A DNA stretch of 64,000 nucleotides from Candidatus Dormiibacterota bacterium (GTDB taxonomy: Bacteria; Chloroflexota; Dormibacteria; Aeolococcales; Aeolococcaceae): contig JAFARE010000013.1 in assembly GCA_019245575.1 (NCBI GenBank), forward strand, positions 10,580 to 74,579, written 5' to 3'. The notes beneath the pieces are model-generated. The model had not been told where the DNA came from and searched no databases. It worked only from the letters and a program-made list of their open reading frames with translations. A program made the translations under genes and the position numbers. Numbering within the stretch: position 1 is the stretch's first letter; the number at the start of each line of letters is the position of its first letter. Of this stretch, positions 1 to 64,000 are shown in pieces.

Positions 1-2
1 TG

Positions 3-194
3 CTCGACGATGGTGTTGAGGACACTTTCCTCCAACTCCACCACCTCCCGGTATATGCGCCGCCATAGACGCGCCTCATCCAACGAGGACTCTCCTACGG
101 GGTTCTCGCCGTTCAGCGGCACATCTCTGTCGACGCTGCGGAGGAGAACCTCGAACGATTCGGAGCCGATCCGCTTCCCTTCGTCTGCTGCCAT
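3..194 (-). CDS. Hypothetical helical protein, runs off left edge; apparent paralog of 345-623
   Basis: Manual translation MAADEGKRIGSESFEVLLRSVDRDVPLNGENPVGESSLDEARLWRRIYREVVELEESVLNTIVE...; shares L.GE.P....L..A..W...Y.E with the next ORF. Confidence 0.7.
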   Translation of the reverse strand, partial: MAADEGKRIGSESFEVLLRSVDRDVPLNGENPVGESSLDEARLWRRIYREVVELEESVLNTIVE

Positions 195-344
195 GCCTAG
201 CAGGGAACCACACCCGACATAAGAGATTCCGCAAAGGCGATGCGCTCATCATGAAGGCGCGTCCACTCGGAGCGCCCCGGCATCGCGAACTCCCCAGGTG
301 GATCTTTGCGGAAGTCTTTGCGTTTCTGCCACTACGCTGGGGGC

Positions 345-623
345 GTGCAGCCAGCTCCCTTCGATGCCGATCAGGCGCTGCCGGGTGAAGACCCGCTGAC
401 CACCTATCTCGAGGATGCGATTCACTGGATCCACGTCTACGAGGAGCTGCTGGGCTTCAAGCGACACGTCATCGGGAGCGCTGATGAGGTTCTGGAGCAG
501 GCATCCCCCGAGGTAGCGCGAGAGGGGAATGCTGACAAGGATTTGCTCCGAGCGCAGGCTCAACGGTATGAGAAGCGCTTGGAGTTCTGGCGGTCTCGCG
601 CCCGGGAATTGAGCGTCGGCTGA
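345..623 (+). CDS. Small hypothetical helical protein
   Basis: ORF 306-623; probable GTG start at 345, 6 nt after TACGCT (333-338); DQALPGEDPLTTYLEDAIHWIHVYEELL...RLEFWRSR. Confidence 0.75.
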   Translation: MQPAPFDADQALPGEDPLTTYLEDAIHWIHVYEELLGFKRHVIGSADEVLEQASPEVAREGNADKDLLRAQAQRYEKRLEFWRSRARELSVG

Positions 624-693
624 CGGCCAGCGCGTCCCCGGCCGGTCGTCATGACGACTACCACCGGCCTGCTGGTGAGCGGAGGTCGGCGGT

Positions 694-2655
694 TCAATCC
701 CGTCCTTGGGCCGTCCACCGCTCGTAGAGCTCTGCCAGCGCGCCTTCCACTCGGTCGTGCTCGCGTCCCAGGGCCGATGCGCGCTCACGGTCCGCAAATG
801 TCGTCGGCTCGAGCAGTTGCGCACGCAGACCTGCGAGCTGCTGCTCAGCGTCGGCGATCTGCCTCTCCAGCACGCGGACGACCTCGCGCGCCCGTGGGGT
901 GTCCAGAGCCGGGGACGGGCCCTGCGGCGGTGCCCTGCGGGCATCCCCGCTCGAAGATCCGTCGCCGTTCGCGATACCGGCGCCGGCAGACGACGTCGCG
1001 CGCCGCACGTCGCGTGCGCGCTCATGGAGCAGGTCGGTGTAGCCGCCCAGGACCTCGCGCACCGTAAACGCGGGCGCCTCGGGGGCGGCGCCCTGAGCCG
1101 GCTCGAGCGCCCAGGTGCGCGTGGCCACCGCATCGATGAGGGCGCGATCGTGCGTCACGAGGATCATGGCTCCGTCGTAGCGCTTCAGCGCCGCCTCGAG
1201 CACCTCCTGGGCTGGGATGTCCAGGTGATTGGTGGGCTCGTCCAGCAGCAGCAGATTGGTCTCCTCGAGCGCGAGCTTTCCCATCATCCGTCGCGCCCGC
1301 TCGCCACCGCTCAGGTCGCCGACGCGTTTCAACGCCTCGTCCTTGCTGAACAGCAGTGCTCCCAACAGGTTGCGTCCGCGTTCCGCGCTCACCTCGTGTG
1401 TCGCCATGAGATCTTCGAGCACGGTGCGGGCCGCGTCGCTTGCCGGCACATCCGCGAGTCCGTGGTCGGCGCTGACGCCCAGATCCTGTCTGTAGAGACG
1501 GCAGACCGTGCGTGGGCCGAGCGCCACTCGCCCAGCACGCGGCGCGATGTCACCGGCCAGCGTGTGCAGCAGCGTCGACTTCCCGCTGCCGTTGGCGCCG
1601 ACGACGGCGATGCGCTCCCCGGGCACGATGGTGGTCGGGGGCAGTTGCAGCAAGGGACGGTCGCGGCCCACGACCAGCTGGGCGGCCTTGAGGATGACGT
1701 TCGAGTGAGGGGCGACGGCGAAACGCAGACGCGGACGCCGATCTCGCGCCGGCGGCGCCACCCGCTCGAGCCGGTCCAACTGCGTTTGCCGGCCTCGCGC
1801 TTCGCGCGCTCTCTGCCCGGCGCGATATCGCCGGATGAAATCCTCCTGGTGGGCGATGTGGGCCTGTTGCGCCTCGTACTCTCGGAGGCGCCGTGCCCGT
1901 CGCTCGACGCGGAGGCGCACGTAGTGCGTGTACGAGCCCGGGTAGATGTCGGCCCTGCCGTCAGCGAGCTCGAGGACGCGTGTGCAGACATTGTCGAGGA
2001 AGCGGCGATCGTGCGAGACGAGCACGAAGGCAGTCGTCACCTCTCGCATGAAGCCTTCCAGCCACTCAATCGAAGCGAGGTCGAGATGGTTGGTCGGCTC
2101 GTCGATGAGCAAGAGATCGGCGTCCTGCACCAGGAGCTTGGCCAGCTCAAGCCGCCGTTTCTGGCCGCCGCTGAGGGCGGCTGGATGCCGGTCGACCACC
2201 GAGCCGAGGTCGAGCCCGCCGAGAGCCTCCCGCGCGCGCACCTCGAGCTCATAGCCGCCCGCGTCCTGATAGGCGTGCTGCAGCGTGCCGTAGCGCTCCA
2301 TGACGGTGGCGATCTCAGCATCACCGCCGCTCATCGCCTGCTCGAGGTGCGTCATCTCGGCGTGCATCGCGACCAGGTCGCCGCGCGACGCCATGACCTC
2401 CTCGAGGACCGTGTCGGCCGACGGTGCCGGCGCGTCCTGCGGGAGGTATCCGATGCGAAGGCCGCGCGCGCGCTCGATGGTGCCCGTGGTCGCAACGCCG
2501 GAGCCGACGATCAGGTTCAGGAGCGACGTCTTACCGGACCCGTTCGCCCCGACCAGCGCCAGGCGGTCGCGTGCTTCGATGCGCACGTCGACGCCCGAGA
2601 AGATCGTGACAGCGCCAAATGCGAGACCGACGTCCTCGCACACAACGAGTGACAC
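694..2655 (-). CDS. ABC-F family ATP-binding protein (Uup/YheS-like)
   Basis: Two ABC domains (GANGSGKT/LSGGQ/IDEPTNHLD and GANGSGKS/LSGGE/LDEPTNHLD), no TM, C-terminal coiled coil; GTG 2655 preceded by TACAAT. Confidence 0.93.
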   Translation of the reverse strand: MSLVVCEDVGLAFGAVTIFSGVDVRIEARDRLALVGANGSGKTSLLNLIVGSGVATTGTIERARGLRIGYLPQDAPAPSADTVLEEVMASRGDLVAMHAEMTHLEQAMSGGDAEIATVMERYGTLQHAYQDAGGYELEVRAREALGGLDLGSVVDRHPAALSGGQKRRLELAKLLVQDADLLLIDEPTNHLDLASIEWLEGFMREVTTAFVLVSHDRRFLDNVCTRVLELADGRADIYPGSYTHYVRLRVERRARRLREYEAQQAHIAHQEDFIRRYRAGQRAREARGRQTQLDRLERVAPPARDRRPRLRFAVAPHSNVILKAAQLVVGRDRPLLQLPPTTIVPGERIAVVGANGSGKSTLLHTLAGDIAPRAGRVALGPRTVCRLYRQDLGVSADHGLADVPASDAARTVLEDLMATHEVSAERGRNLLGALLFSKDEALKRVGDLSGGERARRMMGKLALEETNLLLLDEPTNHLDIPAQEVLEAALKRYDGAMILVTHDRALIDAVATRTWALEPAQGAAPEAPAFTVREVLGGYTDLLHERARDVRRATSSAGAGIANGDGSSSGDARRAPPQGPSPALDTPRAREVVRVLERQIADAEQQLAGLRAQLLEPTTFADRERASALGREHDRVEGALAELYERWTAQGRD

Positions 2656-2749
2656 GCGCCATTGTAGACACGCGCTGAAATGCGGGCCGCGCGGCCGGGA
2701 GTCCGCCTCCGGTACCCTGCAGGAGAGGGGAGATGCAGCGGGAGCGAGC

Positions 2750-2989
2750 GTGAAACTGATCGGGCGATACCTGTCCTTGGTCCTGTGGTTCGGCATTCGA
2801 GGAGGGTGGATCTACTACGTCGTCCTCGGTGCCTACGCAGCGCTCGTTGCCACTGGAATCTGGCTCCTGTCGCGGCCGGGATGGCTGCCGATCATGGGCG
2901 GGCTCGTGGTGCTGCTCGACGGCCTGACGCTCGTGCTGTTGGGTCTCCACCATTGGCTGAACCGGACGTTGCGACAGGAAGGACGATGA
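2750..2989 (+). CDS. Small membrane protein (79 aa)
   Basis: MKLIGRYLSLVLWFG...; two hydrophobic helices; GGAG upstream; stop overlaps next start (ATGA). Confidence 0.65.
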   Translation: MKLIGRYLSLVLWFGIRGGWIYYVVLGAYAALVATGIWLLSRPGWLPIMGGLVVLLDGLTLVLLGLHHWLNRTLRQEGR

Positions 2990-4455
2990 ACCCAGCGTTG
3001 CACGGCGATGCCCCGCTCCTGGATGCGCTCGGACGCATGCTCGAGTCGCCGCCGAGCCCGTTTGGCATTCCCGGGCACAAGCTGGACAAGGGGATCGACC
3101 CGGCAGTCCGCAGCATCCTCGGCGAGCGAGTCTTCGCCTGCGACGTCTCCCTCGACGGTCAGCTCGACGATCGGTTGGCGACGCATGGCTACGACAAGCG
3201 CGCCGAAGAATTGATCGCGGATGCTATATCCGCGGACGAGGTCTTGCTCTCCACCAACGGAAGCACGCTCGCCGCGGAGGCAGCAATCCTCGGCATGGCC
3301 GGGCCTGGCGACACAATCCTGATGACGCGCGGCATGCACAAGAGCGCTGTGTCGGCGCTCATCCTGGGCGGGGCCACGCCGGTCTTCCTCGACCCGGGCT
3401 ACGACGATGAGCAGCAGCTCTGGCACCCGGTGCCGGTGGCGACGCTCGAGGCCGCCGTTCGAGCGAATCCCAACGCGTGCGCCGCCTTCGTCGTCAGCCC
3501 GTCGTCATATGGATTCACGGCTGACATCGAGGGGCTGGCCGGCGTGTGCCACCGCGCTGGGATCCCTCTCATCGTGGATGAGGCGTGGGGCGTACATCTC
3601 GCGTTCAGTGAACGGCTGCCCGTCTCAGCGCTCGCCGCGGGGGCCGATGTGGCCGTGACCAGCATGCACAAGCAGGGGACAGGCTTGATGCAGGGCTCCA
3701 TCATCGGCATCCGCAAGGGACGCGTCGACGTGATCAGGCTGCAGCAGGCGGTCGCGATGCTGGAGTCCTCGAGCACGTCAATGCTCATCCTCGCGGCGGT
3801 TGACGGCGCGCGGCGGCAGTTCGCGCTCCGCGGCGAGCAGCTGCTCTCACACGCCGTGGACCTGGCCATGTCGCTGCGCGACGGCGCCGCCCACATCGAG
3901 GGGTTGCGCGTCCTCGGCGACGAGATGGTCGGCCGGCCCGGCGTGCACGCCTTCGATCCGACCAAGGTCGTCATCGACGTCAGTGGCCTCGACGTCAGCG
4001 CATTCGCCGTCATCGACTGGTTGCTCGAGCAGCACCGCATGCCGTGCGAGATGGCCGATGACCGGCATCTCGTCGCGATGGTCACGGTGGCCGACGACGA
4101 CCGAAGCATTGGGCGGCTCGTCGACGCCCTTGCCGAGCTCCCGCGCGCGGCCGCCGCGCTGCGCGGTGCCAAGCGCATGACCGTGCCCGCTCCACAGGCG
4201 CTTCGGACAGAGCTCGCCATGAGCCCTCGCGAGGCGTACTTTGACGGCCGACGACCTGTCTCGCTGCAGGAGGCGGCCGGGTCGATCGCCGCCGAAACGG
4301 CGGTGCCATACCCGCCCGGCATCCCCGCGATCCTGCCCGGCGAGGTGTGGACGGAAGCCCTCATCGACTTCCTCAAGTCCGGCGTCGACTGCGGTATGAA
4401 GGTGGCGGACGCGGCCGATCCGAAGCTGGGCACCGTGCTTGTGGTGGATCGCTGA
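2986..4455 (+). CDS. Orn/Lys/Arg decarboxylase (PLP-dependent, group III)
   Basis: IPGHK, TNGST, VDEAWG, SMHK PLP lysine, PYPPGIP C-terminal domain. Confidence 0.9.
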   Translation: MNPALHGDAPLLDALGRMLESPPSPFGIPGHKLDKGIDPAVRSILGERVFACDVSLDGQLDDRLATHGYDKRAEELIADAISADEVLLSTNGSTLAAEAAILGMAGPGDTILMTRGMHKSAVSALILGGATPVFLDPGYDDEQQLWHPVPVATLEAAVRANPNACAAFVVSPSSYGFTADIEGLAGVCHRAGIPLIVDEAWGVHLAFSERLPVSALAAGADVAVTSMHKQGTGLMQGSIIGIRKGRVDVIRLQQAVAMLESSSTSMLILAAVDGARRQFALRGEQLLSHAVDLAMSLRDGAAHIEGLRVLGDEMVGRPGVHAFDPTKVVIDVSGLDVSAFAVIDWLLEQHRMPCEMADDRHLVAMVTVADDDRSIGRLVDALAELPRAAAALRGAKRMTVPAPQALRTELAMSPREAYFDGRRPVSLQEAAGSIAAETAVPYPPGIPAILPGEVWTEALIDFLKSGVDCGMKVADAADPKLGTVLVVDR

Positions 4456-4486
4456 CCTCCGTACGCACGTTCGGCACCTAGGACCG

Positions 4487-4516
4487 TTGACAGTCGGAGC
4501 GATCGAAGCGTATACC
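4487..4516 (+). promoter_or_regulatory. Putative sigma70-type promoter for the 4675 gene
   Basis: TTGACA (4487-4492), 18 nt spacer, TATACC (4511-4516); imperfect -10. Confidence 0.45.
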
Positions 4517-4674
4517 TGACAGCCGCTCGGTACCGTTCTGGGCAGGCGACGTCGGTAAGGAATGTGAGGAGGTGCGTATCGCGCACGAGTAGACGGCTGA
4601 CACCGCAAGGGGGGTCTCAGCAACGTCAGGCCGGACGCTCCGGACTGAAGATCGTCAGATTGAGGTAGATCAGG

Positions 4675-6411
4675 TTGAGACGACTACGAGTTGTGTTGAC
4701 AGCTGTCGCGACGGGCGGCGCCGCGCTGGCATCGGTCGGTGCCTTTACGCACACGGCCACCGCCAGCAGCGGTGGGTGGGGTCCGCTCTCCTGCGGCAAC
4801 AACCTCCGCCTCTGTACCGAGGTCGAGGACGACAAAACGGCGTTCGGCTGGTACGTCGGCCACGATGAGCCGTCGGTGCTGTTCTATTCGACCGAAGCGG
4901 GCTCGGGCAATCACATGCAGTACAACATGAAACTGCCGGTGCAGCCCGCGGGTTCCTTCAACGACAACAAGGGATACACGGGCGAGACCACACCGGCATA
5001 CTGGTTCGGCATGGCGATGTGCGCCAGCGAGTCCTATCCCGAGCAGAACAACCACAACACCAACCACGGCGTGTCCGGCAGCGCCGGCCCCGCGTGCACG
5101 CCGGACAGCGACACGAACATCATCGATCCGACGGTGTCGGGCAGCTATAAGAACGCTCCCGGTGTGGCGTACATGGAGCTGCAGTTCTACCCGCCGGGTT
5201 TCGCCTCCCAGTTCGCCGATGACAGCTGCGACGCCACCAAGTGGTGCGCCGCGCTCACCATCGACAGCCTGGCCGAGGACCCGATCAACGGGACCATGCT
5301 CAACTCGTCGTGCGTCGGGCAGGTCGGCGGATCCATCGAGTACGTGAACTTCGCCTACCTGACCATGAGCGGCACGCCGATCGGACCGCCGAACCCGAAG
5401 GACTTCCAGTTCATCGGCTCGGGTGATCCCAAGAGCAGCCCCGACACCTTCTACATGAACGGGAACGACAACCTGACGGTGTCGCTCACGGACACAGCGA
5501 ACGGTCTCAAGACGACCGTGGTGGACAACACGACGCACCAGACCGGTTCGATGACCGCGAGCGCGTCCAACCACTTCGGCCAGATCCTCTACGACCCGAG
5601 TGGCACCAGCTGCACCGAGCAGGACTACACGTTCCACCCGATGTACTCCACGTCGCAGCCGAGCACCCGCGTCCTCTGGGCGGCGCATAGCTACAACACC
5701 GCCTTCGATGCAGAGACCGGACACTTCGACTTCTGCACGCAGGTGGACGCGAACACCTCGACGTGCACCGGCAAGGAGGGGCCACCCGGAGACCAGGAGC
5801 CCGTCAGCAACGACGTCAGCAACGGCACGTATGACGACCAGGGATGCTTCTCGATGGCGGAGAACACGAACCCGAACTACATCCCGCCGAGCAACCAGCC
5901 TCAGGCGTACTGCGTGGCCACGAACGACCCCGGCTTCGACGGGACCTCGTACCACAGCAAGTATTGGCCGAACGGCAGTGACGACCGGGCAAGCTCTGTC
6001 CTGTTCAGCAGCCCGCTGACCGGGACAGGATCCGGTTACACCGATCCGTTCCCACAAGCTGCGCTCGAGACCGACCTGCCGCGCATCGAGACCGGCAATC
6101 CGCAGCAGAACTGCCTGCGCACGACCGGCGCCGGCTGCACGCTGATCCCGGTCACCGATGATGGCACCCCGGCCAACTTCTATCCGTTCTTCTCGATCGT
6201 CGAGGCCGGCGGCCAGGGAAAGAGCACCGCGTGCGACTGGGGTATCGGCAACAAGCTGCCGGAGAGCATCAAGAACAGCCACGTGCCTCCCAGCGTCAAC
6301 CAGTACGGCACGGCACTGTTCCTCAACTACTGGCTGTACGGTGGCCACGGCTCCATCTCGGCGAATCACTACAACGACTTCAACAGCGGGGCGTTCACCA
6401 ACCCCTGCTGA
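4675..6411 (+). CDS. Secreted cysteine-rich hypothetical protein
   Basis: TTG start after GAGG; signal peptide; strong GC3 codon bias; many Cys; GHDEPSVLFYS and MELQFYPPG segments. Confidence 0.85.
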   Translation: MRRLRVVLTAVATGGAALASVGAFTHTATASSGGWGPLSCGNNLRLCTEVEDDKTAFGWYVGHDEPSVLFYSTEAGSGNHMQYNMKLPVQPAGSFNDNKGYTGETTPAYWFGMAMCASESYPEQNNHNTNHGVSGSAGPACTPDSDTNIIDPTVSGSYKNAPGVAYMELQFYPPGFASQFADDSCDATKWCAALTIDSLAEDPINGTMLNSSCVGQVGGSIEYVNFAYLTMSGTPIGPPNPKDFQFIGSGDPKSSPDTFYMNGNDNLTVSLTDTANGLKTTVVDNTTHQTGSMTASASNHFGQILYDPSGTSCTEQDYTFHPMYSTSQPSTRVLWAAHSYNTAFDAETGHFDFCTQVDANTSTCTGKEGPPGDQEPVSNDVSNGTYDDQGCFSMAENTNPNYIPPSNQPQAYCVATNDPGFDGTSYHSKYWPNGSDDRASSVLFSSPLTGTGSGYTDPFPQAALETDLPRIETGNPQQNCLRTTGAGCTLIPVTDDGTPANFYPFFSIVEAGGQGKSTACDWGIGNKLPESIKNSHVPPSVNQYGTALFLNYWLYGGHGSISANHYNDFNSGAFTNPC

Positions 6412-6435
6412 GCCATCACTTCGTCTGAGCCAATC

Positions 6436-6470
6436 GAGGGCGGTCCCCGCTGGGACCGCCCTCTTCTTCT
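6436..6470 (+). terminator. Intrinsic terminator
   Basis: GAGGGCGGTCCC-CGCT-GGGACCGCCCTC 12-bp stem followed by TTCTTCT. Confidence 0.8.
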
Positions 6471-6500
6471 CTGGAGCCCCGTGCCGCACACTGCGGCACG

Positions 6501-7094
6501 ATGCACATGAGCCTCTCCGACGTCGCGGCAATCCCGACGCACCCCAGCTCGTACGCGTGCATCGACCTGGTCAACAGCCGATTCACCGACTACCTCGGCC
6601 GCGGCGTGCACGACCGGCTTCCCATGCAGCCGTGGCAGACATGGTTCCTTCGCCGCCATGGCCTGCGGGTCGGCCGCGGGGAACGAATGCCGCTGCAGGA
6701 GATGCGCCGCTTCCGCGATGAGCTGCGAGCCGTTCTCGACAAGTGGAGCGCCGGGCACCGTCTGACGGCAGCCGACCTCCGCCGGATGAACCACGCGATA
6801 GCGGCCGCGGAAGTCCGCCGCCGTGTTGTCCTGGACGGGGGTGTGCCCGAGCTGCACTTCGAACCCTCGACGCATGATTGGAGCTGGGTGATGGCGTCCG
6901 TCGCGAGCTCGGCGGTTGAGCTGATGGCGTCCAGTCCCCCGGAGCGGGTGAAGACATGCGCGAATCCTGATTGCAGCTGGATGTTCCACGACGAAACGCT
7001 CAACGCGTCCCGCCGGTTCTGCTCCGGTCAGCCGTGTGGCAACCTGATCCGGATCCGCGAGTTCCGAGACCGTCAGCGCCGCGGCCGGACCTGA
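6501..7094 (+). CDS. ABATE / CGNR zinc-finger protein
   Basis: N-terminal IDLVNS; C-terminal CANPDC...SRRFCSGQPCGN. Confidence 0.88.
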   Translation: MHMSLSDVAAIPTHPSSYACIDLVNSRFTDYLGRGVHDRLPMQPWQTWFLRRHGLRVGRGERMPLQEMRRFRDELRAVLDKWSAGHRLTAADLRRMNHAIAAAEVRRRVVLDGGVPELHFEPSTHDWSWVMASVASSAVELMASSPPERVKTCANPDCSWMFHDETLNASRRFCSGQPCGNLIRIREFRDRQRRGRT

Positions 7095-7107
7095 GGAGGG
7101 AGGCGAT

Positions 7108-7740
7108 TCACGGGCTGCACGTCCACGTGATGACGCCCGAGAGCTCGCTGTCCGAATCGCTGCTGTACCAATTGAGGGCGTTGACCACGCCGGAGCCGTC
7201 GGGATGGACGGTCACGCTGATCGTGGTGTCCGACGCAGCTCTGAACGCGTCCAGGAAGCCGCCATTCGATGTGTTTCCCTCGGTGACCACAGCGCCGCCC
7301 GTGACGTTGTGCCCCGTGCTGCTGTCGTATGTGCCGGCGCCCGTGTAGCCGGCCGTGACGGTGAGGTGCACGTAGACGCTCGGGTCGCCGTGCGTCTCGA
7401 CTTCCGGCAGCGCAAACTCGCCGTTCGAACCCAGCCGCCCCGCAGCGTAGTCGGCGCACGAATACCCCGCCGGAGCCGGAGTGGCGGAGCCGCCAAGCAC
7501 GATTTCGGGTCGCGCCGTGAACGCCCCGCTGACGGAGTATGCCCCCGTCACGCGAACGTGACCGCTGAGTGTGGGGCCCGGAAGCCTCAGCGATGCCGTT
7601 GCATGCGGCGACAGGTTGCTGCCGGCAGCGGCAGGCCCGCACGACGCCAGAGCCAGGGAGACGCTCGCGAGCGCAATCAGCGCTGCAGTGCTCGCCCGCC
7701 CGGCCCGGAGTCCGAGCAGTGGATGTCGCCCAAGGGGCAT
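7108..7740 (-). CDS. Putative lipoprotein of unknown function
   Basis: Lipobox LASC; YTGAGTY, VHPDGSG, C-terminal SGVITWTC; similar to 50561-51142; start approximate. Confidence 0.72.
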   Translation of the reverse strand: MPLGRHPLLGLRAGRASTAALIALASVSLALASCGPAAAGSNLSPHATASLRLPGPTLSGHVRVTGAYSVSGAFTARPEIVLGGSATPAPAGYSCADYAAGRLGSNGEFALPEVETHGDPSVYVHLTVTAGYTGAGTYDSSTGHNVTGGAVVTEGNTSNGGFLDAFRAASDTTISVTVHPDGSGVVNALNWYSSDSDSELSGVITWTCSP

Positions 7741-7797
7741 TGCGTCGCACAGTCTACGCGTAACGCTCGTTTGCCTCAAGCGAGCGTTACTACGGCC

Positions 7798-9702
7798 TCA
7801 GGAGCTGCCGGCGGTCGCCTGCACGGAGCGAATCAGCTCCGCGATGCTCCATGCCTGCGCAACGCATCCCCGCGGGGCGTAGGGCGGCTCGGCGTCGAAG
7901 ATCTCGTTCAGTTGCCCCGCGCACCCACCGTCGAGGGAGCCGATCAGATTCTGTGCCATCGCGCGAGCGGGCGACGGGTCCCTTCCCGCTCGGCGCAGAC
8001 TGTCGACGTACGGTCCGATCAACCACGGCCAGACCGTGCCCTGGTGGTAGGCGGCGTCGCGGGCGAGCCGGTCGCCGTCGTAGCGAGGCTTGTACGCCGG
8101 ATCGGCGGGAGAGAGGGTGCGCAGGCCGACGGGCGTGACCAGATGATTGTGGACCGCGTGCAGCACGCCGTCCCATCGTGCTTCGTCGAGAATGGGATGC
8201 TCGAGGGAGAGCGCGAACAGCTGGTTGGGCCGGCAGCTCGAATCGTCGCCTTCGTCGCCGTCGACCACATCATGGAGACAGCGTGCGGCTGGATTCCAGA
8301 AGCGCCGGTTGAATGACGTGCGGGCGAGTTCCGCGCGCGCCGCGAGCGCCCGCGAATCTGCCCTGTCGCCGAAGGTGCGCTCCCAATCCGCGAGCAGCTT
8401 CAGCGCGTTGTACCAGAGTGCCTGCAGCTCCACCGCCTTGCCGCGACGCGGCGTCACCACCCAGTCGCCGACCTTGGCGTCCATCCAGGTGAGGGGAACG
8501 CCGGCCGCGCCCTGGCTGAGGAGGCCGTCCGCCGGATCCACCCGGATGCTGAAGTCGGTGCCCTTCACATGCCACGCGACGACGTTGCGCAGCACGGGGA
8601 GCAGTTGCGCGACCATCGCCGCGTCGCCGGTCGTTGCTGCGTATCGATGCAGCGCGTGAAACATCCAGAGCGTCGCATCTGCCGTGTGGTACTCGGGCTC
8701 GCCGTGGTCCGGGAAATAGTTGGGGATGAGGCCACGGCGCACGTGACGCACCGCCTCCCGCAGGGTCGCCGCCGCTGCATCCCAGCGTCCTGTGCGCAAC
8801 GCCAGACCTTCCAGTCCGATCATGGTGTCGCGCCCCCACCGTCCGAACCAGTGGTACCCCGCGATCACACCGTCCGGGGCTGCGGCGCCTCCGGGGGTGC
8901 GCGTCACCAGGAACTGATCGGCAGCGAGCACGAGCTGCGGCGGCAGCGGCTCCCCGCTGTGGGCGGCGGCAGTGGCGAGAATTCGCTCGCGGCGCGCACG
9001 TTCGGGCGCAAGCGCGATGTGGTTCCGCTGCTGCGGTTCCATCGGGCCGGCGGACGTCAAGCATGCCGTGAAGACGGCGCCCGCCGGGGCGACCTCCATG
9101 TCGAAGTGTCCCGGCGACCACAGCCAACCCTTGGAGGGATAGCCGCGCTGCGCCTCCATCGGATACTCCTGCTCCGTGCCGTCCTCACCGGCGGCGAAAC
9201 GCCCGCCGCCGGCCCGCAACCGGACGGTCAGCTCGCCGCGTTCCCGCTCGAACACGCAGTCCACGCCGTCAACCGAGTGCTGCACGGCCGCGGGCGAGTG
9301 CATCTGGGTCACGTCATCCTCGAGCTCGCGCACGTCGAACCAGGGCCGCACACCAAGGGACACGGCGGTCGCGCGCTCCAGGACGCGGTAGTGCACCGCG
9401 ACGGCATTCTCCTGATGGCCCATCACCACGCGCCGCTCGACGGTCGTGTCCCCCTTGCGAAGCGTCCACACGGGGAGACCGAGCTCCAAGCGAAACCCGA
9501 GCAGCGCCGCGCCGTCGAACCCGTCGTCGAGGCGGCTCAGCACCACCGTCCTGTCGTCACCCTCGGCTGCCACGAGCAGGGCGTGATACCTGCGCGAGAG
9601 CGTCATCGCGACGGTGGCCGAGGCGAATCCGCCCAGGCCGTTGGTCACGAGCCACTCGAGAGGGCCCTGGCTTCCGGCGGAACGAGGGTTCACCATCTTC
9701 AT
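7798..9702 (-). CDS. Glycogen debranching enzyme / amylo-alpha-1,6-glucosidase (GDE_N + GDE_C)
   Basis: EWLVTNGLGGFAS, IAGYHWFGRWGRDTMI, LTWMDAK, YHQGTVWPW, GCVAQAWS. Confidence 0.92.
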   Translation of the reverse strand: MKMVNPRSAGSQGPLEWLVTNGLGGFASATVAMTLSRRYHALLVAAEGDDRTVVLSRLDDGFDGAALLGFRLELGLPVWTLRKGDTTVERRVVMGHQENAVAVHYRVLERATAVSLGVRPWFDVRELEDDVTQMHSPAAVQHSVDGVDCVFERERGELTVRLRAGGGRFAAGEDGTEQEYPMEAQRGYPSKGWLWSPGHFDMEVAPAGAVFTACLTSAGPMEPQQRNHIALAPERARRERILATAAAHSGEPLPPQLVLAADQFLVTRTPGGAAAPDGVIAGYHWFGRWGRDTMIGLEGLALRTGRWDAAAATLREAVRHVRRGLIPNYFPDHGEPEYHTADATLWMFHALHRYAATTGDAAMVAQLLPVLRNVVAWHVKGTDFSIRVDPADGLLSQGAAGVPLTWMDAKVGDWVVTPRRGKAVELQALWYNALKLLADWERTFGDRADSRALAARAELARTSFNRRFWNPAARCLHDVVDGDEGDDSSCRPNQLFALSLEHPILDEARWDGVLHAVHNHLVTPVGLRTLSPADPAYKPRYDGDRLARDAAYHQGTVWPWLIGPYVDSLRRAGRDPSPARAMAQNLIGSLDGGCAGQLNEIFDAEPPYAPRGCVAQAWSIAELIRSVQATAGSS

Positions 9703-9733
9703 GGTGCACCCATCGATCACCGTGGAGTGACCC

Positions 9734-11380
9734 GTGCAGGAGGTCTGGTACAAGCGGGCCGTCATCTACAGCGTCGACGTCGACGCGTTCCAGGACAGCA
9801 ACGGCGATGGCGTCGGTGACCTCCCCGGACTGATCAGCCGGCTCGACTACATCGCCTCGCTGGGCGCGACATGCCTCTGGCTCAACCCGATCCATCCGAC
9901 GCCGGGGCGCGACGATGGCTATGACATCACGGATTACTTCAGCGTCGATCCTCGGATCGGCTCGCTGGGCGACTTCGTGGATCTCATCGAGGCTGCAGCC
10001 GACCGCGGGCTGCGCGTGATGATCGACCTCGTGATCAACCACACCTCGGACCAGCACCCGTGGTTCCAGGCTTCTCGTTCCAGCCGTGATTCGCCCTTTC
10101 GCGACTGGTATGTCTGGTCTGACTCTGAGCCGGAGCACAAGGACGAGGGCATTGTGTTCCCCGGCAGCCAGCGGGAGACGTGGACCAGGGACCGGCGCGC
10201 GAAAGCGTGGTACTTCCACCGCTTCTACGACTTCGAACCGTCGCTCAACCATGCCAATCCCGATGTGTGGAACGAGATGCGACGCGTGGTGTCGTTCTGG
10301 CTGCATCTCGGGGTGGCGGGCTTCCGTCTCGATGCGCTGCCGTTCGTCATCGAGCAGCCCGATCCGCATTCGGCCGAGGCGCCGCGCGTGTACGAGCGCC
10401 TGCGCGACATGCGCCGCTGGTTCTCCTGGTCTCGCGGCGATGCGGTCGCGCTTGCCGAGGCGAACGTGGCCGACGACGAGATCCTCAAGTACGTGGGCAG
10501 CGCCCCGGGCAACGACGACCGCATGCACATGCTCTTCAACTTCCGCCTCAACGCTCGAATCGCGCTTGCACTGGCGCGAAGGGAGGCGCAGCCGGTCGTC
10601 TGGGCGCTGCGCACCGCGCCGGCGCTGCCCGAGACGGCGCAATGGGCGACGTTCATTCGCAACCACGACGAGGAGGACCTGAGTCAGCTGAGCGAGGAGG
10701 AGCGCGGCGAGATCTTCAAGGTGTTCGCGCCGGACGAATCGATGCAGCTCTACGGACGCGGCATCCGTCGCCGGCTCGCGCCGATGCTCGGCGGCGACAG
10801 ACGCTGGCTGGAGCTCGCCTACAGCCTGCAGTTCACGCTGCCGGGAACTCCTGTCCTCCGCTACGGCGAGGAGATCGGAATGGGCGAGAACCTGGCCCTG
10901 CACGAGCGTGATGCCATACGTACGCCGATGCAGTGGTCGGACGCGTCCAACGCGGGGTTCTCCACCGCAGAGCCGGACAGCATGATCCGCCCGGTCGTCG
11001 ATGAGGGCGAGTTCGCGTATACGAAGGTCAACGTCGCCTTCCAGCGACGCGACGAGAACTCATTGCTCCTGTGGATGCAGCGTCTGCTGCGCACATTGCG
11101 CGAATGCCCGGAGGTGGGGGAGACGTCCTGCGAGGTGTTCGACTCCGGAGCCGCGCCGATCCTGATTCATCGCTTTGCGGGGCCTCACGGGGCGATGCTC
11201 TTCATCCACAATCTCGATGAGGCCGAGCAGACGGTGGACGTGGCGAGTGCGGTGACCGAAGGCGATGCGCCCTCCGAGTCGTTCGCCGACGCCGACTACG
11301 GACGCCTGCCTCTGCCCTTGACGACGCTGAAGGTCAACGGCTTCGGTTACCGCTGGATCCGGCTGCGCTTCATCCCCTGA
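9734..11380 (+). CDS. GH13 alpha-amylase family protein, trehalose synthase (TreS)-like
   Basis: DSNGDGVGD, DLVINHTSDQHPWF, GFRLDA, FIRNHDE, GIRRRLAPML, RTPMQW. Confidence 0.9.
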   Translation: MQEVWYKRAVIYSVDVDAFQDSNGDGVGDLPGLISRLDYIASLGATCLWLNPIHPTPGRDDGYDITDYFSVDPRIGSLGDFVDLIEAAADRGLRVMIDLVINHTSDQHPWFQASRSSRDSPFRDWYVWSDSEPEHKDEGIVFPGSQRETWTRDRRAKAWYFHRFYDFEPSLNHANPDVWNEMRRVVSFWLHLGVAGFRLDALPFVIEQPDPHSAEAPRVYERLRDMRRWFSWSRGDAVALAEANVADDEILKYVGSAPGNDDRMHMLFNFRLNARIALALARREAQPVVWALRTAPALPETAQWATFIRNHDEEDLSQLSEEERGEIFKVFAPDESMQLYGRGIRRRLAPMLGGDRRWLELAYSLQFTLPGTPVLRYGEEIGMGENLALHERDAIRTPMQWSDASNAGFSTAEPDSMIRPVVDEGEFAYTKVNVAFQRRDENSLLLWMQRLLRTLRECPEVGETSCEVFDSGAAPILIHRFAGPHGAMLFIHNLDEAEQTVDVASAVTEGDAPSESFADADYGRLPLPLTTLKVNGFGYRWIRLRFIP

Positions 11381-11411
11381 TGCGCGGCGGCCGGGCGGTA
11401 CAGTTGCTCAC

Positions 11412-12032
11412 GTGTACGTTCCGCGCCCCTTCGCTCTCGATCAGGACGAGACCCATGCGCTGCTGGGGTCACTGCGCGCCGGCCACCTGGTGACCGCGAC
11501 GCGCCAGGGTTTGCTGGCGACGCTCGTGCCATTCATCCATGACGTCGCGGCGGGGGAACACGGAGCGCTGCTCGGGCACGTCGCCCGGGCCAATCCGCAA
11601 TGGGAGCAGCCGGTTGCCGGCGAGGCCCTTGTAATCGCGCAGGGTCCCGATGGATACATCTCGCCGTCCTGGTACGCCGCGACCAGGGAGCACGGGCGCG
11701 TCGTCCCCACATGGGACTACGTCGTGCTGCACGTGCATGGCACGTTGCGCTTCCACGACGATGTCAGCTTCGTTCGCGACGTCGTGGAGCGGCTGACCGA
11801 GCGATTTGAGAGCCCGTCATCCGCGCCGTGGAGCGTGGCTGACGCGCCCGGCGAATACATCGAACGGCAGCTGCGCGCGATCGTCGGTTTCGAACTCACG
11901 GTGACAAGGGTTGAAGCGTCCGCGAAGCTCAGTCAGAACCGGGCGGCCGACATCGACGGTGTCACCCAGGGGCTGCGCCGGCGGGGCGACGCGGCCCTGG
12001 CTGACGAGGTGGAGCGACACCGGCCCCGCTGA
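11412..12032 (+). CDS. FMN-binding PaiB-family protein
   Basis: MYVP.., GHVARANPQW, YISPSWY, VPTWDY, KLSQN. Confidence 0.9.
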   Translation: MYVPRPFALDQDETHALLGSLRAGHLVTATRQGLLATLVPFIHDVAAGEHGALLGHVARANPQWEQPVAGEALVIAQGPDGYISPSWYAATREHGRVVPTWDYVVLHVHGTLRFHDDVSFVRDVVERLTERFESPSSAPWSVADAPGEYIERQLRAIVGFELTVTRVEASAKLSQNRAADIDGVTQGLRRRGDAALADEVERHRPR

Positions 12033-12900
12033 GGACCTCGCGCAACCGGTGCGCGAATGCCTCCGGCTTGCCGGCGTACGGGGTGTCGCCGCCGACGAAG
12101 CCGCCGTGATGGCTGGGGAAGACGGCTGCCTCCTGACCGAGCCGGTGAGCAGCCGCCACCGATGCGCGCCCGGTGAAGGTCCCGGCCGACTCTTCGCCGG
12201 CTCCGATGACGATCCGGGTTGGCGCTGCGGCGAGCGCGTCCCAGTCAGGCTCATAGCTGCTCACCGGCCAGGATCTCTCGGAGAGCAGCGGGTCGTCGCG
12301 TGAGCCGTCGTCATCACCCGGCATTCCGTACTGCGCGGGACTCGGTACGGCCCGCGCGAAGAACTCATCGGTGAACTCTCCCCGCCACGACGTCATGTCG
12401 ATGAACGCCGCCATGCCGGCGCCCCACCCGTGCGTCAGATATGCGTCGCGAAAGCGAGCCACGGCGCGCGCGGCAGCCTCAGCATCCGGCAGCACGCCGA
12501 CCAGCGGGGGTTCGTGTGCCACCAGCGCGGTGACGTCGCCGGGATAGGCGGTCACCAGCGCGAGTGCGGTGACAGCGCCGCCGCTGCTGGCGAACATCTC
12601 AACCGGACCGGCGTCGAGTGCCTGGATGACTGCGTGCACATCGGAAGCCTGCACCGCGGGCACACTGTCGTTGCGGCCGTCGGTGCGAACGCTGCGCCCG
12701 AGGCCGCGCGGGTCATAGGTGATCACCGTGCGGTCGGGAAAGTGCGATGCCAGCGCGCGAAAGCCGCCGGCATCCATCGGTTGCCCGATCATGAAGAGCG
12801 GTGGGCGTCCGTCGGCTGGGAGGGGGCCCTGGACGTCGTAGACGATCGCCGCCCCAGCAGTTTCGAGTGTGTGCGTCGCCACGCCGGTTGCTTGCACCAC
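11962..12900 (-). CDS. Alpha/beta hydrolase
   Basis: YDPRGLGRS, ASSGGA nucleophile elbow, HEPP, FPSHHGGF; start approximate. Confidence 0.87.
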   Translation of the reverse strand: MVQATGVATHTLETAGAAIVYDVQGPLPADGRPPLFMIGQPMDAGGFRALASHFPDRTVITYDPRGLGRSVRTDGRNDSVPAVQASDVHAVIQALDAGPVEMFASSGGAVTALALVTAYPGDVTALVAHEPPLVGVLPDAEAAARAVARFRDAYLTHGWGAGMAAFIDMTSWRGEFTDEFFARAVPSPAQYGMPGDDDGSRDDPLLSERSWPVSSYEPDWDALAAAPTRIVIGAGEESAGTFTGRASVAAAHRLGQEAAVFPSHHGGFVGGDTPYAGKPEAFAHRLREVLSGAGVAPPRQPGPRRPAGAAPG

Positions 12901-12901
12901 G

Positions 12902-13405
12902 TCAGCCCTCGAGCAGCTGCTCGAGCTTGTCGAGCTGCTCCGACCAGCCCTGCTCAGCGCCGGCCATCGCGTCAGCCGGCGGCATCGGGTCGAAGTACGA
13001 CTGCCGCATGGTGATCGCCGTTCCGCCGTCGCGAGCCTGGAACGTGAGCTCGATGAGTGTTGCGAAGATCTCTCCCTCCTCGTCGTTGATCGCACGACCG
13101 CTCATCACGAGGCGACGTGGACGGTCGATCTCGTAGTACTCACCGCCGAGGTAGTGCGAGAACTTCGCCTCCGCCGGAGTGGAGCTCGGCCACTCCATCG
13201 CCAGCCGGTACGTCCCGCCGACGCGCAGGTCGACCTCGGCGGCGGGACAGGAGAAGCCCTTGGGCCACCACCACTTCTCGAGCTGCTCGGGTTCTGTGAA
13301 CGCGTCGAAGACCCGCTCCGGCGAGGCGTTGACGGTTCGCTCGACGACCAGCTGCTTGACGGGCGTTGCAGAGCGGACATCCACTCGGACACTGGCTTCA
13401 GGCAT
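12902..13405 (-). CDS. SRPBCC/AHSA1 domain protein
   Basis: ERVFDAFTEPEQLEKWW, DLRVGG, GWSEQLDKL. Confidence 0.9.
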   Translation of the reverse strand: MPEASVRVDVRSATPVKQLVVERTVNASPERVFDAFTEPEQLEKWWWPKGFSCPAAEVDLRVGGTYRLAMEWPSSTPAEAKFSHYLGGEYYEIDRPRRLVMSGRAINDEEGEIFATLIELTFQARDGGTAITMRQSYFDPMPPADAMAGAEQGWSEQLDKLEQLLEG

Positions 13406-13754
13406 CGCGGTTCTCCTCTGATGTTGTTGCTTCCGGTTGGCTGGCGAGATGTGTCTCGAGACGGTCGAAACGGTCGGACCATTCCGCGTGCGTGCGGCGG
13501 AGCCAATCGTCGACGGGGAGGAGGCCCTCGAGCCGCAAGCGCGCTGGGCGCCGCTGGCCGTCGCGGCCCCGGGCGATCAGGCCGGCCCGTTCCAGGACCT
13601 TCAGATGCTTGGTGATGGCCGGCTGCGTCAGCGGGGACCCCCCGGCGAGCTCGACCACCCCGGCGTCGCCGGCGCCCAGGCGCTGCAGAATTGCCCGTCG
13701 CGTCGGATCGGCCAGGGCGGCGAACGCTCGGTCCAGGGGGTCATCCGGTGGCAT
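13398..13754 (-). CDS. ArsR/SmtB family transcriptional regulator
   Basis: FAALADPTRRAIL, QPAITKHLKVLERAGLI. Confidence 0.92.
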   Translation of the reverse strand: MPPDDPLDRAFAALADPTRRAILQRLGAGDAGVVELAGGSPLTQPAITKHLKVLERAGLIARGRDGQRRPARLRLEGLLPVDDWLRRTHAEWSDRFDRLETHLASQPEATTSEENRDA

Positions 13755-13784
13755 TACCCACAGGTTATATAACCGATCGGTAAA
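13754..13784. promoter_or_regulatory. Tandem palindromic operator, likely ArsR autoregulation
   Basis: TTACC-CACA-GGTTA followed by TAACC-GATC-GGTAA directly upstream of the ArsR start. Confidence 0.65.
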
Positions 13785-13819
13785 ATGCAACCCTACCGGG
13801 CTTGACCTGCCGCGCGCGC

Positions 13820-15046
13820 CTAGCGGCAGGGGCCGGAGATGCTCACGCCCGGGGCTCCGCTGGCGCTGGTGCGGATGGACGCCATCGCGCGCAGGCCCTC
13901 GCCTGGCTGGTAGCGCCAGAGGGTCCCGTCGTCGCCTGCGAGCCAGACGTCGCCGCCGTCGATAGCTGAGAGCGGCGACAGGTTGTCTGCCACGCCCACG
14001 TCGCCGATGCGCCCCTGGTTGAGGATCTCACTGTTGTGCGGTGATGTCAGCACCAGCGTGCGCTCGTCAATGCCCCCGCGCGCGTCGGGGGCGATGTGCT
14101 CGATGTCGCGGGTTGCCACCTGGATGATGGGCTGGCCCGCGGCGGTCTCTCCCACCGGTTGCGCGGCTCCAGCACCGTCGATGCGCCCGTCGAACCACGT
14201 TGTGGTGACGCCGTCGCGCAGGTCGTAACGGCTCACGACGCTGACGTCGCTGGCCGGGTCATACACCTGCAGATAGACCGCATCGGTCCCGCCTTGATAG
14301 CCGGCCATTGAGCTCTCCATGGCGGAGACGTGCGGGTAGACGGGCAGCGGCAGCGCGCGAACGGTCCCCGTATGCGGATCGAGCAGTGAGATGGGCATGG
14401 TCTCGCGTGGACCGGACGCGGCCGGTGTGGTGTCGAGGAGCACGATGCCCTCCGGGGAGAACCCCAGTGGCGAGAGGTAGCCGTTGGCCTGCTTGAGAAT
14501 CGCGTGCGTTCCGCCGGCATCGACGACGGCGATACCGGGTTGAGACGGGTCGAGGCCACCGGTAACGTAGGAATTGCCATCAGGCGACACCATCTGCGGC
14601 GTGGTGTCCACCCAGCGGTGGAGACCCGGCACGTATGTGTTGCCCGTGGTCGTCACCGGGTGAAAGGCGACGTGCCCCGCGTCGAAGCTGACGAATCCAG
14701 TTGCGCTCGGATCGCTCAGGGCCGACAGCGCGATCGTGCAGTTCAGCTGTTCGCCGGCCGGGAGGACGTACACGGAGAGCGAGGCGGAGGCTGCGGGTGA
14801 TGCGTGCGTGCCGACGCGGGTGCGCACGAGAAGCACGGCTGAAACCGCAACCATGACGGCGACCGCCGCTGCCAGCAGCCGTCTCGCGAGACGTCGCCTG
14901 CGGATTGCTGTGATCGGATCACCCAGATTCCTGAACGCGGTCGCGCTCGGCACCGCAGCATGTGGCCTGGCCGCGGGTGGCGTGACGCTCTCGTACAAAG
15001 CCCGAAGCGTGGCCTCGAGCTCCGCGGCCTCGGTGTCAGTGCTCAT
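13820..15046 (-). CDS. Putative anti-sigma factor (single TM, extracytoplasmic beta-rich domain)
   Basis: Overlaps the ECF sigma stop (ATGA); short cytoplasmic N-terminus, RRRR plus TM helix, large beta-rich C-terminal region. Confidence 0.7.
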   Translation of the reverse strand: MSTDTEAAELEATLRALYESVTPPAARPHAAVPSATAFRNLGDPITAIRRRRLARRLLAAAVAVMVAVSAVLLVRTRVGTHASPAASASLSVYVLPAGEQLNCTIALSALSDPSATGFVSFDAGHVAFHPVTTTGNTYVPGLHRWVDTTPQMVSPDGNSYVTGGLDPSQPGIAVVDAGGTHAILKQANGYLSPLGFSPEGIVLLDTTPAASGPRETMPISLLDPHTGTVRALPLPVYPHVSAMESSMAGYQGGTDAVYLQVYDPASDVSVVSRYDLRDGVTTTWFDGRIDGAGAAQPVGETAAGQPIIQVATRDIEHIAPDARGGIDERTLVLTSPHNSEILNQGRIGDVGVADNLSPLSAIDGGDVWLAGDDGTLWRYQPGEGLRAMASIRTSASGAPGVSISGPCR

Positions 15047-15615
15047 GACTTCTCTCCTTGTGCTTCCGGGTCAGCATCGAGCCGCTGCCGCAAGCGCTGC
15101 AGCGCCCTCTGTGCGGCGACCTTGGCGGCGGCCTCGGACATGCCCAAGACGTGGGCGACTTCTCGCAGCGACAGGTCCGCGGCGATGCGAAGCCCGATCA
15201 GCTCACGGTCCCGCCTGCGAAGCCCCTGCATGGCAGCGGCGACTTCTCGCAACCTCGCCCTGTTGGTGGCGACGACCTCGACATCGGGAGCCGCCGGCGC
15301 CTCCTGCCGCTGCCATGCCAGCCATCGCCGCCACCGGCTGCGGCGCCGATAGTCGTCGGCGACCAGGTTCCGAGCGATGGAGAGCAGCCACGTCCGAACC
15401 GTCGCGGCTTCAGGGCGCGCCCGCTCGTATGCCATGTAGGCGCGCACGAACGTGTCATGCGTGATGTCCTCCGCCGCCGTTGTATCCCCCAGCTGGGACA
15501 CACAGAAGCGGTGGACGCCTGCAGCGTGGGCGGCGTAGAGGAGATCGAACGGCAGCGGTGCCTCGGTGGTGCGCGTGGCGGCTCCCAGGTCGATGGCCGG
15601 ACTCATCATTCGCAT
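15043..15615 (-). CDS. ECF RNA polymerase sigma factor
   Basis: AEDITHDTF, WLLSIARN (region 2); LSLREVAHVLG (region 4). Confidence 0.92.
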   Translation of the reverse strand: MRMMSPAIDLGAATRTTEAPLPFDLLYAAHAAGVHRFCVSQLGDTTAAEDITHDTFVRAYMAYERARPEAATVRTWLLSIARNLVADDYRRRSRWRRWLAWQRQEAPAAPDVEVVATNRARLREVAAAMQGLRRRDRELIGLRIAADLSLREVAHVLGMSEAAAKVAAQRALQRLRQRLDADPEAQGEKS

Positions 15616-15651
15616 TCCAAACGCTCAGACCACACCGGAGGGAACACTCCC

Positions 15652-16296
15652 GTGGCAAGAGGACCGGCCGGCGCGCCATCGCCGGCAAGGAATCGCGTGA
15701 CTCCGATGGGTGACATCGAGGCCATCGCGATCCGCGGCGCCTGGACGGGCAACCGCGGAATCCTGCATCGCGGCCACGAGATCGTGCGATTCCACGCCGG
15801 CAGTCTGTGGATCACCTGCGCGCTCGCGTTTCGCGACCGCTGGCACGAGCAGTGGCGGCCGCACCATTTCACGTGGCTCTACTTCCTGGACGAGGCGGTG
15901 TCGATGGCGGCCGGGCACCGTCCCTGCGCGGAGTGCCGTCGTAACAGCTACAACGCGTTTCGTGGCGCGTGGGACGGTGAGCACGGGACGGGTGCCGCCA
16001 CTGCGGCAGCGATGGATCGCAGGCTGCATGGCGAACGGATCGTGCGCGGCACACATCGGCGACGCATCCACCGCATGCCGTGGGCTGAGCTGACAGACGG
16101 TGCGTTCGTGCTCGTCGATGAGTCGCCCGCCGTGGCGGTCGACGGCCATCTCGCGCGCTGGACGCGTGAGGGCTACGCGGCGCCGTTCCTTCGCCGGCCC
16201 CGCAGCGGACACGCAGACGTGATCACGCCACCGTCGACGGTGGCGGTGCTGCGCGCCGGCTACCCAGTGCAGATCGACGAAGCCGCACGTGGATGA
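15652..16296 (+). CDS. Conserved hypothetical protein with putative metal-binding motif
   Basis: RNRVTP, WTGNRGILH, LYFLDEA, AGHRPCAECRR. Confidence 0.75.
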   Translation: MARGPAGAPSPARNRVTPMGDIEAIAIRGAWTGNRGILHRGHEIVRFHAGSLWITCALAFRDRWHEQWRPHHFTWLYFLDEAVSMAAGHRPCAECRRNSYNAFRGAWDGEHGTGAATAAAMDRRLHGERIVRGTHRRRIHRMPWAELTDGAFVLVDESPAVAVDGHLARWTREGYAAPFLRRPRSGHADVITPPSTVAVLRAGYPVQIDEAARG

Positions 16297-16309
16297 CGCG
16301 AGGCGAGGG

Positions 16310-17194
16310 CTACGCCAGGCGTTTCTCGAACCAATGGTCGGCGAACGGCTCGTCGTTGAAAGGCGGCACCTCCACCCACCCGGCGGAGCGGTAGAGACCG
16401 AGCGCCTCGTGCAACACCGCGCTCGTCTCGATGTGCGCGACCTGTGCTCCCCCAGTGCGCGCGCACGCCTCGAGCGTCGCGAGGAGGCGGCGGCCCAAGC
16501 CAAGCCCGCGCGCCTGTGGTGCGATCCACATGCGCTTGATCTCCGCCGGCGCACCGGCATGGTGCTTGACGCCGCCGCATCCGATGGCCTCGCCGTGAAG
16601 GGACGCGACGAAGAACTGCCCCGCCGGTGGGCGCAGCTCATGCGGCTGCGCGGTCGCTCCCTTCGTGGGGTCGAAGCCGCGGGTTGAACGGCGGTTGAGC
16701 TCGGCGACGTACTCGGCCAGGCAGTAGCGCGCGTCGGCGTCCTCCGGGTCGACCGGCCGGATCTCGACGCTGGCCGCGACCAGCAGGCGCTCGACGTCAC
16801 CCATGGCCGTCACCAGCTGCTGCCGCTGCCGCGCGTTGAGCGGGGCCAGCAGCGACTCCGCGAGACGGTCGGACCGGTCGTCGAGGCGCGCACGCTCACG
16901 CCGGCCGGCTGCAGTCAGGCGGGCCACCCGCACCCGCTGGTCGCCCCGGCTCATCACCACCTTCACCAGCCCGCCGGATTCGAGGGAGCGAAGGAGGCGG
17001 CTCACGTAGCCGGAGTCGAGGCCCAGGCGGACGCGGAGGAGACGCACCTCGCAGCCTTCCGAACCGATCTCCCAGAGCAGACGCGCTTCACCCAGCGGCC
17101 GCGGCAGCCCGAGGAACCGGTCGCTGAGCGCGCCCACGCGCTCGGTCACAACGCGGTTGAATCGCCGGACCTGAGCGACCATGGGGTCCGCCAT
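16310..17194 (-). CDS. MarR-type HTH / GNAT acetyltransferase fusion
   Basis: LGLDSGYVSRLLRSLE HTH; EIKRMW, ARGLGLGRRLL, LYRSAG. Confidence 0.9.
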   Translation of the reverse strand: MADPMVAQVRRFNRVVTERVGALSDRFLGLPRPLGEARLLWEIGSEGCEVRLLRVRLGLDSGYVSRLLRSLESGGLVKVVMSRGDQRVRVARLTAAGRRERARLDDRSDRLAESLLAPLNARQRQQLVTAMGDVERLLVAASVEIRPVDPEDADARYCLAEYVAELNRRSTRGFDPTKGATAQPHELRPPAGQFFVASLHGEAIGCGGVKHHAGAPAEIKRMWIAPQARGLGLGRRLLATLEACARTGGAQVAHIETSAVLHEALGLYRSAGWVEVPPFNDEPFADHWFEKRLA

Positions 17195-17197
17195 TCT

Positions 17198-17230
17198 CTG
17201 ACTTTAGTCAGCAAATGGGGCGGCGGTCAA
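17198..17230 (-). promoter_or_regulatory. Leaderless promoter with overlapping palindromic operator
   Basis: Minus strand TTGACC-N18-TAAAGT, -10 ending at 17201 with ATG at 17194; palindrome CTGACT-TT-AGTCAG at 17198-17211. Confidence 0.65.
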
Positions 17231-17316
17231 GGGTCCTGATCGCAACGGTGGCGGCCGCAATCGCGAATCGCTGATCACGGTCCGTCACTCGGGCGCGTAG
17301 CTATGCTGTGCGCACG

Positions 17317-18024
17317 ATGACTCCGATGGCTCCCAAGCGAGCCGTGGTCTGGGGAGGGGTGACGCTCGGGCTGGCCGGGACCTGGCTCGGGCACACGGGC
17401 GAGTACGTCCGCGTGTGGGGCCCGCGCGGGCTGACCACAGAGCTGATCGGGTCAGTCCACGTCTACATGATTCCGCTCGCGATCGTGCTCGGGGCGGCGG
17501 GCCTGCTGCTGGCGGCGCAGCTCTGGTCGGTGTGGACGCAGCTCGGCCGCCACCTTGACAGCGCTCGCCGCATGTTGCGCGCCGCCCTGCGCGGCCGCGC
17601 GGTGCCCGCGCCGCCACGTGCCGGCGCGTGGATGCCGTCACTGTCGTCGCGCCTGCTCATCGCATGGCCGGCGCTGACAGTCCTGCAGCTCGCGCTCTAC
17701 GTCATCCAGGAGAACATCGAGGCAGCGGCGGCGGGCATGCCCGCTCCCGGCTTGGGCGCCATCACCGGCGTGCACGCATTCGCGCCGCTGGTGCATGCGG
17801 TCGTTGCGCTCGCACTCCTGCTGACCGTCCTGGTCGCGCTGCGAGTCATTCGCATTCGTGCGCGGCACGTCGAGGCGGTGCAGGCGATCCTGCGCCACGT
17901 TCTGGCAGTGCGCCGTTCGCGAGGCGCATCCGCAATTCCGTCCGCGCGCGCAGCGCGGACCCCGTCCCAGCTCTTCGGTCACGACCTCCTCCAGCGCCCT
18001 CCGCCGCTGATCGCCGCTCTCTGA
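17317..18024 (+). CDS. Membrane protein, first gene of putative copper operon
   Basis: About 4 hydrophobic helices with His residues; C-terminal RPPP; start uncertain (17308/17317/17326). Confidence 0.7.
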   Translation: MTPMAPKRAVVWGGVTLGLAGTWLGHTGEYVRVWGPRGLTTELIGSVHVYMIPLAIVLGAAGLLLAAQLWSVWTQLGRHLDSARRMLRAALRGRAVPAPPRAGAWMPSLSSRLLIAWPALTVLQLALYVIQENIEAAAAGMPAPGLGAITGVHAFAPLVHAVVALALLLTVLVALRVIRIRARHVEAVQAILRHVLAVRRSRGASAIPSARAARTPSQLFGHDLLQRPPPLIAAL

Positions 18025-18105
18025 GGCGAATTCAGCGGGCGTGAGCCCGCCGGTGCGCAGGCGGACTTCGCGTGCGCGCCGCCACATTGCTACGAGGAGT
18101 GATCC

Positions 18106-18813
18106 GTGCACACAACGCGAGGCGTGCGCATCGCCGCGGCCGCGGCAGCGGCATGCGCCATAGGTCTCCTGCCCGTGGTGGCGTCGGCGCATGCCGTCAT
18201 CACCGTGGGCGGCTACCACGTTGCCATCGGGTGGCAGTACGAGCCGCCAGGTGGCAGCTCCACCTATGTCGGCCAGCCCAACGGCGTGCAGGTCTTCATC
18301 GACACCCTCACCGCCACGGGCGACATCGGGTCGCCCGTCGGCGACCTGAACAGCGACTGCAGCCATCCCGACTTCCAGGTGACCGTGACCTTTGACGGCA
18401 AGACGAGCAGCCCGCTCTGTCCCATGCCGACGTTCGACCCCGACACGGCCAGCGGCCGGATGGATGAGTACGACGCGGTGCTGACACCGACGAAGGTCGG
18501 TGATTACACCTTCCGCATCTTCGGCTCGATTCACGGGACGGCGATCGACAAGTCGGCCACCTCAGGGCCATCGACGTTCGACACCGTGGCCGACCAGAGC
18601 GCCGTTGACTTTCCCACCGCCGCACCGGCGCTGGGTGATGTTGCGGCCAAGGTCGATCAGGTGGGAAACCGCGCTGCCGACGCCGCTGCGTCAGCAGCCA
18701 GTGCCGCCGACACCGCCAACCGGGCATCGACCATCGCGATCATCGCCGTGATCGTTGCTGCGCTGCTCGGCGCGGCGAACCTTGCGGTGGTGCTCCGGCG
18801 AAGAAGGAGCTGA
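18106..18813 (+). CDS. Exported, C-terminally anchored protein with mature N-terminal His (putative Cu-binding)
   Basis: GAGGAG RBS; signal peptide ending ASA|H; C-terminal TM plus RRRR. Confidence 0.78.
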   Translation: MHTTRGVRIAAAAAAACAIGLLPVVASAHAVITVGGYHVAIGWQYEPPGGSSTYVGQPNGVQVFIDTLTATGDIGSPVGDLNSDCSHPDFQVTVTFDGKTSSPLCPMPTFDPDTASGRMDEYDAVLTPTKVGDYTFRIFGSIHGTAIDKSATSGPSTFDTVADQSAVDFPTAAPALGDVAAKVDQVGNRAADAAASAASAADTANRASTIAIIAVIVAALLGAANLAVVLRRRRS

Positions 18814-18814
18814 C

Positions 18815-20797
18815 ACGCACAACCGGCTCATTCGGGGCGCAGTCCTGGCCGCGACCGCCGCGGTCGCGGCCTGGCTCGCCCTGCCGCTTCACGTGGCGGC
18901 GCATGCGCTGCCACAGAGCTCCGTGCCCGCCGAGGGAAGCAGCGTGCAGACGCCTCCGGCGAGCGTGCTCATCGTGTTCGGTGAGCAACCCGACGTGGGG
19001 CTGTCATCCATCACGGTCGTCAACAGCGCCGGAACGGATGTCGACGCGGGCCCCACCACCGCGGCTCCAGGGAAGCCGGCCGGCCTCGAGGTGGCACTGC
19101 GTCCGCACCTGCCCGACGGTGTGTACACGGTCACGTGGAAGACGGTGTCGGCGGTCGACGGTCACCTCGCCACGGGCTCCTTCGCCTTCGGGATCGGCGT
19201 GCCCGCGAACACGCTGCCCCACACCGCGGCGGTCGTCGGTGCATCTGCGCCGGGTGTGATCGCTGTCGTGTCACGCCTCGTGCTGTTCGCAGGCCTGGTT
19301 GCAGTGCTCGGCGGAGTGACATTGGGCATCGCTGCATTCGGCGAGCCGCCGCCGGCGCTGCGCAAAGGGATAGCCGTGGCCGCGGTGCTCGCCTTTGCCG
19401 GCACCGCCGGTGTGACCGCGACGCAGATCCAGGCGGCGGGCGTGAGTCCCGCTGCGCTGCTCGGCTCATCGCTGGGGCGGTCGCTGCTGGCACGCGCGAT
19501 CCCCGCGCTCCTGCTCATGGCGTCCTCACTGTGGATGCTGTTCAACAAGCGCCGCGTGCTCTTCGCGGCGGCCGCCGCTGTCGCTGCCCTCGTCGCGATG
19601 ACCGTGGATGTGCTCAACAGCCACGCCGCGGCCGAGCAGCCGGCGGCGCTCAACGAGCTGGCGCAGACGCTGCACATCGTTGCCGTGGGCATCTGGATCG
19701 GCGGCCTCGCCGCGCTGCTGGTGAGCAGCAGGGGGCAGCCGGATGCGACCCAGATCAGCGCCGCACGGCGCCTCTCGACGTTCGCCGGGATCGGCCTTGT
19801 CACGGTCGCCGCCACGGGCGTCTTCCGCGCTGTGATCGAGGTGCAGACGTGGCAGAGCCTGGTGAGCACCGCATTCGGAGCTCTGGTCCTGCTCAAGATC
19901 GGACTCTTCCTGATCCTCGCCGCTTTGGGCGCGCTCAATCGCTACGGCAATCTCCCTCGCCTGCCGGGCATGCTGCGGCGGCTGCGCCGCGTGGTCACGG
20001 GCGAGGTGCTGGTGGCCGTCGGCGCGCTCACGGTGACGGCGGCGCTTGTGAATGTGGCGCCGCCCGCAGAGTACGCGGCCGCGGCAGCAGCGACGCAGAC
20101 GTCCGCTAACCTCGTTGTCTCGGGCAGCGACTACGCAACTACCGTGCGCGTGCGCATGACGGTGACGCCCGGCACCGCGGGCTTCAACACCTTCAACGTC
20201 CGTGTGAGTGACTACGACACCGGGGCGGCGGTCAGCGCCGGCAACGTTGTGCTGCAGTTCACCGAGCCGTTCCGTCCCGCGATCGCCACATCCACGCTGG
20301 CGCTTCGCAAACAGGCGGACGGCTCATTTCAGGCGCGCGGCGGCAACCTGTCGCTCCCCGGGATCTGGCAGATCGCCGTGCTCGTGGAGAACGGACTGCA
20401 ATCAACGGAGGTGCACCTGCAGCTGGCAACGATCACCACACCACCCGTCATCCAGGTGAGCCACTTCGCCGCGGGCCTTCCCACCGTGTACACGATCCAG
20501 ATCAACGCCGGCGTGCAGGCGCAGGTCTATCTCGATCCCAACAAGCCCGGCGCCGACGAGTTCCACGTCACGTTTGTGGCGCCCAGCGGCAACGAGGTGC
20601 CGATGTCGGACATCACGATCGGTATGACGCCGCCGTCCGGGACGCCTGCCATTCTGCCCAGCCGCCGTCTCGACGACGTCGGCCATTTCGTCGCCGACGC
20701 ACACGTGCCGGGCGGGCAAACCCGCTTTGATATCCTGGCCACCACGCGTTCCGGGCAGGCCGTCTCCACCTACATCCTCATCACACCGGGTAGCTAG
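18815..20797 (+). CDS. CopC/CopD copper resistance/uptake fusion with C-terminal soluble domains
   Basis: AHA.. mature His1, YTVTWKTVSAVDGH (CopC); SHAAA, LHIVAVGIWIGGL, LKI (CopD); start codon uncertain (ACG at 18815). Confidence 0.88.
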   Translation, partial: THNRLIRGAVLAATAAVAAWLALPLHVAAHALPQSSVPAEGSSVQTPPASVLIVFGEQPDVGLSSITVVNSAGTDVDAGPTTAAPGKPAGLEVALRPHLPDGVYTVTWKTVSAVDGHLATGSFAFGIGVPANTLPHTAAVVGASAPGVIAVVSRLVLFAGLVAVLGGVTLGIAAFGEPPPALRKGIAVAAVLAFAGTAGVTATQIQAAGVSPAALLGSSLGRSLLARAIPALLLMASSLWMLFNKRRVLFAAAAAVAALVAMTVDVLNSHAAAEQPAALNELAQTLHIVAVGIWIGGLAALLVSSRGQPDATQISAARRLSTFAGIGLVTVAATGVFRAVIEVQTWQSLVSTAFGALVLLKIGLFLILAALGALNRYGNLPRLPGMLRRLRRVVTGEVLVAVGALTVTAALVNVAPPAEYAAAAAATQTSANLVVSGSDYATTVRVRMTVTPGTAGFNTFNVRVSDYDTGAAVSAGNVVLQFTEPFRPAIATSTLALRKQADGSFQARGGNLSLPGIWQIAVLVENGLQSTEVHLQLATITTPPVIQVSHFAAGLPTVYTIQINAGVQAQVYLDPNKPGADEFHVTFVAPSGNEVPMSDITIGMTPPSGTPAILPSRRLDDVGHFVADAHVPGGQTRFDILATTRSGQAVSTYILITPGS

Positions 20798-20800
20798 CCG

Positions 20801-21235
20801 ATGCGCGCACTCATCGTCACAACGCTTGCCGCTCTGACCATCGCGGCCTGCGGCGCAACCGCAACGCCGTCGTCCAGCGCCACGCCGACCCTGACGCCGG
20901 CAACGCTGAGCCGCCCGCCGACATCGGTGAAGATCACGCTGGTGACTCCCACCAATGGCGAGGTCGTGCACGGCTCAACGGTGCACATCGTCGTCGTCAT
21001 CAGCGGCGGCACCGTGACGCCGACGTACTCGACGCACATCTCGCCGACGGTGGGACACGTGCACCTCTATTTCGACAACCAGCTTGTCTACATGAGCTAC
21101 ACGCTGCACCAGGACCTTCCTGTGCAGCCCGGCTTCACGTATACGATGTATGCGGAATGGGTGGCCGCCGATCACTTCCCCTTCAGCCCGCGCGACGTGA
21201 CGCCTCCCGTGATATTCCACGTGGCCGCGTCCTGA
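20801..21235 (+). CDS. Lipoprotein with His motifs (putative metal-binding)
   Basis: Lipobox IAAC; GHVHLYFD; EWVAADH. Confidence 0.78.
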   Translation: MRALIVTTLAALTIAACGATATPSSSATPTLTPATLSRPPTSVKITLVTPTNGEVVHGSTVHIVVVISGGTVTPTYSTHISPTVGHVHLYFDNQLVYMSYTLHQDLPVQPGFTYTMYAEWVAADHFPFSPRDVTPPVIFHVAAS

Positions 21236-21236
21236 G

Positions 21237-22208
21237 ATGACGCGCACCGTGGTGGAGGTCCGCGACCTCGTGAAGCGATACCAGCGCGGCGTGGTCGCCC
21301 TGGACGGCATCTCGTTCCAAGCGTCTGCGGGCGAGGTCTTCGGCCTGCTCGGCCCCAACGGCGCGGGCAAGACGACCACGGTCGGCATCCTGACCACACG
21401 CGTGCGGCCGACGAGCGGCGCCGCCTTCGTGGACGGCGTCGACGTGGTCCGCTTCCCGGTGGCCGCGCGGTCCCGCCTCGCGGTGGTGCCGCAGCGCAGC
21501 AATCTCGACCGCGCCATCTCGATCCGCGACAACCTGCTGTTCCATGCCGCCTACCACGGTGTGCCCGCGCACGAACGAGACGCAAGAGCGAGCGCGCTGC
21601 TCCAGCAGTTCCAGTTGCATCAGCGAGCCGGCAGCAAGCCAGACATGTTCTCCGGCGGGCAGTCGCAGCGCGTCATGATCGCGCGCGCCCTGATGCACGA
21701 GCCGGTCGTGCTCTTCCTCGACGAGCCGACGACCGGGCTCGACCCGGCCGCGCGGCTCTTTGTCTGGGACCGTCTCCGCGAGCTGAAGGAGCGCGGCGTT
21801 ACGCTGGTGCTGACCACGCACGACATGCACGAGGCGTCGGCGCTGGCCGACCGTGTTGCGATCATCGACCGGGGCAAGCTGCTCGCGCTCGACGCCCCGG
21901 CGGCGCTGGTGCAGTCCCTGCCGGGCCGGGCCACGCTGGAGCTGGCGATCGCCTCGGAGAACGGCGCGGACGGCGAGGCGGTGCGCGGCGTGCTGCAGTC
22001 GCTGCCGGGTGTGGAGGCGCTGGAGCCCGTGCAGGCCGAGGGTGGGGAGCTGCGCATGCGCCTGTACACGAGCGCCGACGCGCCGCTGCTGGTGGCGCCC
22101 GCCGCGGCCGCACTCGGCGAGCGCGGGCTCAGCATCAGCGACATCAAGCTGGGCAGCCCGAGCCTCGAGGACGTGTTCATCCATCTCACCGGGCGGACGC
22201 TGCGATGA
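21237..22208 (+). CDS. ABC transporter ATP-binding protein (DrrA/NodI-like)
   Basis: GPNGAGKTT, FSGGQ, LDEPTTGLD, SLEDVFIHLTG. Confidence 0.93.
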   Translation: MTRTVVEVRDLVKRYQRGVVALDGISFQASAGEVFGLLGPNGAGKTTTVGILTTRVRPTSGAAFVDGVDVVRFPVAARSRLAVVPQRSNLDRAISIRDNLLFHAAYHGVPAHERDARASALLQQFQLHQRAGSKPDMFSGGQSQRVMIARALMHEPVVLFLDEPTTGLDPAARLFVWDRLRELKERGVTLVLTTHDMHEASALADRVAIIDRGKLLALDAPAALVQSLPGRATLELAIASENGADGEAVRGVLQSLPGVEALEPVQAEGGELRMRLYTSADAPLLVAPAAAALGERGLSISDIKLGSPSLEDVFIHLTGRTLR

Positions 22209-23014
22209 CCGCCGTCGCGCACGTGCCGCTGTCGCAGACGACGCAGACGCAGGGCGGCGCCTTCCTGGCCATCCTGCGGCGTGACCTGCTGGTCACCTGG
22301 AACGATCTGCCCACGTTCCTGGCGCAGGTGATCCTGCAACCGCTATTCCTGCTGCTCGTGTTCGGCAAGGTGCTCGGCGCGCTCGGTTACACGCGCGGCG
22401 GATATGCTGACCTGCTGTTCCCCGGGTTGCTCGCGCTGACGGCGGTGATCACCGGGATGCAGGCGCTCGCATTCCCGCTCGTGATCGAGTTCGGCTGGAC
22501 GAAGGAGATCGAGGACCGGCTGCTGGCGCCGATCAGCACGGCGCTCGTGGCGGTCGAGAAGCTGCTCTTCGCCGCATTGCGCGGCGTGGTGGCCAGCGTG
22601 GTGATGATCCCCGTCGGGTTCATCATCCTCGGCGGCATTCCCTGGCCGTGGTCGGGTGTGCCCTTGCTCTTCGCGATGCTGGTTCTCGCATCCCTGCTCG
22701 GCGCCGCCATCGGATTGGCGCTGGGCACCGCGGTGACACCAAACCGGATCAACATCGTGTTCGCAGTCGCCTTCACGCCGCTGCTGTTCACCGGCTGCAG
22801 CCAGTACCCGTGGCCGTCGCTCGCCGCGCTGCGCTGGTTCCAGGTCGTCACCGCGATGAACCCGATGACGTACGCCAGCGAAGGCATGCGCGCTGCGTTG
22901 GTGCCGAGCGTGCCCCACATCGCGCCGTGGGTGTCGCTCATCGTGCTGCCCGCCGCAATCCTGGCGTTGGTCGCCGTGGGGATACGGGGCTTCTACCGCC
23001 GCGCGGTCGACTGA
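22205..23014 (+). CDS. ABC-2 type permease
   Basis: About 6 TM helices; NPMTYASEGMR; overlaps the ATPase stop. Confidence 0.9.
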   Translation: MTAVAHVPLSQTTQTQGGAFLAILRRDLLVTWNDLPTFLAQVILQPLFLLLVFGKVLGALGYTRGGYADLLFPGLLALTAVITGMQALAFPLVIEFGWTKEIEDRLLAPISTALVAVEKLLFAALRGVVASVVMIPVGFIILGGIPWPWSGVPLLFAMLVLASLLGAAIGLALGTAVTPNRINIVFAVAFTPLLFTGCSQYPWPSLAALRWFQVVTAMNPMTYASEGMRAALVPSVPHIAPWVSLIVLPAAILALVAVGIRGFYRRAVD

Positions 23015-23053
23015 GGCCTTCACGCCGCGACGAGCGCCGTACAATCCGCGTCC

Positions 23054-23410
23054 GTGTCGAAGGAGGAGGTCGACGCCTATCTCGCCGGCGTCGATGAGCC
23101 CGCGCGCGCCACGCTGGAGCGGCTGCGCAAGGACATCCTCAGCGTCGTGCCCGATGCCGAGCAGGGCATCTCATACCGCGTGCCCGCGTTTCGCATGAAG
23201 GGCAAGGTGGTGGCCGGCTTCGCCGTCTTCAAGACACACCTGAGCTACCTGCCCTTCAGCGGATCGACCATCCCCGCGCTTGCGAAGGAGACGGCGGCGT
23301 ACGGCGGCACCAAGAGCGCGCTGCACTTCCCTCACGACGAGCCACTGCCAGCGTCGTTGGTGCGCCGGCTGGTGGAGACACGGCTGGGCGAGATCGGCCG
23401 GCGCGGCTAG
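23054..23410 (+). CDS. YdhG/DUF1801 family protein
   Basis: VDAYLA, ISYRVPAF, KTHLSYLPFS; TACAAT at 23040-23045. Confidence 0.87.
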   Translation: MSKEEVDAYLAGVDEPARATLERLRKDILSVVPDAEQGISYRVPAFRMKGKVVAGFAVFKTHLSYLPFSGSTIPALAKETAAYGGTKSALHFPHDEPLPASLVRRLVETRLGEIGRRG

Positions 23411-23428
23411 GGATCAGGAAGGCCGGGA

Positions 23429-23456
23429 TGGCGCCGCGCGCAGCCGCGCGGCGCCA
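23429..23456. terminator. Hairpin between convergent genes (possible bidirectional terminator)
   Basis: TGGCGCCGCGCG-CAGC-CGCGCGGCGCCA 12-bp stem; no U tract. Confidence 0.6.
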
Positions 23457-23462
23457 CCTCGG

Positions 23463-25655
23463 TTATGGCGCCTGTGTCAGCGCGGTGTCATCGACGACGA
23501 AGTTCGTCGTTCCGCCGCCCCTGTCGGTCTCGCTGCCGGTGAACTTCAGCGTGATCTTCTTGCCGGCGTACTTCGACAAGCTGAACGTGTACTGCACGTA
23601 GCTGTTGTTCGCGTTGAGGTTGGAGAAGGTCTTCAGCGTGGTGAGCACGGTCGACCCGCTCAGCACCTGCACCTTCAGCGTGTCCACAGACGACGACGTC
23701 CGTTCGGATGTGTCGATCCAGAGCCAGAAGGAGAACGTGTCGGTGTGGCAGTTGGCGTTGACCGTCACGGTCTGCGCCAGCGTGTCCGTGTGCGGGCGCC
23801 CGTAGCCGTCCAGCCATGCGAACCAGCTGCCGGAGTGCGCGATCTCACCGCTTCCGTTCGCCGAGATGACGCCGGCCGTCGCCGACCACGGGCTGGCGGA
23901 GCCGGTCTCGAATCCGGGGTTGCCCAGCAGCTGTGCCGACGGGCACGACGACGCGCTGCTCACGGTCCACGAGAAGCTGGCGGAGCCGCTGGCGCCGGTG
24001 GTGTCGGACGCGCTGACGGTCACCGACGACGTCCCGATCGTGGTCGGTGTGCCGGAGATGAGACCCGAAGAGCTGTTGATGGAGAGGCCGGCGGGCAGGC
24101 CCGACGCGCTGTATGTGAGCGTCTGGCCGCCGGCGGAGTCGCTCGCGTGGATCTGCAGGCTGACGGCTGTCCCCACGGTGGAGCTCTGGTTGCCCGGGTT
24201 GGTCACGGTGACCGTGTTGCTGACCGCGGGGTTGACCGTCCAGGTGAACGACGTGGAGCCGCTTGCGCCGGTCGTGTCCGCGGCGGTCACGGTGACCGAC
24301 CACGTCGCGGCCGTGGTGGGCGTGCCCGAGATGAGCCCCGATGAGCTGTTGATGGAGAGGCCGGTCGGCAGACTCGACGCGCTGTATGTGAGCGTCTGGC
24401 CGCTGGCGGAGTCGCTGGCGTGGATTTGCAAGCTCACGGCTGTGCCGACCGTTGACGTCTGGTTGCCCGGGTTGGTCACGGTCACCGTGTTGCCGCCGTT
24501 GCTGACGATGGGGTGCGACACCTCGCATCCACCGCTGCCGCCGCCGAAGTCGTTGGCCCACGTGGACTGCACCGCGAACGTCCCTGTGGTCAGCGAGATG
24601 TTCTGCGACGCGCCCTGACCCGAGGAGATCCAGGCGCACTTGTCGCCCGTCTCGGCGCCGCTCGAGTCGGTCCAGCCGCCCGCCGGGTACTGGTCCGTGA
24701 TCGTCTCGGCGTACTCGTGGCCCTCGACAATCGTGACGCCGTCCAGGTTGTTGCCCGGGTTCACGAAGCTAGCGCCACAGTTCGCTCCGGCATCAGGGAT
24801 ATACGGCAGGTTGGTGAAGGCGAGGAGCCCGTCGGGGCTGCTGACTCCACCGCCGCTGAGCGTGGAGTCGCCCGTGTAGTCGTGCCAGGCGCAGAAACCC
24901 TGCCCCTGATAGTTGTCCGGGTTGGTCCCGGTAGGGGAGATGACGACGTACTGCGTGTTACGGTTCGACGCCTGCGTCGTGTTGCCGAAATGCGTCGCCG
25001 CGTTGACCGCCTCGACGCCGAGCGCATGGCCGCTGGCGGTGGACGGAGCCGCTGCTGAGGCGTCCTCCCAGACGCCGGCGAGCGCACCACCGGTCGGATA
25101 CCCCACATGCGCAGCGTTCGAGGGGCAGGTCTGGGACCCGGTGGCAACTCCCTCGCAGTACTGGGTCATGACGCCGCTCCAGGTCTCACCGCCGGTGCCG
25201 AGGCCGCGCATGAACGCCTGGAGGTCCGGTGCGATGTTCTGCGAGTCACCGGAGTACGTGTAGTAGCCCTGCGCGTTCGTACTCTGCGCGCCCCACTGGG
25301 AGCCCCAGAACACGAGGTACACCTGCTCCGGCCCGGTGGTGACGCCGACTCCGCTGATGCCGCCGCCGAAGTTCATGTCGTTGGGACTCGAGGCGATGGC
25401 CGAGCCTGCCGCGATGTGCGTGCGCGCCCACGACAGCGACGGCACCACGCCGTGCCGGTATCCGTGCCCGGCCGTCAGGGGCGCGAGCGGCGCGGCGCCC
25501 GATCCCACCGCCGGCGCCATCGCCGCGGAAGCTGTCGCGGCGCTCACCACGAGGCCGCCGCCCGCGGCAGCGAGGCCGATCGCCAGGGCGTTGGGTATCA
25601 GCCGCGGGCGCGCGCCGTTGGCGCGGCCTCTCTCGGAGCGTCCTGTCGGTGCCAT
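23463..25655 (-). CDS. Secreted modular protein: HExxE-containing N-domain, two Ig-like (He_PIG) repeats, C-terminal jelly-roll/CBM-like domain
   Basis: Signal-like N-terminus; FCAWH, GHEYAETITD; two LPxGLSINSSSGLISGTPT repeats; QLLGNPGFETG. Confidence 0.85.
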   Translation of the reverse strand: MAPTGRSERGRANGARPRLIPNALAIGLAAAGGGLVVSAATASAAMAPAVGSGAAPLAPLTAGHGYRHGVVPSLSWARTHIAAGSAIASSPNDMNFGGGISGVGVTTGPEQVYLVFWGSQWGAQSTNAQGYYTYSGDSQNIAPDLQAFMRGLGTGGETWSGVMTQYCEGVATGSQTCPSNAAHVGYPTGGALAGVWEDASAAAPSTASGHALGVEAVNAATHFGNTTQASNRNTQYVVISPTGTNPDNYQGQGFCAWHDYTGDSTLSGGGVSSPDGLLAFTNLPYIPDAGANCGASFVNPGNNLDGVTIVEGHEYAETITDQYPAGGWTDSSGAETGDKCAWISSGQGASQNISLTTGTFAVQSTWANDFGGGSGGCEVSHPIVSNGGNTVTVTNPGNQTSTVGTAVSLQIHASDSASGQTLTYSASSLPTGLSINSSSGLISGTPTTAATWSVTVTAADTTGASGSTSFTWTVNPAVSNTVTVTNPGNQSSTVGTAVSLQIHASDSAGGQTLTYSASGLPAGLSINSSSGLISGTPTTIGTSSVTVSASDTTGASGSASFSWTVSSASSCPSAQLLGNPGFETGSASPWSATAGVISANGSGEIAHSGSWFAWLDGYGRPHTDTLAQTVTVNANCHTDTFSFWLWIDTSERTSSSVDTLKVQVLSGSTVLTTLKTFSNLNANNSYVQYTFSLSKYAGKKITLKFTGSETDRGGGTTNFVVDDTALTQAP
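23958..24491 (-). repeat. Intragenic tandem duplication (period 273 nt) encoding two Ig-like domains
   Basis: NTVTVTNPGNQ.STVGTAVSLQIHASDSA.GQTLTYSAS occurs twice with high DNA identity. Confidence 0.85.
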
Positions 25656-25869
25656 CGATTCCCCCCAAAGGTCGCGTTCACACAGCGTGGTTTTTCAGCC
25701 GGATGGCAGCCGCAAGGATTGCAGTCCAGCCCTCGACCGGGGAGCGTACACGGCGCCCCGGGCGTTGTCCACCGCGAGCCGGGCCGTCGCTCGAGGTTGC
25801 CCGCGGGAACCCGCGCCGATTACCATTCGGCGCACCGGTCCAGGAAGCCGGGTCAGGAAGGAGGATTGA

Positions 25870-28527
25870 GTGCGGCGTTCTCGCCTTGCCACGTGTTTTG
25901 TGCTGCTTGCAGCCCTCGCGCTCGCCGCTCTCACCGCGCCCCGTCACGGTGCGGCCACCCCCGCCACGGCGGGGCACACGGCTCAGAAGCTGGAGGAGGA
26001 GGCCCCGCCGGGCGACGAGTTCCTCAACCAGCGCCTGGTCAACGTCGGCGGCGCGCTCACCGACAACGCATTCGCCCTGGCTGGCCAGCAGGCGCTCAGC
26101 GTTCGCGCTCAGACGGCCTCTGCCGATCCCGCCGACGCCACCGCGCAGTGGAGCTTCGACGGCCCGACCAACATCGACAACCCCCACGGCCAGGGCGGCG
26201 CCAACGACGGGGGCGGGCGGGTGGCGGACCTCGCCGTCGACCCGCTGCACGCCGGGGTGGTGTACGCGGCGAGCGCCGGCGGTGGTGTGTGGAAGAGCAC
26301 CGACGCGGGCAAGACGTTCGCCTCGGTGTGGCCGGTCTCGCTCCCGGAGGCGATGGGCGCCATCACCGTCGGTCCTGACGGCACCGTGTGGGCGGGCACC
26401 GGTGAGACCAACCCCGGCGGGGGCAGCATCACCTTCTTCGGCGACGGCATCTATCGCTCCACGGACGGCGGCAGCACGTGGTCGAACGTCGGGCTGACCG
26501 ACTCGTGGACCATCGCGCGCATCGTCGTCAACCCGGCGAACGCGAACCAGGTGTGGGTCGCGGTCTCGGGCAACCTGTTCCTCCCCGGCCACCAGCGCGG
26601 CGTCTACGTCACCAACAACGGGCTGACGAGCAACCCGAGCAGCGTGGTGTGGACACAGTCACTGGCGCCCCCGCTGGGCTCCAACGGCACCGGCACGCTC
26701 AGCGCCACCGGCGCCAGCGACCTGGCGATGAGCCAGCAGCACCCGAATGTGCTCTACGCGGCGATGTGGGACCACATCCGCACTCCCGATCACCGCACGT
26801 ACACGGGCAGCGGCTCCGGCGTGTGGAAGACGACGGACGGCGGCACGACATGGACGGAGCTGACGTCGGCGGCGAATGCGGTGACATCGGGACTGCTCGC
26901 CGACAACACCGCCAACGGGCGCATCGGCGTCGCGGTGGCGCCGTCCGATGACCACTACGTCTACGTCAACTACGCCAACGACCCGCTCGGCGCCTTCGAG
27001 GCGTGGTTCACGTCCACCGACGGTGGCGCGACGTTCTCCAAGCCGGCGCAGGCGCAGCTCGACCTGCGCATCCCGGTGACCAACTCGTCGTACGTGTACG
27101 GCTGGTGGTTCGCCAAAACGTTCGTCGATCCGAAGACTCCGACGAATGTCTGGGTGACGGGGCTGTGCCTGTGGTCGTCCACCGACGGCGGCAGCACCTT
27201 CCCAAACGACGACTGCAGCGTGCACGCGGACCAGCACAGCATGGAGTGGGACCCCAACGTCGCCAACCAGGTGTATCTGGGTGACGACGGCGGGTTCTTC
27301 ACGTCGACGCACAACGGCACGCCAGGAACCTTCGTGCCCGCGACGTACGAGCCGTGGCCGCAGTTCGACGGCCTCGACGTCAGCGAGCAGGATCCCACGC
27401 ACATCGCCGGCGGCCTGCAGGACAACGGGTCGCAGCGCAGCTGGGACAGCAACGGCAACGCCGTGGCGATGAACGGCTGGAACTCGATGTACGGCGGTGA
27501 CGGGCAGCAGAACCTGATCGACCCGCAGAACAACAAGATCGTCTACTCCTGCCTGCAGTACGGCAACTGCCAGGTGTCAACCGACGGGGGCAACACCGGC
27601 ACGGAGTTCGACAACGGACCCACCAGCCTCAACCCCGATCCCAACGGCACGGTGTCGGCGCGCAACGCGTACTTCACGCCGATGGCGTTCGACCCGAGCA
27701 ACCCCGACACCGTGTACTGGTCGGGCGACATCGTCAACGTGTCCAACAACGATGGCGCGAACTGGCGCGTCATCAGCCCCGACCTCGGCGGCCCCATTCC
27801 GGGCACCGAGGCGGACCCGCTGTACGCGGGTCACTACGGCGTGGTGACGACGATCTCGGTGTCCAAGAGCAACCACGACATCGTGTGGGTGGGCACCGAC
27901 TCGGGCAACGTGTGGATGACGAGCGACGCGACGTCGAATCCCACGATGCCCACGTGGACCCAGATCAGCGGGCTCGGCGTCACGAACTCCCCGCTGCCGA
28001 CGCGCTGGGTGTCGAAGGTGTATGTCGACCCGGACAACCCGCAGATCGTGTACGTCGGGTTCAGCGGCTACCGCGCGGGTGACAACAACCCCTACATCGA
28101 GCGCACCGACGACGGCGGGGCCACGTGGACTGACCTGAGCTCGGGCCTGCCCGAGGCGACGGTGAACGACATCACCCTGGCCGGCGGCCGCCTCTGGGTG
28201 GCGACTGACACCGGCATCTACGCGAGCGACGCCGCCCAGGATCCCACCATGTCGCCGTCCATCACCTGGCGGGAGATCGGCGACAACCTCCCGGCGATCG
28301 CGGTGACCGCGCTGCGCTACGTGCAGAGCAACACGACGCTGTACATCTCGACGTTCGGACGCGGTGTGTGGTCGCTGGCGCTGGCGCCGGCGACGTCGAC
28401 GCCGGAGGCCGGCGCCGCATTGTTGCTGCCGCTGGGCGGAGCACTCGCCGCGGGAGGCGCCGTGCTGCTGCGCCGCCGTCGAGCGCGACGGCGCGCTGCA
28501 ATGCAGCAGGCGAAGGGAGGGCAATGA
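25870..28527 (+). CDS. Secreted Asp-box (BNR) repeat beta-propeller protein (VPS10/GH74-like) with C-terminal anchor
   Basis: Signal peptide; many S/T-x-D-G-G-x-T-W/F repeats; HADQH; GGLQDNG; STFGRGVW; GGAGG RBS. Confidence 0.88.
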   Translation: MRRSRLATCFVLLAALALAALTAPRHGAATPATAGHTAQKLEEEAPPGDEFLNQRLVNVGGALTDNAFALAGQQALSVRAQTASADPADATAQWSFDGPTNIDNPHGQGGANDGGGRVADLAVDPLHAGVVYAASAGGGVWKSTDAGKTFASVWPVSLPEAMGAITVGPDGTVWAGTGETNPGGGSITFFGDGIYRSTDGGSTWSNVGLTDSWTIARIVVNPANANQVWVAVSGNLFLPGHQRGVYVTNNGLTSNPSSVVWTQSLAPPLGSNGTGTLSATGASDLAMSQQHPNVLYAAMWDHIRTPDHRTYTGSGSGVWKTTDGGTTWTELTSAANAVTSGLLADNTANGRIGVAVAPSDDHYVYVNYANDPLGAFEAWFTSTDGGATFSKPAQAQLDLRIPVTNSSYVYGWWFAKTFVDPKTPTNVWVTGLCLWSSTDGGSTFPNDDCSVHADQHSMEWDPNVANQVYLGDDGGFFTSTHNGTPGTFVPATYEPWPQFDGLDVSEQDPTHIAGGLQDNGSQRSWDSNGNAVAMNGWNSMYGGDGQQNLIDPQNNKIVYSCLQYGNCQVSTDGGNTGTEFDNGPTSLNPDPNGTVSARNAYFTPMAFDPSNPDTVYWSGDIVNVSNNDGANWRVISPDLGGPIPGTEADPLYAGHYGVVTTISVSKSNHDIVWVGTDSGNVWMTSDATSNPTMPTWTQISGLGVTNSPLPTRWVSKVYVDPDNPQIVYVGFSGYRAGDNNPYIERTDDGGATWTDLSSGLPEATVNDITLAGGRLWVATDTGIYASDAAQDPTMSPSITWREIGDNLPAIAVTALRYVQSNTTLYISTFGRGVWSLALAPATSTPEAGAALLLPLGGALAAGGAVLLRRRRARRRAAMQQAKGGQ

Positions 28528-30767
28528 CGATGCTCAGGAAGGGAATGGCGCGGTCGCTGCTGCTCGCCGCGGTCGTCGGTGCGAGCGCGTTCGCTCCGGC
28601 CGTCGTGTCGAGTACGCATGCCACTGCAGACGCCACCAAGACGTCGTGCACGCCGGATCCGGCGCTCGACAGCCTCGACCCCTGCCGCGCCGACACCGGC
28701 CAGGCCACCGACGACCAGGCCCACTACAGCTACACCACGGCCATCAAGTCGCACGTGCAGGTGCCGGTGCCGCAGACCATCGTCGACGCCATCAACCCGC
28801 CGCAGGGCGGCGCGCCCAACGTCGACACGATATGGATCGACTACATCCGTCCCAATGTCCCGGCGGGCGTGACCGTGCCGACGATCATGGATGCGTCGCC
28901 GTACTACAACACGCTCGGGCGCGGCTACGACGGCATCCTCAAGTCGCTCACCGATCCGAACGCGCCGGAACCCGTGAGCGTCGAGCGCTGTGCCGGCGCC
29001 AATCCGTGCACGAACTACGCGGACTTCCCGGAGTGGGAGGCGCACTACTTCGTGCCGCGCGGCTACGCGGTGGCGCTGATGGACCTGCGCGGCACCCGCA
29101 ACAGCAGCGGCTGTGAGGTGTACGGCGACAAGCAGGAGGCGCTCGACGCCGTGGCCGCCGTGGACTGGATCGCCGGACAGACCTGGTCCAACCAGCGCGT
29201 GGGCATGATCGGCGGCTCGTACGACGGCACGATGGCGAACGGCGCGGCCGCGCTGTACCCGCTGGCCGGGAAGTATCACAACGTCGACGGCCACGGCATG
29301 GACGCGCTGGCTGCGGTGGTGCCCATCCGCGCCATCGACCGCTGGTACGACTACCAGTTCTTCAACGGAGTCGAGGCCAACGGACAGGAGCTCGACCCGG
29401 AGCTGTTCACCGCGGAGCTGCCGGCGGAGGACTGGCCCACGAACGGGCCCACCACGGGCGATCCGACCTATGCGCAAGGGCTGGCGCAGCGAAAGTCGTG
29501 TCCCGCGTTCGCGCAGGTGGCCACCGACGAGGGCTACACGGCGCCGTACCAGGACACGCAGGACGCGGCCACCACCAGCTTCTGGAACAACCGCGACTAC
29601 CTGCAGTACACGCCCACGTGGAAGGCGGCAACGCTCTTCATCCACGGGCTCTTCGACAACAACGTCAAGACGATGAACTCCGGCCAGCTGTGGGATGCGC
29701 TCAACGCGCGCGCCACGCCGCCGCCCTTGCGATACCTCTGGTTCAACGGCGGCCATGCCGACCCCGACACACCCAGCGTGCAGGTGGAGAACCAGAACGG
29801 CCTGACCGCTGAGTACCTGATGCCGTACACGTGGATGCAGAAGTTCGAGCAGGAGGTGCACCAGTGGTTCCTGCAGTACCTCAAGGGCGTCGACGCCGGC
29901 GCACTGCAGGCGCCCAAGGTCGAGATCCAGCGCGACTACGACGACGCCGGCGACACATTGCAGCAGGGGCACTGGGACGCCTACTCGCAGTGGCCGGCGC
30001 CGGGAAGCGACACGGTGCTCCACTTCGACGCATCCAACAACACGGCATCCGCGAATCCCGCGGGCGCGGGCACCGTGCAGTGGGATGACGAGGCCACAGG
30101 CATGGCCGCACCTGCGAGCCAGTCGTTCGTCAGCGCGCCGTTCACCTCAGACACGCGCATCTCCGGCCAGTTCGAGTTCGACCTCAACATCTCCGCCGCC
30201 GGCGCCGACACCACAATCGCGGTGGAGGTGGATGACATCCCGCCGGGAGCGCTGACCGACACGACCTTCGCGACCGAGGACGTTTCCACCAACACGCATC
30301 CGTTCGCGTTCACCTACGGATACATCCGTGCCTTCTACCGCGCGTCGGTGCACCCGCGCGGCGCCTCGTATCCGACGGGCGGGTCATTCCTCACGCCGAA
30401 CACGCAGTACGCGATCAGCTTTCCGTCGACCTACACGGACTACGTGGTGCGGAGCGGCCACCGCCTGCGATTCACGTTCAGCAACGCATCGCCGTACAGC
30501 CTGCCCACGTATCAGGGCAATGTGGTGACGATGTACGCAGGGTTGAACGACGGCACCAGCCAGGTGCACATTCCCGTCGCCGCGACCGGACCGACCACCT
30601 CGACGCCCGAGTTCGGCGCCGGCGGCCCCACGGTCGCGGTGCTGGCCGGCGGCGTCATCCTCGTGGCAGCCGGCGCGCGCCGGCGCAGGTCATCGCGCCG
30701 CGTCCGGCGGGCGAGCTCCGGCGAGGCTCAGCCCCAGCCGAAGTTGTCCGAGAGCTCCGCAGAGTAG
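28524..30767 (+). CDS. Secreted CocE/NonD / Xaa-Pro dipeptidyl-peptidase (S15) family hydrolase with C-terminal anchor
   Basis: SPYY, FVPRGYAVALMDLRGT..S.GC, GGSYDG catalytic Ser, HGLFDNNVK, GGH; ATGA coupling to upstream gene. Confidence 0.88.
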   Translation: MTMLRKGMARSLLLAAVVGASAFAPAVVSSTHATADATKTSCTPDPALDSLDPCRADTGQATDDQAHYSYTTAIKSHVQVPVPQTIVDAINPPQGGAPNVDTIWIDYIRPNVPAGVTVPTIMDASPYYNTLGRGYDGILKSLTDPNAPEPVSVERCAGANPCTNYADFPEWEAHYFVPRGYAVALMDLRGTRNSSGCEVYGDKQEALDAVAAVDWIAGQTWSNQRVGMIGGSYDGTMANGAAALYPLAGKYHNVDGHGMDALAAVVPIRAIDRWYDYQFFNGVEANGQELDPELFTAELPAEDWPTNGPTTGDPTYAQGLAQRKSCPAFAQVATDEGYTAPYQDTQDAATTSFWNNRDYLQYTPTWKAATLFIHGLFDNNVKTMNSGQLWDALNARATPPPLRYLWFNGGHADPDTPSVQVENQNGLTAEYLMPYTWMQKFEQEVHQWFLQYLKGVDAGALQAPKVEIQRDYDDAGDTLQQGHWDAYSQWPAPGSDTVLHFDASNNTASANPAGAGTVQWDDEATGMAAPASQSFVSAPFTSDTRISGQFEFDLNISAAGADTTIAVEVDDIPPGALTDTTFATEDVSTNTHPFAFTYGYIRAFYRASVHPRGASYPTGGSFLTPNTQYAISFPSTYTDYVVRSGHRLRFTFSNASPYSLPTYQGNVVTMYAGLNDGTSQVHIPVAATGPTTSTPEFGAGGPTVAVLAGGVILVAAGARRRRSSRRVRRASSGEAQPQPKLSESSAE

Positions 30768-30874
30768 CCCCAGCCGAAGTTGTCCGCCGAGTAGCCCCAG
30801 CCGAAGTTGTCCGCCGAATCCCGCGAGTATCCCCAGCCGAAGTTATCGCACGGCTTCGTGGTGGTCCGGGTCAT
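30728..30874 (-). CDS. 48-aa peptide with four DNFGWG repeats (missing from ORF track)
   Basis: MTRTTTKPCDNFGWGYSRDSADNFGWGYSADNFGWGYSAELSDNFGWG*; RBS GGGAGGAG 7 nt before ATG; synonymous differences between copies. Confidence 0.8.
   Translation of the reverse strand: MTRTTTKPCDNFGWGYSRDSADNFGWGYSADNFGWGYSAELSDNFGWG
30731..30847. repeat. Four direct repeats of CCCAGCCGAAGTT(G/A)TC
   Basis: Unit spacings of 36, 27 and 36 nt, all multiples of 3. Confidence 0.92.
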
Positions 30875-30958
30875 GTCCTGTCTCCTCCCGCGGTCCCGTC
30901 CGCACCCCGGACGGCGACCCTCGGTGGCTGAAGCCTGCGGGTGGGACCTTTCCGGAAC

Positions 30959-31906
30959 CTAAAGCGGAGCTAAAACCGGTTCCGGGGAACGGGGCGCGGC
31001 TTCAGCCATCTCGTCGAGGCGCACCAGCGCGATGCCGGCAACCACCAAAACGCCACCGGCGAGCTGGACGGGGTTCAGCCGCTGCCCGAGCAGCAGCCAG
31101 GCGAAGCCGACCGCGGCCAGGACCTCACACAGGCCGAGGAAGGAGGCCAGCTTCGAGCCCAGCAGCCGCACCGCGGCGATGCCGCTGACGTAGGCGACGA
31201 CCGCCGCCACGAGCGACAGGCCGAGCACAGGCACCAGCCAGGACACCGGCCTGGCCAGCAGGATCACATCGACGAAGGCGGCGTGCAGCGGCAGCACGTG
31301 AACGGCGCCGGCGATCGCGAGCGTGACCGCGCCGACCACGAGCCCGCCCCACGCCATCACGAGCGGCGGCACGCCGTCGTCGGCGTGCGCGGCCAGGATG
31401 AAGTAGGCGGCCAGCCCCACGGCGGCGCCGAGCCCCCAGAGGACGCCGATGAAGTCGACGCGGTGCGCACCGGCCAGGTCGAGCACGAGCACCAGACCCG
31501 CGAGGGCCGCCGCTCCCGCGACGGCGGTGAGCAGCCTCGGCCGGCGGCCCTGCCGAATCCAGCCCCAGGCCACCACGAGCAGGATGCCCGAGTACTCGAG
31601 GAGGAGGGCGACGCCCACCGACAGGCGCGAGACTGCGTTGAAGTAGCAGAACTGCGCCGCGGCCACGGCCACCACGCCGTAGACCAGCAGCAGGCGCATC
31701 GACGCCCACGCGGGGCGCTGCCGCCGAAGCTGGACGAGCGCCGGCGTCGTCAGAACCAGCGCGGCGATGCCCACACGCGTGACGACCGCGGCGCCGGGGG
31801 TCCAGCCGGCGCTGATCAGGCTCGAGGCAAACGCGCCGGCCGTGCCGAAGGTGGTGCCGGAGAGGACACCCAGGGCCAGACCCGCGTTGCTCGGCGACCT
31901 GCGCAT
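30959..31906 (-). CDS. EamA/DMT family transporter
   Basis: About 10 TM helices; YFNAVSRLSVGVALLLEY; ASFLGLCEV. Confidence 0.9.
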   Translation of the reverse strand: MRRSPSNAGLALGVLSGTTFGTAGAFASSLISAGWTPGAAVVTRVGIAALVLTTPALVQLRRQRPAWASMRLLLVYGVVAVAAAQFCYFNAVSRLSVGVALLLEYSGILLVVAWGWIRQGRRPRLLTAVAGAAALAGLVLVLDLAGAHRVDFIGVLWGLGAAVGLAAYFILAAHADDGVPPLVMAWGGLVVGAVTLAIAGAVHVLPLHAAFVDVILLARPVSWLVPVLGLSLVAAVVAYVSGIAAVRLLGSKLASFLGLCEVLAAVGFAWLLLGQRLNPVQLAGGVLVVAGIALVRLDEMAEAAPRSPEPVLAPL

Positions 31907-32000
31907 GACGGGGCCTCCCAGGCTGCCCGGACCGGTGCGGTAATGACCAACCCAGGACTTGGACGCTTACAGTCTAGCCAGCCGGGGGTAAGATGTCAAC

Positions 32001-32534
32001 GTGCCGTTCACTCATGACACGGAACTGGCGCTGCAGTCGGCGGCCGCGCTGGTCAACAGCGCCGAGGACGAGGGCGACCGCCTTGCCGACATGGCGGGAC
32101 TGGACCGCTTCGTGGCGGAGTGGAACTGGACGGGCAGCCGCCGCCGGGACGCAAGCGAGCTCGAGCAGGTGCGGGCACTGCGGCCCAGGCTGCGGCGTCT
32201 CTGGGAGCTCGACGAGGATGGCATCGTGACCGAGGTGAACGCGATCCTGCGCGACACGGGCGCGTTGCCGCAGCTGGTCAGGCACGGCGGGTGGGACTAC
32301 CACGTGCACGCGACGCCGCCCGACGCGCCGCTCGCTGACCGCATGGCGGTGGAAGCGGCGATGGCGTTTCTGGACGTCGTCGTCCTGAAGGAGATGGACC
32401 GCCTGCGTGTGTGCGGCGCGGACGACTGCGATGACGTCGTCGTCGATCTCTCCAAGAACCGGTCCCGCCGCTACTGCAGCGCCACCTGCTCGAGCCGCGT
32501 GAACGTCGCCGCGTTTCGCGCGCGCAACCGCTGA
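32001..32534 (+). CDS. ABATE / CGNR zinc-finger protein
   Basis: FTHDTE, LVNS, LVRHGGWDYHVH, CGADDC...DLSKNRSRRYCSATC; divergent from EamA. Confidence 0.9.
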   Translation: MPFTHDTELALQSAAALVNSAEDEGDRLADMAGLDRFVAEWNWTGSRRRDASELEQVRALRPRLRRLWELDEDGIVTEVNAILRDTGALPQLVRHGGWDYHVHATPPDAPLADRMAVEAAMAFLDVVVLKEMDRLRVCGADDCDDVVVDLSKNRSRRYCSATCSSRVNVAAFRARNR

Positions 32535-32537
32535 CGC

Positions 32538-33071
32538 ATGAGCGCTCCCGCTGTGCGTCTCGTCCCCGTCGCGGTGGATGACGCGGTGGCGCTGCACGAG
32601 CTGCTGGTCCGCAACCGCGAATACCTCGCGCCGTGGTCGCCGGCGCGCGACGAGGAGTGGTATGGCCTCGAGCAGCAACGGGAACGTCTTGCGGCTGCAG
32701 TCGCGCAACACGGTGAAGGTTCTGCGTATTACTTCAAGATCGTGGCCGGCGATGGCGCCGTCGGGCGCCTCGATCTCAACAACGTCGTGCGCGGTGTGTG
32801 GCGCAACACAAACCTCGGCTACTGGGTGGCCGAGAGCGAACGCGGCCGCGGTCACGCCACCGCGGCCGTGAAGGCGGCGGTCACCTTCGCCTTCAGCGAA
32901 GCCGGCCTGCACCGTGTGGAAGCGGCGGTCATGCCGCGGAACCGTGCCTCACTCCGCGTGGTCGAGAAGGCCGGCTTCAGACGGGAAGGCGTTGCGGAAC
33001 GCTACCTGCGCATCAACGGCCGGTGGGAGCAGCACGTCATCCATGCGATCACCGCCGAGGAGGCGATGTGA
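32538..33071 (+). CDS. GNAT acetyltransferase, RimJ/RimL family
   Basis: LGYWV, GRGHAT, LHRVEAAVMPRN, GFRREG, INGRW. Confidence 0.9.
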   Translation: MSAPAVRLVPVAVDDAVALHELLVRNREYLAPWSPARDEEWYGLEQQRERLAAAVAQHGEGSAYYFKIVAGDGAVGRLDLNNVVRGVWRNTNLGYWVAESERGRGHATAAVKAAVTFAFSEAGLHRVEAAVMPRNRASLRVVEKAGFRREGVAERYLRINGRWEQHVIHAITAEEAM

Positions 33072-33078
33072 CCGGGCG

Positions 33079-35370
33079 CTATGCCGAGACGCGAAAGGTG
33101 GATTGGCGGGAGTCCGCGTGCTGCCCGGCGCGCAGCCGCTGCTCGATCATCCTCGCCGGCATCGGTCTCGCCAGCAGGAACCCCTGACCCAGGTCGCAGT
33201 CGAACGCGCGCAGCGAGGCGAGATCAGCGTCTGTCTCGATGCCCTCGGCAACGGTCTCGAGGTTGAGCATGCGCCCCATGCTGATGATGGCGCGCGCGAC
33301 CGCGGCGCGCTCCTCGCTGGTGGCGACGCCTGTCACGAACGAGCGATCCACCTTCAGGGCGTCGATGGGAAACCGCAGCACATGGCCGAGTGACGAGTAC
33401 CCGGTGCCGAAGTCATCCAGAGCCAGCCGCACACCCATGCGTTTCAACTCCTGCAGGCAGACATCGGCCGCCTCCGTGTCACGCAGCAGCGCCGTCTCCG
33501 TCACCTCGAGTGTGAGCAGGCTGGGGTCGAACCGCTCGTCGGCGAGAATCTCCTGCACCCGCGCCGCCAGGTCCGCGCGCGGCACCTGCCGCGCCGAGAG
33601 GTTGACGCTCACACCGAGCATGCACGCGGCGGGGAAGTCCGTCTGCCAGCGGTGCACCTGGCGCAGCGCTTCGCGCAGGATCCAGTAGCCGATCGGGACG
33701 ATGAGGCCCGTGTCCTCAGCCAGCGGGATGAAGTCCGACGGCGGCACCAGGCCGAGGGTCGGATGCTCCCACCGCACAAGCGCCTCCACCGAGTGCAGAT
33801 CGCCGGTGCGCAGGTCGACGAGTGGCTGGTAGTGGAGCACGAACTCGTTGCGCTCGAGGGCGCGTCGCAGCTCGCCTTCGAGCTGTAGCCGCTGCACCGC
33901 GGCCGAGTGCATTCCGGGTTCGAAATGAAAGCTGCTGCCGGAGCCGTCCATCTTGGCGCGGTACATCGCCAGGTCGGCGTCGCGAAGCATCGTGCCGGCA
34001 TCGGCCTGGCCGTGTGAGCTCACCGCGATGCCTATGCTGCCGCTGATGGACACCTCCGACCCGCTGAGCAGGAACGGAGGCCGCAGCGCCTCGAGAATGC
34101 GGTCGGCCACAGTCGCCGCGTCGACGGGCCCTGACGCCTCCTCGATCAGCACGGCGAACTCGTCGCCGCCCAGCCGCGCCGCGGTATCGGGCTCGCGCAG
34201 GCAGCCGCGCAGACGCTCACTGACATTGATGAGCAGCTGGTCGCCGGCAGCGTGGCCGAGGCTGTCGTTCACGTTCTTGAACCGGTCCAGGTCCAGGAAC
34301 AGCACGGCCACCTGGCCGTGATCGCGCCGCGCGCGCGCGAGCGCGTGGTCCAAGCGCTCAAAGAACAGCGCGCGGTTGGGCAGGCCGGTGAGCACGTCGT
34401 GAAACGCGAGATGCTGCATCTCGTCCATCGTTCGGGCGTCCGTCAGGGCAAGGCTGGCGTGCTCGGCGAACGCCGCTAGGATTTCCTGGTCGTTCTCGTC
34501 GAAGTGGCGTCCGAGCTGCGTCGACGCGACGGAGATGCTCCCGATGACGCGCCCGGCCTCACGCACCGGGGCCGCCATCGCGGCGACAAAGCCGCGCGCG
34601 GCGAGCTGGGGCAGCACGCTGGTGGCCTTCGCGTAGTCGTACATGACGACCAGGCGATCCTCCGCGATCGCGTGTCCGCTGGCGCCGACCCCCACTGGCG
34701 CCCGGGCGACCTCCGCCGCCGTTTCAGGCGGAAGGCCGGCCGACGAGACCAATGACGAGGTGTGCTCGTCGTCCTGGTCCACCAGGCGCACGGCAGAAGC
34801 CTCGGTGTCGAGCAGCTCGCGCGCTCCTGCGGTGATCGCATCGAGGGTGTCGCTGAGCGGCGCGCGGCGCGTGATGGCGCGCTGGATCGCCGAGAGGCGC
34901 TCCAGCAGCAGCTGGCGCTCCTGCAGCGTGGCTCGCAGCGAACGCTCACGATCCAGTGCGCTGAACACATCGAGTGTCAGGCTCAAGCTGCGCGCCATGC
35001 CGCGCATGAGCGTCGCCTCCTCGCGGCTGAAGGGCTGATCGCCGAGGCGCGCGACGACCAGATGTCCATCGCCGTCGGTTTCAAACGGCGCGCTGGTGAG
35101 ACGGCAGCGCCCCACTCCCTTGACGTCGATCTCCTGCGCGCGCGCGGCGACGGCGGCGATCAGGTGGCGCACGTCGACCCGGCCGCCGGGGAAGCCCACC
35201 GATGCTGTGACATGGCCGCCCTCGATGACGGCGCCCAGCTCCGCCTCGAGGGTCTCCGCCGCCCAAACGACACCGCGGTCCGCTGCGGCTCCGCGTTCTC
35301 CCGCGGACGTGATGGCGCCGAGGAACTCAGCAAGCTGCGCGCTGATCCAACCCTCGGCGATCCGTGTCAC
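33079..35370 (-). CDS. GAF-GGDEF-EAL diguanylate cyclase/phosphodiesterase
   Basis: HDVLTGLPNR, REPD I-site, GGDEF, EAL, DDFGTGYSSL. Confidence 0.93.
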   Translation of the reverse strand: MTRIAEGWISAQLAEFLGAITSAGERGAAADRGVVWAAETLEAELGAVIEGGHVTASVGFPGGRVDVRHLIAAVAARAQEIDVKGVGRCRLTSAPFETDGDGHLVVARLGDQPFSREEATLMRGMARSLSLTLDVFSALDRERSLRATLQERQLLLERLSAIQRAITRRAPLSDTLDAITAGARELLDTEASAVRLVDQDDEHTSSLVSSAGLPPETAAEVARAPVGVGASGHAIAEDRLVVMYDYAKATSVLPQLAARGFVAAMAAPVREAGRVIGSISVASTQLGRHFDENDQEILAAFAEHASLALTDARTMDEMQHLAFHDVLTGLPNRALFFERLDHALARARRDHGQVAVLFLDLDRFKNVNDSLGHAAGDQLLINVSERLRGCLREPDTAARLGGDEFAVLIEEASGPVDAATVADRILEALRPPFLLSGSEVSISGSIGIAVSSHGQADAGTMLRDADLAMYRAKMDGSGSSFHFEPGMHSAAVQRLQLEGELRRALERNEFVLHYQPLVDLRTGDLHSVEALVRWEHPTLGLVPPSDFIPLAEDTGLIVPIGYWILREALRQVHRWQTDFPAACMLGVSVNLSARQVPRADLAARVQEILADERFDPSLLTLEVTETALLRDTEAADVCLQELKRMGVRLALDDFGTGYSSLGHVLRFPIDALKVDRSFVTGVATSEERAAVARAIISMGRMLNLETVAEGIETDADLASLRAFDCDLGQGFLLARPMPARMIEQRLRAGQHADSRQSTFRVSA

Positions 35371-36539
35371 GTCAGTGCCAGCACCACCAGCGTCTGGTTG
35401 TGGAATCCGCTGATGCCGTGGGTGCGCGCGATCTCGCCGTATGTGTAGAAGCCCGCGACGGGTGCGCCGACGGCGTAGTCGCTGATGCGCTGCACCTCGC
35501 GAGCGATGCCCTCGTCGCCCAGCACGCCGCGCCGGGCGATGCAGTCGAATGCGAGCAGTCCCAATGGCTTCTGGCCCTCGAGGGACTGCAGCGCGTCATC
35601 GCACGCGGCGTCGGTCGCGTTGAGGACGGAGTCGGCGTCGCCCTCCATGATCCAGACCAGGCCGCCGTGGGGCACGGCCGCGATGCAGCCCAGCGAGCGA
35701 TCGCTGAAGTCCGCCTCGGCGATGAACCGGACCTCCTCGCCGCTGCGCCGGCTCAAGCCGAGCGGGTGGGTCATCGCGTAGCGGGTGAATGCCGCCGCGT
35801 CGCCGCGCACACCCTCGGGAGCGCCCAGGCGCTCGAGGTACACGTCGAGCGCGGGCTGGTCATCCAGCGTGTGCACGCGGTTTCCGGTGCTGCCGGTCAC
35901 GAGCATCGGCTCGCCGACCTTGCGCCATCCGTGCTGCACACCGATGCCGAAGGGCGCATCCGATGCGATGGCCGCGGCGACGACGGAATCCTGGAGCACG
36001 TCGCCGTTGTGAAACTGGTACGTGCGGCGCATCTTCAGGTCGTCACCGGCGCAGCCGCCCACCAGCGGTATCGCAGCGCCGGCGACGCTGTACGCGCCGC
36101 GCACGATCTCCTGCTGGTCGCCCGCCAGACCATCACTCAACAGCAGCAACACACGGTTCGGCTTGCCGTCGACCTCGGCGACGCACGCGCCCGCCTCGGC
36201 GCCGGCGTCGCGCAGCCGCTCGGAGGCGTTGGTCGACGCAGCCGTGGCGCAGGCGAACCCGCTGCCGCCGAGCGCGGCGACGACGACTCCCGACTCACCC
36301 GGTCCCGTGGTCGCGATCTCGCCCGCGGTCGAGCACCCCACCAGCGGAGCGTCGCCCGTGCTGCGGCGCACGCCGGCGAGCAGCTCGTGCAGGTCGTGAG
36401 CCTCGGACGCGAAGACGATGGCGAGCTTGGGATCGCCGCCCCTCACCGCGGCCCGCGCGGCGTCCTCGCCCGCGGCGAACGACTCGTTGTCGCGACTGGA
36501 ACCCACGCCGAACCACCGGTTCTGCTCACTCCGCTCCAA
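35367..36539 (-). CDS. FIST N/C domain sensor (NosP-like)
   Basis: GCSTAGEI, VGGCAGD, HGW, FDCIARR, GFYTYGEI, FHNQT; TTG start with AAGGAG RBS; overlaps downstream start. Confidence 0.9.
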   Translation of the reverse strand: MERSEQNRWFGVGSSRDNESFAAGEDAARAAVRGGDPKLAIVFASEAHDLHELLAGVRRSTGDAPLVGCSTAGEIATTGPGESGVVVAALGGSGFACATAASTNASERLRDAGAEAGACVAEVDGKPNRVLLLLSDGLAGDQQEIVRGAYSVAGAAIPLVGGCAGDDLKMRRTYQFHNGDVLQDSVVAAAIASDAPFGIGVQHGWRKVGEPMLVTGSTGNRVHTLDDQPALDVYLERLGAPEGVRGDAAAFTRYAMTHPLGLSRRSGEEVRFIAEADFSDRSLGCIAAVPHGGLVWIMEGDADSVLNATDAACDDALQSLEGQKPLGLLAFDCIARRGVLGDEGIAREVQRISDYAVGAPVAGFYTYGEIARTHGISGFHNQTLVVLALT

Positions 36540-36825
36540 CTTCGAATCTCCTTGCGAGCGCGCGGTCTCGCTGGTCGCGTCCGGACGTCTACACACAGCA
36601 GTGGAACAGGGCGGCCGTGCCCCCGCTGCTGACCTGATCAAATCGGCCGCGGCCCGTGGGGCGGCGGGGGCAAGGGCTTCGTAGCGCGATCGTTGTCGGC
36701 CCGCGACAGGGGGCCCTCCCGATGCGCGAATCCGCAAGAATTCCGCCCGGACGCGCGTTTACGGGAAGGGCACGACATCTCGTGCCCCCCGGGAAGGCCG
36801 GCGACACCAACGAGAGGAGACCGAC

Positions 36826-38100
36826 TTGCAGCAGGCACGAAACCTGACGCTCGCGCTCGCGTGCGTGGCGGCCACCGGCGCCGCCGCGTGTGGGAGCACG
36901 GGATCGGGCTCCTCGGGGTCTGGGACGATCCTCATCGGATTGAACATCCCGGTCTCGGCGGACCCGTCAGTTGCGGGCGTGATCACGCGCGGCGCACAGC
37001 TGGCGGTGGACCAGGCGAATGCGCGGGGCGGTGTGAAGGTGGGCGGCACGACGTACCGCCTTCTGATCAAGAAGTACGACGACGGCGGCCAGCCCCAGCA
37101 GGCTGCCGCCAACGTGGACAGTGCGATCCATGACGGCGCAGTCGCCATGGTCGAGGACGGCATCGGCATGCGCATCAGCGCTGCGCACAGCCAGGCGGCC
37201 GGCGTTCCCGAGATTGACATCACCAACGGGGACACGACGCTGCTGGTGAACCAGCAGATGATTCCGTACCCGAGCCTGTTCCGCCTCGGCATCCCCAACG
37301 ACGCCGCGTCGGGGCTGCTCGCGACCTACGTGCAGTCGCATTCGCAGACCGCGGCGCTGCTGCACGACGACACCGACAACGGCCGCGACGGCGCCATGAA
37401 CATGGTGAGCAACTTCCAGACCGCCGGAGTGACCCTCAGCCCCTCGCAACCCATCGAGATCGCCGCTGACTCGCCGACGATCGACGCCCAGGTGCAGGAG
37501 GTCAAGGCGGCAGCTCCGGGTGCGATCGTCCTCTACGGCACCGACCTCTTCATCGCCAAGGCCGTCACGGCGTTTCACGCTGCGGGCGTCTCCACGCCGA
37601 TCTACACCAGCCAGCAGGGCGAGTCGCCCGCGGTGCGCCTGCTCGCCGGCGCGGCTGCGACGGAGGGCATGAAGCTCGTGACCGGGCGCATGACCAGCGA
37701 GGGTGACGCCACCGATTTCCCGGCATTCGAGAAGGCACTGGCGCAGGACCACCTCGGACCCACGGACGCCGGCTTCAAGGACTCGGAGGGCCAGGAGATC
37801 CGCCAGCCGAACGACGTCGACTTCTTCGCCTACGACGCGGTGCACGTGATCATCGCGGCGCTGCAGCACCAGGGGTCAGCCAATCCCGGCCGGCCGTTGC
37901 TCGACGCGATGAACGTGGTGACGGTGAAGAGCGCCAACGGCGACGCGCGCGGTTTCAACTCGCAGAACCACGAGGCGTTCGCCGCGCAGGACGTCTACAT
38001 CGCCGGCATCCACGACATGCAGTTCGAGCCGGTGAAGGACGAGCAGCTCTCAGCGACGCTGCCCACCGAGGACGAGATCCTCAGCGACTTCCCCAGCTGA
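36826..38100 (+). CDS. ABC-type branched-chain amino acid substrate-binding lipoprotein
   Basis: Lipobox AAAC; GAQLAVDQANARGGV, YDDGGQP, YDAV; GAGGAG RBS. Confidence 0.85.
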   Translation: MQQARNLTLALACVAATGAAACGSTGSGSSGSGTILIGLNIPVSADPSVAGVITRGAQLAVDQANARGGVKVGGTTYRLLIKKYDDGGQPQQAAANVDSAIHDGAVAMVEDGIGMRISAAHSQAAGVPEIDITNGDTTLLVNQQMIPYPSLFRLGIPNDAASGLLATYVQSHSQTAALLHDDTDNGRDGAMNMVSNFQTAGVTLSPSQPIEIAADSPTIDAQVQEVKAAAPGAIVLYGTDLFIAKAVTAFHAAGVSTPIYTSQQGESPAVRLLAGAAATEGMKLVTGRMTSEGDATDFPAFEKALAQDHLGPTDAGFKDSEGQEIRQPNDVDFFAYDAVHVIIAALQHQGSANPGRPLLDAMNVVTVKSANGDARGFNSQNHEAFAAQDVYIAGIHDMQFEPVKDEQLSATLPTEDEILSDFPS

Positions 38101-38105
38101 GCCGC

Positions 38106-38669
38106 CTACGGCGACCAGGACGGGTCGCGTCCGAAGAACGCCGCCAGGCGGTCGATCGCGGCGGCATCGCCGGCGATCTGCACCTCGGGGCCGAACACCT
38201 TGCCACTCTCCTCGGAGCCGCGGTACTCCGGCTTCAGCATGCTGCGTGCCCATTCGAGCGCAACCGTCGCGGCATCGTCGTCGAAGTCGATGTGCTGCCC
38301 GGTTGCTCGCGCCACGTCCCATCCGTGCACGGCGAACTCGGCGATCTGCTGCGTGGGCGGGCGCTGCGCGGCCGAGGCGTCCCCGGCGTGGTCGCGCCAC
38401 GCGGACAGCAGCTCCGCTGAACCGGAGCTGAACGTCGCCGTCCACTCCTCGTACGGAACATCGATGCTGCCCGGCTTCCACTGCTCTCCCTTGACCATCT
38501 TTGCGAACTGCTGCAGGTCGTACAGCACGTGGTTGACGAGCATTCGCACGTTCCACGACGCGCAGGGCGTGGGCAGCTCGAGCTGATCCTCGCGCACGCC
38601 GCCGACTGCCGCACCAGCCTGGTCCAGTGATCGTGAGAGGAGGGCGATGGCCTGTTCCTGATCCGCCAT
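38106..38669 (-). CDS. TIGR03086-like DinB/MDMPI superfamily metal-binding protein
   Basis: PTPCASWNVRMLVNHV, VHGWDVARATG, RLAAFFGR. Confidence 0.87.
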   Translation of the reverse strand: MADQEQAIALLSRSLDQAGAAVGGVREDQLELPTPCASWNVRMLVNHVLYDLQQFAKMVKGEQWKPGSIDVPYEEWTATFSSGSAELLSAWRDHAGDASAAQRPPTQQIAEFAVHGWDVARATGQHIDFDDDAATVALEWARSMLKPEYRGSEESGKVFGPEVQIAGDAAAIDRLAAFFGRDPSWSP

Positions 38670-38703
38670 GCCGCCAGCATAAGCAGCCGGGCGGCCGGGA
38701 CGT

Positions 38704-39159
38704 CTAGGGGATGTCGGGCAGGCGCGCCACCTGCAGCCAGAAGCGGTCGATCGAGCGGACCACCTCGGTGAACTCACTGAAGTCAACCGGCTTCACGACG
38801 TAGCAGTTGGCCCGCAGCTCGTAGGCGCGCTGCACGTCAGCGGGGCGCGCCGACGTGCTGAGCACGATCACGGGAATGCTGCTGAGCGCGCGGCTGTCCT
38901 TGATCTCAGCGAGCACCTCCATGCCGTCTTTGCGGGGCAGGTTCACGTCGAGCAGGACGAGCGCAGGCCGCGGAGCGCCGTCGAAGGGCGGCCGGCGGTG
39001 CAGGAACGACACCGCGGCGTCACCGTCGCCCACCACGTACAGGCGGTGGGGGACCTGTGCATGGCGCAGCGCGGTCTCGGTCAGCCGGACGTCGGCCCGG
39101 TTGTCCTCGACGACCAGGATGTTGACGGAAGGCGGCTGAGCGCGCGGCCCCGCATTCAT
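38704..39159 (-). CDS. Single-domain response regulator (Rcp1-like)
   Basis: VEDN, LLDVNLP, IPVIVLSTS, ANCYVVKP, FW. Confidence 0.9.
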   Translation of the reverse strand: MNAGPRAQPPSVNILVVEDNRADVRLTETALRHAQVPHRLYVVGDGDAAVSFLHRRPPFDGAPRPALVLLDVNLPRKDGMEVLAEIKDSRALSSIPVIVLSTSARPADVQRAYELRANCYVVKPVDFSEFTEVVRSIDRFWLQVARLPDIP

Positions 39160-39962
39160 CCGTCCGCCGGCGCCTGTGCAGGTAGCGTGAAATGAAACGC
39201 GGCGCCGCCGAGCGGTGAATCCTCGACCCAGATGCGCCCGCCGTGGTTGTCGATGATGCGCTTGCACGTGGCGAGACCGATGCCGCTGCCGGGATAACTC
39301 TCGCGGTCGTTGAGGCGCTGGAACATCTCGAAGATGCGCTCCCGATGCCGCGGCTCGACGCCGATGCCGTTGTCGGACACTACGAAATGCCAGACATCTC
39401 CCTCGTCGCGCGCTGCCCGCACCATGATGTGGGGGGACCCGTCGGGCGGACGGAACTTGAGCGCATTGGCGAACAGGTTCTGCATGAGCTGGCTGAACTG
39501 CGTTCGGTCGACCGAGACGGTCGGCATCCGCGCGGGCACGTCGACGATCGCATACGTCTCGAGGATCTGCGCAGCAAGCCCGTCGAGCACCTGGTTGATG
39601 ACGGTGCCGCTCTGCACCCGGCGCCGATCCGCACTGTGTACGCCGACGCGCGAGTAGTCCAGGAGGTCGTTGATGAGCGTCTTCATGCGGCGGGTTCCGT
39701 CGACGATGAAGGCGATGTACTCGTCGGCCTCCTCGTCGAGCCTGCCGCTGTACTCCTGCGCCAGCAGCTGGGCGAATCCGGAGATGGAGCGCAACGGCTC
39801 CGACAGGTCGTGCGACACCGCGTAAGCGAAGTGGCGCAGCTCGGCGTTGTACCGGGCCAGCTCGGCGGCGCGGATGGTCAGCTCGTGGCGCAGGCGGGCG
39901 ATGTCGGCGCGGTCGGAGGGGTTGCCCGGGCCGCGGCCAGATACGTTGGCCGCGGTGTTCAC
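39156..39962 (-). CDS. Histidine kinase (HisKA + HATPase) without evident sensor domain
   Basis: FAYAVSHDLSEPLR, NALKF, DNGIG, GSGIGLA; start uncertain (39962 or 40022). Confidence 0.85.
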   Translation of the reverse strand: MNTAANVSGRGPGNPSDRADIARLRHELTIRAAELARYNAELRHFAYAVSHDLSEPLRSISGFAQLLAQEYSGRLDEEADEYIAFIVDGTRRMKTLINDLLDYSRVGVHSADRRRVQSGTVINQVLDGLAAQILETYAIVDVPARMPTVSVDRTQFSQLMQNLFANALKFRPPDGSPHIMVRAARDEGDVWHFVVSDNGIGVEPRHRERIFEMFQRLNDRESYPGSGIGLATCKRIIDNHGGRIWVEDSPLGGAAFHFTLPAQAPADG

Positions 39963-40015
39963 GCGGCCGCGCAGGACCCTGAACGCCGCGGGCGGCACAG
40001 CCGGCGCGAGGGCGG

Positions 40016-41848
40016 CTACCACCGTGGATCTCGCGCCATCAGACGCCGCATCTCCGAAGCAGGCAGCGCCGCGGAGAAGAGATGCCCCTGGGCCATGTCG
40101 CATCCCAGCTCGCGCAACGCCGCCAGCTGCTCGGCGGTCTCGACGCCCTCGGCCACCACCGTCAGGCCCAGCGCCCCGCCGATCGTGAGCAGCGCGCGGA
40201 CGATCGCCGTGCCGCCCTGGTCGCTGCCGACATCCGACAGCAGCGCGCGGTCGATCTTCAGGATGTCGACCGGAAGACGGCGCACGACGTCGAGCGTCGC
40301 GTGGCGTGTGCCGAAGTTGTCGACCGCGAGCTTCGCGCCCAGCTCCTTGAGCGCTTCAAGGGTCCGCGTCAGGGCCTTGGGACACTCCACCAGCGACGTC
40401 TCGGTGATCTCGAGACACAGCACGGGCGAGTCCGGTCCCGGCCCGAGGTCGCCGAGCGCGGCAGCCACAGTGTCGACCACCTTGGGGTCCATGAGCTCGC
40501 GGGTGGACATGTTCACCGCGACCGTCAGGTTGTTGCAGACAGAGCCGGCGAGCCATTCCCGCGCCTGACGCAGCGCGGAGCGCACCGTCCATGCGCCGAA
40601 GCCCTCGATGAGTCCCGAGTGCTCGGCCTCGGCGAGGAAGTCACCCGGCAGCAGGACGCCGCGGCGCGGATGGCGCCAGCGCAGCAGGGCCTCAGCTCCA
40701 CAGATCGTGCCACGGCTGACATCAACGATCGGCTGATACACAGCCTGCAGCTCGCCGCGCTGCAGCGCATGGTGCAGGTCGGTCTGCGTCTCATGACGCG
40801 TGACCGCCGCCGCGTGCATGGGCGCCTCGAACTGGACCGCGCGTCCGCGGCCGGCCTGCTTGGCCCGGTACAGGGCGATGTCGGCGTCGCGCAACAGGCT
40901 CTCGGGGTCGTCGTCAGGTGAGGTGGCGAAGGTGAAGCCGATGCTGGCGTCGATGTACGCCTTGTGCTCGCCGATGACCATCGGGGCCCGCAGCATCTTC
41001 AGCATCCGGCCCGTGATCGCCTCCAGCTCCTCGCGGCCGTTGATCCGCTCGCACAGAACCGCGAACTCGTCGCCGCCGATGCGCGCCACCGTGTCCGCCG
41101 GGCGCAGCACCGCTCGCATGCGCTCGGCGACGATGGCCAGCAGCTCGTCGCCGGCGCTGTGGCCGAGGCTGTCGTTGACGATCTTGAAGCGGTCGAGGTC
41201 GACCATCATCACCGCCGCCAGGCTGTGTCCGCGCGACGCCCGCGGCACCGGGGTCTCCGAGCCGGGACGGAGGCGCGTCCTCATCCTGGCGAGCGCGCTG
41301 CGCACGCGGTCCTCGAACAGCATGCGGTTGGGAAGCCCGGTGAGCGCGTCGTGGTACGCCAGGTGGTGGAGCTGCCGGTCGACGCGCATGCGCTCGATGG
41401 CGTAGCGCAGCGAGCGGCGCAGCGTGCCGGCGTTGACGTCACCCTTGGTGAGGTAGTCCTGCGCGCCCTCGCGCAGCGCCTGCAGCCCGACACTCTCGTC
41501 GTCGCGCCCGGTGAGGACGATGATGGGAGCATCAGGCGCGGCCGTGCGGATCTGCACGAGCCCGTCCAGACCCTGCGCGTCCGGGAGCCCGAGGTCGAGG
41601 ATCACGCACGCCGTGTCGCGGGCCGCCAGCGCGGTGACCGCGGCGCCGGCGCTGCCCACGCTGACCAGCTCGAGCCGGTCCTTGCCGGGCTCGTCACGCA
41701 ACATCCGGCGCACCAGCGCGGCATCGCTCGGGCTGTCCTCCACCACGAGCACGCGCTTGGGCGCGCCATCAGGCGCTGCCCTGACGGGATATGCCGCCGT
41801 GCGGCTGCCCGCGATCTCCACCGCGGGTTCGGCCGCTTGCATCCGCAT
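40016..41848 (-). CDS. REC-GGDEF-EAL protein
   Basis: VEDS, LDLGLPD, GAQDYLTK; GGDEF; EAL; loop 6 reads DNFGTRHA; start approximate. Confidence 0.9.
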   Translation of the reverse strand: MRMQAAEPAVEIAGSRTAAYPVRAAPDGAPKRVLVVEDSPSDAALVRRMLRDEPGKDRLELVSVGSAGAAVTALAARDTACVILDLGLPDAQGLDGLVQIRTAAPDAPIIVLTGRDDESVGLQALREGAQDYLTKGDVNAGTLRRSLRYAIERMRVDRQLHHLAYHDALTGLPNRMLFEDRVRSALARMRTRLRPGSETPVPRASRGHSLAAVMMVDLDRFKIVNDSLGHSAGDELLAIVAERMRAVLRPADTVARIGGDEFAVLCERINGREELEAITGRMLKMLRAPMVIGEHKAYIDASIGFTFATSPDDDPESLLRDADIALYRAKQAGRGRAVQFEAPMHAAAVTRHETQTDLHHALQRGELQAVYQPIVDVSRGTICGAEALLRWRHPRRGVLLPGDFLAEAEHSGLIEGFGAWTVRSALRQAREWLAGSVCNNLTVAVNMSTRELMDPKVVDTVAAALGDLGPGPDSPVLCLEITETSLVECPKALTRTLEALKELGAKLAVDNFGTRHATLDVVRRLPVDILKIDRALLSDVGSDQGGTAIVRALLTIGGALGLTVVAEGVETAEQLAALRELGCDMAQGHLFSAALPASEMRRLMARDPRW

Positions 41849-42008
41849 CACCGCGATCATCCGGCGGCTCCGATGACGGCCGGCCCACGCGAACGCCACC
41901 GGATCGTCACAAATGTACGACGGATGGTGACGCGAAAGAGCGGTTTGACGCTCCTGCGTGGCGCCGCTATGATCGCCTGAAGGGGCAAAGGGTTTGGGGG
42001 TCGGGTAC

Positions 42009-42506
42009 ATGGGATTGGCGCATATCTCCCGCATCGCTGTGGCGCTCACCGCCGCAGCCGGGTCGTTCGCCGCTGCTGGGGCCGCCGGCGCCGGAGCGCA
42101 GGGCGCAAGCTGCCCGGTGGGGGACGAGGCCGTGACCAACGTCCACTACGCGATCTTCGATCCCAACAACACCAGCCACAACGCGACGCGCCTGCGCGGC
42201 AACGTGGACAGCGGCGACCAGGTGAATGTGCTGTTCGACGTGCCGGCGCTGCCGGCGGGGTGCTCGGACGTGACACTGACCATCGCCACGTACACGTCGC
42301 CTGTGTCGCCGCGGCATATGAACAAGCTCACGCTGTTCTCGCAGCAGTCGCAGAGCTTCATCGCCGGCGGCGGCTACGAGATGTCGGCGACGATCGCCCC
42401 CCACACGTCCGCGGCGACGCGCCATTTCCAGATCGACTTTGCGACGGGACCGGTGCTCACGCCTCCTGACTACGACTCCAACCTGATCGACTCCGCGCAG
42501 CACTGA
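42009..42506 (+). CDS. Secreted hypothetical protein
   Basis: Signal peptide; two Cys; coding-like codon bias; HFQIDFATG. Confidence 0.7.
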   Translation: MGLAHISRIAVALTAAAGSFAAAGAAGAGAQGASCPVGDEAVTNVHYAIFDPNNTSHNATRLRGNVDSGDQVNVLFDVPALPAGCSDVTLTIATYTSPVSPRHMNKLTLFSQQSQSFIAGGGYEMSATIAPHTSAATRHFQIDFATGPVLTPPDYDSNLIDSAQH

Positions 42507-42797
42507 CCGTCTGAACCCAGCGGCCCGCAGACCGTGTTTGAAAGGGGATGGATCGGCGCTATGCCCCGCTGACCACGGTCCGCAGCAGCGGATCGTGCGG
42601 ACTGAATTGCGCGATGCGCGTAGGACCCCGAGACACAAGCGCAGTCGGTGGTCCAGCCGGTGCCGTCCGGCATGACGGCCACGAAACTCCGGCCCTCCGC
42701 GAAATGGCCTGGTGACGTGAACACCAGGGGCCGTGGCCCCTGTCGTTACTGGAGCCTGTTGGCCGAAGAAGTCCCAGTGATTTGCTTGCGGCGTCCG

Positions 42798-45434
42798 TCA
42801 GACACGGGCGCGATTGCGGCGGCGGCGCAACGCAGGCACGGCGAGTGCGACGGCGACGCCCACCGCGGGCAGCATGATCGCCACCGGTGCATCCGGTGTC
42901 GAGGTCGTGGGGATGCTTCCGACCACGTAATCGCAGGTCGGGCCACCTGAATCCGCCTTTTCGAGCAAGCCGCCGGACTGCGGCGTGCCGGCGAGCGTGT
43001 CCGTCTCACCGGCTGGGCCGGTGAGCGTCGCGCCGAGCGGCGGCGACCCCACGTTCGCGAGTGGCACGTCGACTTCGACGACGCCGTTCGCTCCCAGCGT
43101 GAAGTGCCCAGTGTCGTTGGTGTTGGTCGACGCGTTGTACTGATGCGTGGTGCCGGTCACGGTGACCGTGCCGTCGTGGTACGTCGGCATCGAGCCGGGG
43201 ACCGATGAGAGCTCGGCATTCGAGAAGTACACGGTGCCGTTGTAGGTCCATATCGAGTACCACTCGTACGTCTCGCCCGCGGGAACAGTCTCGTTGAGGT
43301 TGGTGACGGTCAGGAGCGTGCGCAGCGTCGTCCCGTCGGCGCTGGTGCTGAACGCGCCGTGCAGCAGCGAGAGCTGCGGAGCGCTGTTGCCGCCGAAGTC
43401 GTTGACGGTGTGCGGCGGGTTGGTCCAGAGGCCGGACAGCGCGGAGCAGGTGCCGCCGCCCGTCTGGCAGGAAACCAGGCCGGGCTGGCCACAGTCCTGC
43501 GGCGCCGGCGCCGCCACGTTGTTGGTGGGGGTGAACGTGTTGTTCCCCGTGACGTCCTGACCCAGGTGGGTCACATTGGGTGCGCCTAACCCCGACGTGT
43601 AATCCCATCCGCTCGGGTCGGTGATGCTGTTGCGCGGCTGGCTCGTGTAGAAGCCATTGCCCGTCGGCGGGCTGGTGGGCGGGCCGCCGCCGATGTCGAA
43701 GAAGTCGTTCACATCGGCGGTGGGATTGAGGCCAATCGCGTACAGCGACGGGTTGGCGAAGCCGGCGGTGTAGACACCGCCAACCTTGGCCGACGTCGCG
43801 GCCTGGATGCGCGTCCACATCCCCATCCACAGCGGCGACGAGAGGCTGGTCCCGCCACCGGCGGAGTCTTTGACGCCGCCCATGGTCACCGCGTAGCCAT
43901 TGGAGATGACGTCGCCCGACTGAGCTGCGACGTCAGGGATGCCGCGGCACGGCGTGGCGGACGCGTACGGTGTGCCGTCCGGCTGCGAGACGCAGTCCTG
44001 CGTGTCGAGATACGTGATCCCGTGCTGGTACGTCGGCTCGGGGATATAGAACGTGTTGCCGCCACCGGTGTGCGTCCACGAGGTCTCTTGGGCGCGCGTC
44101 GCGTTGGACGCAGGAGACGTCAGCGTGTTCGGCGTGCTGTAGAGCACCGTGCCACCGACGGCGGTCACGTACCGGCTCGACGCGGGGTAGTTCGTCTCCG
44201 GGTACGCCTGGTTGAGGATGCCGTTACCGGCGCCGATGACCGTCGCTTGCACCACGGGGCACGACGAACCGGTGTCGCCCGTCGACGAGAACAGCGTCTT
44301 GCCTTCGATCGTCGCCTGCTGCAATGCGGTCTCGGAACCCTGCGTGAACATGACGCCGGCGCTCCCCGCCAGGCCGCCGAGGCCGGTGCCCACGCCGCCC
44401 TGGGTCACAGGGCTCGTCGGATCCTGCTCGCACTCACCGAACGAGGCATTGGCCTGCATGACGTTTGCGTCGCCCTCGAACGCCTGGAAGTCGGCGAGGA
44501 CGGATGGATCGGTGAGGTCCTTGGCAAAGATCAACGTTTCGCCGTACGCCTTGGGCGCCATTCCAGTCGACGCCTGCGTGTCGATGTCCCACTCGCCGTT
44601 CCCCGACGTGTCCTGGAAATCGTCGTTGATTGATTGGATCGTGATCGGGATCTGCGGCAGCGCGAACTCGCTCTCGAAGGCGCGCAGGTCGGAAATGGTG
44701 CCGGAGACGGCGCCTTCGCCCAGCACGGCCATCTGCTGGCCCTGTCCGAAGTTCGCCGTGCTGCTGGAGATGTTGGTCGGCTGGCCGTAGATCGACCACA
44801 TGTCCTGAGGCGTGGTGAGGCCGATGCACTCGCTGCCCGCGCAGTTGCCCTGCATGGTGTGCGCGCGCAGCAGGTTGTTCAGCCCGATCACGCCGGTCAC
44901 GTCGACACCTGCCGGCACCGTCGGGCCGCTCGTGTTCGCGTAGAACTGGGTGCCGCCGATCGAGTAGTCGTCGATGGATACAGAGAACGTGCTCTCGGCC
45001 TGGCTCACCGTTCCGGACAGCAGCAGGTAGCTGCGGGTGTTTGAAGCGAAGGCCACCTGCATGCCGGCACGCGTCACCCATGAGGCGACGGTCTGGTAGT
45101 CGGCGGTCGGAATGCCGAACTGCGCCGCCACCTGGTCGGGTGTGAGGAACTGGTGGTACTGGGCGCTGCCGGGCGTGTAGATGGCGTCGTACGCGGCCTG
45201 CTGCGCGGCGAGCGCGGCCGGGTCGGACAGGAGGACGCCCACCTGAACCGGGGTCGAGGGCGCGGCGGGCGCGCCGGTCACGCCTGCGAGGCCTGGGAAG
45301 ACGTCATTGGTCAGGACCGTCGTCGGGATCGAGCTCCCCGCGGCGAGGGCCGCGATCGGGCTCGAGAACAACGCAGCCGCCAGAGCTGCGCCCGCGAGCA
45401 CACTCGCCCCACGTTTCAGCGAGCGAACAGTCAT
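42798..45434 (-). CDS. Secreted S53 (sedolisin/kumamolisin) peptidase with pro-domain, extra beta domain and C-terminal anchor
   Basis: YHQFLTP pro-domain; EWDID; STGDTG; YPASS; PDVAA; GGTSLSSP; AGGAGG RBS. Confidence 0.92.
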   Translation of the reverse strand: MTVRSLKRGASVLAGAALAAALFSSPIAALAAGSSIPTTVLTNDVFPGLAGVTGAPAAPSTPVQVGVLLSDPAALAAQQAAYDAIYTPGSAQYHQFLTPDQVAAQFGIPTADYQTVASWVTRAGMQVAFASNTRSYLLLSGTVSQAESTFSVSIDDYSIGGTQFYANTSGPTVPAGVDVTGVIGLNNLLRAHTMQGNCAGSECIGLTTPQDMWSIYGQPTNISSSTANFGQGQQMAVLGEGAVSGTISDLRAFESEFALPQIPITIQSINDDFQDTSGNGEWDIDTQASTGMAPKAYGETLIFAKDLTDPSVLADFQAFEGDANVMQANASFGECEQDPTSPVTQGGVGTGLGGLAGSAGVMFTQGSETALQQATIEGKTLFSSTGDTGSSCPVVQATVIGAGNGILNQAYPETNYPASSRYVTAVGGTVLYSTPNTLTSPASNATRAQETSWTHTGGGNTFYIPEPTYQHGITYLDTQDCVSQPDGTPYASATPCRGIPDVAAQSGDVISNGYAVTMGGVKDSAGGGTSLSSPLWMGMWTRIQAATSAKVGGVYTAGFANPSLYAIGLNPTADVNDFFDIGGGPPTSPPTGNGFYTSQPRNSITDPSGWDYTSGLGAPNVTHLGQDVTGNNTFTPTNNVAAPAPQDCGQPGLVSCQTGGGTCSALSGLWTNPPHTVNDFGGNSAPQLSLLHGAFSTSADGTTLRTLLTVTNLNETVPAGETYEWYSIWTYNGTVYFSNAELSSVPGSMPTYHDGTVTVTGTTHQYNASTNTNDTGHFTLGANGVVEVDVPLANVGSPPLGATLTGPAGETDTLAGTPQSGGLLEKADSGGPTCDYVVGSIPTTSTPDAPVAIMLPAVGVAVALAVPALRRRRNRARV

Positions 45435-45663
45435 CACACCCCTCCTGCCGTCCTTCCTGAGCATCAACCCCGTCCTATCAGTAGGCATGTCGAACCTGGC
45501 GCCCCCAGGCTGATTCACTCCCTATGACGCGAGAGGGCTCAAAACCTTGCGCGATCCCCGACGCCGCTGCTCCTCGAGCCTGGGCGCCCCGACCACGTCA
45601 ATCTGACATCGGCAGTCTCTCTGCCGATCAGCAGCGGCCGCGAACCGTGTTTGAATTGGCGCC

Positions 45664-46332
45664 GTGCATGTCGTCATCGTCGGCTGCGGCCGCGTCGGAT
45701 CCGGGCTGGCCGGGACGCTCGAGGCGCAGGGCCATTCCGTCGCCGTCGTCGACAAGGTGCGCCGGGCGTTCCGGCGGCTGCCCCCCGGCTTCAAGGGCAC
45801 CCTCGTCGAGGGCTCGGGGTTCGAGCGCGACAACCTCGAGCAGGCTCAGATCGAGCGTGCGGACGCCCTGGCGGCGGTGACGTCCGGTGACAACTCCAAC
45901 GTTCTGACGGCGCGGATCGCCCGGGAGACCTACGGCATTCAGCGTGTGGTGGCGCGCATCTACGATCCCCGGCGCGCCGAGATCTACCAGCGGCTCGGCA
46001 TCCCCACGGTGGCGACCGTGACCTGGACGGTCGAACAGGTCGAGCGCTGGCTGCTGCCGCAGAAGATCACGCCCGTGTGGAGCGACGCGTCGGGGACGCT
46101 GCTGCTCGTCGATCACGTCCTGCCCGACCATCTCGCGGGCGCGCGCCTCGCCTCCATAGAGTCGTCGGGCACGATCCGCCTCGTCGCCGTCACCCGAGCC
46201 GGCGTGCCACGAGTCGACGCCGCCGACCTCGTCGGCCAGGAGGGTGACCTGCTCCACATCGCCGTGGCAAAGGCAGCCGTGCCACAGCTCGAGACCGCGT
46301 TGGCGGCTCCCGATGCCGAGGCCGCATCGTGA
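45664..46332 (+). CDS. trkA: TrkA-family potassium uptake regulatory subunit (CeoB-like)
   Basis: VGCGRVG, AVTSGDNSN, ARIYDPRRAEIYQRLGIPTV. Confidence 0.9.
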   Translation: MHVVIVGCGRVGSGLAGTLEAQGHSVAVVDKVRRAFRRLPPGFKGTLVEGSGFERDNLEQAQIERADALAAVTSGDNSNVLTARIARETYGIQRVVARIYDPRRAEIYQRLGIPTVATVTWTVEQVERWLLPQKITPVWSDASGTLLLVDHVLPDHLAGARLASIESSGTIRLVAVTRAGVPRVDAADLVGQEGDLLHIAVAKAAVPQLETALAAPDAEAAS

Positions 46333-46991
46333 AGGTGGCGGTCGCCGGAGCAGGCAGCGTCGGCATGGCGGTCTCGGCAGACCTCAAGGAGCACGGCCAT
46401 GACGTGCTGATCATCGAGAAAGAGCCTGACGTGGTCGACCACGGCAAGGCGCACCTCGACGTGCGGTGGGTCGTGGCCGACGCGTGCGAGGCGTCGTCGC
46501 TGCAGGCGGCGGGATTCGCCGAGATGGACGTCGTGGTGGCGGCGACCGGTGACGATGAGGACAACCTCGTCATCTCGCTGCTGGCGAAGCAGGAGTTCGC
46601 CATCCCTCGCGTCATCGCCCGTGTCAACAACTCGCGCAACCAATGGCTGTTCAACGAGGGCTGGGGCGTCGACGTCGCCGTATCGACGCCGGAGCTCTAC
46701 ACCTCGCTGGTAGAGGAGGCCGTGTCCATCGGCGCGCTCGTGCACCTGCACCGGTTCGAGGGAGGACAGTTCCACCTGGTCGGCATCACACTCGCCGGCA
46801 ACTGCCCCAGCCAGGGCAAGACGCTCAGCGACCTGCAGCTGCCTCGCGATGCGCGCGTTGTGGCGGTCATGCGCCGCGGACAGCTTCTCGTGCCCCAGCC
46901 GGACACGGTTCTGTACAGCGGCGATGAGGTGGCGATCCTCGCCAGCGTGGACGCGGAGCCGGAGCTCGCGAAGCTGCTCGTCTCGGCATGA
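46329..46991 (+). CDS. trkA: TrkA-family subunit (CeoC-like)
   Basis: AGAGSVG, ATGDDEDNLV, WGVDVAVSTP, TrkA_C domain. Confidence 0.9.
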   Translation: MKVAVAGAGSVGMAVSADLKEHGHDVLIIEKEPDVVDHGKAHLDVRWVVADACEASSLQAAGFAEMDVVVAATGDDEDNLVISLLAKQEFAIPRVIARVNNSRNQWLFNEGWGVDVAVSTPELYTSLVEEAVSIGALVHLHRFEGGQFHLVGITLAGNCPSQGKTLSDLQLPRDARVVAVMRRGQLLVPQPDTVLYSGDEVAILASVDAEPELAKLLVSA

Positions 46992-47000
46992 GATAGGGCG

Positions 47001-49370
47001 GTGACGCAGACAGCCGCCGAGGGCCAGAGCCCGCTCGCCCCCGAGGCGCCGATCTCCGTCGACAGCTCGCGCTATCCGGAGTCGTGGTCGTACCGCCTCA
47101 AGAACCTGCTGCTGGGGCGGCCATTGGTCTCCGAGCAGCTGAGCCAGCAGAAGCTGTCGAAGAAGATCGCCTTCGGCGTGCTCGCACCGGACATGATCTC
47201 GTCGTCCGCGTACGGCACGGAGGAGACGCTCATCTACATGGTGCCGATCATCGGGATCGGAGCCTTCACCATGATCATCCCGCTGACGCTGGCGATCATC
47301 GCGGTTCTCTTCTTCGTGACGCTCTCCTACCTGCAGGTGATCGGCGTGTACACCAAGGTGGGTGGCTCCTACGTCGTGGCGCGCGACAACTTCGGTCCGC
47401 GCGTGGCACAGATTGCCGCGGTGGCGCTGCTCATCGACTACATCGTGACCGTCGCCGTCCAGACGTCCGCGGGAACCGCTGCCCTGACGTCCGTGTTCCC
47501 GGTCCTCGTGCCCGCCACTGTGTGGATCACGGTGGGCGTGACCCTCCTGATGTTCTACGGCAACCTGCGAGGCATCCGCGAAGCGGGCAAGATATTCGCC
47601 TTTCCCACGTACTTCTTCGTCGCTGCGCTCGGCCTCGTCGTGGTGACCGGTCTGGTCAAGGGAGCGCTGGGCATGCTGCACCCGGTTCCGCTGCCGAGCG
47701 CGAAGGTGCTCGGCTTCTCTCAGGTGGGGACGCCGAACCACAACGATTGGCTGCTCGGGCTCGGCATCTTCTACGTGCTCAAGTCGTTCGCGAACGGTGG
47801 CGTCTCGCTGACCGGCCTCGAGGCCGTCTCGAACACGGTGGCCGTCTTTCGCAAGCCGGTGGCGCGCAACGCGCGCATCACGCTGGCCGTCATGTGCGCC
47901 ACGCTGGGCTTCCTGGTCCTGGGGACGTCGCTGCTCGCCCACTGGACTCAGGCGGTGCCGTACTCGTCCGGCAGCCCCACGGTGGTGTCGCAGGAAGTTC
48001 GGGCCGTCGTGGGTTCCACCGGCATCGGCGGCGTGATCTTCTTCCTGGTCCAGATGTCCACCGTGCTGATCCTGCTCACCGGGGGCAACACCAGCTTCAA
48101 CGGCTTCCCCTACCTCGCGAGCTTCGTCGCCGCTGACTCCTTTCTGCCGCGCCAGCTGACCAAGCGCGGCCACCGGCTCGCGTTCTCCAACGGCATCTTC
48201 GTGCTCACAGCCGTCGCCGTGCTGCTGATCATCGTGTTCCAGGCGAACCTCACCGCATTGGTCGGCCTCTACGCCATCGGCGTGTTCACGGGCTTCACGC
48301 TTTCCGGTCTGGGGCTGACCAAGCACCACCTGCGGGAGCGAACCGGACGCTGGCGTTCTGGTGTCGTCGTCAACGCGTTTGCCGCGACGCTCTGCATCGC
48401 CGTGGTCGGCATCCTGCTGGTGACGAAGTTCCTCGAGGGCGCCTGGATCATCGTCCTCGTCGGGCCGCTCATGTACTTCGCGCTGCTACGCCTCCATGGG
48501 CAGTACACGCAGGAGGAAGAGCTGCTCGAGCGCGGAGCGGTTCGCGCCACGGAGGCGCCGGTGCTGCGACGGCATGTCGTCGTGGTGCTCATCGACGAGC
48601 TCGACAACTCCTCTGCTCGCGCGATCCAGTACGCGCGCAGCCTGCGGCTCGACGAGATTCGCATCGTGCACTTCAACATCGACGAGAGCAAGCGCGAGCG
48701 CTTGCAGCACGAGTGGAGCCGGCTCGGTCTGGCGCGCCTGGCGCTGGACATTGTCGAGTGCCGCGACCGCCGCATCGACCGCGCCGCGCTCGAGTATGTC
48801 GCCGCGATCGTCGCCGACGCACAGACGGAGTGCACCGTGCTGCTTCCGCGGCGCGCCTTCGGCTCGCGGCTGCAGTGGATCCTGCACGATCGAACGGCGG
48901 ACCGCATCGCTGACGCGGTGGAGGCAGTGCCGCACGTCTCGGCGACGATCGTGCCCTTCGCCGTCGCCGCAGTTCGCAAGCGACGCCGCAGGATCCTGCG
49001 CCGTGGTGTCCCCATCGGCCCGCGCGGCGCGCAGCTGAAAGCGGCGCTGATGACCACCGAGCTGGATCGCGCGCTGGCGCAACGCGCGAGCGGGACCACG
49101 CGTATCGAGGAGGTGCGCTGGCGCCGGCGCGCAACTGTGGCCGGACGCATCAAGTCGATGCGCGTGCAGACGGCGAAGGGCACGCAGAACCTCGAGGGCG
49201 TGATCACCGACGACACCGGCGACCTGCTGCTCGTGTTCCAGGGGCGCCCCCAGATTCCCGGCATCGTTCCGGGGGCGCGGCTCATCGCCGAGGGCATGGT
49301 CGGGGCGTGGCAGGGGCGCCTCGCGATCCTCAACCCCGATTACGAGCTGGTGGCGGGTCCGGCGGATTGA
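47001..49370 (+). CDS. APC family permease (KimA/YdaO-like) fused to C-terminal OB-fold domain
   Basis: DMISSSAY, GGSYVVARDN, LTGLEAVSN, GHRLAFSNG; C-terminal DDTG...F.GR..IPGI.PG...G...ILNPDYEL. Confidence 0.88.
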   Translation: MTQTAAEGQSPLAPEAPISVDSSRYPESWSYRLKNLLLGRPLVSEQLSQQKLSKKIAFGVLAPDMISSSAYGTEETLIYMVPIIGIGAFTMIIPLTLAIIAVLFFVTLSYLQVIGVYTKVGGSYVVARDNFGPRVAQIAAVALLIDYIVTVAVQTSAGTAALTSVFPVLVPATVWITVGVTLLMFYGNLRGIREAGKIFAFPTYFFVAALGLVVVTGLVKGALGMLHPVPLPSAKVLGFSQVGTPNHNDWLLGLGIFYVLKSFANGGVSLTGLEAVSNTVAVFRKPVARNARITLAVMCATLGFLVLGTSLLAHWTQAVPYSSGSPTVVSQEVRAVVGSTGIGGVIFFLVQMSTVLILLTGGNTSFNGFPYLASFVAADSFLPRQLTKRGHRLAFSNGIFVLTAVAVLLIIVFQANLTALVGLYAIGVFTGFTLSGLGLTKHHLRERTGRWRSGVVVNAFAATLCIAVVGILLVTKFLEGAWIIVLVGPLMYFALLRLHGQYTQEEELLERGAVRATEAPVLRRHVVVVLIDELDNSSARAIQYARSLRLDEIRIVHFNIDESKRERLQHEWSRLGLARLALDIVECRDRRIDRAALEYVAAIVADAQTECTVLLPRRAFGSRLQWILHDRTADRIADAVEAVPHVSATIVPFAVAAVRKRRRRILRRGVPIGPRGAQLKAALMTTELDRALAQRASGTTRIEEVRWRRRATVAGRIKSMRVQTAKGTQNLEGVITDDTGDLLLVFQGRPQIPGIVPGARLIAEGMVGAWQGRLAILNPDYELVAGPAD

Positions 49371-49380
49371 TCGCAACCGG

Positions 49381-50496
49381 GTGAACATCGCCGACAGCCT
49401 CAAGGTCGCGGCCGGCGCGGTCATCGTCTTGTCGACGCTGTACGACGTCTTCCAGGGAGTGGTGCTGCCCCGGCCGGCGGTGGGCCGGTTCCGCCTCGGG
49501 CGCTGGCTGGTGCGCCTGGGATGGAAGGCCTGGCGCGCCGTCGCGGAGCGTCCCGGGCGCGTGCGGATCCGCGAAGCCGCGCTGGCGGCGTACGCCCCGA
49601 GCATGGTCGTCGCGCTGCTGGTCACGTGGGCTGTGGCGCTCGTGCTCGGTTACGCGCTCATGTACAGCGGGCTGCACGACGGCCTGCATCCCGCGCCCGG
49701 GTCATTCGGCGCGGCGATCTACTTCTCCGCGGGGCGGATGCTCGCGTTCCCCGCCGCGTCCATCGAAGCCACCGGACTGGCGACGCCGCTGCTCACCAGC
49801 GTGGAAGCGGCGACCGGATTCGGGCTCTTCGCGCTCGTCATCAGCCTGCTGTTCTCGCTGGTCACGTCGTTCCAGCGGCGCGAGACCGCGGTGGTGGCGC
49901 TCGAGGGCCTGGCCGGCGCCCCGCCATCCGGCGTGCAGCTCCTCGAGACGTGCGCGAAATTCCAGATGCCGCAGCACCTCGAGGCCACGTTCGAAACCTG
50001 GCGCGTGTGGACGGCCGACGTGCTCGAGAGCCACCTGTCGTATCCGCTCCTGTTCTACTTCCGCTCCAGCCACGACAACGACGCGTGGCCGAACTCGTTC
50101 GGCGCCGTGATGGACGCCGCGGTGCTCGTGATGAGCGTGGTGAAGAGCGGCCCGCAGGGCCCCGCGCACCTCATGTACAAGGTCGGGGTCCACTTCGCCG
50201 AAGACATGCGCCAGACGTTGGGCTTCGACTACGAATCCGCAGCCGGGGTTGAGGAGAGCGAATTTCTCGAAGCGTGCTTTCGTCTGCAGCGCGCGGGCTA
50301 CGACCTGCGCGACATGGACTCCGGCTGGGAGGAGTTCAGGCGGCTGCGCAGCAGCTACGGCACGTGGCTCAACCTGGTGGCGCGGGCGCTCGCGGTGCAG
50401 CCCGCGCCGTGGATCGGCGACCGCTCCTACCTGCCGCACCGCGACGGCGCGTGGGCGGGCCAGGCCGGCTCGCACCCCGCGCAGCCGGCGCTGTGA
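49381..50496 (+). CDS. Ion-channel family (potassium channel-like) membrane protein
   Basis: 2-TM plus pore-like layout; EAATGFG, FQRRE, LESHLSYPLLFYFRS. Confidence 0.75.
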   Translation: MNIADSLKVAAGAVIVLSTLYDVFQGVVLPRPAVGRFRLGRWLVRLGWKAWRAVAERPGRVRIREAALAAYAPSMVVALLVTWAVALVLGYALMYSGLHDGLHPAPGSFGAAIYFSAGRMLAFPAASIEATGLATPLLTSVEAATGFGLFALVISLLFSLVTSFQRRETAVVALEGLAGAPPSGVQLLETCAKFQMPQHLEATFETWRVWTADVLESHLSYPLLFYFRSSHDNDAWPNSFGAVMDAAVLVMSVVKSGPQGPAHLMYKVGVHFAEDMRQTLGFDYESAAGVEESEFLEACFRLQRAGYDLRDMDSGWEEFRRLRSSYGTWLNLVARALAVQPAPWIGDRSYLPHRDGAWAGQAGSHPAQPAL

Positions 50497-50560
50497 GGGC
50501 GCTGATTCATACCGCTGGGGGATGGCGCCGTCGCCGTGAGCGCGCCTAGCCTTACGGACC

Positions 50561-51142
50561 GTGCGCGCAACGCTCGTGTGTTTCGCGGCGGCGCTGCTCG
50601 TCGCATGCGGACAGTCGGTGACCAATGCGCCGCACACGCAGTCCCCGGCGTCGTCGCACCAGGCGCAGGCGGCCGGACCGGCGCTCACCGGCAGCGTGCA
50701 AGTGAGCGAAGCGTCGCAGCTCGATGCGCAGTTTCGCGTGCCCCTCAGCGCCGTGCCGGGGTCGAATGCGCACACCACGTGCGCGCAGTTTGCCCAGGGA
50801 ACCGCAGGCTCGTTCACCGCTCCGGTCTTCGACGTCAAGGTGAGCGACCACAGCGTGTACTTCGATGCCGTTGTCTCGTCCGGCTACCAGGGCCCGGGGA
50901 CCTACAGCAGCGCGACCCAGCCGTCGATCACCGGGACGGTCGCCATCGCCGTGGGGACCGATGCCGGCCAGCAGCCGACCACCAGCATCTACCGCTCGCG
51001 CATCAACGGCCAGTCGTTGATGCTGGTGCGCCCCGACGGGTCCGGCATGTTCCAATTCACGACGTGGGGCAGCGACGAGGTGCGCGGCGACACCGGCAGC
51101 GCCGCATACGTCAGCGGGACTGTCAGCTGGACCTGCAGCTGA
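50561..51142 (+). CDS. Lipoprotein of unknown function
   Basis: Lipobox LVAC; YQGPGTY, VRPDGSG, SGTVSWTC. Confidence 0.75.
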   Translation: MRATLVCFAAALLVACGQSVTNAPHTQSPASSHQAQAAGPALTGSVQVSEASQLDAQFRVPLSAVPGSNAHTTCAQFAQGTAGSFTAPVFDVKVSDHSVYFDAVVSSGYQGPGTYSSATQPSITGTVAIAVGTDAGQQPTTSIYRSRINGQSLMLVRPDGSGMFQFTTWGSDEVRGDTGSAAYVSGTVSWTCS

Positions 51143-51152
51143 CGCGCCGCCG

Positions 51153-52091
51153 TTGACCGAGCGATCTCTCGCGCAGCTGCGCAAGCTTGCTGCCGAGCTG
51201 CGCTATCGCAGCGACGCGCGCAGCCCGCAGACCAAGCGGATGAACCCCTCGCACACGTGGACATTCCACGACAGGAGCGAGGCGGACAAGATGCTCGAGG
51301 CCGGCATCGCGTTCCTGGCCGACTACCAGGCGCGGCTGGCCGCGCAGGACGTGTATGGGCTGCTGCTCGTGCTCCAGGGCCTCGACGCTTCAGGCAAGGA
51401 CGGCGTGGTCAAGCACGTGATGAGCGGTGTCAACCCGCAGGGCGTGTCGGTGCACCCCTTCAAGGAGCCGTCCGCCGAGGAGCTCAACCACGATTTTCTC
51501 TGGCGCTATGCCGGCCGCGCTCCGGCGCGTGGATCCATCGCGATCTTCAATCGCTCGCACTACGAGGAGGTGCTCGTGGTGCGCGTCCACCCGGAGCTGC
51601 TGGAGCGCGAGCGCGTGCCGCCGGAGGCCCAGCGCCGCGACATCTGGAACATGCGCTTCGAGCAGATCAACGACTGGGAGCGCCACCTGGTGGACGACGG
51701 CATACGCGTGGTGAAGGTCTTCCTGAATGTCTCCAGGGAGGAGCAGCGGCAGCGCTTCCTGGCACGCATCGACGACGCCGAGAAGAACTGGAAGTTCTCG
51801 ACCGCGGACGTGCGCGAGCGCGCGCACTGGGATGCGTACCAACGCGCATATCGCGACATGCTGCGCCGCACGAGCACGGCGTGGGCGCCATGGCATGTGG
51901 TCCCCGCCGACCACAAGTGGTTTGCCCGCGTCGCGGTCGCTGCCCTGGTCGTCGACGCCCTGGCGAGCATCAACCCGCAGTATCCTCGGCTGCGGCGCGG
52001 CGCTCGCACGGAGCTGCTGCGCGTTCGGGAGCAGCTGCTCGCGGAAGGCACGAACGCCACGGCGCGAGGCCGAGCGCGGAGGGGTGTCTGA
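51153..52091 (+). CDS. ppk2: Polyphosphate kinase 2 family (class III-like)
   Basis: QGLDASGKDG, FNRSHYEEVLVVRVHP, KNWKFS, VPADHKW. Confidence 0.92.
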   Translation: MTERSLAQLRKLAAELRYRSDARSPQTKRMNPSHTWTFHDRSEADKMLEAGIAFLADYQARLAAQDVYGLLLVLQGLDASGKDGVVKHVMSGVNPQGVSVHPFKEPSAEELNHDFLWRYAGRAPARGSIAIFNRSHYEEVLVVRVHPELLERERVPPEAQRRDIWNMRFEQINDWERHLVDDGIRVVKVFLNVSREEQRQRFLARIDDAEKNWKFSTADVRERAHWDAYQRAYRDMLRRTSTAWAPWHVVPADHKWFARVAVAALVVDALASINPQYPRLRRGARTELLRVREQLLAEGTNATARGRARRGV

Positions 52092-52140
52092 GCAAGCGGA
52101 TGTGTGCATCCACCCTCTCGCTGCTGCCATCATCGCGACC

Positions 52141-52641
52141 GTGCAGTACCTCGAGATCCCCCGCGATGCCGACGAGCGGACGACGCTGACGGCATTCCTC
52201 GACTGGCAGCGCGAGACGCTGGCCCGCAAGTGCGAAGGCGTGGATGAGGCCGGGCTCAAGCGGCAGGCCGCGCCGCCCTCCAACCTCACGCTGCTGGGAC
52301 TCGTGCGCCACATGGCCGAGGTGGAGCGCGGATGGTTTCGCCGGACCGTCGCGGGCGAGGAGGTGCCGGACATCTACTCGCCGGATGGGGAAGGAGACCT
52401 GGACTTCACCGACCTCGACTCCGTGCCGGTGGATGTGGCATTCGACAACTGGCACGAGGAGTGCCGGCGATCACGCGACATCGCTGCCGCGCACGAGCTC
52501 GACGACGTGGGCATTCAGCGCACCGGACGGCGAGTATCGCTCCGCTGGGTGCTGATCCACATGGTGGAGGAGTACTCGCGCCACAACGGGCACGCCGATC
52601 TGCTCCGTGAGAGCGTCGACGGCGCCACCGGCTACGACTGA
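52141..52641 (+). CDS. DinB/DUF664 family protein
   Basis: FLDWQRETL, LLGLVRHMAEVERGWF, HMVEEYSRHNGHADLLRE. Confidence 0.9.
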   Translation: MQYLEIPRDADERTTLTAFLDWQRETLARKCEGVDEAGLKRQAAPPSNLTLLGLVRHMAEVERGWFRRTVAGEEVPDIYSPDGEGDLDFTDLDSVPVDVAFDNWHEECRRSRDIAAAHELDDVGIQRTGRRVSLRWVLIHMVEEYSRHNGHADLLRESVDGATGYD

Positions 52642-53381
52642 CGGTCGAGCCGGCGCTCGAAGAAGTCCCAGACGCGCTGCCAGCCATCGTTGGCAGCCAC
52701 GACGCGATAGCTGGGCCGGTCGACCGCAAAGAACGCGTGGCCCGCGCCGTCGTAGCTGTGGAACTCGTGCTCCTTCGACGCCTCCGTGAGCGCGCGGTCG
52801 AGCGTGGCCACCGCGTCCTGCGAGGGATGCGTGTCCTCCACGCCGAACAGGCCGAGGACGGGGCAGCGCAGCTCGCCGACCCGGTCGAGCAGCGGCTGGC
52901 GCCGGATCGGTGAGTCGGGCGGTGGCGATTCGGCGATGAACGCTCCGTAGCACACCACCGCGGCCTGGACGTCGAGCGACAGCGCCGCCAGGAAGGACTG
53001 ACGGCCGCCGGAGCAGTAGCCGATGCACGCGTTGCGCGCGCGTGCGGACGGTTGCGCCCGCAGCCACTCGAGCGCGGCCGCCGCGTCACCGAGAAACTGC
53101 TCATCCGGCGTGCCGCCGGCGGCGCGAGCGGCTGCCGCCTGCTCCTCGGGTGCGGCGCCGGGGCCATGGCGATGGTGCAGGTTGGGACAGATCGCGTTGT
53201 ATCCATGAGCGGCGAACCGCCGCGCGATCTCCTTCGATGCGGGGTCCCAGCCGGGCATGTGATGAATGACCAGCACGCCGGCGCGCGCGGGCTGCCCCTC
53301 CGGCGTGGCCGCATACGCGGCGATCTCATGTCCGCCGTAACCGCGTAGCGAGATCTGCTCAGCGCGCAGTGCCCCATCCAT
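52632..53381 (-). CDS. Dienelactone hydrolase family protein
   Basis: VIHHMPG, GYCSGG, AGHAF. Confidence 0.9.
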   Translation of the reverse strand: MDGALRAEQISLRGYGGHEIAAYAATPEGQPARAGVLVIHHMPGWDPASKEIARRFAAHGYNAICPNLHHRHGPGAAPEEQAAAARAAGGTPDEQFLGDAAAALEWLRAQPSARARNACIGYCSGGRQSFLAALSLDVQAAVVCYGAFIAESPPPDSPIRRQPLLDRVGELRCPVLGLFGVEDTHPSQDAVATLDRALTEASKEHEFHSYDGAGHAFFAVDRPSYRVVAANDGWQRVWDFFERRLDRQS

Positions 53382-53396
53382 CCGGGTCCTCCTGTG

Positions 53397-55172
53397 TCAA
53401 GACGCAGCCGCGACCGGCACGGGCACATAGCGAGCGTCCAGCGCGCCGGCCAGCGTTCGGTGCGCAGCAGCTGCACCGATAACAGCACAACGCGCGACGT
53501 CCACGCCGTGACGCCGCGCGAATGCCAGCGGCAGACCCGGCAGGGGCGGACGGCACCAGCACACGGGCGGCCCGGGCGCATGAGCGCACAACGAGGCTTC
53601 GACTGCGCCGCTCACGACCGCCGTGACGCGCGACGCCGCGATGTCCAGCTGCGCGCGGGCTCCGTCCGGGCTCCAGTCGAACACGAGGTGCGGCGCTGCC
53701 GGGTCGCACGCGCGCAGCGCATCCGCCACGTGGCCGCCGGCCGCCGCGGCGGCGGCGACGATGACGCCGGCGCCACCGTCTGCGGAGGCTCGCGCAAACG
53801 CCCTGCGCTCCACACTGTCGAATCCCTCGTCCATCGACGGCGGCTCGAGCTCTCGCTGTGTGCGCATGTGCGACGCCGGGCTCAGCAAGCCCGGCTCGAA
53901 GCGCGACAGCGTGCGGATCTCGCCGGGCTCGGGCAGGCGCCCGATGCGGTCGAGAAAGCGCAGCACGACGTTGACCTGCGCCTGTGCCAGTGGCGTGTCC
54001 ATCCAGATGCAGCGGACTGGCACGCCGTGCCGGCGCGCCGCGTCAATCACGTGGCTGCGCGAGGCGCGCGTGAGGTAAGTGTTGTCGAGGACCGCGTGCC
54101 GGCACCCTGCGCCGAGAGCCTCGTCCAGCGCGGCGGCGATGTCGCGCAGCGAGCCGCCTGACGCGTCGCGATTGAGGCGTGCGTGACCGCGCGCGGCGTA
54201 CTCCAGGGCGATGCGCTCCTTCCCGGCGCCCGGGATGCCCATGACCACGATGACCTCGCCCTCCACCGCCGTCCGGTGCGGTGCGGCGGTGGGACGCGCG
54301 GCATCGAACGTGCGGGCGAGCGTCTGCTGCTCCGCGGCGGACAGCACGAGGCTCGCGGCGCGCGCCGCGGACCGGGCCGTGGCGGGACGGCGCGCGCCGA
54401 CGACCGGGACGATGGTGCGAGACAGCTGCACCAGCCATGCCAGCGCAACCTCGTGCACGGTCGCGCCGTGTTCCGCGGCGACTGCGAGCAGCGTGCTCTG
54501 ACGGGCCAGGGTGCGGGCGCGGCGCACTCCGCCGAGGGGCGAGTGCGCCATGAATGCGATGTCGCGCTCCTCGCACCGCTCGACCAGGCCGCCGCGGACG
54601 GCCCGCGTGTCAACCACGCTCAGCGCCACCTGGATTGCCGACACGCCGACGATGTCCAGCGCCTGGTCGAGCTGCGCGCGGTTGACGTTGGAGACGCCGA
54701 CGCGCCGCACCATCCCCTCGTCGAGCAGCCGTCGCAGCGCGCGCACGGACGTCGTCCACGGTGTGCGCGGATCCGGCGCATGCAGCAGGTACACGTCGAT
54801 GTCCAGGCCGTCGAGCGCCGCGAGGCTCGCCTCGCAGCCGGCGAGGATCGCGCGGGCGCGCCCGTCGGGCACCCAGCCCGCTTCGCGCCGCGACATGCCG
54901 CCCTTGGTGACGATGCGCGCGCCGCCGTGCGCATCGCAACCGCGCAGCGCTCGTGCCAGCAGCCGCTCGTTGTGGCCCATGCCCTGCTCGCCGGGACCAT
55001 ACGCGTGAGCGGTGTCGAACACCGTGATGCCGGCGGCGGCCGCCGACTCGATGGTGGCTACCGCCGCCGCGTCGTCAGCGTCTGCGTCGGTTGACATGCG
55101 CATGCAGCCCAGCGCGATGCGCATCGTGCCCGGGCCGGGCCAGCCGCGTTCCAGCGTGGGCGTGGCGTCCAC
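53397..55172 (-). CDS. Aldo/keto reductase fused to P-loop (AAA_33-like) domain and HAD-like remnant
   Basis: LGCMRMS, FDTAHAY, YLLHAPD, GVSN; GIPGAGK, VLDNT; CWCRPPLPG; start approximate. Confidence 0.82.
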   Translation of the reverse strand: MDATPTLERGWPGPGTMRIALGCMRMSTDADADDAAAVATIESAAAAGITVFDTAHAYGPGEQGMGHNERLLARALRGCDAHGGARIVTKGGMSRREAGWVPDGRARAILAGCEASLAALDGLDIDVYLLHAPDPRTPWTTSVRALRRLLDEGMVRRVGVSNVNRAQLDQALDIVGVSAIQVALSVVDTRAVRGGLVERCEERDIAFMAHSPLGGVRRARTLARQSTLLAVAAEHGATVHEVALAWLVQLSRTIVPVVGARRPATARSAARAASLVLSAAEQQTLARTFDAARPTAAPHRTAVEGEVIVVMGIPGAGKERIALEYAARGHARLNRDASGGSLRDIAAALDEALGAGCRHAVLDNTYLTRASRSHVIDAARRHGVPVRCIWMDTPLAQAQVNVVLRFLDRIGRLPEPGEIRTLSRFEPGLLSPASHMRTQRELEPPSMDEGFDSVERRAFARASADGGAGVIVAAAAAAGGHVADALRACDPAAPHLVFDWSPDGARAQLDIAASRVTAVVSGAVEASLCAHAPGPPVCWCRPPLPGLPLAFARRHGVDVARCAVIGAAAAHRTLAGALDARYVPVPVAAAS

Positions 55173-55240
55173 GTCGCGATGATCCCAGGCGTCACGGTGC
55201 CGCATCGAAAGCGGAATGAAAGGCCGCGCGTTCCAAGATA

Positions 55241-56242
55241 GTGCCGATGCCCGACCCGGAACCCCCCGACGACCCGGCGCTGCCGCCCGGCTGGGGCAGC
55301 GACGCCTCATACAGCTGGCAGGCGCCGCCATCGCCGCCACCGTGGCCGCCCGGCGGCGGCGCGGGCGGGCGGCGGATGCGCCCTCTGTTCCTCGTGCTCG
55401 CGATCGCCGGCCTCGTTCTGGTGGCGGGCGGCATCGGCGCCGCGGCCACGCTGGTCACGCGGGGCCACAGCGTTGGCACGACCGGCCCGAGCACGGCGCC
55501 CCCGTCGGCGTCCCCGAACAGCGCCGCGGCCGTGCAGGCCCGCCAGCTGTTTCAGCGGGCGCTCTCAGCGATGCGCGCCTCCAGCGGGTTCCACTACGTC
55601 GCCGTCACCAACGGCCCCGAGAGCCAGCGCATAGAAGGTGACGCCGGCCGGGACCAGGGCACCCAGCTCATCACCTTCAACTCCACGTACGGAGCCGAGC
55701 AGTTCACGCTGGTGCTGTCGAGCGGCACGGTGTACTTCCAGGGCAACGTGCCCGCGGTGCAGGATCAGCTGGGCGTCAGCGCGGCCGCGGCGCCGGGAGT
55801 CGCGGGCAAGTGGATTTCTGTGGTGCGGGGCGACGGCCCGTACAACGTCCTGCAACCCGGCATCACGGTGAGCGACCAGGCCCAGGAGACGGCGCTCGTT
55901 CCCGCGTCGACGCAGCGAGTGAGCGCGCCCGACGGCAGCGGCGCCACGCGCATCGCCGGCACGGTGCCCGCTCAGAACGGTGCGCCCGGCGGAACGGGCT
56001 ATGTCGACATTGCCACCAGCACCGGCCTGCCCCTGGAGTACGTGACCACCATCAGCGCACAGGGGGTGAGCCTCAACAGCACCGCGACCTTCAGCAGGTG
56101 GGGCAGCGCACCCACGGTGACCGTGCCCTCCGGCGCGACACCATGGTCGACGCTGGGGGCGACCACGCCACCGGGCGGCTACGGCAGCGGCGGCGGCACC
56201 GGTGGGGGTGGGCCCAGCCAGACGCCCGGGGTCAACGTCTGA
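55241..56242 (+). CDS. Membrane-anchored protein, Pro-rich N-terminus, possible LppX/LprAFG-like fold
   Basis: Pro-rich cytoplasmic tail, one TM, AGKWIS, FSRWGSAPTVTVP. Confidence 0.7.
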   Translation: MPMPDPEPPDDPALPPGWGSDASYSWQAPPSPPPWPPGGGAGGRRMRPLFLVLAIAGLVLVAGGIGAAATLVTRGHSVGTTGPSTAPPSASPNSAAAVQARQLFQRALSAMRASSGFHYVAVTNGPESQRIEGDAGRDQGTQLITFNSTYGAEQFTLVLSSGTVYFQGNVPAVQDQLGVSAAAAPGVAGKWISVVRGDGPYNVLQPGITVSDQAQETALVPASTQRVSAPDGSGATRIAGTVPAQNGAPGGTGYVDIATSTGLPLEYVTTISAQGVSLNSTATFSRWGSAPTVTVPSGATPWSTLGATTPPGGYGSGGGTGGGGPSQTPGVNV

Positions 56243-56264
56243 TCACTGAGGTGGGGCGCAGCGT

Positions 56265-56741
56265 CTAGGGCGCGGGGAGCGGAGCGCGCAGCCGGCGGGG
56301 GAGGAATGCGGCGCCGGGGCCGCGCGCCGCAGCCGCGTCTCCCGGGTTCGACACCTTGCAGCGGCGCAGGGAGAGGCAGCCGCACCCGATGCACGAGTCG
56401 AGCCCGTCACGCAGCGCGACCAGCGCAGCAATCTCGTCGTTGAGTCGCCGCCGCCACGACCTGGAGATCTCCGTCCAGTCGGCGCGCGTCGGCGTGGCAT
56501 GCGGCGGGAGCCGCTCCAGCGCGTCGCGCACCTCGTCGAGCGTGAGGCCGACGTGGCGAGCCGCACGGATGAAGGCGAGGCGTCGCAGGACCGCGCGGGG
56601 ATAGCGACGGCGCCCACCGCCGCTGCGTTCAGCGGCGATCAGGCCGAGCCGCTCGTAGTAGCGCAGCGCCGAGGATGCGAACCCACTCCGGCGGGAGACG
56701 TCGGTGATGGTGAGTGTGGCCAGCGGAGATGTGACGGCCAT
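56265..56741 (-). CDS. soxR: Redox-sensitive transcriptional activator SoxR
   Basis: MerR HTH (SALRYYE); [2Fe-2S] motif CIGCGCLSLRRC. Confidence 0.95.
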   Translation of the reverse strand: MAVTSPLATLTITDVSRRSGFASSALRYYERLGLIAAERSGGGRRRYPRAVLRRLAFIRAARHVGLTLDEVRDALERLPPHATPTRADWTEISRSWRRRLNDEIAALVALRDGLDSCIGCGCLSLRRCKVSNPGDAAAARGPGAAFLPRRLRAPLPAP

Positions 56742-56771
56742 TGACTTGAAGTTTACTTCAACTTCTACACT
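56741..56771 (+). promoter_or_regulatory. SoxR-type promoter with 19-bp spacer and SoxR box
   Basis: TTGACT-N19-TACACT; dyad TTGAAGT-TT-ACTTCAA (56746-56761) resembling CCTCAAGTTAACTTGAGG; ATG at 56779. Confidence 0.85.
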
Positions 56772-56778
56772 GGCACGC

Positions 56779-57474
56779 ATGAGCGTTGCCCTCATCACCG
56801 GCGGTTCGCGGGGCCTCGGCCGCGCGCTGACTCTCGCGCTGGCGGGACGGGGATGGTCGGTCATCGTCGACGGGCGTGACCGGCAGGCCCTCGACGCGGT
56901 GGCCGCGCAGCTGCCGGACGCCGTCAGCGCTGTGCGCGGCGACGTTGCCGACGCAGACCACCGCGAGGCGCTGGTGCGCGCGGTGCAAGAGCGCGGCGCC
57001 ATCGACCTTCTGGTCAACAACGCGAGCGAGCTCGGCGCCAGCCCGCTGCCGCAGCTGGATGCCATGCCGCTTGCGGTGCTCCAGCGCGTGCTCAGCGTCA
57101 ACGTCCTCGCGCCGATGTCGCTGACGCAGCAGCTGCTGCCGCTGATGCGAGACGGCGCGGCGGTGGTCAACATCAGCTCCGATGCCTCCGTGGAGGCGTA
57201 CGCCGGATGGGGCGGCTACGGCGCCTCGAAGGCGGCGCTGGACCAGCTCACCGCGGTCTTCGCCGCCGAGCACCCCGAGCTCCGCTGGTACGCGTTCGAC
57301 CCCGGTGACATGCGCACGGCGATGCACCAGGCCGCGTATCCCGGCGAGGACATCAGCGACCGTCCCGAACCCGAGACCGTGGTGCCGGCGCTCCTCCGGT
57401 TGCTCGACGAACGTCCGCCGAGCGGGCGCTACCGCAAGGAGCAGCTGCTCGCGCCGGCGAGCACGACTCAATGA
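56779..57474 (+). CDS. Short-chain dehydrogenase/reductase (SDR)
   Basis: TGGSRGLG, NNAS, NISS, YGASK, DPG. Confidence 0.92.
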   Translation: MSVALITGGSRGLGRALTLALAGRGWSVIVDGRDRQALDAVAAQLPDAVSAVRGDVADADHREALVRAVQERGAIDLLVNNASELGASPLPQLDAMPLAVLQRVLSVNVLAPMSLTQQLLPLMRDGAAVVNISSDASVEAYAGWGGYGASKAALDQLTAVFAAEHPELRWYAFDPGDMRTAMHQAAYPGEDISDRPEPETVVPALLRLLDERPPSGRYRKEQLLAPASTTQ

Positions 57475-58529
57475 GCACGCAGGCAGAGCCGCGCGTGAAC
57501 CCGATGTTCGTCGTGCCGGAGGACTTGATCGCCACGGCGCCGGCGGAATATCGCGGCCGGGGACGCGACGACGTCAGGCTGATGGTGGCGAGCCCCGCGG
57601 GCGTGCGTCATCTGCGCTTCGACGCCATCGTCGACGTGCTGCACGCCGGCGACCTCCTCGTGGTGAACACGTCGGCCACGCTGCCCGCCGCGGTGGACGG
57701 CATCCGCGCGGACGGGCGCAGCGTGGTCGTGGACTTCGGCGGCGTGCTGGAGACCGGCCGCTGGATCGTCGAGCTGCGCCGACCTGACGGCGGCGGCCCG
57801 CTGCTCGACGCACGGGCCGGGGAGCGCATCGCCCTGCACGACGGCGCTTCGATCACTCTGACGGGCCCGCACGGGGAGAGCCGCGGGCGCCTCTGGGAAG
57901 CGGACGTCGCGCTGCCGCCGGGCGGCGTCGAGCCATGGCTGCGCGAGCATGGACGGCCGATCACGTACGGGCACGTGGCGCGCCGCTGGCCGCTCGAGGC
58001 CTACCAGTCCGTGTTCGCCAGGGTGCCGGGCAGCGCCGAGATGCCGAGCGCCGCGCGCCCGTTCACGCCGCGCCTCGTGCTCGACCTGGTGGCCCGCGGG
58101 GTCACCGTCGCGCCGGTGCTCCTGCACGCGGGCGTGTCCTCGACCGAGGCCGGCGAGGCGCCGCCGGCCGAGCGCTTCGAGGTTCCCCAGGCCACCGCGG
58201 CCCTGGTCAATTCGGCGCTGGGGGCGGGGCGGCGGATCGTGGCGGCGGGGACCACGGTGGTCAGAGCGCTCGAGACGGTGGCCGGCGACGACGGACGGGT
58301 GAGCCCCGGCCGTGGCTGGACCACCCTCGTGCTGTCGCCTGACCGGCCCGCCCGGGCGGTGGACACGCTCCTGACCGGCTGGCATGACCCCAACTCCTCG
58401 CATCTGCTGCTGCTCGAGGCGGTGGCCGGCGCGACGGTGGTCCGCCAGGCGTACGCCGCGGCACTCGACCAGGGCTATCGCTGGCACGAGTTCGGCGACA
58501 GCGGCCTCCTCAGCCGGCGCCCCCTCTGA
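57471..58529 (+). CDS. QueA-like SAM:tRNA ribosyltransferase-isomerase family protein
   Basis: GDLLVVN, YQSVFA..PGSAEMPSAARPF, LHAG, GTTVVRALE, YRWHEFGD. Confidence 0.85.
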   Translation: MSTQAEPRVNPMFVVPEDLIATAPAEYRGRGRDDVRLMVASPAGVRHLRFDAIVDVLHAGDLLVVNTSATLPAAVDGIRADGRSVVVDFGGVLETGRWIVELRRPDGGGPLLDARAGERIALHDGASITLTGPHGESRGRLWEADVALPPGGVEPWLREHGRPITYGHVARRWPLEAYQSVFARVPGSAEMPSAARPFTPRLVLDLVARGVTVAPVLLHAGVSSTEAGEAPPAERFEVPQATAALVNSALGAGRRIVAAGTTVVRALETVAGDDGRVSPGRGWTTLVLSPDRPARAVDTLLTGWHDPNSSHLLLLEAVAGATVVRQAYAAALDQGYRWHEFGDSGLLSRRPL

Positions 58530-58579
58530 GCGCCAGGGAGGGGGCGGCCGGAGATTCTTCGCGTGGGCGCGACCGATCC

Positions 58580-61105
58580 GTGATCGGGCTGCGTCAGCCG
58601 CGCCCACACACTGCCTTGGTGGGGTCCCGGGACCGTGACGCACGACTCGATCTGCTGACGCGGCTGGGGCAGCGCCTGCCCGAGATGGCCGATCCTGAGG
58701 CCGCCGCGTCGGAGGTGGCCCAGGCCCTGACCGCGCTCCGCGTCTACGCGGCGGTGAGCGCCATCCAGGGAGACACCGCCGTGGTGCTGGCGGTGACGGT
58801 CCCCGAGAACGTCGACGACCCCGGCGCCGCCTCGGCAGGCTCGCTGGTGGGCATGCGCGTGCCCGTCGAGGGCATCGAGGCCATGCGCCAGACGGTGCGG
58901 CTGCGCAGGCCGTATGCCGGAGCGGCCGGCGCCACCGAAACCCTGCGCCGCATCTCCCGCGACTCCGCGCTGCGGGACGCCCTGCCCCGGGCGGAGGACG
59001 AGGGGCTCGTGGTGTCGGTGCCGGTAATCTCCCGGGGCAGCGTGGTGGCCACGCTGGCCGTCTGGGGGCCCGGGGCTCGGCCGGAGCTCGCGCCCACGCT
59101 CGAGGCCGCCGCCGCCATGCTGGCGCCCGTCTGGGCGGCGCAGCGCGAGCCCGCGGCGCAGCGCTTCAACGCCACGCCCTTCATGCCCGTGCCGGAAGAG
59201 GTGCGGGCGAGCATCGACTCGCTGCTGGGCAGCTCGGGCATCGCCGCGGCGCTGCAGCCGATCGCGCGGCTTCACGACGGATCGGTCATCGGCTACGAAG
59301 CGCTGGCGCGCTACGCGCCACGTCCCTATCTCTCGAACCCGGACGAGCTCTTCGCACTGGCGTCATCGCTCTCGGTGCAGGCGGACGTCGACCTCGCCTG
59401 CCTGCGCGCGGCGGTCCGCGCCGCCGGATGCATCGGCGCCGCCGACCTGTTCGTCAACGTGCTCACCGGCACCGTGCTCGACGCGCGCGGCATGGCGGAG
59501 CTCATCGCCGCGGTGCGCGACGCGCATCTCGACCCGCGGTCGGTGGTGCTCGAGTTCAGCGAGCGCGAGCCGGTGGAGGACCTCGCGCAGCTGCAGCGCG
59601 CGGCGGCGCAGCTCCGCGCTGAGGGGTTCCGCATCGCCGTCGACGACGCGGGCGCGGGACACGCGAGCATGCGCATCATCGCCGAGCTGCGGCCGGAGTT
59701 CATCAAGGTCGATCGCTCGCTCATCCGCTCCGTCGAGTCGGACGGCGCGCGCCGCGCGCTGGTGGTGGCGCTGCTGTCCTTCAGCGGCCACATCGGCGCG
59801 CGCGTCATCGCCGAGGGCATCGAGACACACCGGGAGCAGGAGACGCTGCTGTCGCTCGGCGTGCAGTTCGGGCAGGGATGGTTCGTGGGCCGGCCCGTGC
59901 TCACCGCGCCGCTGGAGGGACACCCGTCGACAGAGGTTGTTGACGAGACGTGGTTCAGCAGGCGTTCAGTCGCCTCGACGCGCACGGCGCCGCCTGCGCC
60001 CGCACCGGTTGCGGAGGTGCCCAAGACCTCGGCGCCGTCGCGGCGTCGCAGCCTGGCGCGCGCGCTGAGTGATGCGGCGAGCGCGCTGCAGAGCGAGCAC
60101 GATCCCCTGCGCATCCTCGGCGTCATGGCCGAGCACATGGGCCGCGTCGTGCCGGTCTCGGAGATGGCGATCTTCGTCGCCGACTACGAGACGCATCGCT
60201 TCGTACCCGTGCTCGCCGTGGGTGAGGACCGCGACGAGATACTGGCCAACGGGTTCTCGCTGGACGCTGGCCTGACCGGCTGGGCATTCGCCGGCGGGAA
60301 GCCGCAGCGGATCGCCGACAGCAGCAAGCATCCGAATGCGATCCAGGTCCCGGGCACGCAGATCGTCGAGGAATCCCTGCTGCTGGTGCCGCTGGTGGCG
60401 GGGGAGCACAAGCTCGGCATCATCAACTGCTGGCGCCTGGGCACTGCGCAGTTCAGCGACCGCGACCTCGAGGCTGCATCGCTCTTCGCGCACGTGGCAG
60501 CGTCGGCGTGGCGCAACGCGCAGCTGTACGCGGAGCTGGTCAACGCCGCGATGACGGACCCGCTCACGCACCTGTACAACAGCCGGTGGCTGCGCGACGC
60601 GGGTGACCGCGACCTCATGCGCGCCGCGCGCGAGGGCAAGTCGGTGTCGCTGCTGCTGGTGGACCTCGACCACTTCAAGACGGTCAACGACAACGCCGGC
60701 CACGCCGCGGGTGACCTGATGCTCCAGCGCGTGGCCAACCGGCTGCGCACGGTGGTGCGCGGGTCGGACGCGGTGGTGCGCTTGGGTGGAGAGGAGTTCG
60801 TGGTGCTCCTGCACGACTGCGACGCTGACGCCGCAACCAGGGTTGGCGAGACGGTGCGGAACACGGTGCGCGATGTGCCCGTGCCGGCCGCGTGCGCGCT
60901 GGAGGAGCTCACGGCGTCGATCGGCGTGGCCGCCTATCCCGACCACGGCGACGAGCTCGAGGTCCTGCTTGCCGCGGCGGACCGTGCCATGTACGCCGCC
61001 AAGGCGAGCGGCCGCGACCGCATCCAGGTTGCGGTGCGCGACGGTGAGCGGAGCGCGATGGTCCGTCTGGACCGGCAGCGCGCATCACGCCGCCGCGCGT
61101 CCTGA
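58580..61105 (+). CDS. EAL-GAF-GGDEF protein with possible N-terminal GAF-like region
   Basis: YEALAR, DDAGAG, IKVD, AEGIE; GAF; TDPLT, RGSD I-site, GGEEF. Confidence 0.9.
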   Translation: MIGLRQPRPHTALVGSRDRDARLDLLTRLGQRLPEMADPEAAASEVAQALTALRVYAAVSAIQGDTAVVLAVTVPENVDDPGAASAGSLVGMRVPVEGIEAMRQTVRLRRPYAGAAGATETLRRISRDSALRDALPRAEDEGLVVSVPVISRGSVVATLAVWGPGARPELAPTLEAAAAMLAPVWAAQREPAAQRFNATPFMPVPEEVRASIDSLLGSSGIAAALQPIARLHDGSVIGYEALARYAPRPYLSNPDELFALASSLSVQADVDLACLRAAVRAAGCIGAADLFVNVLTGTVLDARGMAELIAAVRDAHLDPRSVVLEFSEREPVEDLAQLQRAAAQLRAEGFRIAVDDAGAGHASMRIIAELRPEFIKVDRSLIRSVESDGARRALVVALLSFSGHIGARVIAEGIETHREQETLLSLGVQFGQGWFVGRPVLTAPLEGHPSTEVVDETWFSRRSVASTRTAPPAPAPVAEVPKTSAPSRRRSLARALSDAASALQSEHDPLRILGVMAEHMGRVVPVSEMAIFVADYETHRFVPVLAVGEDRDEILANGFSLDAGLTGWAFAGGKPQRIADSSKHPNAIQVPGTQIVEESLLLVPLVAGEHKLGIINCWRLGTAQFSDRDLEAASLFAHVAASAWRNAQLYAELVNAAMTDPLTHLYNSRWLRDAGDRDLMRAAREGKSVSLLLVDLDHFKTVNDNAGHAAGDLMLQRVANRLRTVVRGSDAVVRLGGEEFVVLLHDCDADAATRVGETVRNTVRDVPVPAACALEELTASIGVAAYPDHGDELEVLLAAADRAMYAAKASGRDRIQVAVRDGERSAMVRLDRQRASRRRAS

Positions 61106-61145
61106 CGTAGCTCGCCCGCAGCAGAACCTCGCATACTCGACCGGC

Positions 61146-61712
61146 ATGCTGCCGCCGTCGTATGTGAGCTTCTTCTCCGTCAGCACCCAGGTGAGCGCGG
61201 CGCTGATCGGCCTGCTCTTCGTGTCGGTATCGATCGAGGCGGAGAGCGTGTTCGGGGAGCGCGCCACGCTGCGGCGCCAGCTGACCGCGCTCAGCGCATT
61301 CACCGCGCTGGTGAACACGTTCTTCCTGTCGCTGACGAGCATCATCCCGAGCTCCTCGCCCGGTCCTGCCGCAGTCGCGCTCGGCGTGCTCGCGGTCAAC
61401 GGGACGGCCGCTGACGCGCTGACCGCGCTGCGCCTGCGCAAGCAGGAACGCCGGACCGTCACGCTGCTGCTGATCGTCATCAGCATGGCGCTGTACGCAT
61501 ACGAGACAGCGCTCGGCGTCAAGCTGATCCTGCACCCGCACGACATCGGCACCGTCGACGACCTGCTCACCGTCGTCATCGCCGCGTACGCGATCGGCCT
61601 TTCACGCGCGTGGCAGCTGCTGGGCGGCCGGCGTGGCCACAGCCTGCTGCGTCAGATTCGCGCCGCGCTCCGCGGGCGCACCGCGCCCGGCGACGACGAC
61701 GGCGCGACGTAG
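61146..61712 (+). CDS. Membrane protein
   Basis: SAALIGLLFVSVSI; about 5 TM helices; RAWQLLG. Confidence 0.78.
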   Translation: MLPPSYVSFFSVSTQVSAALIGLLFVSVSIEAESVFGERATLRRQLTALSAFTALVNTFFLSLTSIIPSSSPGPAAVALGVLAVNGTAADALTALRLRKQERRTVTLLLIVISMALYAYETALGVKLILHPHDIGTVDDLLTVVIAAYAIGLSRAWQLLGGRRGHSLLRQIRAALRGRTAPGDDDGAT

Positions 61713-61715
61713 CCG

Positions 61716-62375
61716 CTAGGCGATGAGCCCGTGCTGGTACGCGTACCGCACGGCCTGCGCCCGGTCGCGCACCTCCGTCTTGCTGAAGATGCTGTTCACG
61801 TGCGACTTCACCGTGGCCTCGCTGATGAACAGGCGTTGCGCGATCTCCTGATTGGACAGACCGTCTGCGATGAGCACGAGCACCTCGGCCTCGCGAACGG
61901 TGAGGCCGTGCGGGTGCTGCGGCTTGGGCTGCGGCGCAAGACCACCGCCAGCGCGCGCGTTCTCCAGCAGGCGGCGCTGCACCGTCGGGTCGAAGAGCAC
62001 CTCGCCGGCGCGCACCGCGTGTATCGCGCGGGCGATCTCCTCAGCGCCGGCGTCCTTCGTGAGGTATCCGCTGGCGCCCGCGTCGAGTGCCGCGAAGACC
62101 GACTCGTCGTCCGCGTACGTGGTGAGCACCACAACGCGCGCCGTGGGCACCGCCGCAAGCACGCGGCGTGTCGCCTCGACCCCGTCGACGCGCGGCATGC
62201 GCAGGTCCATCAGGACGACGTCGGGACGCACGCGCTCGGTGACCGTCAGCGCTTCCTCGCCGTCCGCGGCGGTGCCCACCACCTCGACGCCGGGGATCAG
62301 CTGCAGCATGGTGACCAGCCCTTCGCGGAGCAAGCGCTGGTCGTCGGCGACGACGACGCGCGTGGCTGCACTCAT
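61716..62375 (-). CDS. NarL/LuxR family response regulator
   Basis: ADDQ, LMDLRMP, LTK; LTVREAEVL...TVKSHV HTH. Confidence 0.93.
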   Translation of the reverse strand: MSAATRVVVADDQRLLREGLVTMLQLIPGVEVVGTAADGEEALTVTERVRPDVVLMDLRMPRVDGVEATRRVLAAVPTARVVVLTTYADDESVFAALDAGASGYLTKDAGAEEIARAIHAVRAGEVLFDPTVQRRLLENARAGGGLAPQPKPQHPHGLTVREAEVLVLIADGLSNQEIAQRLFISEATVKSHVNSIFSKTEVRDRAQAVRYAYQHGLIA

Positions 62376-63565
62376 GCCGGAAGCCGCAGGTGCACGCGAA
62401 AGCCGGCGCCGGTCGGCGCCGCGTCCAGGCTGCCGCCCAGCAGCTCCGCGCGCTCGCGGATCCCCGCGAGTCCGAAGCCGCCGCCGGTCGACGCCAGTGC
62501 GCCCCCTGCCTCCGCTCCCGATGCAGCGCCGCGGTCCTCGACCACGAGGTCGACCTCGCGTTCGCGCCAGGCGAGGTGGAGAAGCACCGTGTTCGCCGCG
62601 GAGTGCTTGCGGACGTTGGTGAGCGCCTCCTGCGCCGCGCGGTAGAGGGCGAGCCGCGCCTCGGGCGCGAGCGGCCGGGATTCGCCGTCGACCTCGAGGC
62701 GGCAGGGAGGGCCGCCCTCCGCCTCGAACTCCGCGGCCAGCGCCGCCAGCTGCTCGGGACCCGGCATGGTGTCGCCCCGCAGGGCTCGCACCGCCTGCCG
62801 TGCCTCGTCGAGCCCGGAGCGGGCGAGCCGCTGAGCCCGCTCCACCTGGACGACCGCGGCGCCGTCCGCGCGCTCCCGGGACAGCAGCAGGCGCGCGCCT
62901 TCGAGCTGCACGGTCAGCCCAGTGAGCGAGTGCGCGAGGACATCGTGGATCTCGCGGGCGAGGCGCGCGCGCTCCTGCAGCGCCGCAGCCTGGGCGCGCG
63001 CCTCCTGCGCTTCACGCAGCTCACGCAGCAGCCGCTGCTGCTCGCGCGCGAACGTCGCCGTGGCGAAGACGAAGAACATGCCGAGGTCGATCGACGCGAT
63101 GGCGGCGGGCTGCGGCGCGGCCCGCGCCAGCACGAGTGCCAGCGTCAGCGCAACGAGGAGGGCCAGCCCACACGTCACCGCGATGGCGCCACCGATGCGC
63201 AGCGCCAGCGCGCCCACCGCGATGAAGGCGCCGACATAGCCGGGTGAGTTGGGGTCGAAGCCCGCCAGCGTCGCCGCGGCGAGACCGAGCACGAGCGCGG
63301 ACGCGACGACCGGCCACGGTGTCGCCGGATCGGCCGCGGCGAGGTACAGGCCGGCGAGCAGCGCGGCCGCCATGGCCAGCGACACGCCGAGCGCGGCCCC
63401 GGACGCTCCGGGACGCGGCGTGCCGAAACCGGCCCCCGCGACGCTCGCCGCCACGGCGGTCGCCGCAACCGCGCGCGTGACCGGCCCCAGGCGCGAGTCC
63501 AACCCCGGCCACGCGCCGCCGCTCGGACTTCGAGTCAGGCGGCGCACCAGCCAGAGAGCGATCAT
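62372..63565 (-). CDS. Membrane sensor histidine kinase (HisKA_3)
   Basis: ERARLAREIHDVLAHSL, EALTNVRKH, GFGLAGIRER; start approximate. Confidence 0.9.
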   Translation of the reverse strand: MIALWLVRRLTRSPSGGAWPGLDSRLGPVTRAVAATAVAASVAGAGFGTPRPGASGAALGVSLAMAAALLAGLYLAAADPATPWPVVASALVLGLAAATLAGFDPNSPGYVGAFIAVGALALRIGGAIAVTCGLALLVALTLALVLARAAPQPAAIASIDLGMFFVFATATFAREQQRLLRELREAQEARAQAAALQERARLAREIHDVLAHSLTGLTVQLEGARLLLSRERADGAAVVQVERAQRLARSGLDEARQAVRALRGDTMPGPEQLAALAAEFEAEGGPPCRLEVDGESRPLAPEARLALYRAAQEALTNVRKHSAANTVLLHLAWREREVDLVVEDRGAASGAEAGGALASTGGGFGLAGIRERAELLGGSLDAAPTGAGFRVHLRLPA

Positions 63566-63583
63566 CGGGGCCCGAGCAGGATA

Positions 63584-63599
63584 TCCACCTGCGGGTGGA
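63584..63599. promoter_or_regulatory. Palindromic site, candidate NarL-type regulator binding site
   Basis: TCCACC-TGCG-GGTGGA between the kinase and the divergent gene; extra TCCACC half-site near 63618. Confidence 0.55.
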
Positions 63600-63708
63600 G
63601 GCACAGGAGCCGAAACTTCCACCGCCGCGCCGATGTTCGCGCCGCCGGCCACACATAGCCTTGACCTCACCGCCGCGTCCGGCCCGCGGCACACGAGGAG
63701 CAACGGCG

Positions 63709-64000
63709 ATGAACCTGACGGAGTGGATCCTGAACTTCGGAATCCTTGCTGTGATGCTGAGCCAGTTCGGCGAGCACACGGCAACGCGGCGGCGGCTGGT
63801 GCTGCCGCTCGTCATCGTCGCGATCGTCGCGGTCAACTTTCTGCCCGGCACGCCGACCGTCGGCAACGACGTCGCATTCGAGGCGAGCGGCGTCGCCATC
63901 GGACTGCTGCTGGGCGCGCTTGCCGGCGCCGCGGTGCGCGTGCGCGTGGGCAGCGCGGGCCAGGTGACGCTGACCGCCGGCTGGGCTTACGCGGTGCTGT
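63709..64000 (+). CDS. Membrane protein (DUF1453-like), runs off right edge
   Basis: GAGGAG RBS; MNLTEWILNFGILAVMLSQFGEH...PTVGND...AGWAYAVL. Confidence 0.75.
   Translation, partial: MNLTEWILNFGILAVMLSQFGEHTATRRRLVLPLVIVAIVAVNFLPGTPTVGNDVAFEASGVAIGLLLGALAGAAVRVRVGSAGQVTLTAGWAYAVL

Follow-up and report, generated by a model that had tools for sequence, protein, structure and literature searches.

To our knowledge, nearly all that has been learned about exosortase systems comes from bioinformatics. XrtG, the "Gram-positive" exosortase, is paired with a family-2 glycosyltransferase (GT2), and we know of no multi-protein target set for it.

In PMC1569441 (Haft 2006), the PEP-CTERM/exosortase system (EpsH, XrtA/XrtB) is described by tripartite tails, in which a Pro-Glu core precedes a helix and an Arg cluster, carried by numerous unrelated signal-peptide-bearing proteins in one genome. 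The distribution is patchy and follows that of a membrane enzyme of the EpsH family (PF09721) that has conserved Cys, Arg, and His, whose gene adjoins polysaccharide-synthesis genes and which may bear an extra C-terminal region, as in the EpsH-EpsI fusions. All of these traits recur in the Dormibacteria system described below. The same account describes classical PEP-CTERM systems solely from bacteria that possess an outer membrane.

For PGF-CTERM and archaeosortase A of haloarchaea, removal of the tail helix and attachment of a membrane lipid are outlined in preprint 10.1101/2023.06.07.544157. This system shares with the Dormibacteria tails the enzyme superfamily and the apparent lack of an outer membrane. 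It differs in its PGF motif, its archaeal hosts, and its prenyl-derived lipid; moreover, the Dormibacteria enzymes score below cut-off against every archaeosortase model. The LPXTG/sortase system has the same tripartite design, its signals occupy the same position on S15 homologs of other lineages, and sortases are encoded in the genome studied. Unlike its substrates, our tails lack L-P-x-T-G, and the sortase fold is unrelated to that of the enzyme proposed here.

Literature searches returned nothing relevant on PExPT-CTERM, XrtJ, or exosortase J, no paper joining exosortase with Dormibacter, and, for exosortase and PEP-CTERM in Chloroflex, nothing on Dormibacteria tails. Here, we analyse three such tails in a 64,000-nucleotide stretch of DNA (the window) and trace them through the source genome, a 2.6-Mb Dormibacteria-like MAG (G000), and its relatives.

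Results

Three secreted proteins of the window end in a helix and an Arg cluster

As the earlier note had reported, three ORFs of the window end in P[AT]TSTP[ED], a helix, and RRRR. The features are:

25870–28527, plus strand: secreted BNR/sortilin-Vps10-like β-propeller protein, 885 aa (PF15902, 44.4 bits, cut-off 33)
28387–28524, plus strand: putative sorting tail of the BNR protein (ORF translation)
28524–30767, plus strand: secreted S15/CocE-NonD family hydrolase (X-Pro dipeptidyl-peptidase-like), 747 aa (PF02129, TIGR00976)
30591–30764, plus strand: putative sorting tail of the S15 hydrolase (ORF translation)
42798–45518, minus strand: secreted peptidase, sedolisin-like (S53), 906 aa, its pro-kumamolisin activation domain matched by PF09286 (85.3 bits)
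42801–42911, minus strand: putative sorting tail of the S53 peptidase (ORF translation)

Two further claims of that note hold as well. The matches to PF15902, PF02129/PepX_C, and PF09286 confirm that the folds are unrelated, and all three N-termini are signal-peptide-like by a home-made heuristic (not SignalP).

The BNR protein begins with MRRSRLATCFVLLAALALAALTAP and has APATSTPEAGAALLLPLGGALAAGGAVLLRRRRARRR in its C-terminal part. Its tail comprises PATSTPE (28387–28407, core P-E at 28402–28407), the helix, RRRR (28471–28482), and a 14-aa basic/polar end. Against the F510_1955 glycosylhydrolase model the protein scores 66.7 bits (cut-off 175) and is thus glycosidase-like at best. The S15 hydrolase, matched by Peptidase_S15 (PF02129, 138.5 bits), PepX_C (46.6 bits), and TIGR00976 (97.9 bits, cut-off 66.3), likely starts at ATG 28524, which overlaps the BNR stop codon (ATGA). 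Its C-terminal part reads GPTTSTPEFGAGGPTVAVLAGGVILVAAGARRRR; here PTTSTPE (30591–30611, core P-E at 30606–30611) is followed by the helix, RRRR (30678–30689), and an unusually long end of 25 aa. The S53 peptidase ends with IPTTSTPDAPVAIMLPAVGVAVALAVPALRRRRNRARV, laid out as PTTSTPD-APVAIMLPAVGVAVALAVPAL-RRRR-NRARV; among the three tails, this one alone has the second proline that is typical (PDAP). A TPEAP tail is found on its paralog from contig C41 (37% identity).

The conserved core is P-E-x-P and not the shared 7-mer

In the whole genome (23,498 six-frame ORFs, each 60 aa or longer), P[AT]TSTP[ED] occurs three times, each time at one of the three window C-termini; by a hand estimate from amino-acid frequencies, about 0.01 occurrences per proteome are expected by chance. 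The three motif DNA stretches differ at synonymous sites and are therefore not recent copies of one another. The S15 ortholog of the same genus ends in ...SGVPDLASS...RRRR, without the 7-mer, and 27 of the 31 closest S15 homologs have xP[ED]-helix-RRRR tails that also lack it. With no further genomic copies and no retention in orthologs, the 7-mer, which had been proposed as the sorting motif, is ruled out as the signal. A genome-wide count thus adds no protein to the 7-mer, while a profile of P-E-x-P tails, described next, finds this core on 26 proteins.

A regular expression yielded 27 candidate tails, of which 23 were retained by eye as seeds of profile A1; the other four (C32_50170, C35_73591, C36_300697, and C38_263) had no convincing helix or ORF. 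On G000, profile A1 recovers the 23 seeds and three new tails at 28.5 bits or more, and the next match scores 17.0 bits. The family core is [TVA]-P-E-[AVT]-P, followed by the helix and RRR(R); the fuller signature reads [TS]-x-[TVA]-P-E-[AVT]-P, a hydrophobic stretch of about 18–24 residues, and RRR(R) close to the C-terminus. In the 24 tails that could be parsed by script, the first P is found in 23, E in 22 with D in the other two, P at +3 in 19, and T at −1 in 12. P at +3 is thus conserved less strongly than "nearly invariant" would imply, and two of the window tails lack it. The spacer between P-E and the Arg cluster measures 18–27 residues, and the cluster starts 7–29 residues before the end in all 24.

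Section 5 of Haft's preprint (10.1101/2023.06.07.544157) sets out eight attributes of tripartite C-terminal sorting domains, and the tail family shows them, among them the C-terminal position, many copies per genome, and a hydrophobic helix followed by a cluster of 2–5 basic residues. This layout of a sorting domain, recognised in the earlier note from three proteins, extends over a large set of unrelated secreted carriers. By the heuristic, 21 of the 26 carriers have a signal-peptide-like N-terminus; two of the remaining five are cut by contig ends and two look signal-peptide-like by eye. After removal of the last 60 aa, 287 of 325 carrier pairs show no blastp similarity at E ≤ 1e-3, and the carriers form 12 similarity groups. 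Among the carriers are BNR/sortilin, phosphoesterase (two), pro-kumamolisin (two), S15, and neocarzinostatin-like proteins. Among 89 more distant S15 homologs, 81 have no tail, seven have LPXTG-like tails, and one has an xPE tail. Hence, the tail is swapped modularly with an LPXTG-type tail or with none among homologs.

Against profile A1, the BNR, S15, and S53 tails score 56.0, 35.2, and 65.9 bits. The BNR tail and the S53 tail are themselves seeds, so that for BNR the match arises by construction; among the 23 seeds, the S15 tail has the lowest score. With PEAG, PEFG, and PDAP, the three window tails are the least typical of the 26-member family. Given that PEAG and PEFG lack the second proline and that the S15 tail scores lowest, the window proteins could be poor or lapsed substrates.

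Curated CTERM models stay below cut-off on the motif part

Among the Pfam and NCBIfam profiles, the curated CTERM models all score below cut-off on the motif part of the tails, in line with the earlier expectation that no existing model explains them. The nearest is PExPT-CTERM (TIGR04200, the XrtJ target), which shares the P-E-x-P spacing and gives the best E-value among curated models on typical tails. It matches 6 of 23 tails, aligned to the tail part of the profile (positions 26–57), with a best score of 19.9 bits, far under its cut-off of 40. It also differs in scope, as the model describes one small dedicated target family, whereas up to 30 unrelated carriers occur in Dormibacteria, and in its enzyme, as XrtJ is absent from the matches of either G000 exosortase at E ≤ 0.1. 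PEP-CTERM (TIGR02595) registers on 4 of 23 tails at E ≤ 10 (best E 0.075) with 8.4–13.9 bits, below its cut-off of 16, and PF07589 matches one of 23. Instead of the P-E-P of PEP-CTERM, which is found in none of the parsed tails, the Dormibacteria motif is P-E-[AVT]-P.

The genome encodes two exosortases of an unnamed subfamily

Two exosortase-family genes lie outside the window, on contigs C39 and C28, and score 74.7 and 63 bits against PF09721 (cut-off 25.7) and 52.2 and 48.3 bits against TIGR04178 (cut-off 23). In contrast to the PEP-CTERM enzymes, they fall below every named cut-off: no model of the named subfamilies (XrtA-Y, CrtA-C, ArtA-F) is reached on either, and the best, XrtA, gives 44.8 bits against a cut-off of 208. 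The XrtG system and that of Dormibacteria have in common an exosortase-family gene adjoining a GT2 gene in bacteria that lack, or here probably lack, an outer membrane; the XrtG model (TIGR03110), however, is far under cut-off on the C28 paralog (21.8 bits, cut-off 102.75) and does not register on C39.

Seven of eight aligned homologs retain the SACSGA Cys and the YHAVIG His, and all eight retain the Arg. Over a set of 44 homologs, R267 and H288 do not vary, and C222 is conserved at 90% or more. The homolog of genome G037 lacks both Cys and His, and this genome has no tails.

The predicted architecture consists of an 8-TM core, an extra membrane helix, and an extracytoplasmic domain of about 200 aa. 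Each paralog carries a C-terminal domain of about 250 aa, for which no Pfam or NCBIfam family, EpsI included, is found at E ≤ 10; in this respect the enzymes differ from the EpsH-EpsI fusions of PEP-CTERM systems. The C39 exosortase was modelled with AlphaFold2 (mean pLDDT 81.5, pTM 0.76), and the model has no PDB match at E ≤ 0.001, the best being 3lyd_B at E 0.058. Weak LpqN/MTC28-like α+β matches to this model were also seen, above E 0.001; we base no conclusion on these matches. Exosortase homologs fall into at least 131 protein clusters, and the named ones are nearly all called generically "exosortase/archaeosortase family protein"; the exceptions are two longer fusion proteins, which are named DUF4328 domain-containing protein.

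Tails and exosortase co-occur patchily and are neighbours in ten genomes

Among 41 relatives (G000 included), seven have exosortase and tails, two exosortase only, three tails only, and 29 neither. In a sample of 151 genomes of the class, the corresponding numbers are 12 with both, 10 with exosortase only, seven with tails only, and 122 with neither; as 43 candidates were scored per genome, the tail counts of this sample are lower bounds. The genomes are related and hence not independent, so that these tables are not to be read as statistics.

Two of the "tails only" genomes in the larger sample have a different PF09721 exosortase right beside the tail gene. No exosortase was found in G005 (four tails, 84% complete) and G006 (eight tails, 79% complete), while G009 has an intact-looking exosortase homolog and no tail at E ≤ 1e-4. 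Overall, tails and the exosortase of the unnamed subfamily co-occur in relatives, patchily.

In 10 genomes from five GTDB families (G000, G002, G012, G029, G057, G084, G098, G110, G118, and G127), the exosortase has a tail-bearing gene upstream of it that ends under 500 bp away, and PE[AVS]P is present in the adjacent tails that were read (G000, G002, G084, G098, G110, G118, and G127). Directly downstream of the C39 exosortase lies a GT2 gene (PF13632, 85.7 bits), and another GT2 gene lies downstream of the C28 exosortase. A GT2 homolog occupies the same place in seven of 11 fetched loci of relatives.

Searches for Omp85 (PF01103) found no match in G000 or in five of five other system-bearing genomes (88–94% complete), and LpxC (PF03331) was not found in G000; the same searches were positive in diderm control genomes. 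This sets the Dormibacteria hosts apart from those of PEP-CTERM systems. From the missing Omp85, the hosts probably lack an outer membrane; because the MAGs are incomplete, this evidence is strong but not final.

Discussion

The tails are probably a Dormibacteria-specific flavour of the PEP-CTERM class, handled by an exosortase encoded elsewhere in the genome. The P-E-x-P core and the presence of two recognisable exosortases together identify a variant of the exosortase kind rather than a new sorting system. The earlier note had proposed a lineage-specific sorting system whose processing enzyme lies, unrecognised, outside the window. The lineage restriction and the location outside the window stand; the novelty of the system does not, and the enzyme is recognisable from PF09721 and TIGR04178. 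Phylogenetic profiling, which the note had suggested, shows the tails tracking exosortase imperfectly and sortase not at all.

By analogy with the known systems, we infer recognition, cleavage, cleavage site, and anchor as follows. The proteins would be exported through Sec via their N-terminal signal peptides, and the tail helix would retain them in the cytoplasmic membrane, so oriented that P-E-x-P lies at its outer face and the Arg cluster in the cell. There, the motif may be recognised by an exosortase-family cysteine enzyme, the C39 or the C28 paralog, which would cut off the helix together with the Arg tail. As in archaeosortase A and sortase systems, the protein would then be transferred to a surface acceptor, likely a membrane lipid or a polysaccharide made by the GT2 encoded beside the exosortase. 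Since classical PEP-CTERM systems were described from outer-membrane bacteria alone and no outer membrane is evident here, the destination cannot be copied from the PEP-CTERM model; PGF-CTERM with archaeosortase A is a plausible model for the processing of the Dormibacteria tails.

An unlikely alternative is that the tails are plain, uncleaved C-terminal anchors that fix the hydrolases to the outside of the cytoplasmic membrane, P-E-x-P being a helix-capping or linker feature. Pro/Thr/Ser-rich linkers are common before anchors, analogy is the basis for proposing cleavage at all, and a few genomes (G082, G096 as a single contig, and G121) have one or two VPE-type tails and no PF09721 match. A mere linker does not account well, however, for a P-E-x-P that is near-invariant across otherwise unrelated proteins and retained over five GTDB families in the exosortase-adjacent gene. 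Multi-tail genomes also have exosortase, and the genome whose exosortase homolog has lost Cys and His is one with no tails.

It is very improbable that the tails are substrates of one of the three sortases of G000 that pass PF04203, with xPxTS (APATS, GPTTS, IPTTS) as a degenerate LPXTG-type motif. In favour of this reading, no convincing canonical LPXTG substrate was found by regular expression in G000, except perhaps one NPFTG tail on C13; moreover, distant S15 homologs bear real LPNT[GAS]/LPATGG tails at the same place. The LPXTG_anchor model (TIGR01167) exceeds its low cut-off of 15.9 bits on two of 23 tails (17.2 and 16.5 bits). Its matches begin after P-E, though, and so align only the helix and Arg part (on the BNR tail, residues 23–46 of the 60-aa tail against profile positions 9–32). 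In addition, xPxTS is missing from the other 23 tails and from the S15 orthologs, and its first position is A, G, or I, not L. Finally, 39 of 41 relatives have sortase, nearly all of the tail-less ones among them, while tails are present in 10 of 41, so sortase does not track the tails.

We give just as little credence to a new sorting system whose enzyme lies outside the known sortase, exosortase, and rhombosortase families. Such a system would fit the curated models' failure on the motif part and the few tail-bearing genomes without detectable exosortase. Against it, a recognisable exosortase-family gene co-occurs with and adjoins the tail-bearing genes, and the motif is only one residue away from PEP. 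The most improbable reading is that the tails are processed in the MYXO-CTERM manner, at a Cys upstream of the motif and by a glutamic intramembrane protease of the CPBP family: TIGR03901 matches more tails than any other model (7 of 23, best E 0.0076) and 13 of 24 tails have a Cys in the 25 aa upstream, but every score is under the 20-bit cut-off (16.4 bits for the S53 tail), the Cys is absent from 11 of 24 tails including BNR and S15 and varies in distance, and signals of this type have an invariant Cys inside the motif, as characterised in the preprint (10.1101/2023.06.07.544157).

Building on the exosortase reading, a bolder scenario can be put forward tentatively, and we would sooner bet against it than for it. 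Dormibacteria, without outer-membrane markers, would have a multi-substrate exosortase system derived from a cassette of a P-E-x-P-tailed protein, an exosortase with a novel ectodomain, and a GT2 synthase with a c-di-GMP-binding MshEN domain. This cassette may be ancestral to the class as a one-enzyme/one-target pair and may have grown to 16–30 secreted hydrolases in a few genera, covalently attached to membrane lipid or to the cassette's own exopolysaccharide. If true, an oligotrophic soil bacterium would possess a c-di-GMP-controlled matrix decorated with enzymes.

No new mechanism is revealed by these results. They add a signal flavour without a curated model and an exosortase subfamily without a name, in a soil lineage that is widespread, uncultured, and devoid of outer-membrane markers. 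With one HMM each for tail and enzyme, dozens of surface proteins per genome that are now "hypothetical" would receive a name, and stray "LPXTG anchor" calls would end. For the organism, the tails indicate that peptidases, phosphoesterases, and BNR-propeller proteins are tethered rather than released, and what looks like an expansion from a dedicated pair to some 30 substrates offers a case for how sorting systems recruit clients.

Three secreted proteins of the window share a C-terminal tail

The window (high GC, 66-74%) corresponds to C5:10580-74579 of G000, a 2.60 Mb genome in 46 contigs that is 89.6% complete. Three of its open reading frames end, as the earlier note had described, in P[AT]TSTP[ED], about 21 uncharged residues, and RRRR:

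25870-28527, + strand: Sortilin-Vps10/BNR propeller, 885 aa (ORF and domain match)
28524-30767, + strand: S15/CocE-NonD hydrolase, 747 aa (ORF and domain matches)
42798-45518, - strand: pro-kumamolisin activation domain protein (S53), 906 aa (ORF and domain match)

The N-termini of all three are signal-peptide-like by a heuristic, in line with the secretion claimed for them. The exact 7-mer has three copies among the 23,498 six-frame ORFs of G000, solely at these C-termini, and the underlying DNA stretches differ at synonymous positions; the shared tail pattern is real, beyond chance.

The stop codon of the BNR gene (TGA) and the start codon of the S15 hydrolase (ATG) overlap as ATGA (28524-28527), which suggests co-transcription and translational coupling of this tail-bearing pair. 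A further secreted protein is encoded a short way upstream of the BNR gene:

23463-25655, - strand: 730-aa secreted protein with two He_PIG Ig-like repeats and an InhA-like MAM domain

This neighbor carries no sorting tail, and tagging is therefore not universal among the secreted proteins around the BNR gene.

A P-E-x-P core defines the tail family

Sixty ORFs of G000 display a helix followed by an Arg cluster near the stop codon, many with xPE[AV]P directly before the helix. From 27 regex candidates, four were dropped by eye, and the 60-aa tails of the remaining 23 were aligned to build profile A1. A search of G000 with this profile recovered the 23 seeds and three further tails at 28.5 bits or more, while the next match scored 17.0 bits; given this gap, G000 contains 26 such tails, which provides the genome-wide count that the earlier note had proposed.

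Among the 24 tails that could be parsed by script, the core Pro is present in 23 and the core Glu in 22 (Asp in the other two), followed two residues later by a second Pro in 19; Thr precedes the first Pro in 12, and 18-27 residues separate P-E from the Arg cluster. The family signature is thus [TS]-x-[TVA]-P-E-[AVT]-P. The window tails form its atypical end (PEAG, PEFG, and PDAP), and the S15 tail is the weakest A1 seed (35.2 bits).

The 7-mer itself, which had been taken for the signal, is ruled out in favor of the P-E-x-P core, as it is not conserved in S15 orthologs and homologs. A same-genus ortholog ends in ...SGVPDLASS...RRRR without the 7-mer, and 27 of the 31 closest S15 homologs carry xP[ED] tails with varied upstream sequence.

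The tails are probable sorting domains outside the curated models

Section 5 of a preprint (10.1101/2023.06.07.544157) lists eight attributes of C-terminal sorting domains, and the G000 tails show all eight of these Haft attributes. They are C-terminal and many per genome, and they comprise signature, helix, and basic cluster. Signal peptides were assigned by script to 21 of the 26 carriers, the rest being mostly accounted for, and 287 of 325 carrier pairs lack similarity outside the tail. Carriers include BNR/sortilin proteins, two phosphoesterases, two sedolisin-like peptidases, the S15 hydrolase, and others. Moreover, the tail is modular, being present, absent, or LPXTG-like across S15 homologs: among 89 more distant ones, 81 are untailed, seven have an LPXTG-like tail at the same place (two more by eye), and one has a PEVP tail.

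No curated model covers the P-E-x-P motif in a search with the 23 G000 tails, so that the comparison suggested earlier leaves the tails unexplained by existing CTERM models. The best matches to the window tails all fall short of their cut-offs: MYXO-CTERM reaches 16.4 of the 20 bits required, LAETG 9.4 of 30, and Pfam Gram_pos_anchor 13.1 of 20. Of the 23 tails, seven are matched by MYXO-CTERM, six each by PExPT-CTERM (TIGR04200) and LPXTG_anchor, and four by PEP_CTERM, all below threshold save LPXTG_anchor, which exceeds its low 15.9-bit cut-off on two tails (17.2 and 16.5 bits) with an alignment confined to the helix and Arg part. TIGR04200 is the nearest named signal and shares the P-E-x-P spacing, but the best G000 tail scores 19.9 bits against its cut-off of 40.

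G000 encodes two exosortase paralogs

The processing enzyme had been expected elsewhere in the genome as part of a lineage-specific system. The location holds, as two candidate genes outside the window pass PF09721 and TIGR04178; a new sorting system is not supported, as both belong to the exosortase family:

C39:90430-92208, - strand: exosortase paralog
C28:29904-31502, - strand: exosortase paralog, 46% identical to that on C39

Neither reaches the cut-off of a named Xrt, Crt, or Art model. Both are ~600 aa long; in the predicted architecture (AlphaFold2, mean pLDDT 81.5), an 8-TM core leads through a linker to an additional helix and a ~200-aa α+β domain. For this C-terminal domain, no Pfam or NCBIfam family was found, and no PDB fold at E<=0.001. 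The Cys of SACSGA and the His of YHAVIG are kept in seven of eight aligned homologs and the Arg in all eight; across 44 homologs, R267 and H288 never vary, and conservation of C222 is 90% or higher. The subfamily comprises at least 131 protein clusters; those with a source name carry a generic one and come mostly from Candidatus Dormibacteraeota/Dormibacteria. Two homologous loci in a species-genome collection are assigned to a Candidatus Dormibacteraeota and a Candidatus Acidiferrales bacterium.

One relative, G037, encodes a homolog without the catalytic Cys and His:

G037 C1:927926-929446 (locus L038): exosortase homolog, 33% identity over ~520 aa

Its PF09721 match is gone and P-E-x-P tails are absent from this genome; the gene seems to have decayed or been repurposed.

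Tails and exosortases are linked by gene order and co-occurrence

Gene order says more than co-occurrence counts. In ten genomes from five GTDB families (G000, G002, G012, G029, G057, G084, G098, G110, G118, and G127), a tail-bearing gene lies upstream of the exosortase with under 500 bp between the two; the adjoining tails that were read are PEVP, PEAP, or PESP (G000, G002, G084, G098, G110, G118, and G127). In G007, G011, and G043, tails lie a few kb from the exosortase (PESP in G043; AEAP, with the first Pro missing, in G011). As most genomes hold a single tail-exosortase pair and many carriers occur in few genera only, this arrangement suggests a dedicated enzyme-target pair that was later expanded.

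Upstream of the C28 exosortase, where a substrate gene would be expected, lies the gene of a protein that ends in a helix and RRR without the P-E motif:

C28:31948-33921 (locus L062): PstS-like/neocarzinostatin-domain protein

Phylogenetic profiling had likewise been proposed; across 41 genomes of the same order, G000 included, it found an exosortase homolog in nine and tails (E<=1e-4) in ten. A class sample of 151 genomes was scored with 43 candidates per genome, which makes its tail counts minimum values.

Co-occurrence of tails and exosortase homologs (41 relatives; 151-genome class sample)
Both: 7; 12
Tails only: 3 (G005, G006, G024); 7
Exosortase only: 2 (G009, G037); 10, mostly weak fragments
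Neither: 29; 122

The seven relatives with both carry 26, 16, 6, 25, 30, 4, and 2 tails. No PF09721 gene was found in G005 (84% complete) or G006 (79% complete), and the single match of G024 is not a P-E tail. Among the genomes counted, G004, G027, G032, and G036 (sortase, but neither tails nor exosortase), G063 (one tail), and G119 (a weak exosortase fragment) are flagged as unpublished; no conclusion rests on them. In the class sample, no PF09721 exosortase was found in the tails-only genomes G082, G096, and G121. Two other tails-only genomes, from another family of the class, encode a different PF09721 exosortase directly beside the tail:

G135 C16:6751-7709: TPELP tail and PF09721 exosortase
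G156 C263:11-308: TPELP tail and PF09721 exosortase

These enzymes are shorter and more canonical (PF09721, 148 and 135 bits) than the ~600-aa fused type; the same motif flavor may be served by two exosortase subfamilies.

Polysaccharide, c-di-GMP, and envelope context

The C39 exosortase is immediately followed by a glycosyltransferase gene, and this in turn by a PMT_2-type glycosyltransferase and methyltransferases:

C39:88518-90536 (locus L060): family-2 glycosyltransferase (GT2), N-terminal MshEN domain (57 bits)

Its homolog holds the same position in seven of the 11 relatives' loci fetched, with a weaker, partial match at the locus edge in G029; another GT2 and a sortase lie downstream of the C28 exosortase. 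This neighborhood resembles PEP-CTERM/EpsH systems, for which a polysaccharide link is described (PMC1569441). MshEN is a c-di-GMP-binding module, and two GGDEF-EAL proteins are encoded between the tail-bearing genes of the window, alongside a FIST protein and a histidine kinase/response regulator pair:

33079-35370, - strand: GGDEF-EAL protein
40016-42139, - strand: GGDEF-EAL protein

The sorting and polysaccharide system may be connected to c-di-GMP.

All PEP-CTERM bacteria are described as having an outer membrane (PMC1569441). In contrast, Omp85 was not found in G000 or in five other system-bearing genomes; LpxC was also not found in G000, both controls being detected in diderm control genomes. 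Dormibacterota have been placed beside Chloroflexota within Terrabacteria (PMC10608941).

Discussion

The three window tails are probably signals for sorting by an exosortase, of a P-E-x-P flavor specific to Dormibacteria. If they behave like the substrates of sortase and archaeosortase A, as treated in the preprint (10.1101/2023.06.07.544157), they would be recognized, cleaved, and anchored; that they are plain uncleaved anchors instead is unlikely. Processing by sortase is a far less plausible route: a PF04203 sortase occurs in 39 of the 41 relatives against tails in ten, and sortase therefore cannot explain the tails. A wholly unknown enzyme is similarly improbable, and CPBP-type, Cys-dependent processing is the least likely.

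A 394-aa ORF on C13 (reverse-complement offsets 22087-23272) ends in ...SNPFTGGPPHPAP-helix-RRRRR, the only NPxTG/LPXTG-like tail found in G000, and is possibly a substrate of one of the three G000 sortases.

Our literature search returned nothing on exosortases in Dormibacteria. The P-E-x-P tails assigned here to exosortases are not a new sorting principle; the system helps annotation and informs ideas about exosortases in cells that lack an outer membrane.

What the first reader, a model, noticed from the sequence alone, without database searches (positions are those of the whole stretch)
30728..30890. Hidden 48-aa multi-core peptide: four copies of DNFGWG
Seen: a minus-strand ORF below the ORF-track cutoff, MTRTTTKPC-DNFGWG-YSRDSA-DNFGWG-YSA-DNFGWG-YSAELS-DNFGWG-stop, with GGGAGGAG 7 nt before the ATG. 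The hexapeptide is invariant while the DNA varies synonymously (GAT/GAC Asp, GGA/GGC Gly, TCG/TCT Ser). Linker lengths differ only by whole codons and the stop falls exactly after the last core. This points to selection on the peptide rather than on a DNA repeat. Known: repeated cores with short spacers occur in multi-core precursors (cyanobactins, microviridins, fungal dikaritins, yeast alpha-factor). Inference: a precursor of a signalling peptide or RiPP, or a small aromatic repeat protein. There is no signal peptide and no recognisable RiPP maturase (rSAM, P450, YcaO, LanM, ATP-grasp) in this window, so any maturase would act in trans.
Basis: partly seen in the sequence, partly recalled or inferred. 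Interest (0 to 1): 0.9.

Follow-up and report, generated by a model that had tools for sequence, protein, structure and literature searches.

The report
Tandem peptide gene from leader ORF
A real 48-codon reading frame repeats four times the tail of a tiny conserved reading frame that sits next to an efflux pump elsewhere in the same genome. It looks like a newly born small peptide gene whose role is still open.

Summary
Window 30728-30874 (-) encodes 48 aa with four exact DNFGWG units, a GGGAGGAG Shine-Dalgarno 7 nt before the ATG, and GC3 of 0.90.

No homologue of the 48-aa ORF turned up in protein libraries, 185k species genomes, metagenomes or 160 genomes of the same order.

The same genome has a fifth DNFGWG-stop on contig C4: a 10-codon mini-ORF, MASWDNFGWG, with its own SD. 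That mini-ORF belongs to a family, MA[STN]WGDxxxW(G)-stop. I found it in 28 of 28 orthologous loci of the taxonomic family. It always lies between a polytopic HisKA_3 sensor kinase and an MFS exporter, ahead of a strongly structured leader RNA.

So the window ORF is a species-specific, four-fold tandem copy of that mini-ORF's last six codons plus stop.

- **Best reading (0.35):** a young, translated multi-copy peptide gene whose product acts in trans, perhaps exported.
- **Main rival (0.3):** a functionless by-product of a cis-acting leader peptide.

No RNA data, no maturase and no orthologues exist. Interest 0.6.

The parts
30728..30874 (-). 48-codon ORF (stop included) encoding four DNFGWG units
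   Evidence: GC3 0.90. Unchanged in contigs of runs X1 and X2.
30882..30889 (-). Shine-Dalgarno-like GGGAGGAG, 7 nt before the ATG
   Evidence: Only 1.1% of genomic ATGs have GGAGG at -16..-5. Partly paired in the MFE fold of the intergenic RNA, z -1.67, not significant.
30830..30847 (-). core 1 (GAT AAC TTC GGC TGG GGA)
30794..30811 (-). core 2
30767..30784 (-). core 3
30731..30748 (-). core 4, followed by TGA at 30730-30728. With the three bases before it and the stop, 24 of 25 nt match the end of the C4 mini-ORF.
30710..30727 (-). post-stop flank that is still part of the DNA tandem repeat; it aligns with the YSAELS spacer
30959..31906 (-). EamA/DMT-family transporter gene directly upstream on the same strand, 84-nt gap
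   Evidence: Pfam EamA 5.2e-26. NCBIfam TIGR00950 at 84 bits, below its 230-bit cut-off.
28368..30767 (+). convergent S15 / CocE-NonD peptidase gene with a C-terminal membrane anchor. Its tail runs about 22 aa further than in the same-genus orthologue and overlaps the small ORF by 40 nt.

Best explanation
What is shown. The 48-codon ORF is a species-specific small gene. It was made by copying the last six codons plus stop of a conserved 10-11-codon mini-ORF and amplifying that piece in tandem. The interior stops were lost in frame. The parent family is MA[STN]WGD-xxx-W(G)-stop; in this genome it reads MASWDNFGWG, at G000:C4:17346-17378.

The parent mini-ORF lies between a polytopic HisKA_3 sensor kinase and an MFS exporter. 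The repeated unit is exactly the variable C-terminal part of the parent, from its conserved Asp through the C-terminal Trp-Gly.

What is inferred:
- The ORF is translated from its own SD and ATG.
- Its product delivers several copies of a short acidic-aromatic peptide that acts in trans.
- Most likely the product is cut into DNFGWG-containing pieces, exported by the adjacent EamA or the MFS of the parent locus, and read by the membrane-embedded kinase of the parent locus.
- Four cores would then raise the dose of what the 10-codon gene makes once.
For: Coding signals:
- Strong SD at ideal spacing. Background is 1.1% of ATGs.
- GC3 is 0.90.
- All unit lengths are multiples of 3, and all 3 differences in core + YS are silent.

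The same hexapeptide plus stop ends an independent SD-led mini-ORF. DNA identity between the two is 24 of 25 nt and nothing beyond that.

The mini-ORF family is kept at the peptide level:
- 28 of 28 loci carry it.
- Across the 27 loci other than G000's own, Ala2 uses GCT 16, GCA 7, GCC 3, GCG 1, and Asp6 uses GAT 17, GAC 10.
- Across all 28 loci, stops are TAG 18, TGA 6, TAA 4.
- Ser is written AGC, AGT, TCC or TCT.
- The conserved N-terminal MAxWG followed by a variable D-xxx-W(G) is the layout of a leader plus a mature peptide. The window ORF repeats only the second part.

Both loci pair the peptide ORF with a transporter gene on the same strand: EamA upstream and the MFS downstream. The parent locus adds a kinase with a MASE-like polytopic sensor.

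The copy did not take the leader RNA along. The RNA downstream of the window ORF is unstructured (z +0.51), against z -5.17 for the parent leader. So if the copy has a function, it cannot be the parent's cis function.

The ORF is identical in contigs from two different studies.
Against: - No orthologue of the 48-aa ORF anywhere. Both same-genus genomes lack it at the corresponding places, so conservation cannot be shown.
- Relatives carry their own core only once: 3 of 3 tested.
- The parent's setting is that of a cis-acting leader peptide. It has a short SD-led ORF, a 200-300-nt leader with a covarying long hairpin (6 of 15 predicted pairs compensatory), and then an efflux gene with weak similarity to EntS, Tap and Mef. 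The mef(E) leader has the same layout (PMC4335068, abstract read).
- The most conserved part of the parent, MAxWG, is not in the repeat.
- No processing protease, recognition sequence or signal peptide is evident.
- The response regulator next to the kinase is receiver-only.
- The DNA repeat runs past the stop, so slippage alone explains the array.
- By my hand estimate, the silent-only pattern has a chance of about 0.1 under G/C-to-A/T bias.
- A 10-codon pheromone precursor would be shorter than any I recall (recalled, not from a call).
Confidence: 0.35

Rival explanations
1. By-product of a cis-acting leader peptide. The parent mini-ORF works only at the ribosome, as a leader peptide that controls the MFS exporter through the structured leader RNA. 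Its 3' end was copied by accident to a rearrangement junction and amplified by slippage. The 48-codon ORF may be translated but has no function of its own.
For: - The parent has a leader-like layout and a strongly structured RNA, and the mef(E)L precedent applies.
- The window ORF lacks the conserved MAxWG and the leader RNA.
- It sits exactly where synteny with G002 (EamA side) and G001 (peptidase side) breaks.
- The DNA repeat extends past the stop.
- No orthologue exists, and the three relatives tested have no extra copies.
Against: - A strong SD plus ATG in front of an accidental array is unlikely (1.1% background), unless it was inherited from a lost gene start. No relative shows such a start.
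- Three interior stops had to be lost in frame.
- All differences are silent.
- The array is stable in two independent assemblies.
Confidence: 0.3
2. Re-used ribosome-sensing module. The D-xxx-W-G-stop end of the parent is a nascent-peptide or Trp-codon pause signal. In the window it was placed at the 3' end of the EamA transcript and facing the peptidase gene. There, paused ribosomes would set the stability of the EamA mRNA or read-through antisense to the peptidase.
For: - The same module plus stop occurs in both loci, each beside an exporter gene on the same strand.
- The ORF is rich in Trp, Phe and Tyr codons.
- In the mef(E) system the leader peptide also affects mRNA stability (PMC4335068 abstract).
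Against: - There is no gene downstream on the minus strand.
- There is no special RNA structure after the stop (z +0.51).
- Stop codons vary in the family (TAG, TGA, TAA), which argues against a release-factor-specific arrest.
- Four copies are not needed for one pause at the stop.
- I recall no precedent for a 3'-located arrest ORF.
Confidence: 0.12
3. Multi-core RiPP precursor whose modifying enzymes are encoded elsewhere in the genome.
For: Repeated identical cores with short variable spacers and a stop right after the last core. Trp-containing cores are common RiPP substrates (recalled).
Against: - No maturase family within window 18.7-42 kb or within about 10 kb of the parent locus.
- The only conserved neighbours in 28 of 28 loci are a kinase and an MFS.
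- The N-terminal part is 9 aa, too short for a usual recognition leader (recalled).
- There are no homologous precursors.
Confidence: 0.07
4. Untranslated tandem DNA repeat that happens to be open in one frame.
For: TRF finds periods of 27 and 36 nt at 77-97% matches. The repeat runs beyond the stop. Two other frames on the plus strand are also open across it.
Against: - SD plus ATG, and GC3 0.90 only in this frame.
- Identity with the coding end of a conserved, SD-led mini-ORF, stop included.
Confidence: 0.08
5. Small folded aromatic repeat protein related to the DN[IV]VWG or RTX-like repeats found at the C-termini of S8 peptidases.
For: - Six of the 8 phmmer hits, the best among them (E 1.2e-6 to 9.4e-4), are DN[IV]VWG repeat regions.
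- One of them (P0008) matches the RTX nonapeptide model at 3.3e-13.
- The middle unit WGYSADNFG has the same 9-residue register.
Against: - Unit spacings are 12, 9 and 12, not regular.
- Pfam finds nothing in the ORF even at E <= 10.
- This genome holds only 7 DN..WG matches in six frames, 5 of them the DNFGWG units, so no DN[IV]VWG repeat array.
- The unit derives from the 10-codon mini-ORF, not from a repeat protein.
- The E-values are inflated by adding up four short matches.
Confidence: 0.03

Closest known systems
mef(E)L leader peptide and the mef(E)/mel attenuator (PMC4335068; abstract read)
   Same: The parent mini-ORF matches this layout: an 8-11-codon SD-led ORF, a leader of a few hundred nt with several stem-loops, then an MFS efflux gene. 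NCBIfam gives weak, sub-threshold similarity of this MFS to Mef, Tap and EntS.
   Different: - There is no sequence likeness (MTASMRLR versus MAxWGDxxxW).
- A sensor kinase is always divergent from the mini-ORF here.
- The window ORF has no downstream gene and no leader RNA.
- No tandem multi-copy derivative of a leader peptide is described in that paper's abstract.
peTrpL, the 14-aa trp leader peptide of Sinorhizobium that acts in trans (PMC7968998; abstract read)
   Same: It is a Trp-containing leader peptide of an attenuator. It has a second role as a free peptide, linked to antibiotic and efflux responses.
   Different: peTrpL works inside the cell with an sRNA and an antibiotic. No sRNA or ligand is known here, and peTrpL has no multi-copy version.
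Peptide pheromone modules of Gram-positive bacteria: ComX-ComP-ComA, AgrD-AgrC, SHP-Rgg (recalled, not from a call)
   Same: A small peptide gene sits next to a polytopic sensor kinase of the HisKA_3 type (as I recall ComP to be). The variable mature part starts at a conserved acidic residue, as in SHPs.
   Different: - No ComQ, AgrB or C39-ABC type processing gene is present.
- The regulator is receiver-only.
- The precursor is only 10-11 aa.
- Export would be by MFS or DMT carriers.
Multi-core precursors: yeast alpha-factor, cyanobactins, microviridins
   Same: Identical short cores are separated by short spacers in one translation product.
   Different: No signal or leader, no flanking recognition sequences shared by all cores, no maturase or protease gene nearby, no homologues.
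DN[IV]VWG repeat regions behind S8 peptidase domains (P0002, P0004-P0006, P0008, P0009)
   Same: A D-N-hydrophobic-x-W-G motif repeated every 9-13 residues. These account for 6 of the 8 sequence hits in 1.84 billion representatives.
   Different: They are long arrays inside 190-570-aa proteins. No such protein exists in this genome. The likeness is limited to the motif, and the E-values come from summed short matches.

Membership tests
Multi-core RiPP precursor (cyanobactin / microviridin type) | Several core peptides in one precursor | tested here: met
   Four identical DNFGWG units.
Multi-core RiPP precursor (cyanobactin / microviridin type) | Modifying or processing enzyme genes beside the precursor gene | tested here: not met
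   Pfam scans of window 18.7-42 kb and about 10 kb around the parent locus show no rSAM, YcaO, P450, ATP-grasp, LanM or prenyltransferase. The rest of the genome was not scanned for these families.
Multi-core RiPP precursor (cyanobactin / microviridin type) | Homologous precursors with conserved recognition sequences in other genomes | tested here: not met
   no homologous multi-core ORF.
Ribosome-dependent leader peptide / attenuator (mef(E)L, ermCL, trpL type) | Short SD-led ORF upstream of the regulated gene on the same strand | tested here: not met
   Window ORF: no minus-strand gene downstream, and the peptidase is convergent. The parent mini-ORF on C4 meets this feature; 27 of the 28 loci have distances on record (199-300 nt from the stop to the start of the MFS match; L090 was the largest of the first batch at 295 nt).
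Ribosome-dependent leader peptide / attenuator (mef(E)L, ermCL, trpL type) | Structured RNA with conserved hairpins between the ORF and the gene | tested here: not met
   Window ORF: z +0.51. The parent meets it: z -5.17, 0 of 200 shuffles fold as well; 6 of 15 predicted pairs have compensatory changes.
Ribosome-dependent leader peptide / attenuator (mef(E)L, ermCL, trpL type) | Induction by ribosome stalling (drug, amino-acid supply) | not testable with these tools
   No RNA run holds the locus. The organism is known only from assemblies.
Peptide pheromone plus sensor-kinase module (Com / Agr type) | Small peptide gene adjacent to a polytopic sensor kinase and its regulator | tested here: inconclusive
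   Met for the parent locus: 28 of 28 loci have the kinase adjacent; sensor with invariant membrane-domain residues; MASE9/MASE1-like by Atlas. The window ORF is on another contig, and the regulator is receiver-only.
Peptide pheromone plus sensor-kinase module (Com / Agr type) | Dedicated processing or export protein (ComQ, AgrB, C39 ABC transporter) | tested here: not met
   Only an MFS and an EamA carrier lie nearby.
RTX / DN[IV]VWG beta-roll-like repeats | Regular run of nonapeptide units recognised by the HemolysinCabind model | tested here: not met
   0 Pfam families at E <= 10. Spacings are 12, 9, 12.

The most novel reading that the evidence does not exclude
An uncultured soil and rock bacterium uses unmodified 5-6-residue acidic-aromatic peptides (D-xxx-W-G) as a signal. 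The Atlas label on its kinase cluster suggests Candidatus Dormiibacterota. The signal is normally encoded by a 10-11-codon gene, the shortest pheromone gene known. It is exported by an MFS carrier and read by a MASE-like membrane kinase. In this species the system gave birth to an alpha-factor-like polyprecursor with four cores beside a second exporter. That would be a bacterial multi-core signal precursor without any maturase, caught just after its origin from a mini-gene.
Probability: 0.2. Interest if true: 0.85.

Novelty: new variant of a known kind. Interest (0 to 1): 0.6.

Why it matters
Two things would be new.

First, there is a conserved module: a Trp-containing mini-ORF, a structured leader RNA with no Rfam family, an MFS exporter and a polytopic kinase. 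It occurs in a phylum-level lineage known only from metagenomes. Full-text searches for DNFGWG, DNIVWG and MASWG gave no relevant paper.

Second, there is a dated example of gene birth. The coding end of a 10-codon regulatory or signalling ORF was copied, amplified four-fold, lost its interior stops in frame, and has its own ribosome-binding site.

If the product is active, it links leader peptides and secreted multi-core peptides, two classes usually treated apart. If it is inert, it is a clean case of how tandem slippage makes a well-formed orphan ORF that fools coding criteria.

Tried and rejected
Searches for relatives of the 48-aa ORF:
- The word-indexed protein search had 34 candidates and none scored. 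Only lengths of 26-84 aa were searched. The 'longer' and 'shorter' modes were not run, because the all-length phmmer search covers them.
- phmmer against 1.84 billion representatives gave 8 hits at E <= 0.001 and none at 1e-10. All were repeat proteins of other kinds.
- Genome-collection pattern W-G-x(3-8)-DNFGWG: 41 loci, about what I expected by chance. Each had a single DNFGWG inside an unrelated frame.
- Metagenome pattern with two NFGWG copies: 25 loci. They were low-GC long low-complexity proteins or DNA repeats read in several frames. None was a short high-GC DNFGWG ORF.
- Both collection answers warn that records of the window's own genome may be left out.
- Relatives search with the protein: best foreign E 0.029, nothing convincing.
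- DNA of 30640-30990 against five relatives: only GC-rich chance matches.

Other checks that led nowhere:
- Phylum-wide pattern MA[ST]W..WG-stop: 35 of 401 genomes matched. Only G000 and G004 are real. Most others end in TGG or are out of frame. I checked three in-frame candidates outside the family (L124, L135, L109), and they lack an SD, the kinase and the MFS. This pattern misses the W-stop forms of genus g9.
- Rfam: nothing for either locus or for three relatives' loci. One mir-228 match at E 0.56 was dismissed.
- Promoter and terminator consensus scan: 0 sites.
- Expression: no RNA holder listed. All four runs that I laid are DNA contigs.
- Atlas: it holds the 48-aa sequence verbatim but gave no usable look-alike.
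- A paper search for Dormibacterota plus 'small peptide' returned only unrelated papers.
- Supplements of papers were not opened.

- The search of earlier findings
- Complex prediction (I had meant to test the kinase sensor against the 48-aa product)
- Structure prediction

Ideas considered and dropped:
- A classical Trp-codon attenuator for a gene downstream of the window ORF. There is no such gene.
- A remnant of a larger repeat protein. The open frame is only 76 codons and the EamA gene lies upstream.


Full report
**The observation.** On the minus strand, window 30728-30874 reads MTRTTTKPC-DNFGWG-YSRDSA-DNFGWG-YSA-DNFGWG-YSAELS-DNFGWG-stop.
- The ATG is the first start codon of the open frame.
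- GGGAGGAG lies at 30889-30882, 7 nt upstream of it.
- The four cores lie at 30847-30830, 30811-30794, 30784-30767 and 30748-30731.
- Core 1 differs from the others by GAT for GAC and GGA for GGC. The Ser after core 3 is TCT instead of TCG. All three changes are silent.
- Units are 36, 27 and 36 nt long.

**Is it more than chance?**
- The window has 69% G+C. The ORF has 0.43/0.59/0.90 G+C at codon positions 1/2/3, the third-position excess of coding DNA in this genome (compare).
- Only 655 of 58,481 ATGs in the genome (1.1%) have GGAGG at -16..-5.
- In a six-frame translation of the whole 2.6-Mb assembly, NFGWG occurs five times: four here and once elsewhere.
- Two caveats apply. All three silent differences are G/C-to-A/T changes at third positions, so by my hand estimate the 'silent only' pattern has a chance near 0.1. 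And the DNA repeat does not stop at the stop codon: unit 4 plus 18 nt of 3' flank aligns with unit 3 plus its YSAELS spacer, 32 of 39 columns identical, with TGAGCC opposite TAC. The array was therefore built by duplicating a 'core + stop + flank' piece, and the interior stops were then lost in frame.

**Surroundings.**
- Upstream on the same strand, 84 nt away, is an EamA/DMT transporter gene (30959-31906).
- Convergent and overlapping by 40 nt is an S15/CocE-NonD peptidase gene (28368-30767) with a C-terminal membrane anchor.
- Further out are an ABATE/CGNR regulator, a GNAT, GGDEF-EAL proteins, FIST, a binding protein, two-component genes, an ABC-2 exporter and CopC/CopD.
- No rSAM, YcaO, P450, ATP-grasp or LanM family appears between 18.7 and 42 kb.
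- The RNA after the ORF's stop is not unusually structured (z +0.51). The 84-nt spacer is not significantly structured either (z -1.67).

**No homologue of the 48-aa ORF.**
- The word-indexed protein search found nothing.
- phmmer against 1.84 billion representatives gave 8 hits between E 1.2e-6 and 9.4e-4. Six are DN[IV]VWG repeat regions, four of which sit behind S8 peptidase domains, and two are other repeats. These are motif-level likenesses summed over short matches.
- A scan of 185,579 species genomes for W-G-x(3-8)-DNFGWG gave 41 single, unrelated matches.
- A metagenome scan for two NFGWG copies gave 25 loci of other kinds.
- Among the 161 genomes of the order that were searched, only G000 itself has the DNFGWG pattern.
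- In the two same-genus genomes the place is not syntenic. G002 keeps the EamA orthologue (68% identity), followed after 34 nt by another gene. G001 keeps the peptidase orthologue (72%), which ends about 22 aa earlier and is followed by a plus-strand gene. The ORF thus sits at a rearrangement junction and is specific to this species as far as sampled.
- It is not an assembly artefact. A 471-nt contig of run X1 has 0 differences. An 821-nt contig of run X2, from another study, has 3 differences, all at third codon positions of the peptidase. Both bridge the whole ORF.

**The second locus.** The fifth DNFGWG lies at G000:C4:17346-17378 (+).
- It is a 10-codon ORF, MASWDNFGWG-stop, with AGGAGG 8 nt before its ATG.
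- DNA identity with the window ORF is 24 of 25 nt, covering the six codons, the stop and three bases before them, and nothing else.
- It lies 230 nt from a divergent HisKA_3 histidine kinase (492 aa), whose first ~265 residues form a polytopic membrane domain. The Atlas look-alikes are MASE9/MASE1-like, and its own cluster is labelled mostly Candidatus Dormiibacterota.
- It lies 195 nt ahead of an MFS transporter. Pfam gives MFS_1/MFS_3. The NCBIfam best hits are TIGR00900, EntS, Tap and Mef, all below their cut-offs.
- Behind the kinase come a receiver-only regulator, a HAD hydrolase and a PP2C phosphatase.

**A conserved mini-ORF family.** Upstream of the MFS orthologue I found an SD-led mini-ORF in every orthologous locus with the kinase adjacent.
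- Two same-genus genomes have MASWGDSNSWG and MASWGDSATWG. Other genera have MANWGDVGGWG and MASWGDNYGWG. The unpublished G004 also has one.
- 22 of 22 further loci of genus g9 carry forms such as MATWGDLENWG or MASWGDGDNW.
- In all 28 the kinase is adjacent.
- More distant members of the taxonomic family carry looser Trp-rich mini-ORFs of 11-15 codons.
- Selection is on the peptide. Ala2 uses all four codons, Asp6 both, Ser is written AGC, AGT, TCC or TCT, and stops are TAG 18, TGA 6, TAA 4.
- The consensus is MA[STN]WGD-xxx-W(G)-stop: a fixed N-terminal half, then a conserved Asp, three variable residues and a fixed Trp.
- Outside this family the pattern search gave only chance matches, and the sister family has no MFS orthologue at E <= 1e-30 (0 of 16).
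- In three relatives their own core occurs once only.

**The leader RNA.**
- In G000 the stretch from the mini-ORF's last five codons to the MFS start codon folds far better than shuffles (z -5.17, 0 of 200).
- Across genera there is a short hairpin over the last codons and the stop, a covarying second hairpin, a GT[AG]ACGA motif and a long third hairpin. In a 7-sequence alignment, 6 of 15 predicted pairs show compensatory changes.
- Rfam has no family for it.

**What the window ORF is.** It is a tandem, four-fold copy of the parent's variable C-terminal part (Asp through Trp-Gly, with the stop). It has a new 9-residue N-terminus and its own SD. It lacks the parent's conserved MAxWG and the leader RNA.

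**How it may work.** The parent's layout is that of a cis-acting leader peptide of an efflux gene. The closest precedent is mef(E)L: an 8-aa peptide, a 327-nt leader with four stem-loops, then an MFS efflux gene (PMC4335068, abstract). Peptide-level conservation fits a nascent-chain sensor. It fits a free peptide equally well. peTrpL shows that a Trp leader peptide can also act in trans (PMC7968998, abstract). A peptide gene next to a polytopic kinase and an exporter is also the layout of Gram-positive pheromone modules (recalled).

The window ORF tips the balance a little toward a free peptide. A copy that took only the peptide-coding end has an SD, stayed in frame through three junctions and landed beside a second exporter gene. 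That is what a dosage-raising copy of a trans-acting peptide would look like. It cannot perform the parent's cis role. Against this, it is young and unique, it lacks the most conserved residues, and it can be explained by slippage.

My odds:

| Reading | Odds |
|---|---|
| Trans-acting multi-copy peptide | 0.35 |
| Functionless by-product of a leader peptide | 0.30 |
| Re-used ribosome-pausing module | 0.12 |
| Untranslated DNA repeat | 0.08 |
| RiPP precursor with maturase in trans | 0.07 |
| Folded repeat protein | 0.03 |

About 0.2 of the 0.35 for a trans-acting peptide is for export and sensing by the kinase.

**Verdict.**
- The main new facts are the origin from a conserved mini-ORF and the module that this mini-ORF belongs to.
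- Nothing can be said about expression, because no RNA run is listed.
- One of the 28 family loci and one row of the RNA alignment come from the unpublished genome G004. The conclusions do not depend on it.

Noticed in passing
G000:C4:17379-17575 (L078 9981-10175) and orthologous loci L085-L088, L143-L165: A 200-300-nt structured leader RNA lies between the mini-ORF and the MFS gene. It has conserved hairpins, a GT[AG]ACGA motif and a G[TC]AACG-like loop. In G000 the fold has z -5.17. No Rfam family matches. It is a candidate new cis-regulatory RNA.
   Followed up: partly
window 25870-28527 (+) and 28368-30767 (+): Two adjacent secreted-type proteins, a BNR/sortilin-like protein and the S15 peptidase, end alike: TSTPE[AF]GA, a hydrophobic stretch, then RRRR. 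This looks like a shared C-terminal sorting or anchor signal. The same-genus peptidase orthologue has the anchor but not the PE[AF]G motif.
   Followed up: no
proteins P0002, P0004, P0005, P0006, P0008, P0009: Long arrays of DN[IV]VWG[TS] repeats with a period of 9-13, four of the six behind S8 peptidase domains. Pfam leaves the repeats unnamed, except that the strict 9-residue form in P0008 matches the RTX Ca-binding model.
   Followed up: partly
loci L143-L165 (genus g9), e.g. G034:C1:844869-847548: In genus g9 the MFS behind the mini-ORF is duplicated in tandem. Two paralogues of 50-57% identity to the query lie about 400 nt apart.
   Followed up: no
L053-L059, L066, L072, L074, L076, L077 (metagenome contigs, 30-45% G+C): Long low-complexity proteins with Gly/Trp/Phe/Asn-rich NFGWG stretches followed by Ser/Arg/Asn-rich tails. 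They are unrelated to the finding.
   Followed up: no
G000:C36:139727-140896 (L102): A paralogue of the MFS (56% identity) has no MAxWGD mini-ORF upstream. Only an 8-codon SD-led ORF containing one Trp is there.
   Followed up: no
window 33079-35370 (-), 35367-36737 (-), 38704-42139 (-): A dense cluster of signalling genes lies near the finding: GAF-GGDEF-EAL, FIST, a receiver, a HisKA kinase and REC-GGDEF-EAL.
   Followed up: no
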